Notes: generated by a model from the letters alone, not told the origin. Counted from the first letter of the stretch, positions 1 through 64,000 are shown. The stretch: DNA of 64,000 nucleotides from Takakia lepidozioides (GCA_030704615.1 CM060734.1:51584001-51648000); one strand, 5' to 3'. Program-made: numbers and translations.

Positions 1-399
1 ACCGTTTGCTATGGAATATTCTCTGGATATTTTGAATTTACTCGGTATATTCTGCCTGTTCGTGAGCATGCTCACACACTACACAACCTCTAAAAGTAGT
101 CTGCAGGGGTCATGGTTTCGCTCTGCAAATTTATACGTGGGTGGGGAGTTTAAAAAATGAATCAGGATAGTTGGTGCATTGAATTTATCCAGATATTGTC
201 ATCACAGATAATAGGGTTTACCGCATATGTTCCTACATATGATATGCCGTGTTGCAGCTTAAACCCTATACATTTTCAGTTTCGCGTTGAGAAATTATAT
301 CATAAAAAAGTAGTAGTTTCAGGGGATCCATTGGACATGAGAACCTTAAAGGTCACTTGAAGTTTCACCGCCCATTCTCAAGCCTATTATGGAAAGGGC

Positions 400-1187
400 C
401 TAGTATCGGCCGGGTATGGCATCTGGATATGCATATCCGGCGGTTATTTGCCGGTTATGCACATATGCACAACCGAAAAGTGTAGCCCCCGTAGGAACCG
501 GCTATGGAAGGGAACCGGCAAAAGCCATCGAGCTTCCTAACCGGCTAGAGAACCGGCATCGCGATTGTAAGGATGTTATACCCGGAGCAAGATCCGGAAC
601 AAATGTGGATGTCGTAGAGGCGGTTCTAGATAATACATGTAGGGGGTTGGTGATGGTAATTAAGAACATTACATATGGACAGATCCTGAGGGGAATGTTA
701 TGTCTTACTAGTTACAATACATTTACAATGGTTAAGGAGAATGTCCAAGTAGATAGGAAATTAATTAGTTGGGCATTTGGCTAAAATAATAGTTGTAAGC
801 TGTAAGCTTAGTGTATTACAAGGGCAAAGCCCCCAAAGATAGATGACAAGGGTTGAACATTTGAAATCAGATCCATAGGCCAACAGACGAGGCCACATCC
901 CTCTTTGTGTAGTTTTACACACATACACAAAAAGTCTAGAAAAAGTTCAAAAAATAAAAATGGATGAATCCCATAACCGGTACCATGGAACCGGCATTTT
1001 TTAAGATGACATAACCGGTAGATTGAGAACTGGACAAAAAAAAATTCATTTGTTTAATGAGAACTTGTAACCGAGATGTTTTTTAAACCTATTGGTATAC
1101 CCTACCCCGGCCCTCCATTTTTTTCAAAGAGTAGGCTATAACCCGGACCGGAAGAGGGCTCAAAACATGGTACCCGGCCAACACTGG
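400..1187. mobile_element. Non-autonomous TIR element (MITE, hAT-like ends)
   Basis: Left end CTAGTATCGGCCGGGTA (400-416) matches the reverse complement of the right end TACCCGGCCAACACTGG (1171-1187) with 3 transition mismatches. Interior is rich in ACCGG motifs and has no credible ORF. No TSD seen. Confidence 0.6.
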
Positions 1188-1955
1188 TGTGAACGTGGTG
1201 TGAGAAAATCCACGCCTATAGGGTAACATGTTTATTATGTATAAGGGTTACTTGTTGTTTTGAAAGTGTTGCGGTTAGTGCCGATGTGAGCAATTTAAAA
1301 TAGTTCTGCAGTTTTTTTAGTTTCTCAAATTTTCGTATCAATGAGGAATATTCCCGAGGTATCTTGGGAATATTCGGAATATGCCCTTGTGCTCCCTGGG
1401 CCGTGAGCATGCACAACCTCATGTAACAAGGGGAGTCTGCGGCTTGACCCTCTAGGCTGTCGGCTACTAGGCTGCTTGGGCAGACCACTAAGTGCCGACT
1501 GGGCAACGAACGTAAAACATCCCCTCTTGCGGGGGATCTAGGATAACACAACCTGAATTTAGCAATGAACATCAATCATAAGCTTAATTGGCACTCCCAT
1601 TATGTAAATGAAAGGATCTGGTCTCGCATGATTACAGATGACTTGGAAAATACAAAGACACAACATGAAACCTTTATTTGGAATGATTGCATATTCTTCA
1701 CCAAACGAGGCTAGCCTGAAAGGTTAAGAATATACAATCATTCACAATATGCTCATATCATTCGACTATCTCCTTCTATCCTCTACTGAATCAAAATACT
1801 AGCATTGACATTTCTTGGGAGTCAATTTCTCCAACATTGTTACATGTCTACCACATCCTGTCAAAACAGCAAGAACTATGGAGGACTTCTCGGACCACCT
1901 TCTGGTCAAGCTTATTGAACCAATGCCTGGGTTGTGCTAGCTGGGTGATAATACC

Positions 1956-4900
1956 TTATTTGGGAGGACCTGTCCCAAGAAGATACATGTGGTTCACATC
2001 CCATGCCACCCTAGGCCTGCCAAGTAAAGTTTCAGCTTCCTCAAAGGAGGCACCGGTCAAGTTGAAAGGAAATGGAAGCTTTGTTGCTTTGTCGACTTTG
2101 AGGTCTGACACCTGCACCATGCACAAGCTGTGCTCCTCCAGCTTACGGCCTTGCCACCGCCCTTCGACTTGATGTATCATGCCCACTGCCATCTCTTTCC
2201 CATCCTTGCCTCGCAAACTCACCACTTCTCCCACCTTCCACCTTCCTGATGTAACACTAGGACTGTCTTGCTCTGCTTCTGCTGTAGTTAACACCCGTTT
2301 ATCGTTGCCCTCATTAGCTGACTTTGCATGTGTGGGAGACTTACGGCTTTGCAAGGATCGTTTCATAGCAAACTCTAGCAAGTCTCCATCCTCCCCTTTG
2401 GAACTTGCGGGGGTTTCAGGTGGGCTACTCACAGGCTCCGAGGGTGCTGAACGAGTGTGCCGTGCTTTGTCGACCCTTGAGTTCAAGATGTCACCCTCAG
2501 CTGCTCGCTGCTTGTCACGCTCCAGCCGTGCTAACCGGGCTTTTCTATTGTTCAGCCTGTGTGACACCCAACAAAAGAACCTCCCACCTCACTAAAACCT
2601 CAAATTGCCCTGGACACACCTGAGGATCCCTTCTTTGTTCCCCTTCTGCACTACACGATTTGAAGATCAGAAGTTGGGCTTTTTAAGACAGGAGATAAGT
2701 GTGCTCCAAGAACTTGTTTCAGAATGAAAAGTTTAGCAATAAGGCAGGTGGGAATCGGCCGTTGTGAAAATTAAAGGGTTGTTTTTGCACGATATATAGA
2801 AAGAATGGGAAAGAACTTAAGTATCGATGCCCACTTATGAGCAAGTGCAAAAAAAGTGAAGGTGTAAGAGCTCTTTTGACTGTCATTCATTTGATATACT
2901 TCTTCAAACCATCCTGGAGGCTGTACGATGGAGACCTATGTCTTTGAGTTGTGCATGCTGGAGGATGTCTCACATGGATAGACGGATGCTGATATTCTGC
3001 TCAGGGAGGGCTTACATACCAGTTCTTGAGTTGATGATATGCAACCTCAGGACCCTGCGACAGGCGACACGCACCTTGGATGAGCATCCTACCTAGGCAA
3101 ATGAAACCTTTACAATGACTAGTACAAATCATGTCCATCAACCTCAAAATGCATGAGAGTGTTAGAGCGTAGCCCTAATGTGCAGCTGCTTAGAAAAGGG
3201 ACAACAGCATCACTATTTGTTGGCACAAAATTGTACTCACAATTCGATTAAGGTGATTGGTCCAGTGTTGGATGGACTTGGGACAACGCTGCATCTCTGG
3301 CTCAAACTGAAGCGCCCCCTCCATTGCATTGATTTGTGCCTCATTCATGATGTTGCGTTTACGTTTCTTGGGCTGTGACTCATCCCCATGCTCACTGCTA
3401 TGAGGATGTGTTTCTATGGGCTGCTTCTCCCGGTCTTGTCTCCTGGGTGTTTCACTCACTGGTGTCATACTCATTGGTGTTCCACTTACAGGTCGGCTTA
3501 CTGTCACTCCAGCTGTCTCTTCAACCTTCTCTTGCTCCTGTTTCCTTTCCTCCTCAAACTCTTTAACACCCACATTCACACTCTCATCCTCCACTTCTTT
3601 AAGCTCCATGTCCATGGCCTCTGGCTTACAAACATCTTTTTGCACATCATCCTTCTGACTTTGTTGCTCCTGAGGTGGTAGTTGTTGAGGCAGTTGCTCT
3701 GGAGAGAGTTTCACTTGAATTGGTTCCTTTTGACTAGGGTGGTCCTCACTTGGTTGCTCTTGTTCAACCTCGACCTTGGTTACATCTGTTTCTGTATCCA
3801 TGGCCTGGTTTGTTTCTTCAGCTGTTCCTTCTATCTTCAAGACTTCCTGCAGCAACAGTGACACTCCACACAGGGCGATCTATAACTAGCTGCTTCCGAG
3901 AGGATCAACTACTGTCACGCATCACATCTGAATCAACCAACGCATCAATGAGGTTAAGCTACAGGCAGCACAAGTAGCTTAATAGATGACTTCTGTTTTT
4001 GGAAGCCAAATATGACAACACCTTAGAGCAAGTGGGAGTAGTTCTTCTCTACCAATTTCACACACGACTGTTGCATAACAATTCATTGATCGCATAATTA
4101 AAGAATGGACCACTGACCAATACTGTAGGATAGGCAATGTGACTAAAGAAGAATCTCTGTTTTGCAGATATGAATCCAAGGGACCCCTATGGAACCGAAC
4201 TCATTCTCATTACCTCCTGTACTGGAAGTGCCTCCACCTCCAACTTTTCTTCCACAACTGAATCAAGCACGACAATCTGTATGGTGGCCTCCATGTTCTG
4301 CATGATGCGTTGCCAGCGCTCCAATTGTTCCCGCTCTTGCTTCCATTGTTGGAGCTTTTGCTCGTGTCCGTCACGCACAAAGCTCACAAGAGGGGTTTCC
4401 TATCCTCACCACCTCATATCCCTGTTGTTAGCTTTGACTTCCACTATTCTCACCACCTCAAGTCCTTGTTGTTAGTTTCAACTTCCATTAGTTCCCTGTC
4501 CATCAATCTATCATTAACTATGTAGGCCCCAGAACAAGCAAATAACTTCTGTTCCACACTCATGTCTTGTTCAGTTTGTTTCCCCCAACGTCCACAATAA
4601 GAGGACCTTACTCCCACGGCCAAAAATCCAGAACATATAATGATAACAACTCTACTGGAGCCAGCTGCTTTTGTACAGCCAGCCAAGCATGCTCTGTAAC
4701 TGACGTTGCTGAAAGCTATTCTGAAAGTTACATTGCATGCATGCAGCTTATATACACAAAAGACGGAGAATACGCTTGCATACCGCCACGTAGCTTGAGG
4801 ATGGGCATATCTGCTGATGCAAAGCGTCTGCAAATTGACTGCTCAAACATCATGCATCAAACAGCATACAAGTGTCAGATAAAGTGGACCTTGTATCCAC

Positions 4901-7900
4901 TAACTCCAGTTCTGAAGTCTGGCAGCGTTCAGACTCAAAACACATCATGAAGCCTTCAGCCATGTAAGTCTTTGATTAAATCCCATTCATGCAGCCCCAT
5001 TTTATTCTCAGGTTGAATGGTGACATGATCTACTTCAAAGCAATCCACTACAAATAACTTGTCAGAAGTTGAGTTAGCATTCCTGAACTTCAAACAAGCA
5101 CAGATTTAACCTGCAAAATCAGAAAGTGGGATGTTGGTTCGTCACCTGACAAGTGTGATATCTTCCTCATTTACTGGATCTGATGTTATGGTCAGAACGT
5201 AGTCATAAAGCGTATCTGCCAACCAGAACAGCTGGACAACTTAAATATCTCCAACAGTGCCTCTACATTTTTGTAATTCAGAACAAGTGCCTGGGATATA
5301 AGAAACACTGTGCAGGAATCTCATTTCCATGTCCCATCATTCCCTGGATAGACCACCACTCAACCTCCACCGATCTGCAATAGGACTGACCAGAGTCTGA
5401 TGGAAAGGACATAAATTCTGTGTCCAGTGCACCAAATCATACTTCTTCCGAATGCACGATACATATTACCTGGCGACCACAGAAGTATGCTGTGCTAATA
5501 AATGAAAGGGGGTTAATTTTCCCCCTCAAGATCTTGTAGCTGCTGCTCAGGCTTCCTTGTAGATTATATATATACTTATATACAAATATACTTATTCATA
5601 GAAATAAAGCAGCAGTAGTTCTGGAAGGAGTGCAAGTGTATGCATTAAAAGGAGTTTTGTAGCATCTTACGGAGATTTTCACATACGCGCACAGAAGTTC
5701 GCTCTGCACTCAAGAAATATAAAGTGTGGGTTGGTTGTAAAGGCCCAGAATGTAAGCACTCCAGAAATGTACGCAAGAAACGGTCCTGCTCTTCAACTGC
5801 ATCATTGTTAATCAGAGTTAGACACCCTTAGCCTTTCCCCTTTGCTTACATCCCAAGCTACTGACAGCTGTGCAACGCACTCAGTCACATTAACCTCTTG
5901 ACAGCTTATGGTACTTATACCACCACTCGGTGTAAAATAATTTTCATCCACTTAAACACATGCAACATATGGTGGCAGGTAGACGAGGATGCACCTGAGC
6001 AGACTTCAGGATTGTAGCAGTAAAGATTTGCTAACAGCTTCACCAATAATGCTGAGCGCAACTGGAAAGCAGAGGGTGACTGAGGAGTAATTATGAAGTC
6101 AGACACACTCAAGGCCTCCTCCTGAACTGTTCCAGCAGTGGTGGCCTTAGCAGACACTGCCATTGCTTCTCCTGCAGCCTCAAATGGATCATACGCCAGT
6201 GACGCATCCAGCTCTGCAGTGGCCAGGTGCTTGGCTACGGACCCTCCACACCAGCGGTCTTGAAACTTTACCGGCACCATAGCAAACACTGTGGCCAAAT
6301 CGGGAGCCTGATCCAACATGCCCATGGACCCACTTAATACTGAAGCAGAATCCCAACTTAGTCAGCCCTACTTCAGCAATCACCACCACAAAATGGTCAT
6401 AATCTGACAAGGAGAGCACAGATGAACAGGGAGATTACATACGATTCGGTCCATAACCAGGTTACGAAAGTTGGAGTCGTCAGAGAAGATATCAGCCAAG
6501 CGCAAGGAGGTGACGTACAGGAGTCCCATTGGATTTTTCTTCTCTTCCTCAATGTCCTCAATCTGCCTTGGATCTTCCAGCAGGGCCCCTCTCACCAAAG
6601 CAAGGACCTGTCTAACAAAAAACAACAAATCTTAAAAATAGATATATGGGGCCACCTGAGATTTCACAGCCTCAATCCCGCATGTCTGTATGAATTCCAT
6701 CATATGAAGCTAAGGAGCAAGATGGCACCATTAATTGTTACACAAGCTCTCTCAATACAGCAATTTCACCATCCTTGACCCCAGGGTGAATAGAAAACAG
6801 ACCTCATAAGCAACTTGTTCAGCAAGCTGCATGCTCCGCCCATCTGCCGCCACTTCATCCAAAAAGGAACATTGCTCTGATTCACAAAACTTCAACATCT
6901 GCAGTCCCCAACATAACCTCAAAACACATCTTGGTTATGCCCCACAAAGATGCAACACACTCTCAGAAGGAGAAATTACGGTTTAACACAAAGCTTGCAC
7001 AATCATAAAACCCAACCCAGGATCCAAGAGTACACTTCCAGAACCACCCACTGCGCCATAATGTGTACGTGCTTTTTAAATGTAAGTTCTCTTCATATAT
7101 AAGAAGTACATTGATCCTTGCTGTAAATCTTGCACGTACCATGGCTAACGTTTTGGCTTTGGATCGGGAAATTGTCGCCTTTAAGGATATTGAATTTTGA
7201 AATGCGGCTGGTAATTGTAATCTCAGTACAGAAAGCACTAGCCGTAGGATGCCCCCATTTTTGCACAGTTCCTGGTGGATTGAAATGATCATTAAAATCA
7301 CAGTAAAAGCATGTATGTGTGTCACACAAACATTCTGGCCATATAGACACTGAAGAAGATGAAATGTGACACTGGTTGGAGTTTAAACACAGATGAAGAC
7401 CTCCTATGCAGACCTTACCAGAGTAGCTCATGAACCCAGCGCTTTGGCATGAGAAACATAAGCGGTACTACAAACGAGAAATAAGAGATCACAATAACAT
7501 TCAAATCTGACCTTGTGGCCAAGAACTCTATCCCTGAAAGCCTGGGGCAAACACAGAAATAGAAGAACTTGCAATGAGGCTTCACACTGGTGAGCAGTGG
7601 CCAGGGCAACACGTTCTGCAGAGAGTGATGTGGTCTTTTTAGCAGCCACTTTTGTGTTTAAGGAGCGCAGCTTGACTTGAAGCAAAATTATGTCTCGCCT
7701 AACTGCATCAAAAGATGCATCGATGAAGATATGCACCTGATGTCATCCAATCCCATTATCAGCTCATCATGTAGGCTGTGGCTCCTCAGCGCATCGCTAT
7801 ATATATTAACTACATGATTCAAAAACACTACCAACAGCGATTCAGTCAACCCCTGATCTAAGTAGCAATGGCAGATCAGCACTTTGTACCTGGCAGCCTT

Positions 7901-10900
7901 ACTAAAACATGGGTTACATGGCTATTATACACGATCCATAGTTAAGATAAGAATACCTTCGGGTGGACCAACAGAACAGGCACAACATCAACCCATTCCT
8001 GACTAATGAAGGCGATGAGAAGGTGCAAACAACATGCCACAAGCGCAGCATGCAGAACTGCTATGAAGCTTCCTCCGCGACCCTCCTGTATCAACACAAG
8101 CCTTCTTAACATGAGGGCGCTGATCCAAAGATTCCAGATAAGCCCCAGCTAGTCCCCAACAGAAAGATGACCAAGTCTGCTGAAGGGACTGCACCCCAGC
8201 AAGCCGCTGATGAACACACATACCTGCTCCATGTTTGCCAAAACAATAAGCATGTACATCACCAGATCCAGAATCTGCAGGCGTATCTTCACTTCCTGCA
8301 GCAATATCTGCAACAGAAGAAAGCTGTGATTCATCTTACTTACGACAATACAGAGTCAACTGAATCTTAACTAGAGAGGTGGTGAAGTTAGAAGTTATGC
8401 CTTGAAGAGACTGCCACGACGTGTTGTTTAAAGGCAGTCTATTTGGCACACAGCCACTGGCCTACAATGAAATTGCTCTAAAATTTCAGACAAATCTACC
8501 ATGATCAACATACTACAGCTAGTTGGTTGGGAGAGCATTTCTGCTCTTCCGGCAGTCAAGATGACCATTCCACAACTACTGAATATATTGTACTCATAAG
8601 ACGTTGTTTGCCGTAGTTTTGTGGCCATTGACCCCGTGCCCAGTTTGAGCGGGAACAAAAGGGACAGAACCTACCTCTGTCAGGGGCTGACGTTGGTAGT
8701 AAGACTTACCTCCATATAAAGAATTAATCCAGGTTTTCCAGATATCCTCTAGAAATCCCTTCACACAAGCATCAATCTGCTGTGTGTGATTTGCCCAAAA
8801 ACTAGGCCTCAGGAGGGCCTGGGCTTTTGGCTCAGCCTCGAGACTTTCAAAGTTGGTAAACAGGGGTACAGGCACAATTCCCTTAATAGATTTGAAGAGA
8901 GCGTCTCTTTGGTGAGAGAACCCCGGACAGTGTATCAGAAAATGAATACTGTCTTCAGATTGCCCACACAACGGGCAATTGCACTCTCCCTTTCCTCTCT
9001 GCTTCTGTTTGCTGTTCAAAGGTAGGCTTCCTGCCCTGAGTTTAAATTTCAGTCTAGTGCCGAGAGTGGGTAGACCCTTGAGGTCATCCAAGATGTCCTC
9101 CCCCATGTCACAGACTGGAAACAAGTTCAGGGAAGTTTTCTGCCTAACTTCATTTTCATCAGACAATCTCATGGCAACAGACATGGCTGAGGACACTACA
9201 GCCTCTAAGTCAGATTTATCCAGCAGGGTCAAGACTTGTGGATCCAGGTCCAGGTCCTTGAGGATGTCTTCTACTCTCTTCTGCCAGGACTTAGCCTGTT
9301 TGACAGGGCGGTCCTGTTTCCAAGATATAGAGTCGATTAATTTAGGATATCTGGTGTTGGGCATATGTTGCAGCTGACCCCACCATCTGACCTTGAATTC
9401 ATCTCGTCGGGAGCTTAAGGACGGAATGCCAAACTCACCCCGAACAGCCACATTGGCTGTTTTAGAGCATGCTGACATACACTCCTTAAGCACCCCCACT
9501 TGAATGGATTCTAGAGACTTAGCCTGGTTGGAGTTATCAACCCATATAGCAGATCCGTACTCCAAGGCAGGTCTAATAACGCGACAAAGCATGGTTTTCT
9601 TAACCTCAGAGTTGACCCCTCTGCAGTGGAAAAATTTAGTGAGCCCCAGAGCTTTGCCCTTGCCAGTTTGAACAACTTTCCAGATATGTGCATCCCAATT
9701 ACAATTGGAGGAGAACTCAACGCCCAGGTAAGTGTAGGAAGGGAGGACCGGGATCTCTTGGCTACCCCACTGCCACTTAAGATCACTTCCTCCCTCTCCT
9801 CTGTTGTTGAATGCTACCACTGCACATTTGCTGACATTAGCCTCTAGCCCCCAAAGATCAAAGTATCTCTTCGCGCAATCAATCAACTCCTGGAGATTGG
9901 TTGGAGTCTCCCCTATGCCTGCGAAGTCATCCGCAAACATAAGGGCTGGTATGGTGGTATCACCCACCCTTAACCCAAATCCCACTTTCCACATCCTCGA
10001 GGAGTTGATTGATGAAAACATTGAAGAGAAGAGGGGAGAGAGTACATCCTTGAGCTACACCTTGGTCTATGTCAAAGAAGTTGGACTTCTGTCCGTTAAC
10101 AGTGACACAGCTTTTGGTGTGAGCATACAAGTTGTGGACAACTCTCCACATCTTTCCCTTGATCCCACAAGACCAGAGGCGGAACCATAGGCCATCTCTC
10201 CACACTGTGTCATAAGCCTTTTTGACATCCAGGAATAATTTATAAGTGGGTTTCCCTTCTTTTTTCCTTCCCTGGATAATCTGGCTTAGAGTGAAGATAT
10301 GATCCACACAGCCCCTGTTTCGCCGAAAGCCAGCTTGGCCTTCGTGGAAACAACCTCTAGACTCCAGATCAACCTCGAGACGAGTACTTATAACTCTGCA
10401 GAATGTCTTGCCAACAGCATTGAGGAGCGTGATGCCACGGTAGTTCCCCGGTTCTTCTCTGTCACCCTTCTTGTATAGATTGACAATGACCCCCTGTCGC
10501 CAGCGAAAGGGTTTCATTTCAGTCTTCCAGATAAGGTTAAAGAGGAGAACTAGGGCCTTTATCATGGGATCGCCACCGTGCTTGATAAGCTCGTTGACAA
10601 TACCATCAGGTCCACCAGCTTTATATCCATGTAAATGTTCAATTGCTTCCACAATCTCAGAAGAACTAATGGGAGCATTAGAAGCCATTGAAATATACTC
10701 CAGTTCATCAGGGCTGTTTTGAATCATAGGAACAGTTTTTCCAACTGTGTCCCTCCATTCAGCAGAAGACCCCTCACTGTTAGACCTAGAAGTTCTGCCA
10801 AGGATACTGTAGTGAGTTTCAAAGGTTTTGACAATGTCAACCGATGAAGTCACCACTGCACCTTTAGTAGTCTTCAGCGCTTGTACTTGCTGACCGTTTT

Positions 10901-13900
10901 TCGGTATCTTTACGGAGCTGGTAGTACCTCGCCCACAATTCTCTGTTGGTTTCCAAATTGCAGCACTCTTTATAGAGGGCTCGTCTCTCAGCTATCTTGA
11001 GTTTAATCTCATTAGTCCACCAATTAACTGCTCTCCCAATGATCTTGTCAGCCACGGAGGAATCGAAACTCTCCCAAGAGTCCACTGCTCTTTCGACTTC
11101 ATTTCTTGCGTTAACAGAGCGTGACTGAAGTTCTTGGAGCGATTGGACAAAATGAGGGAGAGCCTCTTGCAAGGCCTGGACGTACTCAGCCTTGACCTCC
11201 TCATTGTGGAATTTTTCTATGCGCCACTTCCGAATCGAACGTTTCACAGATCTCTTGGTGGTGGGAAAACACCTTTTGATCTCAGTCCAAACCAGGAAGT
11301 GGTCAGAGGTACCAATATCAGTTCTGTCGATCAACACATTGGCACACTGGGGGAACAAAATTTTGTCCATTGTCCACAATGGAACGTTCACCAGTTTGGG
11401 GTTTCTCACGAGTCCACTGCACTTGGTCACCTCTTGTCCTGTTATTCAAGGTCAAAAGCTGAAGCTCTTCTAGACAGTTAATTAGCCGTCTGCCATTAGA
11501 ATTCAGCTCGTCCTCACCAAAAGGTCCAATGAGATCGTCCTGATGGATGCCTTTGCCCACCCGGGCATTGAAGTCCCCCAATAGTACCACCTGACCTTTG
11601 GCAAGGAACGAAGCACAGTCCAGCTTTACATCTTCGAAGGCCTTGTCTGCGTCAGCACTAAGGGTCCCCTCTGTGGGCATGTAAACACAACCAACAAAGA
11701 GGTCCTTTGTACTCATGCCGCCCTTCAAATTCAGTTTTAGCCAGATACTATGCTCGTACCTCAAACCCTTGTTGATAATTTCACAATTGTCAAACAAGAA
11801 ATCACAGACAAAGAATCCGACCCCTTTTTGACCGCGTTTGGCAGAGGCTGCCTTGAGAGTACACATCTTACCTGTCCATTTATAACCAATGACATCTCCA
11901 ACCAGTTTATCCAACGTTTCCCATGTTTCTTGCCCAGCACAGATATGAATATCATTGGTCCGAAGAACTTGTCCCACTTCAAGTTGTTTCCTTTGGTTGG
12001 TCAACCCTGAGAAGTTGAAAGTGGCCAGCCGCAAGCCAGCCCTTGGCGTGTGAATTGTTTGTCGTCTAGGTAGCTTGTGATTGCTCCTGGACGGCCAACC
12101 GTTCTGCAAAGGGGGGACAGTTACCCCATGTGTAGATTTTGCTCGTCTTGTGTAAACTTTGAGAATTGGTAAACCATTCAGGGTACCAAATCTTTCAGTT
12201 ACACGACGCACAGGCTCCGCACACATAGGGGCAGATTGTCCGTCAGACTGCTTGGGGACAATTACCCCGTGTATAGATTTTGCTCGTCTTGTGTAGACTT
12301 TGAGGATTGGTAAACCATTTAGAGTACCAAATCCTTCAGTTACACGACGTTCAGGCTCTGCACACTTTAGGGACAGATTGTCCATCTGACAGCTTGGGGA
12401 CAATTACCCCGTGTATAGAATTTGTTCGTCTTGTGTAAACCTTGAGGATTGGTAAACCATTCAGAGTACCAAATCCTTCAGATTCAGGACGTTCAGGTTC
12501 CGTACACTTAGGGGCATCTTGTCCTTCTGGCTGTTTGGATTCAACCTCATCCAGAGCATCAAACCGATTAGAAACTCTCAAGTTGAAGTTGTTGCCCTTG
12601 GTTGTCTTCCTAGAGCGCCCCATTGAATCACCAATGTCTAAGACCGCTCTCCAGCCAGTCAAGGGACGAACTTCTTTGAGATTGAATTGATGCGGGACTC
12701 TATTAGAAGCACTTTTGGTCATTGCAACCTTCAACGTACCCCTGTTATCAAGTCTCGAGATGGTACCATTAGCCATGAAATCCAAGCCTAAGCTAGAGCA
12801 TGTAGTTTTAAAGGACACATCGTCCATCCTGGGATTCACCCCAAAAACTACACATGAAGCCCTAGATTTGGCATAAGTAACCAATTCCCAGGGATCACCC
12901 TGAGGAGTGTTGATGTTGATAGGAGCTAAATTTTTGATTGTTTTCGCAGGCCATAAGTTTAAGCACAGGAACCAACCCGAGCCCAAGTGCCCAGTATGCT
13001 AGACAGAGCATACGACTGCCCAATTTGGGCGGAGGGGCTGCCCCCAATCGGTAGGAGTCCGCTTGTTACCATTCAGAGATCACACTCCAGGGAGTTGCAG
13101 GGAATGGCCCGTGTAGGCATATTCTAAAGAGGGAAAGGCCCCAAGCTTTCCAACTAAATCCAATGCACTACCTTACCTGAAGCAAAGCGCTTCAGGTCGA
13201 AACAAACAAGGACACGAGGTCACAAGGCCGGCATTTAGTCACAGAGACATTAATGTACTCCCGTTTCAAGTCCACCCAATGTCAATAGGCTTCCTAGAGG
13301 ACAGGGAGAGAAACTACTGAATATAGTATGTTAATAGATGGCAACTTGCAGTTACACTCTCACAATGTGCAGATGAAGTGCCTGATCAAGTTTGGAGTTG
13401 CGCGTAGCCAAGGCACTGAGAGAGTGCAGGAGACGGACAGCACGTAGCCAATAGCGTAAGCGTGGCTCCCCACTGCTCGAAGCCACACATGCCATTAGAT
13501 GCAGGGGCAGGCATGTTGCCAATCGCTCCACATCCACCTATCAGCCACTCCTCCCCCTCAACCCAATTAATATGGCTCTTCTGTTCTACACATACACAGG
13601 TTATCTGCACAGCCATGACAGCCATGGTGGAAACAAAGAACATTAAAGCCCAGGTAAAGAAAAGTGGACTCACCCGCAGTAAGACACCTTTGCAAGAGTT
13701 CACTCGCAAGAAGAAGTTATCTGACTCCTGCAGCAGCTTGTACATGTCATGCGTTCGTAGTGCATGGAGTTCCTCCACAGCCACAAATTCATCTGTGACC
13801 TGTTTTTCCCAACCTGTCATTCATCGCTTCATTGCCACCCCCCTCTCTCTCTTTCTCTCTGTCAACTCTCTAGGCTACGGCAAACAACGTCTTATGAGTA

Positions 13901-15273
13901 CAATCTCTGTCAGTCTCTGTCTTGGACTAAATGTTTATATCAAGGTAAGTCCCACTGCTGGAGTGAGCCCCTCACAAAGGTAGTGTCTGTTCCCTCTTGC
14001 TCTGCCCAAACTGGGCACGGGGTTGAAGGCCACAAGGCTATGGCAAACATCTTATGAGTACATTCTCTCTGCACTCTTTGGGCTTCCTGTGGATGTTATT
14101 ATCTTGTGAGATTGGGGGACTGGGATCAGTGGAAGGAAATATTGAGCCATTAAGGTCTCTTTACTGGGGACGATGATCGGCATTTTATCCCCAGCACATG
14201 AGCAAATCTGCATCTTCCCCTGGCAATTGCTACCTGCTAGCAAGTGCATTTAAATAACAGAAGAATCTCGGAGGGATATGTCAGTTCCGAAGAATGGCAG
14301 AATTCGTTGTACACCATGCTCTACCACCTTCTGATATGCATTGCAAGAAACTATCGCTTTTTATCCATGGGACTCAAAAAGAAGCAAGGAGAGGATCAGA
14401 GAGGATCTCAGAAAGATCCAACAGACATGGGGATCAGCTAACCAGCTCAGATCAAATCCCTTCACAGTCCTCGGACAAAACTGCATCATCCTGCGTCCCT
14501 AGTTCTTAGCTAAATTCTCCACCTAGCTTCCACAAAGTCTGAGTCAGTTCCTACATCCAATAGACCAAGACAGGCAGATGCACTAACAGGACTCGTCAGG
14601 CTATAATTTGGCCAGTGTGTAGCACCCAAGGAGGGCTGACAGAAACTTTTTGCCCTACAGACTACCAGATGAGAAGATACAACTGTCCTTTCAGAGGCTG
14701 GCCTGCAGCTACGAGGACCTAAGTGTTTAGCAGCTTACCTGCATGAGGGACTCCAATTTTTAAGAGCAGTGGGATATTTTTCGGTTTCTTGTACGTCAAC
14801 AGTGCACAAAAGGTCAACTCTCTCCCTCCATGCAGACGTACAAAAAAAATCTTTGCAAATCCATCAGGGACAGAAGTTAGAATATTGACTGAGACTAACA
14901 GAGCATCCCGCTGATTTTGCAGACAGGCTTATGATGCTTTCAGACCAAATTGCGACAACCAAACAGTAGGAAATCAAACGTGCATAAATGATATGAAGAT
15001 GAAAAAGTATCAGAATCCAAACCCGAAACCAAATCATGCACAACATGTATGAGCAAGACACTCACAATACTCATGAACGCTTGCAAAAGGTGACCATTTC
15101 TCAGCTTAAACATGCAACGTAAGATATTAATGCGGAGTTGCACGCATTCCCTTAAACTCTCCTCGTGTCCTCCCCATCAAATCACCGATCAAAATGGAGC
15201 AAAAAACACAAAAAGAAAACTGCCAACATACATTCACAACGCGCCGCGTCATCTCTTCTTTGGGGACCGTCAT
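1956..15273 (-). CDS. NDX: Nodulin homeobox (NDX) protein, multi-exon
   Basis: Reconstructed exons: 15273-15232, 13799-13674, 13537-13382, 8307-8224, 8085-7957, 7736-7512, 7271-7140, 6898-6803, 6607-6443, 6307-5995, 5796-5671, 5215-5146, 4838-4784, 4399-4214, 3846-3241, 3054-3020, 2556-1956. N-terminus (VEELHALR...LATCLPLHLMA...SKLDQILLQEVK) and LRLADIFSDDSNFR match plant NDX. The atypical homeodomain (KRKRNIMNEAQI...QLKNWLNNRKARLAR) is split over three exons. First exon and the 4.4-4.8 kb junctions are less certain. Confidence 0.88.
8588..13311 (-). mobile_element. Near full-length non-LTR retrotransposon (APE endonuclease + RT + CCHC; RTE/RTEX-like), frameshifted, inside an NDX intron
   Basis: APE motifs (LATFNFSGL, QETW, LGDFNARVG, SDHFLV), RT motifs (GPDGI, NYRGITLL, QAGFR, LDVKKAYD, QGCTLSPLLF, FADD, YTYLG) and C-terminal CPLC..EDSIHFLIHC, spread over five ORF pieces. 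14-bp TSD AACTACTGAATATA at 8574-8587 and 13312-13325. Confidence 0.95.
12121..12530 (-). repeat. About 3 tandem units of 141/142 bp within the LINE, encoding a 47-aa repeat (..FGTLNGLPILKVYTRR..)
   Basis: TTACCCC-starting units at 12121, 12262 and 12404. The peptide repeats three times in the ORF track. Confidence 0.9.
13872..13903 (+). mobile_element. Ultra-short (32 bp) 3' end of the same LINE family
   Basis: AGGCTACGGCAAACAACGTCTTATGAGTACAA is identical to the 3' end of the 24586-25128 copy and is flanked by TC-rich sequence. Confidence 0.85.
13923..14062 (+). mobile_element. 3' end of a diverged subfamily (B) of the same LINE
   Basis: Colinear with the LINE's last ~140 bp (AAGGTAAGT...CAAACTGGGCACGGGG...CACAAGGCTA..CTTATGAGTACA). 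Shares diagnostic CTGGAGTGAGCCC with the 55.3-kb copy and is followed by TTCTCTCT. Confidence 0.8.
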
Positions 15274-16077
15274 CTCCACATCAAACGCTCGGCGAGTCGC
15301 AGCCCACAAAGGACAACGGTACCTCCATACCCATCTCCAATTCTCTCTTCCCCTTCTTCACTCCGCATCTTCACACTCCATCTCCTTCCACACTCTGATC
15401 AACACGTTCACTGCAACACTCGAGATGCTTACTATGTTTGTCGTATATTATTCTCATTATTAGGGCAGCAGTGACGGATGAATCCAGGGATGAATCCACC
15501 TCGCCCATGCATCCATTTCCTCAGATCGGGGCCCGGCCCTCTCGAGAATGGAGGAGCTGATTCTCTGCAGGAATGCAAGGAAGTAACAAAGATCTGCGTG
15601 GAAGGAGCCTGCAATTGCGAGGAAGGAAGCAGATGGGGTTTTTCTGCTGCAAAAGCAACAGTTTGTTCGTTGAGTCTCGACGGATCGAGAGCGAGTCTGT
15701 CTCGGTTGTGGGTCGGTACCCACACGTTAAAAGTGAATGGTTCACTCAATTACCCACCTTTCATAGCTGGTTTGGTGATACTGGGTTAGGGCCCTATCTG
15801 CTGTCCCGTGCCTATAAAGACCCAATGTCCCGCTCCACAATTGTTGGGCCAGTTGTCTAGTTGGACGCTTTTAGCATAGCAGGTTCTGGGTTTGCAGTGT
15901 AAACTACTTCGTCGTCCTGTGGTTCGCCTTTACAGAACCCACTGTCCTGCTGATTTATAGTGTAAGGGCTACTGCAAGGCGTTGTCCTTCCTCTGTGCGA
16001 GCTGCGCTACTTGTCTGCTTTGTGGGAGGCTCAGGACTGTGGTTGTCGGTGTAGTGCGGTTTAGTGCGGTTGCAACG
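15274..16077. promoter_or_regulatory. Putative shared (bidirectional) promoter and 5' UTRs of NDX and CDC48
   Basis: The two inferred ATGs (15273 on -, 16078 on +) diverge across about 800 bp. A site-II-like TGGGCC is near 15845. TSSs are not visible from sequence. Confidence 0.5.
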
Positions 16078-20399
<4,322 letters not shown>

Positions 20400-21513
20400 G
20401 AATAGGGGCATTGGAATGCAGGAGTAGAATTGATGTTATATATGAGGGGTTGATTGTACAGACGAAGTGTGGCGCGCCATGTGCTGGCCATCATTCTTTC
20501 CTAATGATTTGCGCAGTGTAGTGTGGTGCCATTAGAAGTTGTGCCCACCAATTGTGGGTGCAAATTTATTGCACGTCATCCTATGTTATTGGTATCTCAC
20601 CATTTGCACTTGGATCATGTTTCAGCGAGTTCAAGTTTGCAGGTTGAGCAGCTGTCATTTTGTCATCTCACCACTGCTCCTCCCTACTTCCATAGGGAGG
20701 GCTGTTGCAGTTGTTAGACATGTAGCTTCAGGGAGGACAGCTAATTGGGTACCCCTTTTTTATAGTGTAAGAACACTAGATGCTACACTAGTGTTCCAAC
20801 AAGTATTTAACTTGTTTCACTCGTTGTTTTCTGGCTTGTCTCCCAACTGATTTGATTGTGGACACTGAAACTTTTACAGCAGTTGAGCACTCACTTCAGC
20901 ACTTGGCCGGAAGGAACCCTTGGCACAGCTGCTGTCATCAAATGCAGCCAATTTGTGGTTGTAACTCCTGAATCTAGTTGGTTTTCATCTGCCAGCTGTT
21001 CAAGTCCAGGCCCATGCTTTCTACTACAATCTGTGCAGGTCTGTGCAAATGGGTTTGTAGAGGTGTCCCATTGGGACACAGTTCTAAAGATTGGTATTGG
21101 CATATTGGTATGGGCTGTTAGAGAGCAAGAACAATCAATCCTCTCCTTGTGAGATGTATATATTACGAAGTTCTGAGTGCACAGACGGCTTCTGCAAATG
21201 GCTGCAAGATTGAGATATTCTCACTGCAGTGAAAAGAGACGGGGGACACCCAGATTAGTAAAAAGAGTAACAGTAGAGACCCTTAAGTCAATGGAAACTC
21301 AGAACCTCTCTTGTCCACTTTTTGAGTGAACAGGCATGCAGTCTGGGACAAGGGGAAGAGTGCTGAAACTGGAGAGAAGCATAAGATGATCAGAACTGAT
21401 GTCATGGGACAAATGAGTCAGAAAATGCTGTGTAGTCTAGCGGTAAAGTGTATAGAGAGCCTCACAAATTTTGATCAAATTACAAAGCTATATACTAGTC
21501 ATGGCTGTGACAG

Positions 21514-23235
21514 CTACAGCATTTGCTGCACAATACCAAGGTTAATGGTATCGCGCACCATGAGCACCACACCAAGAGCTAGTAGCAGCAAAATACCCGA
21601 GGACATGATCCCCTGCTCCACTCCATCTGGCAGCTTCTTGCCTCCTCTCACAGCTTCCAGTGCTACAAGGGCCAAGTATCCTCCATCTAAAGCAGGCAGA
21701 GGCAACAGATTCACCACTGCCAAGTTTATGTTCACTATTGCAGCAAACTGAAAAAGACCAGCTACATCTGCCCGCGCCACTTCAGCGCCAACCGCCACAA
21801 TTGCTACAGGACCTGACAATTTGTCAGCTGTCTGCGCGAAGTTGAAAAACACCTGCCTCAATCCATCGATCACAGTGGTGAAGAGTCTGGAAAAATCCCT
21901 GCTTGCCAGTACTGCAGCATCTGCCAAGTTTTCAGCCCTCACCCGGTGTGGCTTTGCATTGGGGGACAGCTGCACCCCAATCTTGCCTGACCCATCAATG
22001 GCCACATCAGGCACCACCTGCAAGCTCACCTCATCAGCACCACGTTTTACACTGAGCACCAGCTTGTGATTAGGACTGCGTTTGATGGTGTCCACCAGAT
22101 CAAATACGGACGCCTCCCTGCTCCCCAACTTGCGCCCATCCACTGCAGCTACCACATCCCCTGCGAACACGCCCGCTCTGGCAGCAGCGGAATTGACTAT
22201 GACCTCTGGCACTACCACCCCTGGAAAGAATTCCTGCTCCAGCAACCCTACTGTGAGCACCTGAGTGAAGAGCACTGTGTATGCAAATAGGATGTTGGCC
22301 AACACTCCGGCTGAGATAACAAGGGCTCGCTGAGGAATGGGCCGGTTCTTGAGCAGGTCTGGGTCATCAGCTTTGTATGCACTCTCTGGATCATCATCCG
22401 GGAAGGCAACGAACCCACCCAAGGGGAATGCTCTCAGAGAATACTCCACCTTCTTACCTTGAATCTTGGCTAGTGTGGGCCCAAAGCCAATGGCAAACTT
22501 CGTAACGTGAATGCCCTGCAGCCGTGCAGCCAGGAAATGACCAGCTTCATGCACGGTGATGATGGCCGCCAGTACCCCCAGCGCTTGCACCACAGACTGC
22601 GGACCCTCTAGCGCCAGCGCAGGTAGCGTCAGCAGTACCATACCCTGGACTTTCCCGATTACCCCCCACCTCTCTACTTCTGTTTGTCCTCCACCTTCAC
22701 AACCCCTTGCCAACTCGAGGTGGGCTCTGCTTTTCGGCTTTCTTCTCTCATCCTCCAGCTCTCCATCAAATGCTTCTCCAACAACTGATTCCTCCCTGAT
22801 GGTATGCTGCCCTAAGTTCTGGGACGGTCGGGGCTCCATGCCAGCCCGCCATCCTTTTCCTTGCTTTAAGCCTTGACCTGAACAATCTGGGCCTCTCCAG
22901 CCTTTTACTCCAGGCCTCAAGTGAATCCATCTACAACTTCTCCTCCCTAACGAGAAAACCCGCTGAAATCGACGAGCTTGCGGGTCTAGAATTTGCGAAT
23001 TGTGCAATACCCGCAATGAATGCACAGGGCTGCGGCCTGCCTCTAAGCATGGCTTCCGTCTCGCCAGTGATTCCGGTATTGAACCCCCTGCATAAATAAC
23101 ACCAACTGTGGTGTGTCGAGGTGGGCACAGCTGCCATTCACTTCTACTACTACTACAAGTAGCACACAGTAGCTGACGAGGTAGAGTCATGGCAGTGGCC
23201 ATGGCCAGCAGCCCATGCCACGCCCTTTCACCCAC
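21514..23235 (-). CDS. Plastid membrane zinc metalloprotease, M50/RseP (ARASP-like) with PDZ domain; single exon
   Basis: 573-aa ORF with HEAGH zinc motif, FAIGFGP, PLGGFV, a PDZ-like segment and NLLPLPALDGG. The long N-terminal extension is consistent with a transit peptide. Confidence 0.93.
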   Translation of the reverse strand: MGERAWHGLLAMATAMTLPRQLLCATCSSSRSEWQLCPPRHTTVGVIYAGGSIPESLARRKPCLEAGRSPVHSLRVLHNSQILDPQARRFQRVFSLGRRSCRWIHLRPGVKGWRGPDCSGQGLKQGKGWRAGMEPRPSQNLGQHTIREESVVGEAFDGELEDERRKPKSRAHLELARGCEGGGQTEVERWGVIGKVQGMVLLTLPALALEGPQSVVQALGVLAAIITVHEAGHFLAARLQGIHVTKFAIGFGPTLAKIQGKKVEYSLRAFPLGGFVAFPDDDPESAYKADDPDLLKNRPIPQRALVISAGVLANILFAYTVLFTQVLTVGLLEQEFFPGVVVPEVIVNSAAARAGVFAGDVVAAVDGRKLGSREASVFDLVDTIKRSPNHKLVLSVKRGADEVSLQVVPDVAIDGSGKIGVQLSPNAKPHRVRAENLADAAVLASRDFSRLFTTVIDGLRQVFFNFAQTADKLSGPVAIVAVGAEVARADVAGLFQFAAIVNINLAVVNLLPLPALDGGYLALVALEAVRGGKKLPDGVEQGIMSSGILLLLALGVVLMVRDTINLGIVQQML

Positions 23236-23743
23236 TGATAGCTTCCTCTCTGTGTCTCACAATGCACCAGGCCAGGAGAAGCGCAACTCCTTCAACTCCT
23301 TCAATCTACAGGAACAGAGAAAAACCGACACACGCCGCTCCCTCCCCCTCTCTCCCCAATCTCTCCACTCACCACTGCTCAAAGGGTCCACAATCGAGTC
23401 CGGTGGTAGGGTCCCAAGTCCCTGACCTTACAAACCAGGGAGTGTGACACAAAGACCCCCCTTGCAGATAAGCCCCATTTCCACCACGTGCCTCTGTCAC
23501 TCCCTACCCACATAGTACTCTGGACTTCGTGCCTCATAAAAAGTGGGAGATCTCTCTGCTGCTGGCAGCAGTCCCATCTCCTAACAGTGTTCTCATCTGT
23601 TCTCTCTGTGCTGGGAACAGAAGAAGATCAGTGAGAACTTGGCGGGCCCTGACGCGAGCACTTAGTATCCTGGGGACCTCTCTCGATGCTAATCTGGCCG
23701 GATCTGGATTCCAGTGTAGGTGGAGGAGGCTGTTGAGGCAGCG

Positions 23744-26330
23744 ATGGCGCTTGCCAAAAGGGGCATTGTCAACACCTCCTTTTTCCAGAATTCAGCATCC
23801 TGCACGCTGTTGAATGCGCGCCATGCATGCCTGGAGGTGCATCGCAGGGGGTATTGCGAACCAGCAAGTACAGCCATGTGTGATCCCAATGTAAAAACAG
23901 CCACTCCCTAAAGTTAGTCCTCAATTTCGGTGGCCACACGTTGAAGCATGCATACAGCTATATATATGCACCCCTGCACACACGCATGGACATGGGTTTT
24001 GGCATTTCCTTGCCTGCACCTTGGCTGTCAAGCGCATGGCTTGCCCAGACAGAAACTTTGTCTCCCCTTTTAGTAATTCATATGTGGGTTGGAGCTTTGT
24101 CAGTTTTGTCTTTTACCCCTGGCTTGGTCTGGTTGTTTTGTGGAGTGTTGGTGGATTTTGTACCTGCGGATGGTGGATTTGGAGGTGGGAAGAGCTATCC
24201 TGCAATAGAAGAGACAGGCTGATAAATAGATTCGGGCAGATGGATCTGTGTGGACATGCCACACTGGCATCAGCTCATCTGCTGTTTGCATCAGGCATTG
24301 TGGATGGGGTCAAAGTGCACTTCCACACCAGATCAGGGATGCTCACAGCAACAAAGGGGTTTCCGGCTGTGAAGAGTATGAGAGATCACCTTCACAGGAG
24401 GAAGAGAAGGTGCCCAAGGGCCGACATGAAGCGGCCAGGGAGCAAAGTAGTGCAGCTTACCTTCCCGCTGGTGCCTTCCTCCGCGTGCAATGATGTCTCT
24501 GTTCTCTTTGATGCTCTGGGAAGCCCCCAGGTTACCTGGGCTGGCCAAACTAGCTCTGGTAATTATTTGATTCTCTCTCTCCTCTCTGAACTTGTTTCCA
24601 GTCAGTGACATGGGGGAGGACATCTTGGATGACCTCAAGGGTCTACCCACTCTCGACACTAGACTGAAATTTAAACTCAGGGCAGGAAGCCTACCCTTGA
24701 ACAGCAAACAGAAGCAGAGAGGAAAGGGAGAGTGCAATTGCCCGTTGTGTGGGCAACCTGAAGACAGTATTCATTTTCTGATACACTGTCCGGGGTTCTC
24801 TCACCAAAGAGATGCTCTCTTCAAATCTATCAAGGGAATTGTACCTGTACCTCTGTTTACCAACTTTGAAAGTCTCGAGGCTGAGCCAAAAGCCCAGGCC
24901 CTCCTGAGGCCTAGTTTTTGGGCAAATCACACCCAACAGATTGATGCTTGTGTGAAGGGATTTCTAGAGGATATCTGGAAAACCCGGAGTAATTCTATAT
25001 ATGAAGGTAAGTCTTACTACCAACGTCAGCCCCTGACAGAGGTAGGTTCTGTCCCTTTTGTTTCCGCTCAAACTGGGCGCGGGGTCAATGGCCACAAGGC
25101 TACGGCAAACAACGTCTTATGAGTACAATCTCTCTCGCTCTTTATCTCTTTCTCTCTTCAATATCTTCATTACACACAACAAATGGTGTCATTAATATCT
25201 GCCTCGTGTGCTCTTCGGTCGTTTCCAGCCAATGTGACGCCTGTTGTTGGACCAGGTATGGTGATAATTAAAGCTTGCAATTAGACATTGACTTCAACTG
25301 TTAGAGAGCTAACACAACACAAGTGGAGTTTGGTCATGCAAGGGGGGTCTCATTTCCTTTGGGTTCTGAAATATTTAAGACTGCGAGACAAACATGGATG
25401 CGGAATGTATGTTTAGTTTGCCACTGACTTGTTCCAGAATTTTGGATATGCAAAGGTTGAGCTACCCACGAGCAAAGATGTGGAGCCTATAAAGCCCACA
25501 AATTGGTGGATCTAAATGGTCCAGGTGGTGTGTCATTGTGACGGCAAGGCAACTGTATCCAAGGATAGTGAGTTCAATTTTGTGTCATGGTTCTTCCACC
25601 CTAAACTGGGTGTAAATGAGGTATGGAAAGCTTACAATGTGCTAATGTGGGCCATGTGGAAGTTGTGATGGTGTGCCCTGGATGACATCCCCCATGTGGT
25701 TTGTTACAATTTGCACTCCAGAACCATGTCTGACATGTTCATGATGATGTGCAATTGTGTACATCTGCCTCAGAGAATCTGATTTTTAGAATCGCAACAC
25801 CTCCATGACCAGGATACAGCAACAGGTAGTGTTGATTGCACATTGGGTCCATATTTAGCTGAAGGCTTACCAGGTGAGTTGTGGTTTTCCAGAAATTTTA
25901 GACAGCCTCTTTCTTACAAACACATTATTGTCATGTTGCCTCCACTCCACAGAATGGTATTACGCATTATGAAGACCTCAAGTTGGTTACCTGCATTAGC
26001 CAACTTCATTTCATGTGAGACAGGTTTTGATATGCTTGCTGGTTTCAGTATTCTACTGTGCCCCCCATGGATGTATGGGATTCCCCTCCATGATCTCACC
26101 CTACCTTCAAACAGACTGGAAATTGAAAAGCATTCTTCCATTTCCCTTCTGATCCTTCACTGATGTTCAGTTCCAATATATGGTCATTTGTATGAGACAA
26201 AGGGATCACATTGAACAGGCCTCTTAGCGTGGAGGCAGATTTGAACTGCGGGTAGATGTGGAGGCTGGCCAAGCTTACATACAAGGTGGTGCTGTTTTAG
26301 TCATGGCAGGAGTTGTTCTCCACACGATGG
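23744..26330 (+). pseudogene. PhzF/PhzC-like (diaminopimelate epimerase-like fold) pseudogene
   Basis: DLCGHATLASAH..F..G.V....HFHTRSGMLTA (from ~24240), FVSWFFHPKLGVNE (to 25620), DTATGSVDC in place of the usual EDPxxGSAxC, and AS*RGG...VLVMAG. In-frame stops at 25513-25515 and 26225-26227; LINE fragment at an exon end. The 5' boundary is uncertain. Confidence 0.8.
24586..25128 (+). mobile_element. 5'-truncated LINE copy (543 bp), same family as 8588-13311
   Basis: Encodes the same C-terminal 176 aa with about 10 substitutions. Ends TTATGAGTACAA, with TC tracts on both sides. Confidence 0.95.
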
Positions 26331-26953
26331 AGATCGATCTGGTTGTCCAATGTTTTACATTATATTGGGGTACTCAGTTTAAGCATTCACTAGATATTGA
26401 CAGAGCCAGACTTCAAAAAGTTGCATCAACTTCACAATGCAGGGAATGAGAGGGTGCATTGGTCTGAAGAGCACATGAAGGCATACATATTGGCAGTTGG
26501 TGCTCCTGAGGAGAGGATTGCACCTCTGGAGGACAATAGCTCGCAATTCAGTGATCTCTGGGCTTCAGACCCAGTGTATTTTTTTGCAAAGACGGCCATT
26601 TGTGTAATCATCTTAGAAACTCACAAAGCCTTGGAGCATCTGTGGCTGTATAAGCTTCTTTACATCACCATCAAGGTTGGCATTGGAGTGGGAAATGGAC
26701 ATCATTGATGACAAAGGGTTCATCCTTCACAGGATTTGCATTGTTCTGTACCATGTTTTGATCCACTGCCCAAGCATTCCATATATCTACATAATATTGT
26801 ACAGGTGGCAACCTAACCTCAAGAACCCCTTGGTGGAAAACATATAGATCTATCATATGACCAACTTCACTCAAGCCCTTACATTACTGATTCACAGATG
26901 TACTGAAGGGTAATCAATATGAAAAAGTGATACCACTATCAACCACATTGAGA

Positions 26954-29900
26954 TTACACCGCTCTGACCCACCGACCCCCACACATTGGGCAGCCAAAGG
27001 CCCATCTTCCTGTCCAGCAGGAGTCTCGAACACTTTGGTTGGGTGCTGCACTATTTGGTGCTGCTAGAGCTGCTGTTTGTCTCCCACATCGCATGCACTG
27101 ACCACATAGCCAACAAACCAGTGATTACATGTCAATATATATACCTCAATTACAGTTTGCTTTCAACTAATCTCATGTTGCAATTGTGATTCTGATCGAG
27201 TTATCACAGGATTGACAGAAAACGCTAGGTTCCTCTGCCTCTGTGCTTAGTTGAGGACGTGAAATTGACCAGGATTTCCTGAACCAACCCTCACTTACTG
27301 TCGACTCTACTTCCCATTGTAGGACCTTTAAATTATAATTGCGCCTAATCAAATGCCAGGTACACTTTACTTTCTATCAGGTAAGAAAACAACTAGTAAG
27401 ACAGACCTTATGCCAGACCCCATGCTGGACAGGTTTCCAGACAGCTGTGATGACATCACGACGAGATCCTAGCAGGCATGCGAAGCTGCCCAATCCAACT
27501 GCTGTTCGGAGGCCAAATGCGGTATCATGCTCTGCACGTCTGCGTTTTCTTGGCCACAGCTCAATAGGATTTGGATCTGGATTCTCAAAAGCCAGATCAG
27601 TGTCAAATGTACCCGACCACGCCCCCCCTGACAAGTTGCGGCGACTCCATTCTTCTGCAGGAGGGTGGAGTTCTAGTTCCCGCATCAGCAACCCTGCTGC
27701 ATCAGCTCCACGTGGTCGTGGCAAGTTCTGCAATGCACCCCACCCCTGTTAGAGTAATAGCCTACTGTCCTGCTACAGGACAATGACAGGAACACCTCAC
27801 CACAATTGAAATAGCAGAGTTGTCGCTACACCTATGCAGGTGCTCCTGGACACTACAACTGCAAATTTTTGCTGTTAGATGAGGTTGTTCTCACTTTCAC
27901 AGGAATTCAACAGTTACAGGCAGCAAGGTACTTGCACACCTGCATGTGAGGTCCAAGGGAAGCCTCCACAACCTCAGCAGCAACTGTGAACTGGCCATCA
28001 ATGAAATGCAGTCGCAGAATTGGGTTGCTGATGTCAACTTGTGACTTTGGCAGTGGATGTGGCAGAGGCGCAGTTCGTCGGCAGAGATCAACCAGCACTA
28101 GAAACAAAAATTTAACCTGCACTGTGATGGTAATGTCACTTCTCAAGCAGTATATGGGTATGAAAGTGGGCTATGTAGAGAAATAGAAAGAATGCCAAAA
28201 AGACTACAAGATAGGGGAAGGGTCTTCAGGAATACTCACCTCATCTGAAGTATACCCTTGGCCAGAATTGCCATTACCCACACGTGCAGAACGTGGATTG
28301 GCAACCTCATCAGGTCCCTTGCTGCTTGGTGCAGTTCGTGTGACCACTTGACCCTCCTCCATTTTAACAGCAACTGTGGTGCTGTTGCGAGGTCCCGAGG
28401 CAGCCTCCTCTTTGGTGGGCCCTAATTTGTTGGATTCATTGCTACTTCGAGTTGCACCACCCATAGCTCGAGGGAGTTGACGTTTTCTGAATATGAGACA
28501 GAACAATAGAAGCTGACACAACCTGTGAAGGAAGTGGCAGTCACCAATCAGGCGCACTGCTGGCGTCCCAGGAAAGGTGGCCGTGCTCACACTCAGTGGC
28601 AAAGGACCACCAGGCACTCCCACACTTGTGCTAGGCATTGCAGCAGACGATGGAGCGTCCGTACTAGTGCTCTTGCTGCTGATCTTGGCTATGGCCCCCT
28701 GCACCCATGCTTGCACTTGTGCTGTTCCTCCATTGCTTCCCGTTGCCACTTGCACACCTGATTACAGCCCACCATGCCAGAAACAAGAGTTAAGGGTCTG
28801 AAGCTAACAAGAAGTTTGTGTATCTACTCAATCACTTTTCATTCCACTCATAAACAGCAGGTCCCTTTCCTACAGTATATTTAATTCGGATACAGTCTGT
28901 TAGATGTGGCTTACCCTGGATGGCAGGAGATGGGGTAACAGCAGTGATAGCAGAAGAACGAGAGTTGGATGGGGCAGGGGTGCCTGAGGCCGCATGGGCG
29001 GTGGCCAGCGTGCGGCAGAAGCTGGCATACCGCCGCAATCGTGTCAAAAAGTGGGATGCCAGGTCCAACACTGCATCCACGTATGCCTACAGTCACACAC
29101 AGTGCCTTCAATACTTTCCTCCAAGTAAAGCAGTGTCTGGGTTGGTCGTGACTGGATGATACGCTAAGAAAACTACAAGCAGAAGAGAGGGGGCACCTGA
29201 ATAGTGGGAACAAGGGCAGGATCCACAGCCATAGCATCAACACCAAGCCCTGTTAGGTCCTCACTAGAGGCTTGCCATGGCTCAGCAATGAGTGTGGAAG
29301 GGTTCACTAATGCTGCCTCAATCCCACGCCCCAACATATCCAGCATCAAGCGCCCCTGCATGTCCAGTACCAACACCCGCACATCGGCCGCTTCGACACC
29401 CTCCAGAATGCGACACTTGATCCTATCCAATGCCTGTATCAGAGCTCATCAATTTCCCTCAGTAGTCCAAACCAAGAGCCTAAAATAGGGATCCGCACAT
29501 ACCACTATCTTGACTATTTGGTGCTTTTCTCCCTCTAGCCAATCATCATAGGTGACAAAGAGAAAGGCAGATCCACAGAGGTACAGCAAAACCTGAGTCT
29601 TTTCAAACCTTGACCTTTCTACAAGGATGGACAGCCTCCTCATTTCCCTTGCAGATCCAAGGAACTCGCCCTTGCAGGTAGCGAAAGCTTGAAAAGTGAA
29701 ATGACTTACAGGGCCATAATGCTGACGATGCACAGCTTTAGGAAGCACATGAAAGTCATTGTCCAGTATTGCCATCACTCTGCCTACTGTTACTGCAACC
29801 TCCCCAACACCATGCTTCTCAGAATATGTCGTTTGCTGTGCCTATGAAGGGTGACAGGCAGGAAAAGGCATGGGGAGAGAGGTGCAAAACCATCAGCAAA

Positions 29901-32900
29901 GCCAATACTTGGGCAAGCCTATGAAGTTAGAAAGGAAAGAAAATAGCATTGGTAATAAACTTTGTATACACATGTTACCAGAGTTTAGGATCTATGTAAC
30001 GATATAGCAACCAATGGCCAACACAAAGATGTTCCTGTCAACACTGGCAAGGGTTGGTCTAAAGCCAAGCAGTAGTTGTTTTGCATGCACAGAGACAACC
30101 AGCCATTAAAGCATACCAAGACCATCATCAGCAGCACATTGGGTGCAAGCCACAGCATCCCACCAATCGACTTCGCTCACCAGACTCCACCAAAACCTAC
30201 ACAACCACCATCAATATCCCTGAGTGGATGTGGTGCCCACCTGCCTCTATACGCTTTACTTACATTGTCTCAACAAGTAGCTGAGGCACACCAATACTAA
30301 ACCTCCTCATAAAATTTTCTATTTAAAACAGAGGGAGACAGAAGAACCAAGAGACCCAACCTGTCAGCCAAATGGCGCTCCCATGACAAGTGGCTGGATA
30401 CATGAGAAGCGGGTGGGATTCGAACAATGCGAAGGACACACGAATCAGACTTCCGATCATACCACACAAAGCCAAGACAGCAGCTGGTGGGTGAAAAGGC
30501 AGGTAAAACCAGATGAGAGAAGCTGTCAGGCACGACAAAGGTGTCGAGAGCAGTCATTGCTGCACCTGAAAACACGTGCACTTCACCCCCAAACACAGCC
30601 ACCGCCACCTCGCCTCCATGGCCTGAGAAGTTGATACCGGCTACCGACCTGGGGTTGACAGGGCGATCTACCTCCATGGGTTTGCGTGGCTGCGGTTCCA
30701 TTGGAGACAAGAACTCCTTGCTGGTTGTCATGCAGTTGTCCACCACTGGAGTCCATGTAGTTGTCATGGCAGCCGGCCCCCCAACACTCTCAAAATGTGA
30801 GTGGATGGCTACCGGTTTCTGTGAACTCTCCCACCTCTGTATCCTCCACCCTGTTGGTGATGGTCCAGAGTCTCCAGTCTCCGGTGATATGTAGTAACCT
30901 GCATGTGCCAACGTGCTCCCATCTTACACACACATCTTTTGATCTGGTTCATATGCATTCTAAAGTGAATTTAATCATTTTGAAAGACCACTTGGAGATG
31001 AGTGAGGAAAAACTCACCTTCAACGATGACTGTGAGTAAAGCAGAACCTCCACGAGAAGGATCAAAGGCAACCATAGCAACCCCAGAACCCCAAGTCGTG
31101 GATGCAGATGCTTCTGGATTGACGTAAGCAGAAAAGTTAGAAACTGGGGAGCATTGCAGCAGGGGCCCCGCACTATCATCGCCCTCGACCTTCATGCCAG
31201 GTTCCTGCCAGGAGAGTAAAGAGGCTGCTAGAGGTGCAAAGCCAGGCCAAGAGGGTGGATTAGCCATGAAGGTTGACTGCATTCCTAGCTTAGCAGCCGC
31301 TTGCTGACTGCTCCGCTCAATGGATTGCCCACTGCACGGGTTCACCTCCCAGACAACTACTGTCGATGGATTTCCAACAGGAGAACCCGCAACCAGCAGT
31401 GCACCATCCTCACTTACTGTCACATCCGCAGTGAAAATTCCACTTGGGCCAGCACCCAACACTCCCTTCTTAGTTGAATGCCAACTTGGGGCAGTGGCCT
31501 GCCATTGCCGCCAATGCAGCTGCAATGAGCCTGAACAGAACACTGTGCACACACACAGAAAATTGGGCCAATGCACTGCCACACAACATCCCACCACCCA
31601 TCAGATTCTGCCTTGTGCCAAATACGGATAATAACATAAGCATGGCCATCATTTGAAGGATTGTTTAGATAAACTTGAGCATGGGATCTGTCACACCTTT
31701 GTTGTGGCAGGCCCACTTTCTAATCAGCAATCAATAGTCAGTAATTGATCTTTCCTTCCAGGCAAAGGGAGAGTCACAGAGACCTCAACAAGCTACACGT
31801 ATAGAACAAACTAAGAGTCAGAACCAACCAATTCAAAAAAAATCAACAACCCTTGACAGTTGCTTATGAATGACTCACAGAGTCACGAGGATGTAACTAT
31901 GTGCAAGAGAAACTTGTCAGAGAACCTGAATGAGAGAGAAAAGGGGGTGGGGGTGGGGCACTTTTACCAGTTGCACGTGATTGGCGAGCCAGAAACTTCT
32001 CTTCATAAGAAACTGGGGAGTTTGAGGCTGTAGCAGCAGCCCATCGGTACTGAGCCACACACCACAGCAGTAAAAATAAATTTGTCAATCTGCATAAAGC
32101 AGGAACGTTGCTAAAAACTTGGTCATGACGACATAAGTTTAAGCTGGTAAACTGCCAATCCCTAAAGGTCAATGGTAGGACACAACAGACACACCCGTAT
32201 GCCACAGATAAGCAATACATCCATATTTTTGTGACATCGAGCTTCTTAAGTCTTTTGCTTTCAGTTTCAGTAAGTGCTCAAACCCAGCTGCCTGTATAGC
32301 AGACCAAAACCTTCCGTCAGGGATGTCTGACTCCTTCAAGAATAATAAGAGTGGCTCTAATGCCTTCAGACGGCCGCACTCTATCATTCTTTAACAACAT
32401 TGTGAGAAGACTAATCATCCTTCTAACATTCAGAGGCTGAGAACAGGGTTGCTGAAGAGACAGTTGCCTGATGTCTATTTTTTGTTTTTCTAGACCACCC
32501 TTCCTTTCTGTGTATCTGGCCACTTCCCCTTTATCATGTGTGGCCTGCCTTCAGCTAAAATCACTCTCTGGCACTTTCAACATATATCTGCTAGTAACCA
32601 CCAAAAAGACCACATACTGACAATACATGCAGCACCCTGCACAGTGAAAATGACATGACTGGGCATGGGACAATTCTGAGCTCATAAGGCCCACACGTCA
32701 GCTTCCTTTAGCCTGATTAAGAAACACCGTTCACTCTAAACTACACACATTGCAGTAAAACTGCACATCCTGACCAGAATACAGACAAGAGGTTTGCAGG
32801 AATGGTACCGGTGAAGAACCAACCACCCATTTTGTGGTGACAGACTGATCCTGGCGCCACTCATACTCACAGCTCCATCCATTGATGGTGCGCGCCACAT

Positions 32901-34786
32901 TAGCCCCACCCTGGATCCTCTCCCAATTTCTCTTTCAGAGCTGCCTGATATCACAACCCCGGAAAAGAGCAGTGGACCAAGGTGGCCGTCACCCTTTTTC
33001 CTTGCAACTCGCATAATACTAATTCTGCAAAAGTGTTCCCATGCTCCATTTTTCTACTATAGTCACCAGAAGTTCAAATCATCACAAGCACTTTGATACA
33101 ACCATACAGAGCTGAGATTCTTCCTACTGACAAAAGCTTGCCCCTTGAGCTTTTCAAGCAAAGTGGGGCAGCGGAAAATGTTCTTTACCTGAGTGGGCTG
33201 GGTCCAGATGGTGACCCTGCCACCTGTAGTAGCAGCTAACAGAGCACGAGGGCATACATTGGGCGACCACTCCAGGAACTGGATCGAGTCACAAGGCGAA
33301 TCTGCAGCTTTATTATGTCAGGCACTGACTGAGCCCAACTTAAACATCATTCTCATCGTTCAGTTTCGATCAAAATAAGGGTAGATTGTTTCACACCACA
33401 AAATGATTGGGGCAGTGAAGGGCACAGTCCAACAACCATATGATAGGCTTCGTTGTAAAACAGGTGTGGCCAATGTGTGATTAAATGTGAAAAAAAGTAC
33501 AATACCGGCAGTAACATTGAAGATGGAATGTTCGGTAGGGCGCTCTGGGTCCACCACATGTACAGGTATCCAAAAGGCTGGTTGAAGACTGGACCTGACC
33601 CCATCCCAAATAACGCACCCCAAAGTCATCCATGCTTCCACATAGAGTATACTTGCTTGTGACTAGCTGAACCCCCTAGAAACCACAATCTACCACTGCA
33701 GCATATTTATCCAAGTACAGAAGAATTGCAACTGAACTTCCTTCAGATAATTTTTGGCACAATAAATGTCCCGCCTTTGTAGTGTTCTATTCACCAGATT
33801 TTTCCTTGAAGTTGTAGACTGACTTTCTCGAAACGTAGGCAATCCACAGCTGTGTGGAAGGGTAGTCCCTGTTTCTTAAACAACCAAAAACCCTTAGAAA
33901 CTCTATACATCAATGCGAGAGCCTACTAAACTTTGAACTCTGAACCCTTTGACAAAATACTCCATTCCTGTAACAGGGACAGGGAGGTGAGGTTTTGGCA
34001 CACATGAACAGTTGGGGAAGGGAGGAAAGGGGAAGAGAGGCACTGACCCTCGATCTCTTGCACAGGTCTGCGCGGCACAACAAATGATATTGGTTTTTGC
34101 GCACCAAGCTACTGCACTGCAAAATTTTGCAACAGATGGAGACAACATAGATGAACCATATGGAGAACTCGGCATGCCAATCACCTCATTCAACATTCAG
34201 TGACCAACGTTTTCCACGTAAGGCCCATACTAGTGATTGTTTGGTTTCAAAGTAAGGAACGGGTGAGAACATATGCTGCTATTGACATCCTACAATCAAT
34301 CAAGTAACAAGAGGGACAATTTCAGTAGCTGAGTGGGTCAGCAAGGAGCTCAATTCTCTTCTAAATCAAGTTCCCCTCGAATCATTTGAAAGTAACTTCA
34401 GAAGTGGAAAGAAATTGACAGACATGGAAACTCTGCATGAAAATTAGCTCCAGCCTGGATGGTAAACTCTACAACCACATGGAATGTTGACCACAGTTTG
34501 GATCAGAGGGGGAAGGATGACAGAGGAAAGTTGTCTGCAAGAGCTCCGGTTGTAAGTAAGACAGCAAAGAGGCGGAGAAGAGAAAAGACCTGAAAGTTCT
34601 GCACAATTCAGGAAAAGAAGTGATCTTGTAAGCGGGTGTGTAGGAGGCGGGTCGCAACGACACTTCCACGACGGTGCTCCTCGACTCCTCGTCCTCCTCG
34701 TCATTCCCATCACCATCTGCTCTCCTGGACACTCCTCTGAAGATCCCCCACGCTATCTCCCCCTCTATCTCCCCACTGTGATTCAT
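26954..34786 (-). CDS. MED16: Mediator of RNA polymerase II transcription subunit 16 (SFR6)
   Basis: Exons give PELCRTFSAVAWC, FWIPVHVVDPERPTE, DSIQFLEWSP, EWRQDQSVTTKW, WPNFLCVC, FWWSLVSEVDWWDAV, LDRIKCRILEG, RLRRYASFCRTLA, RLIGDCHFLHRLCQLL, PRPRGADAAGLL and terminal CMRCGRQT...CPMCGGRWVRAV* (stop 26954-26956). Confidence 0.93.
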
Positions 34787-35180
34787 CTCTACGCTGCCGA
34801 TGGACCTCTGCCTCTACCTCTCCTCCATCCCAACGCAGAACGCACAAGTCAGAGAGACAGAAATCGGAGCACAAAAGTAGCGAGAGCTACAAGCCATGGA
34901 CTATTTACAGATTCCGGGGGACCCACCTCTCTCTTCTCCTCCTCTTTCTTCTATTCCGCGGTCCATGAAAATTCTGGGGACCCACCACCCGCCCCCTCAC
35001 CTGCTTCGCCCTCTCCACAAATATAAAACGTGCACACGTGCAGGCAGCCTCCATCATCACCCGCAGCCCCGATCTGTCCTCTTCTCCCCTCAGCCAATGC
35101 TAACGACCCTCATCACATTGCAACTTTTTCATTACAGCCCAACACGAAATTTCCTCCCTCGGTTCCCTCATCTCGTCTGT

Positions 35181-35210
35181 CGCATCGCATCGCATCGCAT
35201 CGCATCGCAT
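35181..35210. repeat. (CGCAT)6 pentanucleotide microsatellite upstream of MED16
   Basis: Six perfect units read directly. Confidence 0.95.
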
Positions 35211-35649
35211 CTGCTTGCCATCGTCCTCACTTCTCGCAAGAAAGTTGTTGACAAAACACGCGCTCTGCCATCCATGATATCTCTGAATACTATCTTGTGC
35301 ATTTTCCAGTTTTTATTTTATTTTTTCCCCTAAAAGGACTTGCAGAGCCCGGTTGATCAAATTAAAAGGCAAGGAAAAAATAAGCTTGCTTAGGGGCCAT
35401 AAAGGAAGATAATAGGAACATTGTAAGAACTTAATGGACGCGTGTGATCTGACAGTACTTTCGCCGGATTCCGGCAACCTGGGCTCCTCCGGCAGGGCTC
35501 CTGTCAAATCCTCCCCACCCCATATGATCTCGGTTTCACTATTAAATACTTATGAATCCAATGGGTTGCAAGTTGTGGTGGGTAGCATGATGGTAAGGTG
35601 ATAGCAATGGAGATGGCAAGGATCTGGGTTCAGCTCCTGATGGGAGGCT

Positions 35650-36878
35650 GTGGCAGTGTAACCCCGGTTGATGTAACCCTCCATTCGGAGTAATGAAAAA
35701 CCTTCACTTGGTGTAACCCTCTGTAACCTCGACTTCTCATGTAACTCTGGTTGGTCCATTTTACATTTAGCCACATTTGGACTTAGTCAAATTTCGAGAC
35801 CAAGTGTGGGTTACACCGACTGGAGTTACACTCCATTCTGTGTAACCCCGAGTGGAGTTACACACCTCGTCGTGTAAAGCTCATGAGGTTCAGGTTATAC
35901 AAGTTGATTCATGCAGTAATAACCTCCGGTTCTAGGTGAAATATGCACATTCAATGAAGGTTATTTGCAGGTTACGGTTATGAAAATTTGAACAATATGT
36001 GTGGTCAGGTTATTTGCCGATTGATGAACAAATCATAACCTACGGTGATATTTCAAGTCGGGTCTTTGTTATAACTGAAATATAACCTGCCTACCATCGG
36101 ATATAATTGAAGTACCCTAGGCAGGCTGCAGAACCTATGGCTCAAGTTCAATGTGCCATTTCAACTTCAATGTACATAGTGAAAATAGGACACCAAAAGA
36201 AAACTACTATTTGCCACGAAACCATAACTACTATAACCGTTTCCGTCCACTTAAAAGATATCCGGGTCGGTTCTATGTCTTCAGATGCTATTCACTCATA
36301 GGTTCAGGGTATTTCACCGGGTATTTGAGTTGTCCAGTACCGGCGGTGTTCAGTGTCCACGTCTCTTTTATGCTCATAACCTCCGGCTATAGTTACCCTT
36401 ACCCGGCAAATAACCTGTAATTTACCGGGTGGGTCCCTGATAACCGACCAACACTGGTATCAACCCTAGACCAGCCTGGTCTTAAGTTCTACAATACCAG
36501 GTCATATACCGAACCAGGGTGGTATCCATATTCTCATATCAGCCACAATACCAATACCCCCCCGCCGTCTTCCTCATTTACTCTGGTATGTGTTACTTTA
36601 TGTGGACATACATGTACTTATTTATATTTACTTTATGTTTACTGTATTTGTTTTCACTTGATATTTGATAAACTTGTAGGTCAAATGGCTTTTGAATGAT
36701 ACCAGAATTGATAACCCATACCAGCTGGTATTGTGATCATGATACTCATACTCATCCCAGTATCTGGAAAGAAATACATCCACCATTATATAGACCAGAC
36801 TGGTATGAAAGTTTTGTGATTGGGCTGGTACCAGGACCAGTCTGGTATGTAAAAAACCTGATACGAGACCAACACTGG
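35650..36878. mobile_element. Two adjacent degenerate non-autonomous elements ending in CCAACACTGG
   Basis: Right ends ..ACCGACCAACACTGG (~36443-36457) and ..GAGACCAACACTGG (~36865-36878). Interiors are rich in TAACC/GGTTA and ATACC/GGTAT respectively. Left ends are not resolved. Confidence 0.5.
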
Positions 36879-37094
36879 TAGATACTGAGAGAGGCAACCT
36901 GCCCCTTGTAGAACTTTTTTTGTTTTTTTTTTTTTTTCTTAAAGAAAAGGGGACAGAGGCCCTTGAACTCATATTAAGTGGAAAACACGGTTAGGCCAGG
37001 ATACAAGAGGAAAGGATGACCTCAGATGAGTACCATAAAGGCCGACATCGGAAGACACTGGAAGACACTGCTTCAAGAACTAGGGGGTATTAGT

Positions 37095-37435
37095 CATTAT
37101 TTGAATTTCTCTCTAATACCCGGCGGTTACCTATCCGGTTATATGTATATATGACCGGCGGAGGTGAAAAAATGAAGTAACCGGTCCAGTTAAGAACCGG
37201 CGGAGGTCACACATTCAAATAACTGAGCAAAAAACCTCTTAAAGAACCGCCCAATACCCGCGGTTATTTGATGAAAACCGCCGATTATTTGAGGTTTTTG
37301 CAAGGAACCGTAACCGGCAGGTTATATCTAGCCATAAAAAATTTAATAACCACAACTGCAGGTTAATAGTTTTCTAAAATTTGAAGCAACCGGAACCGCC
37401 GGTTATGAAAAAAATCAAATAACCGCCCAACACTA
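37095..37435. mobile_element. hAT-like MITE with 8-bp TSD
   Basis: Direct repeat GTATTAGT at 37087-37094 and 37436-37443. Right TIR TCAAATAACCGCCCAACACTA; left end CA-TTATTTGA looks like the same TIR with an internal deletion. Interior has AACCG motifs. Confidence 0.7.
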
Positions 37436-37479
37436 GTATTAGTGATACGGAGGCGATCGTGTGAGAGGGCACAATGTAA

Positions 37480-37706
37480 TTTTTTTCTTTTCTTTTCTAA
37501 GGGAAACACCTGGGAGCAACAGCTCACAAATCAGCCCCCTCACAGTGAGAGGAGAAAATAACCTCTTTCACAGTAACCGCGCCATGAAGGCTGACACCAC
37601 CCGGGAAGGGGGAGAAGAGTATACCACACCCATCAAGTAGCAGGATTTGACCCCAGAATCATCTGGGTGGCACTGAGTGCACTAACCAACAACTGAGCTA
37701 TTGACT
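37480..37706 (-). mobile_element. tRNA-derived SINE
   Basis: On the - strand: A-box-like TAGCTCAGTTG, B-box-like GGGTCAAATCC (37643-37653), a unique body and an A-rich tail AGAAAAGAAAAGAAAAAAA (37480-37498). Confidence 0.7.
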
Positions 37707-40700
37707 GTTGGTTTTCTTGTTTTTTATTAAGGGGAGGCACTTGCCCTTGGGAGCTTTATTAGGGCTTTTTTGTTTTACGACTTCTTGAAGGGAAAAAAAA
37801 TAAAACCCTTAAGTACATGCCATGAATTATGGCACTCATATCACTAGGACATATAATATAAAAGTGCATATAACATGCAAATCTGTGGGTACTCTAATAA
37901 AAAGAAATATTACAATAACCTCACCCAAAATCGCACAAATTAGAAATACACCTAAAAACACATTTTGTGTTTACAATGTGTTGTTTTTTCTACACAGGCA
38001 ATGTAAGTTGGAACCCATCCCAAGTTCAAGTTTTGTAATTTTTGGAGTAGTTACGTGGATTAGTTGTGAATTTTTATCTGGTTAGGAGTAGACTCACCTA
38101 TTCATGTGGTCGCCTTTTCAAACTACACTAACCTACTACACTCACCTATTCCCGTGGGCACATCTATGATTCTTCATCCAATGATGACTAAACGTCTAAA
38201 CATGTGTTTTGCTTGTATTGTGGGACATCATGATTTGACGGATTTGCAATGCTTTGATGTTGGAAATGGGGGGTCTTTGTAGGTGACGGCTTTAGGTCCT
38301 ACAGGCTAACTCAACATAAGGTAACCTCACCCAATAATTCCACACCCCAGGTGTTGTGAGTTCAAATACCTGGAATTCGGCACTTGCGGATGGGTAGTTT
38401 TTCTTTTTCCGGCAGCCTGTTTTTATTTCATTATCGTTGGAACTTGGAACGGTGTAGGAGGAGGGTACAATATTCACAAAATATGATCAAAACATTTCGT
38501 GGTGAAATGAAATTGTGCTCCTGCAAGAATTGAATCATTGATGCAATTTTTTGCAAATTTGTCATAAACAACCCAATCACCAGGATAAAGAAACCTCTCA
38601 TCACGAGGAGGATACAAAATTGCCATATTATTGTGAGCATATGAAAATGGCAAGGTCATCATCAAGGTCATCATCACTGGAGCTTTACCAAAACTTTTTC
38701 TATGAAATTCAGCAAAACCATTTTTCCAGAAAAATCTTATATATCTATATATACTTACTAGAAAAAATTAAACTTTATAAAATAGATCATATATTGTCTT
38801 GCAAAATCCTGTTATCTTTGCATTGGATTATACTAGCCTAAGGTTACCCTACATGCAAACCAAGGTTTTCATTGTATAATATTGCAAATCCTTGCATTTG
38901 GACTGTTCCCATTTCTAAAAACAATATATGTATATATGTTTTTTTTTTAGGGTTTCTTGAGGTGGCTCGGCCCTTCATCCATGTCACGTTTTTTAGGCCT
39001 TATGGCTCGAGGGATTTTTTTTTTCCATCCTATTAATAAGTTTTAATTTAAATATAAAAAAATTGGGGCTTGCCTCTTTTTCCAAACAAACAAAAATTGT
39101 GTATTGTGAACACTCTTAAGGTTTCCTAATAGATGGATCTAAAGAAGTATTTTGTAAATATTCAAGAGTCCCGGCTGAAACCGCGTGGGCGAATTTAACC
39201 TTTTTTCAAATTAGACTGGCTGAATATGTATACCAAATTGTCCACCCCCGAAAGTGGGCAGTAGCCGCATGGCGAAGTGGCTCTTAGTTACGCCGGCTCC
39301 GGCCGGAGTCTTCTCTCTCTACCAAATTATCCAAAAAATATAATCATTTTAGGGCGGTGGTTGTGGCAAGCCCATATGGCATTTGTTGCAAGGTTCATGT
39401 GTTGGTTGGTTGTGGCATACAGGTGTCACAATTGAATGTTCTAAATAGCGGAAAGTTCTCAATCAAAAGAGAGAGAGTAGCAATAGCGATGAAGACCCTT
39501 GCCAAAGCAAACAAAATTTAAAATATCGCTTCATCCCAAAGAAGTATTGCCTTCTATTTGGAAGGTGGATACTTGCTATGGTGGTAACTCCATTGCCCAT
39601 CCAAGGTTTGAAAGTGCCCAAGTTATACCTACACATTTCTATAACCACTTGGCCATCTGTTGGATATTAATGGGCAACATTAGTTAAGGGTTGGAGGTGC
39701 ATTTGGATAAGTTGAAGAATGACGTTGCAACAAGCGACGGTCAAATTTCTGGTTGAAAGAGGACGGGGCATCCAAAGAAGAACATCATTATCAAGAAGAT
39801 TCAACAACCCCAAAACTTTTGGAGCCATTATTTTGTACAATTTGCATTGTTGGCAATGTGGGTGAAATTGTTTGACAATGTATTGGGTATAGGGCGAGAC
39901 ATTGTCCCGAGGGGCTTCTAGTACTAGAGGCCCTGTAATACGAGCACGAAGCCCGACGATTATAGGGACAAGGTATTGGAAGCCCCGCGGGATAATTTCC
40001 ATCGGGCTTTACACAGGTGCAACTTCTCTTACAAATCTGCATGGTTATTTGGCCCGCTATGTGGAGAAATATGTGGACATGGTTGCAAGTGCTTGACTAT
40101 TCACAAGTATATGAATGCGAAGACAAGCACGTTGATAATACAACTTGAGAGCTTTAAAGTTGTAATGGATGATCATCTGGATGACTGCTTTGTAGAAGTG
40201 CTATTATAAATAAGTCCAACTAAGGTTCATCCATGTGGTTTTTCGTGGGATGAAAATAGGTCTGGCTACTGAGGAGTTTGTTCACGTATGCTACATGGTT
40301 TGAAGTGTTGGTCTTGATAGCTACTTGACATATCAATCCACCCCTAACTTTCTATACCTTACTCGGAAAATGAATAATAGGGTGAATACCCTGGAGCATG
40401 AATTCATATCGTAGAAATCAGAAATCAAGTGCCTCAGGCCCTCAATGCAGATAATGATGTTGTGTTTTTATTTCTTGAGGAGGGGATGTCCGTCTCTGTG
40501 AGAGCTTTTGCAGACAAGGTGTTGGAGGCCTTATACAAGCTGGTAGGGAAGAGCACCTTGACCAGAAGGAGCGATTGGCATGGCTAAAAGGACATTAAAA
40601 GACTGATTCTTTTGCAAGTGAGAGAGCTACTCTATCCCTGTTTGGTAGGGGATCACTCACGACGAGTGCCCTCTGTTCCGAAACTATTGCGGTTTCTTCG

Positions 40701-40969
40701 AAAGGTTTCCTCTACACAAACTGCCTCATCTTGTCACTCTGCGCAGCCACTCCCGGTGGCTTATGCGTTGCAACGGTTGTTCTTCATTGCTTGCTACAGT
40801 AAGTCTTGTTAGATGGTAATTTGAAATGCCCTTTATGGACCTTTCTCTACATACCCTAGAAGATTTTAACATACATACTTATTTAGGATGCAATTGTAGT
40901 GATTGCGGGGCATTACTGTGGCTCAAGAGGTGTAACAGAAATAGGAACAATTTCCAACGATCTCGTGGT

Positions 40970-41717
40970 TGTACTTACAACTGTTTGGAAAGACATGAAC
41001 TCCACAATTGTTAATGCTCTTGTAACGGGAGGTGTAGAAGATGAGGAATCCACCATTGGTCGTGGTGTCAAAGGATGTACCTCGTCATTGAAGACTTCAT
41101 CTGGAAGGGGTTGGACAGTGACCGATACTGTAGGTCTCAGTAAAGCAGCAAGTGGTACGGTCTCAACAGAAGAGGCGGTGGAGAAGATAACAACGGTTCT
41201 CGAGAACGTAAAGAGAGGGCGTGAAGGGTACTCGCACGTGATATATGTCAAAGCTGCATGCATGAATCTGAGCCTCAGGTAGGCACAAGAGCGCGGCGGC
41301 TCGGTCATTGCCTAAAAGTACTCTCAAACCTTCCCTGTTGTTGTTGACATACTGACTCCACTTCTCTTTCGACTTTCGTCTGAGTATCGTCTCTTCTACC
41401 AGTTTCCTAGCTTTGCGAAGAAGACTCTTTCGATGTACAAACATCATATGCCTCAAATATAGTTGTGAGATCCTCCGTTCTTCACGGAGTCTCTCGTTGT
41501 CCTTGGTGAGCTCGATCAATAACTGAGCAGCAACCACAACATCTCTCCTCAGATCCTTCGTATGGCAGTCGTTTCAAGCTGTATTTGTAGGTGCAGAAGA
41601 TGCATTTACCATTATTTTTACCAAAGAAACTGAAAAATGACTAACAAGCAACTGGGACGACCTTCCTGATTGGGTAAAAAACGTAGGCAGAGATAACATA
41701 CTTATTACAGATATATC
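40970..41717 (+). pseudogene. Degenerate partial copy of the AIG1-like GTPase at 58012-58782
   Basis: Closely similar DNA to the 58-kb gene in the opposite orientation. The P-loop is partly deleted, a foreign 302-bp insert occupies 41259-41560, TGG>TGA occurs at 41638-41640, and the 3' end is truncated. Confidence 0.9.
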
Positions 41718-42090
41718 ACATGTTAGTAGGTTGCATCCCCGTAGAATTGGACGGTATGCTTGAGCAGACCCCTCGCTCCTCCCTTCCCCCGTCTTGTTGC
41801 CCCTGGCCCAAACCCCTAGTACTATATCCCCTACTCCATGTGTACCCCCTGTTGGCCCCCCTTGGACATTGTTGACCCCACGGAAAACTCAGAAGTGGAC
41901 AACAATACAAAGAGAATTGACCACACGCAGTGTGGAAACTTTAAGTTATATCTTATGTTGTGCATGGGCCTTGACACGTTTTTAGGATGCAAGTTAGTTG
42001 GGTGCACTAGAATGGATAGCATGAGTTACTAAATTATTCAAACCTAAGAGCCTCATTCATTATCTTCTTAAGGTTAGTACCCAACTGCAC

Positions 42091-42282
42091 CTGACAGCCA
42101 CAACTATGATATTTTTTTTAATCTTTTACTATTTTGATTTGGTGTTGATTCGGTGTTGATACATACATGGCTTGCTTGAATCGATACAAGCATAACTAAT
42201 TGTAGCAACATAGGATTAAAATAACATCCACATCTAGTGTTGATTTTGTGTAGAATTAGTGTTCATTCATTTTTAGTTGTTA
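42091..42282 (+). repeat. Dispersed AT-rich repeat, copy 1 (copy 2 at 47036-47237)
   Basis: CAGCCA..ACTATGATATTTTTTT..ATCTTTTACTATTTTGATTTGGTGTTGAT..AATCGATACAAGCA..AAAATAACATCCAC..TGATTTTGTGTAG is colinear in both copies. Confidence 0.85.
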
Positions 42283-42584
42283 CAACACATTTTGAATTTC
42301 AAGTCAATTGTTAGATTGATTTTGTGTTGTGTCAATGTTGAATCTGGTGTTTCATAGATGAAAGTTGGCATCAAAGTTGAAAAAATCTTGATTTTACAGC
42401 CATCGATTCATTTCTCTGTTTGCGTTAAATCATCAATCATTGATAAGCACAAGTTAAACATAATTATAATGAATGTTTAATTTTGTTCTTCATAAGGATT
42501 GAGGCTACGTTGATTTAACGCTATTTCGAATAGTAGGTACTTTTCAGATGTGGGTCTGAGCCCACTAAAACCAAAGTTATACTT

Positions 42585-44589
42585 ATGGCTTATACAAGGA
42601 AGACTGCATTTAACATTGATGGTTATACTATACACTCCACATTATGTATACCGATAAATCAAAATTTATCACATATCTCAAAACTATCGTCAGATACACT
42701 AAACAAATTGACAGTTCAATATGAACAACTACAACTTGCAGTTATTGACGAAATATCCTTAGTTGGTAGCAGAATGTTTGAAGCCATTGACCAACGATTA
42801 TGGTCTATTAAGCATGTACACAACCATTTTTTTCGGAAACTTAGATGTCATAATGACTGGCGATTTCTATCAAGCTCCACTGGTAAGAAAGAGATGGATA
42901 TTTAAAAAATTGCAATCTGGACTAGACGCCCTTGCGCCCCACAATTGGCATGCACATGTCAAATGCTATGAATTGTAAACAGTTATGCTTCAATCTGATA
43001 ACACATTTATTCAAATACTTAATCGGTTTCGAACAGCATCACAAACAATTGTAGATATAAATACCATAAATAGTCTATGCCTAAAGACTCCGCCCCCTAT
43101 TCCAACACTACCATACATATACTACACTAATGAATTGACCATGCACATAATGATTATATTTTTTCCATAACCTCAGGTCAAATTTATAATTTCGAGGCTA
43201 TTGATGTACGACATCGTTCATGCCCTCCATCTCTAAATTTAAGCAAAGACCCATCCAAAACAGCAGGTCTCCACCATATCATCCGGTTAAAAAAAGATAT
43301 GTTGGTAGAGCTATCTGCTGGCAACTATCAAACATGGATATTGAGTCTCGTGATCTGAAGTTTTGCTCAGCTCTAGGTTTGGTGAGAGATTCAGAAGGAG
43401 AGAAGTCTCGTAGTAATGGTGCAGATGGTATATTTCAAGCCACAACATCTACTAATAATAATGACATCATTTGGATTGATTTTCAAAATCCAAAAATAGG
43501 ACTCTTGCTCACTAGACATAAAAACCAACACCTTTATAGTAACAATATAATCCCAACTTGGACTCCAATTGAACCTATCACAAAAGAAATTAGAATAGGG
43601 AACGTAGACTCCCATGTAATCACAATAATTCAATTTCTACTACAACCTGCTGCTGCAAGAACAATCCATCGATCTCAAGGTTTATCATTGGATGAAATGG
43701 CTTTTAATCCTACTAACGTTTTTAAACATGGACTAACTTATACAACACTTTCTCGTGTTCGCGCAAAAGAAAAGTTATATCTTTTATCTCTATTGCACCA
43801 AACCAACTTCCGAGTTGATGACTCTATAAATCACGAGATGCTGAGACTCAAATCAAATGCCAAATGGGAACTACAAGTTCCTAACTTAAGTATATACCAA
43901 CATTCCCATATCATAATTCAAAGCTCTAAACACAACGTCTCTTCGCCAACGTCACAAAGACATCAACTCTGACCACATTTTACAATTATCTAACATCCTT
44001 TGCATGACTGAAACAAGAATTCATCACTCAACATCTGAATTACAACAATACATAGATACCACAAAATTCAATTATATAGGAGCTTACGATGGTCATGGCG
44101 CTTTCATGTTATACACAAAAAAACATGACGCTTAATTAGCCGAAACATTAACATATATTGGTTCAGAATACATAGCTGTCAATTTCAACATAAATACACG
44201 TAAAGCAATATATGTCGTATCTATATATATAGATCACATTCTACAGACACCAAACTATTTCTAAAATATCTTGAAACTTTCATTTTGAAGGCCCCTCCGC
44301 ACTGCCCAACAATATTGATATATTACAAATCAATGACAATGACTTTGTAAATTCACAGTTACACAACTTTATGAATATGTATAAACTTCAGTCACAATTT
44401 CAAATGAGCACAACAAATAGTGGCTCACAATTAGACCACATATGGGCAAATGTGTTAGGGAAAGACTCTAAATCTGGTACCACAGAAGCATATTGGACTG
44501 ACTATCACAAACCAATATACATCGCTTACAAACTTCCAAACAATATTCCTATTTTCGTATCAACACAAATATTATCCCCTTTCATTTAA
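42585..44589 (+). mobile_element. Degenerate Helitron-superfamily PIF1-like helicase followed by an APE-like endonuclease (Helentron/Helitron2-type)
   Basis: Helicase motifs G.TIHS, IDEISLV, GDFYQ.P, NGADG, TIHRSQGLSL and YTTLSRVR, with frameshifts. These are followed by ILCMTETR, TTNSGSQLDHIWAN and YWTDYHKPI, which are APE-like. No Rep domain in view. Confidence 0.8.
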
Positions 44590-44631
44590 CCTCCCCTCTC
44601 TATTGCTCCCATGGACAGAGCCTCTCGCGGT

Positions 44632-45558
44632 TTACAGCTTGTTTGAAATGGTTGGCATGGAAGGTGGGTGGAGAGAGATTAAGGATTTAGCTTCTTCTGT
44701 GAAGCAAGTGTTTTGTACAATGCCAGCCACGAGTGTGATTATCACCGTTCTAACAAAAGCATGCCGATGTTTTTCTGAAGCCTTTGTGGGCACATTCTCG
44801 TTGCTGAGTTCAGGGCCCAGAACATTCAACAATGCTCCGGCAGCACAAATTTGGGTTTGGACCTCAGAGCTTGTGAGCAAGTTTATGAGCAAATGAATGG
44901 CCTCACTGTCTCGAATGAGAAGGCGACTCGCCACCTCACGCGATACGTTTTGTAAGGCCCCTGCCGCTGAGCCACACACACATTGCTGATTACTCTGGAG
45001 GAGCTTGATGAGCCATCGAATCCCGCCTTTCTTCCTGATTATACGAATGGCATCAACGTCCGAGCTCATGTTATGAAGTGCTCCGACCGCCCTAGCCTTT
45101 ACATTCACAGACTCAGCGGAGAGCAAGACTACCAATGGTGGAATTGAGCCAAGGCCACGTACTACTTTACGCCCTTCTGGTTGAAAGCAAATGCTCTGTA
45201 ACGCCCCCGTTGCATTGGCTTGAAGCTCCTCATCATCTGAAGTGAGAAACTCAACTAGGGTCGCGGCCCCCCCGCAACTTAATACATTGTTGACATTCTC
45301 CTTCTCATAGCACACATTTAAGATAACATTTGCCCCCTCCGCTTGCAATTTTGTTGTAGATTCTGGATCAGTAATGTGGCGAAGTAGATCAGTGATTGCT
45401 CTCTCGCCCACATTTTTTCGGTGTTTTTCTTTCCGAGATAATATCTTGAATTGGGTTAGCAAGGGTAAAAGTTGATCCTTCTCTAGCAATTGTTTTGTTG
45501 GTCCTCTGAGGCTAGCTTTGATTTGTTGTAGATTTTTAGACTCTTCAGGGGACTCCAT
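44632..45558 (-). CDS. Armadillo-repeat protein, single exon (308 aa)
   Basis: Intact ORF with serial ARM repeats (LQANATGALQSI, KARAVGALHNMS, SAAGALQNVS, CAAGALLNV). Confidence 0.85.
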   Translation of the reverse strand: MESPEESKNLQQIKASLRGPTKQLLEKDQLLPLLTQFKILSRKEKHRKNVGERAITDLLRHITDPESTTKLQAEGANVILNVCYEKENVNNVLSCGGAATLVEFLTSDDEELQANATGALQSICFQPEGRKVVRGLGSIPPLVVLLSAESVNVKARAVGALHNMSSDVDAIRIIRKKGGIRWLIKLLQSNQQCVCGSAAGALQNVSREVASRLLIRDSEAIHLLINLLTSSEVQTQICAAGALLNVLGPELSNENVPTKASEKHRHAFVRTVIITLVAGIVQNTCFTEEAKSLISLHPPSMPTISNKL

Positions 45559-47035
45559 GATCCCAAGGCTGACAAAGCTTCAAAGTTGTCAGAAAATTAA
45601 TTCCTGAGCTTATAAGAATTATGGTGCCGCCTACCGGCTAAGACCCTCATTCTGGAAAGGGAAGACAAAGTTGCAAGAATCGATTCTCCCAATGTCGCTA
45701 TCTCAAAAAGAGCCAACAAAGCCCACAATTTGATCTGACAAAGTGCACAAGCCGAGGAGAAGCATATGTAATATGAAATCCATTTGCTAGCTTAGAGAGA
45801 TGGAATTTATGAAGACTTTGGGTCTTTTGCTATTTTGCTGCTCAAGTTTGATCATAGGTCTTGTTGTTTATGCTGTGTAGATGGAGATCACCATGGTATT
45901 GACAGACAATGACAATCCTAGAAATCCACTCCACAACAATTCTTTGAAGCAAAGATGGAGGACTAGATAGTAAAACCCATACATAACTTGTTCCTAGATT
46001 CAGCATACACATCACAAAACTCCGGGTACTCTCATCCCTTTTGTAGATCAACTGAGGATCTATGACATAGATCAACACTCATCATAATTTCGTTTGTCTG
46101 CACAACGACTTTAAAGGCCGAGTTACACTGATCTCCTGCAAAAATGAAAGCTCATAGCGAGACGAGAGCGAGACAGGGTTCCCCAGTCCCCTTATAACCG
46201 CCTTTCAACCTCTCATGATGACCCGAATAATAGGTTGTTTGCCTGGTCTTTAACAATTGTGAACACGACAACGGAGTTGCAAAATCACCAGAATCATGCA
46301 ATAATCCGTTTGTCAAAACATGATGCAATTCCCAGTCAATTCCATCACTAAAGACTTGGCTCTTGACCTTCAATCCCTCCAACTCAGAATGCCCATGTGT
46401 ACGGGTCTTACAAACACTTCACTAATCCATAATCCTCAAGATTTTGATTGGATGTGTCGAAGGTCCAGATTCAGAACTGTTGCGGCTTGGAATGATTGAC
46501 TAGATAAGGGAGATGAACCATAAATGGACAGTTTACCTAGTGCTCATGGCTAGAATGAGTGGAGAAAAATGGACATAATTTTGATGGATTAGCAAATGAA
46601 AAAGTAACAAGATGTAAGCGGTTTCATGAATTATAATTGAAACTTGAAATTGATACGATTTTCCAAAGTTTGGACTCATAGACACCTATTTCTGACACAT
46701 AGGCCCCCCCAGAAGTGAACACCATTCATCCTATTATGGTTACTATGCCATCCAATTATAATTCTACGTTGTCTTGAAATATACATAAAGATAGGCTAAT
46801 TATGAAATTAATATTAACCTTAAATGGACATCAAGTAACCTTAAATGACTATCCAGTATGCTAATGTGGCATGCCAACAACATGCCCAACAAACCTCCAT
46901 ATGACGGTGCACGTCCCAATATCTGCGTTATAATATACTAAAGGAACACTAATATGGGCTACATAATGGAGCTCCTTGTTGCTCACCGTTGCGGGCTCCC
47001 TTTGCTTGCGTGCGTGCAACTTGAGCATACTGGAG

Positions 47036-47237
47036 CTGGCAGCCAGTACTATGATATTTTTTTTATCTTTTACTATTTTGATTTGGTGTTGATTTGGTGT
47101 TGATACATGCGTGGCTTGCTTGACATTGAATCGATACAAGCACAACTAACTGAATTGTTGCAACATGTAGGGTTAAAATAACATCCACTCATAGCGTTGA
47201 TTTTGTGTAGGATTAGTTCGTTCATTTTTAATTGTTA
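47036..47237 (+). repeat. Dispersed AT-rich repeat, copy 2
   Basis: Direct-orientation match to 42091-42282 with small indels. Confidence 0.85.
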
Positions 47238-47889
47238 AAGCCATGAGGAGGGTGATCCTAAGCTATAGGTGATGAATTGGTCCCTTACCATTCAAAAGAC
47301 AAGTTGAGCTACAATCCATTCATGTAGAAACAGAGTGACTAGAAGTACCCATGTGCAGAAAAAACTCTAGATACTTCTGTGGTCCTTAGCTCTGATAGTG
47401 GACTCTTATAAGCTTGATTTAATAGTGAGTAATAGGCTAGTTGAGCATGATACTAGTTACGTCCATAGATTGGCTGACAATGAAGCACCTATAGTGAATT
47501 CCAAATGTGGGCATCTCATTCTCTCCTCATTATGAGTGTTTTTGTGTTTTGGTTACACCCAAAGTTGCTTGAACGCAAGATGTAGGAAGGATTCCATTGT
47601 GTTGGATGCGGAGCCACCGCTTGGTGATGCAAAGGCTCTTGCCTCCCATCGACGATGTCTACGATCTCAAAAACGTCACAACCCTATTGAGCCTCTTACG
47701 TACAAATCCTATCAGCAATCCAGAACTTGAACCTCCAAACTATGGGTTTTGGTTTTTCCGATGAAGAGCATCTAGACGCGATGCATCACGGTTTTGCCCT
47801 TCTCTGACAACGATGCAAGGGCACCTTTTGATTCCACGTTCAACTTAGTACATTGGATTAGAACTTGTAGAAATTCTAGTGGTTTGTTA

Positions 47890-48884
47890 CCCCTAAAGGA
47901 CGAAGCGACCCAAACTGGGTCGGTTAGGTTTAGAAAAGTGTCTTATCACTGGGGTTAAGCCTGATTTGGGCATGTTTAGGCTCATTGGATAGGTAATCGC
48001 GTCAGCTATGAGGTGGCATTTCCCAATTTGTCATTGGGCCTGGCCCCAGCCACGTGGAACACCTAGAGTATGCCACACTCTTGGTTTTTTCAGCCCCATT
48101 TTGGGCAGCTAGCCTGCCCTCCATCCTACGTGTCAACTAGGGTCAGGTTAGGGAGAAATTCCACGCACCCCAGGGTGGCGCGTCTCCCAACCTTTATTGC
48201 GCCCCCCATTGGCAGGCAAAGGCAAAGGCACCCCCCCCCCAAAACTCACATACCTTAGGGCTACCGGCCAAAAAGTATAGGCAAACATAGGTGCACATGG
48301 AGATGTCATGGGCAGGGGAAAAAATCATATGAAGGAAAGCTCTGATTGGCGCGAAAGTTTTTTTTGTGCTTACACAAACCTGCCCACTACAGTACATCCA
48401 GAGCGATTGACAATTAAACGGTTCAGATCTTTTCACCAAATTTTCTAAGACGGTTTTGTGCTTGCCCCTTTGAAATTGGGAAATTTGACCCCCCAAATTG
48501 GCCATACAAAGCAGCCCACATGAGAACATGTCAGAAAAAGCTGAAACTTTCAGGGCAGGTGTCTTACCTAGCAGGGTACTTACAAGATTATGGTTTGTGT
48601 CATGTCAAAAAATTTCACAGCTGGGAAATTCGATAAGAAAAGCTGTGTTTTTCACCCCATTGTAAATAAGAAATTTGATTTTGGCCCAACTTCAACATTA
48701 TAATCTTGCAATCCGGCGGTTCGATTTGGACCAGACTTTTTGTGGTCATATCTTGGGTAGGTAGGAACATATTACAACGGTCAGTGTTACAGGGCCTGAG
48801 TAAATCCCAAGATATAAATTAGTTAGTGGGGAAGGGTCAATTTTTTGGGGGTGGACCCAAAAAATGGGGTTAGTCCTTTAGGGG
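47890..48884. mobile_element. Non-autonomous DNA transposon with 12-bp perfect TIRs (piggyBac-like ends)
   Basis: CCCCTAAAGGAC (47890-47901) and GTCCTTTAGGGG (48873-48884). Left flank TTA, right flank TTAA. No transposase ORF. Confidence 0.65.
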
Positions 48885-49812
48885 TTAACAAATGACATAA
48901 ACAGCCTATTCAAGAAAGTCTTGTTCCATCCATACTTTAAATTGGACCACCGAACATTAAGATCACCCGTTGATGTAGAACGTTATGAAGGGACAATCTC
49001 AGATATAGCAGATGATTCAAAGCAACTTTCAATTGATGGCCACACATTTAGGTGTTTCTACCAATTGTGCAACTGTTATTTGTCACATAGGCTTGGAGTA
49101 AGTTAGTATTCTTATGCTAGTTCGATCTAGTTCTGATTTTGGTGGCGGTATTACAGGGCCATCAACACTTTTACAACCATTTTCTCGACTTGGCAGAGAT
49201 CAGAATTCAACCTTGTGAAGATTCATGCTATGAGTCATTACATGGATTCCATTCCTGAGGTCAGGGGCTACTTTTGAATATAGTTCCAACCTCTATGAGC
49301 ACTTGCATATTGCATTAATGAAAGCAGCCTAGGGTCAGCAACACTAGGAAAGATTATTCTGGGTATATTGTCAAACATAATAGAAGGCTCCAAGCTCTTA
49401 GGAGGAGATAGGGTATGGATCATACCTTGACCTACTTGTTCATGCACAAACATTCATCTCTTTCTATATGTAGTCACATTTGACGGACTGATATTAAAAG
49501 AGATCACCTAGACCACTCACCATTCTCAGATTGTTTAACTTCATCTGATTGTTGTCATTTATGTTGAGGCAGTGGAGTCAAGTTTCAATGTCTTTTCTGG
49601 ATTTCAAGCCAACCCTTGAACTGCCCCACTGCAAGGAACAAGAAGACAACCACAATAGCCACCTCCCACTGCCTGCTTTCTCAGCATATCTGCAATTTCA
49701 AAGGGGGTGAAAGTGAACCCTTGTGGGTTTCAACCCAGTACAGGCTATGGTGTGGCAAGGAGTCTGAGAGTCTGAGAAGAGGAGAGAGACGAAGGAGCCT
49801 GGGGGAGGATCC

Positions 49813-52800
49813 ATGGCGGCAAGGATGGGTGTGGCAGGCGGTGCAGTGGGCAGGATGGTGGTCCAGGCTGCTGGATTTCCTGCGGTCATGGCGTGTGCTC
49901 TGCGTTTGCCGCATCTGCTGCTGCATTCAGCGAGGTTTTCTGCAAGGGGATCATCTCGGAGGGCGAGCTGGGCAGGCCAATGCTCTCGAGTGTACTCCGT
50001 GTTTAGGGATTTGCACGCAGGTTGTGCAGCTGGGTTTGAGGAGAAGATGAGAGAGAGGAAGGGCGAGCTGGTGCTGGGCATTGAAACCAGCTGTGATGAC
50101 ACCGGTGCCGCTGTGGTCTGTCTGCCAATTATCCTTATTTGTACTAAAATCGGCTGGGGGAATTGTGCAGCTTATGTATAGTTGAATCTGTCAGTATATA
50201 ATTTCCGCGCTGAGTGAGTGGCGGGGTCGCTGTCCATGAAAACATTCAACGAGGATAGTTGTGATAGTAATCTTGATTTGGTGCGGCAAGATCACTTGTT
50301 TCGCTAGAATTTTTGCAGCTGAATAATGTTTTCGACTCCCTTGTTTTCTGTCGATTACAAATTGCGAACTATTGCTATTGCTATGGGACAACGATTCCAT
50401 TGGCAGGGAAATGCTAACTTCCAGGAATTCTATGGGTCTGCCTCTTGGGACGGCATCCTTCCGATGAAGAAATCTTGGATGTGGTGTCTCAGATGTATCA
50501 CATGTTAGTGCCACTTTGTCGTTGAGTATCTTAGAAGGTTCCCTCTTACTGGACTTGAGGTTCAGGGTTTAAGGGATCTCTCCAACATGGATCACAGAGT
50601 GCATTCTCCTCCCAAGAATATGTAGACTAGGACCCACCGGGACAGTTAGCTTGCTTTATCTTCCCGGAAATAGGAAGAGTACAAATAGTGCCCACTTTTT
50701 TGAAGAAAGGGGGTTTGAAAGCAAACAGAGAGGGATGGGCAAGTTTATGGAGAAGGAAGTGCTACTTTCATGGTTGGACGAGATGGAGAGCATTGGCTGC
50801 AACAGGCCTTCTCAATATATTTCTTTGTCTGAGAATGGAACTTGTGAGGAAAAATATTGAAGTAGGTTAAGCACAAAAATTTCGTTATCGTGGTTGCTCG
50901 GTGAGAAAAGGACCTTGTGTGGATGTGGTGTGGCAGGTAACTACAAATGGCCTTATTCTGGGTGAAGCACTTGCATCACAGGTACATTTGGTGTTTGCCA
51001 TTGGCCCACTTCTTGCACTTCATTCCACTGACTGGTCACTGCAAAGTACATAGATGATTTCTGTTCTTTGAGTTCCCAGTATCATGATGGTTGTGAGTGA
51101 TAAATGTGTGATTGTGTGTGAAGGCAGATCTCCTTGCACAGTGGGGAGGTGTGGTGCCCAATCTGGCACAGGGAGAGCACTCCAAGGCTATCGACAGGGT
51201 ATATTCTCTTTTGGAAAATCGGATATGGATAGACTACTCTTTGTTTGGAAGTCTTGGTTGATCACCACCAAAATATGGCTTCCCAACTTTTCTCCACAGA
51301 CAGCTAATTTCCTGTGGAATATGCAGCCTGGTTGTGGAGCCCAGCATTTTAGTTTCCACCTGATTTTCCAACCATCCTTTGCTGTCAGCACTCACCCCAT
51401 TTCAAATGAGAGTTTGCCTCAGCTAGTGTCTGTATGTTCTTGGTGTAAGTGAGATTCCTTGTGTTCACATGGCTTTATGCATCATTGTTGCTCTGCGTGT
51501 TTGCTTTAGATGATAAATCCATGCTCAAACGTGATTGTTTTGTGAATGATGTCAAGATGCGCAGGTGGTAGAAGAAGCTCTGGCAAGCGCAGGAGTGGAG
51601 GAATCAGAGCTTTCAGCGGTGGCTGTTACCATTGGCCCCGGCTTAAGCCTGTGCCTTAGTGGTGAGGCTCTGGCACACTCCTGTCATCCATTACTGGAGT
51701 GTTGGAGAATTGAGCAACATTTGAAGGAGTATATTAGTAAGAATCTGGATAGCTGGAGCACAGTTTTCTGTCTCTAGCAGTCTTTATGTGTCTGTTGCAT
51801 GACAAAGGGTTCTGCCTGGATGCAGTGGGTGTGAGAAAGGCCAGGGCAATTGCACGAACACATCGACTGCCACTGATTGGTGTGCATCACATGGAGGCCC
51901 ATGCGCTAGTGGTCAGGTGCTCTTTTGTGGGCCTCTTTGAGGTCATTTATTTCCTGTGGATCATTGTGCAGCCGTAGGCTGGCCTTCCACGTTTTAGATC
52001 TCCGGATGCCAGTCCTTGGATTGTCTACACTCAGTGTTGGCATTTTGGCTTGGTGGCAAGACGCAGGTTGGTTGTGTCTATGGAGAGAAAATATACACAT
52101 TGACAGTTCGCTGCAAACGTTGGCTATGATGCACCCTTCAGACCATAGTCCCTGCAGGATTCTAACTCTCGTGGAGCCAATCATATGGGTCTTCAGCCTA
52201 CCAGGGTATGAGACCCAGAAAAGGTGCTTAAGAGTGTTGGGTCGATCGTAGGAGTGCTTGTTTACATGCTGATGTCTTTTTCTGTCTGTGTGTAGGCTGA
52301 CAGAGCAAGGAGTAAGGTTCCCATTTGTTGTTCTTCTTGTTTCCGGTATGCTTACCTTTGCGCCTCTCCCTCACTTATACCTTCCCTCTTGTTTGAGATT
52401 GTAGATAGTTAATGCTATAAATATCAAGTACTGGTATGATGCAGAAGGGAATCGCTCCTTGTAGCTTCCAATGAGTTGATTAAATATTTTTTGGATGACA
52501 GGGGGTCATAATCTTCTGCTGCTGGCACAAGACGTCGGGCAATACTTGCAGCTTGGCACCACTGTAGACGACGCTATTGGCGAGGTGGCTTGCATTCCAT
52601 AGGAGCAAAGTAATTGTGTGCCTGGAATTTGGTGCTTGTTTCCTTCTTATTGAGTTCGTCAGGCTTGATGGTCTTGGCCCAGTCCACTCACGGATGTCCG
52701 CTCTTTTTTCATTGTTTCTTGTAGTCGTCTTGTACATTTGGCTAATGCCATTCCAGTCACTTTCTCCAGTTGTTTTGAGGCCCCGCAGCTTACTATGTAG

Positions 52801-55800
52801 TGCATGGCATGATATTTTTGACAGCACCTCTTTATAACCAAACTGAGTAATATGATGATGTAGGCTTACGATAAGACTGCAAGGCTTCTTGGGCTCGACT
52901 TGAAGCACGGAGGGGGTCCTGCACTTGAGCAAATTGCCCTTGAAGGGGATCCTAATTCCTGCAAGTTTTCTGTGAGTCAACAGTACACTGCCTGTCAAAG
53001 AATGCCATACGCAGCTATGGGAAGTTCTCTTATGCTGCATCTCCTACTTGCATCATGCGGACTACAAAATACACTTCGGGGACTTGTGGGGATTGGCTTG
53101 CTTATGATTCCAGCTACAGTTCTCCCCTCACATTGAAATAGTCTTCCATGCATCTGTCTCTAGAGTATACAGTTACCCTCAAGTCTGGAAATAAGAAGCC
53201 ACACCATAAATTTCTTTGCTTGTAATAGTTGCTCAGCATGCCTATCCTTTTTTGACCCATGTTGTATCATTTGACAGGTGCCAATGCGCACTCAGCGGCA
53301 CTGCAACTTCTCATATGCAGGCCTCAAGACCCAAGTCCGGTTGGCAATTGAATCTAGAAACATGTCAGTGTTCACAGGTCATCCATTGCATCTAAACTTT
53401 GTTGATCAAGTTCATCCTTGCTGTACCATAAGAGCAAGGGTGGATATGGCCCAATGGGTGAGGTTGGCATTGCTAATAGAACAAACCATGCAAGGCTATG
53501 TCATTATTAGATAGGGTTATGCTGATATATTTGACATGGGTAGAGAGACGCAAAATTACTGGAATCTTTGCCTACCATAACCTCTTGCCTGTAGACCCCA
53601 TGCCTGAGCAGAAAAGGTGGAAGAGGGGATTTGAATTTGGAGAAGTTTTCAGTGATGACCTACTGAAGTGTGTGCACAATGTTGAGGAGCTCAACGCCTG
53701 GGAATAGTTTTTCTCATAAAGTGTGTTGTGGGTTTAAATGGAACGCAGTAAGGCTGATGTGCCAGTATCAGAGGCCAGTAGAGAGGAGCGGCGAATGCGG
53801 GCCGACATTGCAGCATCTTTTCAGGCAGTTACTCATCTCCTTCGATAATCTGATATCCACTTTGCTTTTTGGACAGGCAATGGGTGAGGGCAGGTTGTAG
53901 GAAATGCATTGAAGATGGGAGCAGTTTTGAGCATAATGAGTGTAGTTGACCAGCATCATTGTATTGCATCTTTGTAATTCTGGCTTCACTTGGCTGCACA
54001 GAGTGTTGCAGTGCTACACTTAGAAGACAGATGCCGCAGAGCTTTGGAGTGGGCGCGCAACATTGATTCCTCCATAAGTTGCCTGGTAAAGCTAGTGGTT
54101 CTGAGAAACATACGAATTGACTTGACATATGCTTTTCCTTGGCCGCGAATTCATAGAGTTCCGTCCGTCTCAGATAGAATCTTGTTAAAGGACTATGGGA
54201 CATGGGGATGATCGTGGCCCTGAGGTAGAGAGATTTACCTGTCATGAGCTACAGCCAGAGCTGTAATGAAATGTTGGTATCTAGTCTTTCCACAGTATGT
54301 TCTACTTGAATGACGGAAATCTGACTAAACGTTACATATCAAATGTGAGTCTGGAGGTCATTCTGCAGTTTACAGAGAGAAATATCTTTGATGTTGCTCT
54401 GCTGGATGTGGGTTTTCATGGGTAGGTGGTGTCAGGAGGTGTTGCTTCCAATCAAGTTGTACGGAGCAAGCTCAGAGTGGTTGCACAAGATGTTGGACTT
54501 CACCTTGTCTGCCCACCCCCACGGCTTTGCACAGACAATGGTCTTTCTCTCTCTCTCCCTCTCTCTCTCCCGCGGACGTTATAAAGCACCATTTCATTTC
54601 ATTTCTCTCGCTACAAGGCTACGGCAAACAACATCTTATGAGTACATTCTGTCTGTCTGTCTGTCTGTCTCTCTTACGAAGTTCTGTTCACCAACTTTCA
54701 AAGTCTTGAGGCTGAGCCTAAAGCCGTGGCCCTGGCCCTCTTCAGGGCCAGTAGGTACGTGTTGAGGTGCAAGTAGCTCTCGAAGGCGTCAGCAGGCAAT
54801 CCCCTTGAGAAACAATGCTATCTACATAGGAGAGGGGAAGGAAAGGTACCTCTGATGGTGGTTGTATCACTTCTTCCACCGATGGTTTCTCCCTACCTTG
54901 CGCTAGGGCGTTCGCCTCCTGCGTCTGGGGCGGTTCCTCTCCTCCTTGGTCTGGTGACCTTGATTCTGGACTTAGGCCCTCCCCCAGGCAACACCTACAT
55001 TCTCTTATGAAGTTCAGGTCATAGTGTTCAAAGAAAGCATGTTGGCATGTTCTACAAGAGCTAATGTGGCTGTTCGGGGCAAGTTTGGCACACCTCCCTC
55101 AAGTTCTCAAAGAGATGAATCCAAGGTCAGATGGTGTGGTCAGTTGAATCGCATGTCTAATAGATAAGCGACAGTATTTCTGGGAAGCAAGACCGTCCTA
55201 GTAAACAGGCTAAGTTTGGCAGGAAAGGGTAGAAGAGATTTTCAAGTATCTGAATATTAGTCCAGAAGAGTTGACCCTATTGGATGAAGCTGACCTGGAG
55301 GGGGTTGTTCCTAAAGCAAGCTAAACTAATTGTCTTTACAAGGTAAGTCACACTACTGGAGTGAGCCCATCACTCAGGTAGTTTCTGTTCAAACTGGGCA
55401 CAGGGTCTACGTTCACAAGGCTATGGCAATGGCAAGCAAAGCCTTATGAGTACATTCTCTAACGAAGTTAGGCATAGAACTTCCCTGATTTTGTTACCAG
55501 TTTGACATGGTGAGGACCTTGGGACACCAGCTGCCCAGAACTCACAGCCATCAGTAGCGGCAGGGGTGACCACCGAGAGCCACTTCTTGGTCAGAGTGTG
55601 GTGCAGGTGTATTTATTTGCGTTTAGCCTGAGGGCAAATGGAGGCCCTTTGCCCTTCATCAATCTATCCATGGCAATCCATGCAAATGGAAATCTGGGTG
55701 AGTGGATGACCAGACCCAGGTATGGGTATGATTTCATGACCTTGATCGCTTGCTGTGGCCAGTCTGTGGATAGACTGGTAGGTGGAACATCCTGCAACGT

Positions 55801-57012
55801 GAGGACGGACTATGTCCCGCTTGCGCTGGGAACAACAGGGAAATGGAAAGTGAACATGTCCTCTTTCATTATCCTTCATACTGTGAGATCTGTGGGAGAT
55901 TCAATGTCTATCCGTGATACCCAATCCCTCACAGAGGTCTTCCATTACGAGGATCAGAAATGGCAGCATACCTGGATGAGATTTTGACTCTTAGACAATT
56001 CCTTAAACAATAGTTGCTTTTGGGATGCTTGTGGACGGCCCTTCCCTCTCTCTAGTTTCTTTCATGCTCCTGTCCGTAATCTCCTTGAGGGGAGGTTATA
56101 AATTACATTTCATTTCTCTCTCTGTTTCTCACTCTCACACACTCATTGCAACTCTCAAGGGAATCTTAGGATTTAGTGGAAATACAATGTCCAGTGGGCA
56201 AATGTTGCTGCTGTACACTGGAGGAAGTTGTTTGATATCCAGAGGGATATGTACAAATCAACCAACAGGGAGCATCAACGTCATGTTTATATTTGTGTTT
56301 ATGAATCCCCTCGTCCGAGGAGAGATCGATCTTTTGCATTGAGTGGGAAGGGAATGTTTGGGTAAGAACAGGTGTAATGGTAGCATGGGCTGGAGTGGAG
56401 CATTACAAGAGAGGACTGATGGATCCGCCGCCTCCTCTTGATGAACCTGATGATGCTTGGGTAATCTCTTTGACTTCCCTCACCCCTTGCTATCAGGTTG
56501 CTACTGTGCTGATTACTGTGTTGTGGTTGCAAGACATGTGGGGTGATGGTCATTCATGGCTTGGCCGGTATCTTTCCTCCAATCATATCAGGTTCCAAGT
56601 GGCCACTGGTTGTATTAAGTCTGCTTCACCAATGGAGTCTGCTGGAGTATGGTTGTATACAGTTAGCTGCAATGGACATAGGATCTTGGTTACAAACAGC
56701 AAGGTATGGGTGTTTGGGATGCCATGGCGATAAAGAGTATAGACTGCCTAAAAAAAAGAGATGAGATGAGTCCATGTCCGAGATCTAGATTAATGTCAGA
56801 GTACAACTTCCTTCTTTGTACAACAAAGTTGACATGACATGCGATGTGCTTTGAGATGGGGGCAGCTAGATCTGAGGCCACGCTGGCAGCTAGGCGAGGT
56901 ATATGCAGAAGGAGAAAGTGATGCGAAATCTTTGAAAAAGCCTGGTGCCCACCTTTCCCTTACTGCTCAGGTTCGGAATTATGCAGAGGGATGTCACAAA
57001 CACCCCACATAA
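49813..57012 (+). CDS. GCP1: Organellar tRNA N6-adenosine threonylcarbamoyltransferase (TsaD/Qri7/OSGEPL1, plant GCP1)
   Basis: Exons 49813-50115, 50937-50981, 51124-51198, 51565-51661, 51826-51916, 52296-52345, 52502-52584, 52864-52971, 53278-53363, 53749-53824, 54002-54085, 54426-54540, 56372-56460, 56866-57012. Motifs VLGIETSCDDT, GPGL, HHMEAH, LLVSGGH, DDAIGEAYDK, NFSYAGLK, VVSGGVASN, CTDNGVMVAW and LRPRW. Confidence 0.93.
54613..54646 (+). mobile_element. Ultra-short 3' end of the LINE family in a GCP1 intron
   Basis: ACAAGGCTACGGCAAACAACATCTTATGAGTACA lies between TC and TCTG tracts. A further internal LINE piece (CTGTTCACCAACTTTCAAAGTCTTGAGGCTGAGCC) follows at ~54684-54750. Confidence 0.85.
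55010..55454 (+). mobile_element. Internally deleted, diverged LINE copy (subfamily B)
   Basis: Translates to ..ESMLACSTRANVAVRGKFGTPPSSSQRDESKVRWCGQL.., against ..ECMSACSKTANVAVRGEFGIPSLSSRRDEFKVRWWGQL.. in the long copy. It then jumps to the 3' end ...CTTATGAGTACA followed by TTCTCT. Confidence 0.8.
55590..55800 (-). mobile_element. Degenerate RT fragment of another LINE
   Basis: WPQQAIKVMKSYPYLGLVI resembles the RT C-terminal YxYLG motif (compare WGSQEIPVLPSYTYLGVEF). Confidence 0.45.
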
Positions 57013-58011
57013 TCCACCCAAGTGCTGGTGGGCCAAGCGATTCTAGCCTGGCAGAAAATTCAAAGTCGAATCATTGATTCCTCGAGCCTGAATTTTTGGT
57101 GAGGGTGTTTGTGCAACATGTGCAAACTGGAACCGCTTTCCAGATGTTCCACTTGGCAGTTTTGTACAAGAGTTGGAGACAAATGTCATAATAGAGCAGA
57201 CTGAATTGAAGAATAGTCTAATATTTTGAAGAGCTGTGAGATGAGACCTGTAGAGTTTAGCATAAGCTGACAAAACAAAATGCCACCAATGCATGTTCGT
57301 CCCCCTTCGATGCCTATTGGTTGCAAGCTTTGCCCTGGCAACAAAATAACTTAAGAGGTGGAAGGTGAAATGCCCATGCTCTTCAGATTCATCCACGTAT
57401 GTTTAATCCTCCCATATAGGTTGGCAGACATGGTTCACCTCCCTGACACTGAGATCCATGAAGTGTGCAAAAGCAACAACGCCCCTACCCCCACCCCGTT
57501 CTTATGGAATTGTGTCTGATTAGCATTCCTTAATTACTCATCCATAGTAGGTACATCAAGCCATGACTGGTTCATTTTCCTCATTGTCACCCATATTATC
57601 TGCTGTCACTGTTCACCAAGCAATCCCTTGTTGCATTCCAGTAGCCAAATTCTCTCTATGAAGCACAAAATGGTTCTTGCCTTTGAGGGAATTGCTTTGC
57701 ATCTCTCAGGTTTTGGTATCTTGACTTCGTCTTTAATCTTGATATCTGTGGTGTAATGCCTACATATCGGGACTCGGAGCTTCTGCAAAGATATATATTT
57801 TAATTTCCAGTGTGGAGAATGTAATGTACATGAGTCTGCACCATTTGGTCTTGTGGACACTGGGTCCCCACTGGTCACAAAAAAAGGGAATTGGGTCTTG
57901 CAGTATGGTGATACTTGTAAAAAGCACCATTGTGCACTAGCTTTTGTGATAACCACGAACAGGAGTGTCTATCAAGTACAGGTGTCTCCTCAGCTTTTCC
58001 ACTCTATTTCA

Positions 58012-58782
58012 TCAGCCGACATTGCCCATGGAGTCAGCTACTGAAAATATTGTAAATACACTACTAGCAATGTCAGCCACTGTCCTAACCAATCTTGATA
58101 GAAAGTCAAGGATAGATGAAGCCTTGTTCTTTAGGTCACTGTCATTCATCCCATTTATTTCGGGCACGCTACTTTCTTCGCCTCTTGCCTTAAACGATGC
58201 AAGAAGATCCGTCTCCAGTTTCTCTATTGACTTCTTTCTAACATCCTTATTCCGTGACTCCTGTACACGTCTTTTACTAACAGGAGGTATATCTGTGATG
58301 AGTACGTTCTCCCTGCCCACGTTTTTGACCCAATCAGGAAGGTCGTCCCAGTTGCTTGTTAGCCATTCTTCAGCTTCTTTGGTAAAGATAATGGTAAATA
58401 CATCTTCTGCACCTGCGAATACAACTTGAAACGACTCCCATATATTTTCGTCCATAACGTCAAATCTGTTGTTTGCAGCTTTGACATATATCAGGTGCGA
58501 GTACCCTTCACGTCCTCCCTTCACGTTCTCGAGAAAAGTTGTTATCTTCTCCACCGCCTCTTCTGATGAGACCGTACCACCTGCTGCTTCTCCCAGACCT
58601 ACAGTATCGGTCACTGTCCAGCCCCTTCCAGATGAAGTCTTCAATGACGAGGTACATCCTTTGACACCATGACCAATCGTGAACTCCTCATCTTCTACAC
58701 CTCCCGTTACAAGAGCATTAGCAATTGTGGATTTTCCAGCTCCTGTCTTTCCAAAGAGTAGTACTCTCTTGTTTGTTGTCAT
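58012..58782 (-). CDS. AIG1/GIMAP-like (TRAFAC) P-loop GTPase
   Basis: VLLFGKTGAGKST (G1), GCT (G2), VTDTVG (G3) and IIFTK (G4-like). First in-frame ATG at 58782; a possible acceptor just upstream means a 5' exon may be missing. Confidence 0.8.
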   Translation of the reverse strand: MTTNKRVLLFGKTGAGKSTIANALVTGGVEDEEFTIGHGVKGCTSSLKTSSGRGWTVTDTVGLGEAAGGTVSSEEAVEKITTFLENVKGGREGYSHLIYVKAANNRFDVMDENIWESFQVVFAGAEDVFTIIFTKEAEEWLTSNWDDLPDWVKNVGRENVLITDIPPVSKRRVQESRNKDVRKKSIEKLETDLLASFKARGEESSVPEINGMNDSDLKNKASSILDFLSRLVRTVADIASSVFTIFSVADSMGNVG

Positions 58783-61521
58783 CTCTGTAGCATGTGCAAT
58801 CAGCGTCAAAAATTAGCAATGAAACAATACAGTAAATTGGTACATTATAGAACAACCATCAACTGGTGTAAGATTGCACCTTTCTTGTGGTATAAACAAT
58901 GCACGCTCTCTGGAAAATGTTATTTGGTTCTCATCACGACCTCCTCGCCGTTTAATGTTTCAGACGACAAGGTAACATAGTTCGATTTTATTCTTTTAAG
59001 AAATCTTCTTTTTCTTCTCCTATCTCCTTCACAGTTTCCTCCCAACCATCCTTGCAGCTCCAATCCCTTCCTTGAACTCAGAATGAGAAGCTCACATACT
59101 GTAAAGCATTGCCCTCACTATGTAGCGACCACGGAAGCTGCTTCTTCGAGACTCACTCTGCGTACACCATCGTAGGCGGGACTAAGACCCGGTAGTACGC
59201 AGTCAATCTCCTAATGAGGAATGGTTATCTCCTCGTCACCCCTATCCGTCTCATGGCACCTGAAGAGTTGCTTGTATAGTATCTTAAAGGCTTCGAGGCG
59301 GGTCTTAATCGGTCAATTCCTGACGGCACATCGTGATACTTGGATGGTCTCAACAGTTTTCACATTAGTCGCTCTAGAAACTTCGAGACAGAATCTAACT
59401 GGTAATCTGTAATTATTACTTGTCTATAAACCGGGAAGACGTTTCTGAAGATGAGAGAGCTGAGACAGCCAAGCCCTCACATACTAAATTCTGTATGATG
59501 GATTTAGGCTTGATGAAACAGGGGAACAATCTTGACACCTGTTGCTTGATCTAGGGGCTTTTAGAATGGAACTGCCCGATACCAAACCACACCCACTACT
59601 TGTTTACTAGCAGATGAAGGCGGAGGACATCATTCTCATCATGATTCCTGGTAGGAGATACTTGAGCGTAAGGCTCGAGGGAACATGGCAAAAGGCGATG
59701 AGCTCCCCATCCAGCTACATGAGTGCTTCAACTCATTATTTTCCCTTTACGCACATCCTCGACACATCTCAACAAACTCTATCTTCATAGTGCTATGTCG
59801 GTAAGATATCGTCAAGATATTTAGTGCGGCTGATAGACCATGGGAGACATACAGGCATATCTTACTCCATCTTTCCAGTATCTCCTTGGGACATTTCACA
59901 CATCTTCATGCAGGAGATTCTTTTAGGAGCCTGTGGTTTCATAGCAGAGGTTTGTAACATTTAATTATGAGGCACGGATGGACTGTAGAATCAAAATAAT
60001 GGACTTCATGGATCTGACAACAGAAAGAGGGTCATGTACCAGTGTAGGGAGCCTATTGGATTCTAGGAAACATCATATGCAAGAAAGATGGCGTATTTGA
60101 CTTACAACGAAAGCTTCTGTATGTGATTCCAATGAGAAGAAAGGTATTCCTGGAGATTATAGAGTGCAATTATACAGATTAGACTTGTTAGCAACTTAGA
60201 TGTTTCCGATTCTCTCAATAATATGCTGCTTCATGAGACTCATCGCATCATATCCACAGGGTGAAAGGTAAGAGACCGCAAAGTTTCTACTTACGGAACC
60301 AAAATCCCTCACATGACAACCTTTGATAGAGCAGTGTGGAGTTTTAGTCAGAATCGTACCTTCTGTCTCCATGTTAGTAGATGGGGTTAGCTCCTGACGA
60401 CGGAAGCGTATGGTGAAGCAACGCTAGGGTGGAAAACGCGCGTGTCGGAAAGGTCTGCCTCAGAGTTGCTTGCGGAAGACTCCCATGTACGCTGTCACAG
60501 AGATATTTGTAGATGAACACATGTCGGTTACTGCGGATCTCGTTGCTGAAGACTTGGATGCGTTTCCGTACATGCATGACTATGCATGGGAATGGGCGTA
60601 TGGCTATTATCTCAGGGACTTACTATTACGTATGTGGGTTAGAATTTGGCCCTACGACCTGCGGCATTGAGTCAACGCATCCTGCTAGCCTATTCACATT
60701 AACGATTTAATCTTAAATCAATGAGGATGAGGGTTATTAGTTATTACGTTATTACTTCCTTTAGATGCTTGGATTGGTGTTCTACTTGATTACAACTATC
60801 CCCTTGGAGGATGGACTCTGCCCTGGATAAATCATTATTACGTCTGTAAATGTTAACCTACCATAAATATTAAGAAATTTTTATTCCCCTATTTGCCTGT
60901 ATACTAGCAAATGTAAAGTGTTATTTGTTAACAAATGTTATTTCTCTCTTCATTGATTTACCCTTAATAAAAGTTAAGTGCACTGTAAAGGCTACGCTGT
61001 ATGCTCAAGCTAGCTTGAGATGAGCTCCATAATTAAGCTTCAGCTAGGTCAATCCCTAAATGCCGGCAGGGTCTGTTCACTTTTTTGAAAAAAATGACCC
61101 TGCCTAGTAAAATCCAATGTTGGACCAGTATAGGTCTGGGGCGGGCATCAACTAGGGTAAGTATAATTGGTAATGGTAGGAAGAATAATACCAGAGGGGG
61201 TACGTGCAAGGGCAAGACCCCGCCGTACCTTGGTGGGGCAGGGTACATGGACTTCTAAAACCCTAGCGCAACCCTAGGCCAATCTGGTCTTCTTCCTCGC
61301 ACTACCATTCCGTAATGCCTGCGCACGTGCGCATCACGATGACGTGGCAGGTTTTGATTGCGTACGAGGAGGCCTGCTATTTCCTGTAGCATTGTGTCCT
61401 TCTTTTCATCTCGTATTTTGTGTCCTTCGTGTGTCCTTTATGATGTGACAGGGCTGAAAGACCTACTCAGCAGGTCACTTTATGACCTGCTCCATCCTTA
61501 GCGACAGTGACATTACGTCCT

Positions 61522-61644
61522 GTAGCGCACTGGAGCGCGACCTCTACGGGCAGTAGCAGGTCGCTGTGACTGGCTCGACGCTCCCGCGTCTCGTCACGCA
61601 CAGCTCCTGCTACGGCCCGTAGCGGCCGCGCTCCAGTGCGCTAC
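61522..61644. repeat. 123-bp GC-rich foldback (long inverted repeat)
   Basis: Outer 18 bp are perfectly inverted (GTAGCGCACTGGAGCGCG / CGCGCTCCAGTGCGCTAC). The arms continue to about 39 bp with 3 mismatches, and there is an inner GACGC-TCCC-GCGTC stem. Confidence 0.9.
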
Positions 61645-63490
61645 CTAGTACAATATCATGCATGCTTGTGTTGAGGGAGAGGAAGTAGGGGTAGGGTTTA
61701 GGGTAGTTTTCATTAGGAATATTGAGTACATGGAGCATTTTCAAGAGGCCACTTCAATGAGGATGTCTGCCACCTCATTACCTACGATGCTTATGTGGGA
61801 GCGGATTTTGTGTAGGTGTTTGTGGCGGTTTGTTGGAAAATTACGTGGTTTATGGAAGATTGATTTATGGATCAATCTGGGTTTGTCTTGCAGCATTTTG
61901 CACTTGGATTAGATAAATTTCTTACGGTTTTTCATGGGCTTGGTGTTTGGTAGTATCGTAGGACATTCTTTCTTTTCGCTTCTCGCCCTATTTGGGAGAT
62001 AGAGTTGATCCAGGTGGTGATGTAAGTGTCATTGTGAGGTTTAGTGATTATTACTACGGAAAATTGTTGTCTTCGAGACACAGGTGAGGCCGTAGGTCAT
62101 GGTTAGTGACGTAAGACCACGCGGAAGCGGGCTATGTTGATGTATACAACCTTACAGATCGAACGCAATACGACGCAAAGGCCGTAAGGGCTCTATCATA
62201 TCCCCACTTCGTGCCAATATTTTCCCACATGAATTGGAACTGGAGTAGGTGAACCCTCATATACATCAGGTGCCCACCGCCATTCTTGTCAAGCACGGGA
62301 CGGCAGGTGACTCACGGCTTCACCCTGCCCAGGAGGCTAACTCGCTAATAACTTTCCTCCTTGGGGTTTTAGAACCATGGTTCATAGCTGGGATTTAGTC
62401 TGTCTGCAAGCGGCAAGTTTATTGAAGGCGCTAATATGGGTGTATTTATTCCTGGCAAAATTTCGACCACAAAAATTAAAATAGAATCTTCTGTCGTAAA
62501 TTCCCTGTTTTCTCATGGACGAAATTGCCAAACTTCTCCAAATAAAATATAAGCCATGGATGAATTTTCCAAATATGGATAATAGACATGGATGAAGGTA
62601 GGATGATTCTATCCCAATTTCAGTGGATGGACAAAATGTAAGGCTATTTCTCGCAAAACTTAGTAGCCACTCCTGTTATTTTTCAAATTTCCAAAAAAAA
62701 AAACATTAGGACTCAACTTGGAGCCGTGCCACTGGGGTCTCCTGGATTGGTCGAGCGGATGGTCATTGCCTTGCAGATTGAGTGATGTGTATGTATTTGT
62801 GTTTGCCATGCTCTCTGTTGGGTTCTTGTTAGGTAGCCTCCGTTGAGTTTTGAGCTGTGGTTTGTGGTTTCAGGGATTTCAGTGGTTGATGCACATGAGT
62901 TTCGTGTATATAATTCTGTAGTCTGGGCTGCAGATACCCTAGTATAGGGACCATTTCGACATAAATTTTAAATATTTCAAAGATTGTTGAAAATTTTGGA
63001 AATTGGTTTTGTGAAATTAAATAACTTTGTGAATATACAATAAAGCATCTCTTAGAATATTCCATATGTCGAAATGAAATTCTCAAAATAAAAAATATTT
63101 GACAGATGCCTGTCGATCTTGACAAGGTACTACGTGGTAGCAAAGCGGGGGGCCCGGAGGTGCCCACTGGCCGGGGGCTACCCTTATGGCTATCTCTAGC
63201 GTAGGAAAGACTAAGGGCCCGGCCGGGATTTTTTTAGTGAGAGAGGAGGGCACGTCGACGTTCCTGCCACCTCAGGATGCCACCTTCCGCGTAAGCTTCC
63301 TCTTCTTGACGAGAGGAAGCACCTTACGTCGCGTAAGCTTCCTCCTCTTGCTGGCGGTCCGATGAGGAAATCCCTGAATTTCTCAGTATTGTCGGAAGAG
63401 ACTTATGAAACCCGCATCTATGAGAGGCTGGAACAACTCCCCTGAGACTACCAAGTCGACGCGAAGCAGGCCTTCTGTGCACACTAGGGA

Positions 63491-63768
63491 TACTTGTTTC
63501 TCTGGCACAAAGCCTTGTCGCCGGTGCTTTCTGCTACACATAAGCATATGAAGTATAGTGATTCTAACTAGTAGACTTCTTATACGTGTTTCTCTGGCAC
63601 AAAGCCTTGTCGCCGGTGCTTTCTGCTACACATAAGCATATGAAGTATAGTGATTCTAACTAGTAGACTTCGTATACTTGTTTTTCTGGCACAAAACCTT
63701 GTCGCCTGGTTCTTCTGCTACACTAAGCATATGCAGTATAGTTATTCTAACTAGTACACTTCTTATAC
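63491..63768. repeat. Tandem array of three 92-bp units
   Basis: Units begin at 63491, 63583 and 63675 (TGTTTCTCTGGCACAAAGCCTTGTCGCC...CTAACTAGTAGACTTC). The third is more diverged. Confidence 0.92.
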
Positions 63769-64000
63769 ATCCTGAGCCTGTGGTCTATTTGTGTTGTGTT
63801 ATGATTGAAGTTACGACGATCCGATTGCAAGAACACAATGGCCGATGTCACAGTCCTTTTAATTGGTCATGGCCAGTACGCGCAGAGTATTGCTCAGGTC
63901 CTGAGAGACAACAAGTACACTGTGAGAGAGATAGAGAGCAGTACTCTGAGAGAGATGGAGAGCACTACTGACTTGGTCGACAAGGACAAGCTATTGTTGA

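What the first reader, a model, noticed from the sequence alone, without database searches (positions are those of the whole stretch)
8574..55454. Tail-less LINE family with a 6-nt 3' UTR that favours intronic TC tracts
Seen: six 3' ends in 64 kb (8588, 13903, 14062, 25128, 54646, 55454) all stop at ...CTTATGAGTACA(A). TGA is the ORF stop codon, so the 3' UTR is about 6 nt with no poly(A). Five are followed by TC-rich sequence, and the three subfamily-A fragments are also preceded by it. The long copy runs straight into a non-TC TSD, which argues that TC is the target and not a tail; its 5' end begins TCTCTCCCTGTCCTCT, possibly carried from a TC donor site. Every copy lies inside a gene or pseudogene. 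Known: microsatellite-targeting APE retrotransposons exist in animals, while typical plant L1s end in poly(A). Inference: a microsatellite-homing RTE/RTEX-like family whose RNA recognition signal must overlap coding sequence. This is the best candidate for an undescribed system here.
Basis: partly seen in the sequence, partly recalled or inferred. Interest (0 to 1): 0.8.

Follow-up and report, generated by a model that had tools for sequence, protein, structure and literature searches.

The report
Tail-less plant LINE targeting TC tracts
A very abundant jumping gene (LINE) in this moss-like land plant has no poly(A) or repeat tail, stops six bases after its stop codon, and inserts next to TCTCT inside pyrimidine-rich tracts, often in introns. 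This behaviour is known from a few fish and insect LINEs, but I found no report of it in a land plant.

Summary
Six copies end at exactly CTTATGAGTACA plus one more base, A or T (0.36 matches expected by chance). TGA is the ORF stop in three diverged subfamilies, so the 3' UTR is 6 nt and there is no tail.

Target-site duplications begin directly after that last base in four copies (14, 14, 9 and at least 8 bp). Four of the six start with TCTCT (background 0.0019 per site, p = 2e-10). The TC sequence is therefore target DNA, not a tail.

One 14-bp site was used twice, and two TC tracts each hold several independent insertions. Contigs from public runs show that the family is extremely abundant and that its 3' flanks are TC-rich genome-wide.

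A two-tier RNA hairpin lies in the last 45 codons. It keeps its pairing through compensatory changes, including in a relative with 42% protein identity. This supports a recognition signal inside coding sequence.

Three points are not supported or not settled:
- The RTE/RTEX label is untested, because no curated references were on hand.
- "Every copy lies in a gene" is only partly true.
- The targets are TC-rich tracts rather than strict microsatellites; one copy sits at TATAT.

This scan found the same family before on other DNA of this genome (s1-461034, s1-473378).

Verdict: a new variant of a known kind.

The parts
8588..13311 (-). c1: full-length LINE copy (4724 bp), subfamily A. It has a 5' UTR of about 325 nt that starts TCTCTCCC, then one long reading frame broken into five pieces in this copy, and it ends TGA GTACAA.
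   Evidence: ORFs and Pfam; self-BLAST; junctions.
13312..13325 (-). 5' copy of the c1 target-site duplication, TATATTCAGTAGTT (14 bp).
   Evidence: Read directly.
8574..8587 (-). 3' copy of the c1 target-site duplication. It starts directly after the last element base.
   Evidence: Read directly.
11408..12025 (-). Apurinic/apyrimidinic-type endonuclease domain of c1.
   Evidence: PF03372 E = 7.9e-5 and PF14529 E = 1.4e-3, both below Pfam's cut-offs on this broken copy. Relatives carry both domains.
9716..10469 (-). Reverse transcriptase domain of c1, split by a frameshift near 9990.
   Evidence: PF00078 E = 4.4e-25 plus the continuation piece. Matches human L1 ORF2p at E = 3e-24 and R2 at 6e-19 among solved structures.
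8927..8977 (-). CCHC-like zinc-knuckle motif, CPLCGQSEDSIHFLIHC (C-x2-C-x7-H-x4-C), in the C-terminal domain.
   Evidence: The same motif is at the same place in relatives P0018, P0033 and P0004.
12113..12538 (-). Three tandem 141-142-bp (47-aa) units in the N-terminal coding part, upstream of the endonuclease.
   Evidence: Self-BLAST, 84-88% identity; translations.
8671..8699 (-). Two-tier RNA hairpin inside the last 45 codons (outer stem CUACC/GGUAG, inner stem GUCAG/CUGAC, CCC loop). Its counterparts are at 25017-25045, 13953-13985 and 55352-55382.
   Evidence: Folds. 7 of 13 pairs carry compensatory changes; 84.6% of cells pair against 25-45% when partners are slid; 0 of 500 shuffles reach this.
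13872..13903 (+). c2: 32-nt 3' fragment, subfamily A. Its duplication TCTCTGTCA lies at 13856-13864 and 13904-13912, with 7 extra bases at the 5' junction.
13923..14063 (+). c3: 141-nt 3' fragment, subfamily B (78% identical to A), with the same frame and stop. It abuts the TC flank of c2.
24583..25128 (+). c4: 546-nt 3' fragment, subfamily A (96.5% identical to c1). Its duplication TCTCTCTC (8 bp or more) lies at 24572-24579 and 25129-25136. It sits in a 35-nt TC tract that starts 11 nt after a 5' splice site of a PhzF-like gene.
54610..54647 (+). c5: 38-nt 3' fragment (A-like, one mismatch in the 24-mer), followed by (TCTG)5. Its duplication is unclear (TCTCTC against TCTGTC).
54684..55000 (+). 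P: degenerate 3' fragment of an older subfamily (element positions 4446 to the end), ending GGCAACACCTACAT. It is flanked by copies of the 14-mer TCTCTTA[C/T]GAAGTT at 54670-54683 and 55001-55014.
   Evidence: BLASTN and TBLASTN; motif positions.
55015..55455 (+). It is flanked by the same 14-mer at 55001-55014 and 55456-55469.
   Evidence: TBLASTN residues 173-279 and 438-471.
55456..56108 (+). R: an older, decayed LINE copy that P and Q hit at an internal TCTCT site. It keeps a CCHC remnant near 55800-55870. Its possible end, GTTATAAATTACAT (56095-56108), is followed by TTCATT and then a TC tract. Its short head is the 14-mer at 54670-54683.
   Evidence: BLASTN 55461-55522, 81%; ORF with the CPAC...HVLFH motif; sequence. 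The 3' end is probable, not firm.

Best explanation
This is a young, very abundant non-LTR retrotransposon family of a bryophyte. Relatives encode one long protein of about 1,300-1,480 residues, made of an N-terminal region, an AP-type endonuclease, a reverse transcriptase and a C-terminal domain with a CCHC-like knuckle; the broken c1 spans about 1,460 codons over its five frames. Its RNA carries no poly(A) or repeat tail. Reverse transcription starts at a fixed last base, six nucleotides after the stop codon (shown). The endonuclease nicks the purine-rich strand of TC/GA tracts, so that the duplicated target starts T-C-T-C-T on the element's sense strand (shown for the position; the enzyme's own specificity is inferred). 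The second nick falls 8-14 bp downstream. Because the duplication regenerates the TCTCT site, the same site can be hit again, which gives head-to-tail stacks of truncated copies (shown once). With almost no 3' UTR, the signal that lets the protein pick its own RNA and start at the right base must lie in coding sequence. The invariant last 12 nt and a conserved two-tier hairpin about 90-120 nt from the end are the candidates (the structure is shown; its function is inferred). Introns carry pyrimidine-rich tracts on the coding strand, so sense-oriented intronic copies accumulate as a by-product.
For: Fixed terminus: 6 of 6 copies. In-frame stop in three subfamilies, with indels in multiples of three. 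Duplications start right after the last base: c1 14/14, c2 9/9, c4 8 bp or more, and a 14-mer present three times around P and Q. The first five target bases are TCTCT in 4 of 6 copies, TCTGT in one and TATAT in one; the TCTCT background is 0.0019 per site, so p = 2e-10. TC tracts extend beyond the duplications on both sides. Four of the six strongest plus-strand TC tracts in the window touch LINE junctions. The TC strand is always the element's sense strand (5 of 5). Genome-wide: summed k-mer depth is about 1e6 over the 3' part against 35-100 in the flanks, and loose ends just past the terminus give TC-rich consensus sequences in two independent runs and at a second copy. Hairpin covariation. 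Relatives have a single ORF with the same domains and no upstream ORF. One relative has a TC-rich tract directly after its stop codon.
Against: Only six to nine copies could be read base by base. No empty (pre-insertion) site was found in other runs. c3 and c5 have no clean duplication, so a short tail cannot be excluded for those two. One copy sits at a non-TC site. The hairpin evidence rests on four distinct sequences, and the structure was derived from them. As single sequences, the 3' 127 nt fold no better than shuffles. Endonuclease specificity is inferred, not measured.
Confidence: 0.75

Rival explanations
1. The TC-rich stretch is a variable microsatellite-like tail made by the reverse transcriptase, as with the 3' repeats of RTE, CR1 or L2 elements, and the true target is unrelated.
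For: Plant RTEs end in (GTT)n and green-algal RTEX in other short repeats (PMC3747384 table 3; PMC6007223). c5 is followed by a perfect (TCTG)5, and c3 and c5 lack clean duplications.
Against: In c1, c2, c4, P and Q the duplication starts immediately after the last element base. c1 has no TC at all. TC tracts also lie upstream of the 5' duplication copy and continue past the 3' copy.
Confidence: 0.07
2. Insertion is random, and the association with TC tracts comes from survival: only copies in introns, which are rich in pyrimidine tracts, are kept.
For: Most copies lie in introns in sense orientation.
Against: Survival cannot explain base-exact adjacency, where TCTCT begins at the first flank base (p = 2e-10). 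It cannot explain the strict strand rule (5 of 5), the reuse of one 14-bp site, or the very young copies (c1 and c4 are 96.5% identical; many contigs are 99% or more identical).
Confidence: 0.05
3. The target is chosen mainly by base pairing and not by the endonuclease. Transcripts read through into the donor's TC flank, or use the CU-rich stretch just 3' of the hairpin, and anneal to the nicked GA strand, so the preference is copied from donor to daughter.
For: There is no tail and no visible terminator, so read-through is likely. Donor copies mostly sit in TC tracts. The 5' end is also TC-rich. A CU-rich stretch follows the hairpin in all subfamilies and in relative L002.
Against: c1 integrated precisely at TATAT, with no TC carried over. 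The junction base (A or T) follows the subfamily and not the flank. There are no RNA 3'-end data.
Confidence: 0.2

Closest known systems
Kibi (TC) and Koshi (TTC) microsatellite-specific LINEs of teleost fish, with Waldo and Mino of insects (Kojima and Fujiwara 2004, as summarised in PMC3812793)
   Same: They are AP-endonuclease LINEs found inside TC-type repeats, with the repeat on both sides and no need for a poly(A) tail.
   Different: By my own recollection, not a paper read here, Kibi and Koshi belong to the Tx1 group, whose members have a separate ORF1. This family and its relatives have one long ORF, sit in a land plant, prefer imperfect TC-rich tracts and TCTCT sites rather than long perfect arrays, and reach a very high copy number. 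RT relatedness to Tx1 was not testable.
Plant RTE-clade LINEs and Au-like SINEs (Nishiyama and Ohshima 2018, PMC6007223)
   Same: Single-ORF endonuclease plus RT elements with a very short 3' UTR and no poly(A). The first base of the duplication is T, as here (6 of 6).
   Different: Plant RTEs end in (GTT)n and show a T stretch about 10 nt upstream of the duplication. Here there is no terminal repeat and no obvious upstream T stretch, and there is a long C-terminal domain with a CCHC-like motif.
RTEX elements of green and brown algae (PMC3747384 table 3; PMC4421812)
   Same: A non-L1, non-poly(A) LINE group present in the green lineage and in brown algae. This family's RT relatives include Ectocarpus proteins.
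   Different: The listed RTEX families end in short repeats such as (CA)n, (CAA)n and (CCAT)n. Membership could not be tested without reference sequences.
Stringent-type LINEs recognised through a 3' stem-loop (eel UnaL2 of the L2 clade; R2 for precise tail-less initiation). This comparison rests on my own knowledge.
   Same: A conserved 3' stem-loop and initiation at a defined base.
   Different: In UnaL2 and R2 the signal lies in a 3' UTR, and UnaL2 needs a terminal repeat. Here the stem-loop lies inside the ORF and there is no repeat.

Membership tests
RTE / RTEX clade of non-LTR retrotransposons | The RT domain groups with curated RTE or RTEX references in a phylogeny (RTclass1 / Repbase). 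| not testable with these tools
   No labelled reference sequences could be obtained. Hits carry no clade names. PDB holds only L1 and R2 RTs.
RTE / RTEX clade of non-LTR retrotransposons | A single long ORF with AP endonuclease and RT, and no separate gag-like ORF1. | tested here: met
   c1 has five contiguous frame pieces and no upstream ORF. Full-length relatives have one ORF of 1222-1480 aa, starting 200-830 nt into the contig.
RTE / RTEX clade of non-LTR retrotransposons | The 3' end consists of a short tandem repeat: (GTT)n in plant RTE, and (CA)n, (CAA)n and similar in algal RTEX. | tested here: not met
   The duplications start directly after GTACAW, and there is no repeat in c1, c2, c4, P or Q.
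RTE / RTEX clade of non-LTR retrotransposons | RTE insertion signature: the duplication starts with T, with a T stretch about 10 nt upstream (PMC6007223). | tested here: inconclusive
   The first base is T in 6 of 6 copies. An upstream T stretch is not evident in six sites, which are too few.
Tx1-group microsatellite-specific LINEs (Kibi / Koshi) | Copies are embedded in the target microsatellite, with the repeat on both sides. | tested here: inconclusive
   TC-rich tracts lie on both sides of c2, c4 and c5, but they are imperfect and 20-35 nt long. c1 sits at a non-TC site.
Tx1-group microsatellite-specific LINEs (Kibi / Koshi) | Two ORFs (ORF1 plus ORF2) and an RT that groups with Tx1. | tested here: not met
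   Single ORF in c1 and in four full-length relatives. The RT grouping itself was not testable.
L1 clade (the usual plant LINEs) | A poly(A) tail and A-rich duplication starts. | tested here: not met
   No A run at any of the six ends, and the duplications start with T.
Stringent-type LINEs with a 3' stem-loop signal | A conserved stem-loop near the 3' end, kept by compensatory changes. | tested here: met
   A two-tier hairpin in subfamilies A, B and C and in relative L002, with 7 of 13 pairs compensatory. That the protein binds it is not tested.

The most novel reading that the evidence does not exclude
Target choice is RNA-guided and heritable. The tail-less RNA is often made as part of a host intron transcript. 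It pairs, through read-through TC sequence or through the CU-rich stretch beside the coding-embedded hairpin, with the GA strand of the target, so each daughter inherits its parent's kind of landing site. The element would then need neither its own terminator nor a strictly sequence-specific nuclease.
Probability: 0.12. Interest if true: 0.8.

Novelty: new variant of a known kind. Interest (0 to 1): 0.55.

Why it matters
A recent review describes land-plant LINEs as L1, with poly(A), or RTE, with (GTT)n (PMC9033089). This family has a different design. It has no tail and a 6-nt 3' UTR, its start signal is folded into coding sequence, and it prefers TC-rich tracts. It has nevertheless reached a very high copy number and sits in the introns of ordinary genes.

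It offers three things:
- A natural system for asking how a LINE protein finds the exact 3' end of its RNA without a tail.
- A test case for whether an AP endonuclease or RNA pairing sets microsatellite-type targeting.
- A likely explanation for sense-biased intronic LINE loads, and for the growth or decay of TC tracts, in bryophyte genomes.

Practically, annotators who look for poly(A) or terminal repeats will misplace its boundaries.

Tried and rejected
- **Collection scans for the 3' 20-mer.** The bacterial and archaeal genome collection gave one chance match inside a Clostridia MAG gene. JGI metagenomes gave none. Genome-wide flank logos could therefore not be built.
- **The search for related loci with a C-terminal alignment.** It returned only two 23%-identical loci; an earlier alignment was too loose to search with.
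- **Protein word search and full HMMER search.** No close relatives: the best hits are 35-48% identical, and no hit carries a clade or taxon name. Clade assignment from names failed.
- **ESM Atlas search.** Uninformative.
- **PDB sequence search.** The endonuclease piece found nothing. The RT matched L1 and R2 about equally, which does not discriminate clades.
- **Exact look-up of the neighbouring protease, to name the organism.** It failed. A homology search places the host nearest Sphagnum at 82-83%. The species stays coded.
- **Kapitonov 2009 (RTclass1).** The paper is not held.
- **Read laying.** Among the joints listed (15 shown, 274 more not shown), none skips c1, so there is no empty site.
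- **Whole 3' 127 nt folded singly.** Not more stable than shuffles. Only the local hairpin is supported.
- **c2 as a fusion of the element's 5' and 3' ends.** The 5' resemblance is TC-rich and may be chance. I left it as unexplained.
- **The three 14-mers as a 22-bp duplication.** I dropped this because the extra bases at 55015 onward are LINE sequence.
Full report
**1.

The 12-mer CTTATGAGTACA occurs six times in the window against 0.36 expected.

It ends GTACAA in c1, c2 and c4, and GTACAT in c3, c5 and c6. That last base follows the subfamily and not the flank.

TGA is the in-frame stop of the long ORF. Three subfamilies, only 73-78% alike, keep the same frame and the same stop. Their length differences near the end (3, 6 and 15 nt) are all multiples of three. 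The 3' UTR is therefore 6 nt, and no copy has an A run or a tandem repeat at its end.

**2. Anatomy**

The long copy c1 lies on the minus strand at 13311-8588 (4724 bp), between two perfect 14-bp direct repeats, TATATTCAGTAGTT.

It holds five abutting frame pieces with these features:
- an AP-type endonuclease (PF03372 and PF14529, both below Pfam's cut-off on this broken copy);
- a reverse transcriptase (PF00078, E = 4e-25);
- a long C-terminal domain with the motif CPLCGQSEDSIHFLIHC;
- three tandem 47-residue units upstream of the endonuclease.

I searched the pieces apart.

Full-length relatives from metagenomes and public runs have one ORF of 1222-1480 residues, with the same domain order and no upstream ORF. 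The family plan is therefore a single long protein.

The RT resembles human L1 ORF2p (E = 3e-24) and R2 proteins (6e-19) about equally, which does not place it in a clade.

The host is a bryophyte. The neighbouring chloroplast S2P-type protease is 82-83% identical to Sphagnum proteins and 73-74% identical to liverwort and other moss proteins.

**3. TC is target, not tail**

In sense orientation, the five bases after the last element base are:

| Copy | First five flank bases |
|---|---|
| c1 | TATAT |
| c2, c3, c4, c6 | TCTCT |
| c5 | TCTGT |

TCTCT occupies 0.19% of positions in the window, so four of six gives p = 2e-10.

The direct repeats that flank the insertions begin exactly at that base:
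- c1: 14 of 14.
- c2: TCTCTGTCA at 13856-13864 and 13904-13912.
- c4: TCTCTCTC at 24572-24579 and 25129-25136.

P (54684-55000) and Q (55015-55455) are each bracketed by the 14-mer TCTCT[T/A]A[C/T]GAAGTT, which is present three times (54670, 55001, 55456). P and Q are different parts of the element, so these are two events at one nick site that the first duplication regenerated. Both landed inside an older, decayed copy, R.

TC-rich sequence also lies upstream of the 5' repeat copies and continues past the 3' copies, where a tail cannot be. c1 has no TC at all.

For c3 and c5 no clean repeat is visible, so a short tail there cannot be excluded. c5 is followed by a perfect (TCTG)5.

In all five TC cases the pyrimidine strand is the element's sense strand. 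This puts the first nick on the purine strand.

**4. More than chance, and more than this window**

By a 20-nt TCT/CTC score, the flanks of c2 to c5 fall in the top 0.05-1.2% of all window positions. Four of the six strongest plus-strand TC tracts touch LINE junctions. Two tracts carry stacks of independent insertions: c2 with c3, and c5 with R, P and Q.

I laid contigs from four public runs on 8350-14300.
- **Abundance.** Summed k-mer depth is about 1.0-1.7 million over the 3' kilobase and about 0.2 million over the 5' end, against 35-100 in the unique flanks. The tool warns that this is not a copy number, but it shows great abundance and the expected 5' truncation gradient.
- **Youth.** Thousands of contigs are 99% or more identical.
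- **TC-rich flanks genome-wide.** Contigs that run off the 3' terminus give TC-rich consensus sequences in two independent runs (in sense orientation TTCTCTCTTGCT... and TTCTTTTTCTCTTTCT...) and again at c2.
- **The 5' end.** A unique junction contig starts at 13284. This places the repeat boundary at about 13311-13313, so the TC-rich 5' start belongs to the repeated unit.
- **No empty site.** Among the joints listed (15 shown, 274 more not shown), none skips c1.

**5. A signal inside coding sequence**

The last 12 nt are identical in all six copies, while the 12 nt before them differ between subfamilies.

About 90-120 nt from the end, just after a conserved GGTAAGTC (codons G-K-S), every subfamily folds into the same two-tier hairpin.

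| Sequence | Outer stem | Inner stem |
|---|---|---|
| Subfamily A | CUACC/GGUAG | GUCAG/CUGAC |
| Subfamily B | CACUGCU/GGUAGUG | GUGAG/CUCAC |
| Relative L002 (42% protein identity, metagenome) | GGUGUAU/AUACACC | GGAUGA/UCGUCC |

The hairpin in L002 sits at the same place.

On the alignment, 7 of 13 pairs carry compensatory changes. 84.6% of cells pair, against 25-45% when partners are slid, and no shuffle out of 500 reaches this.

There are caveats. The test rests on four distinct sequences, the structure was derived from them, and the whole 127-nt end is not unusually stable. That the protein binds this hairpin is inference.

**6. Gene context**

- c1 lies in an intron of a Nodulin_N-type gene on the same strand.
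- c2 and c3 lie just upstream of that gene's ATG, on the opposite strand.
- c4 lies 11 nt into an intron of a PhzF-like gene, in sense.
- c5, P, Q and R lie in an intron that starts right after a TsaD/Kae1-type exon, in sense.

"Every copy in a gene" is therefore only partly right. The sense bias follows naturally from a preference for the pyrimidine strand.

**7. What it is like, and what it is**

Microsatellite-specific AP-endonuclease LINEs are known: Kibi (TC), Koshi (TTC), Waldo and Mino (PMC3812793).

Plant RTEs have tiny 3' UTRs and duplications that start with T, but they end in (GTT)n and show an upstream T stretch (PMC6007223). Green-algal RTEX families end in other short repeats (PMC3747384), and brown algae carry RTE and RTEX (PMC4421812). 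This family's RT relatives include Ectocarpus proteins.

The single ORF fits RTE-like groups and argues against Tx1 and L1. The missing terminal repeat and the CCHC-like domain do not fit plant RTE.

No curated references could be fetched and no hit carries a clade name, so the clade stays open. The full HMMER search found only 37 cluster representatives at E <= 1e-30, the best 35-48% identical, so no close protein relative is on record.

My literature searches found no land-plant LINE with this behaviour. A recent review lists only L1 and RTE for plants (PMC9033089).

The scan itself met this family twice before on other DNA of this genome (s1-461034, s1-473378). My results agree with both notes and add the site reuse, the hairpin covariation and the resolution of the sixth copy.

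**8. Verdict**

This is a real feature and a new variant of a known kind. Confidence is 0.75 that it is a tail-less LINE that prefers TC tracts, with the TC sequence being target DNA. The mechanism of target choice (nuclease or RNA pairing) and the clade remain open.

Noticed in passing
window 54578-54592 and 56095-56108: Two short stretches, GTTATAAAGCACCAT and GTTATAAATTACAT, are each followed by TTCATT and then TCTCTC. They may be 3' ends of an older subfamily with TAA instead of TGA as the stop. The similarity is short (E about 0.001-0.01).
   Followed up: partly
window 13856-13871 against 13296-13311: The bases before c2 (TCTCTGTCAACTCTCT) resemble the element's own 5' start (TCTCTCCCTGTCCTCT). 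c2 could be a 5'-end to 3'-end deletion derivative, or this is chance similarity in TC-rich DNA.
   Followed up: partly
L007:5271-5330 and L006:4560-4584, 1-20: In distant relatives (33-36% identity), one ORF's stop is followed at once by a TC-rich tract. Another contig ends 2 nt after its stop and has G-rich ends on both sides. A minimal 3' UTR next to a simple-sequence flank may be a wider trait of this clade.
   Followed up: partly
window 21514-23235 (minus strand): A 573-codon uninterrupted ORF for a chloroplast S2P/ARASP-type metalloprotease, 82-83% identical to Sphagnum proteins. It is apparently intronless here.
   Followed up: partly
window 16400-20400 (plus strand): Exons of a CDC48/p97-type ATPase: the N-domain near 16928-17272 and the C-terminal ...DDDDLYN at 20049-20399.
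   Followed up: no
window 41001-41728 against 58275-58731: An inverted pair of repeats, 89-93% identical, from another repeat family. A direct pair (42084-42282 and 47029-47237) is 85% identical.
   Followed up: no
window 63490-63768: A tandem repeat with a period of about 92 bp, with copies 91-93% identical.
   Followed up: no
run X10 (organism B) on window 8658-11017: A run labelled as another organism holds pieces of this LINE at about 99% identity but very low depth (3-5). This points to a very close relative, a mislabel or cross-contamination.
   Followed up: no
P0006 (relative, 573 aa): A distant relative of the C-terminal domain carries a PF01693 (RNase H1 N-terminal / Cauli_VI) domain at its end, which this family lacks.
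   Followed up: no
L001:6116-6135: The only match to the 20-mer in the bacterial and archaeal genome collection lies inside an ordinary gene of a Clostridia MAG. It is a chance match and is not related.
   Followed up: yes
window 9982 and 12366: At two of c1's frame breaks, many other genomic copies differ in length (by 2 nt and 1 nt). The breaks are therefore private to this copy and not a feature of the family.
   Followed up: partly
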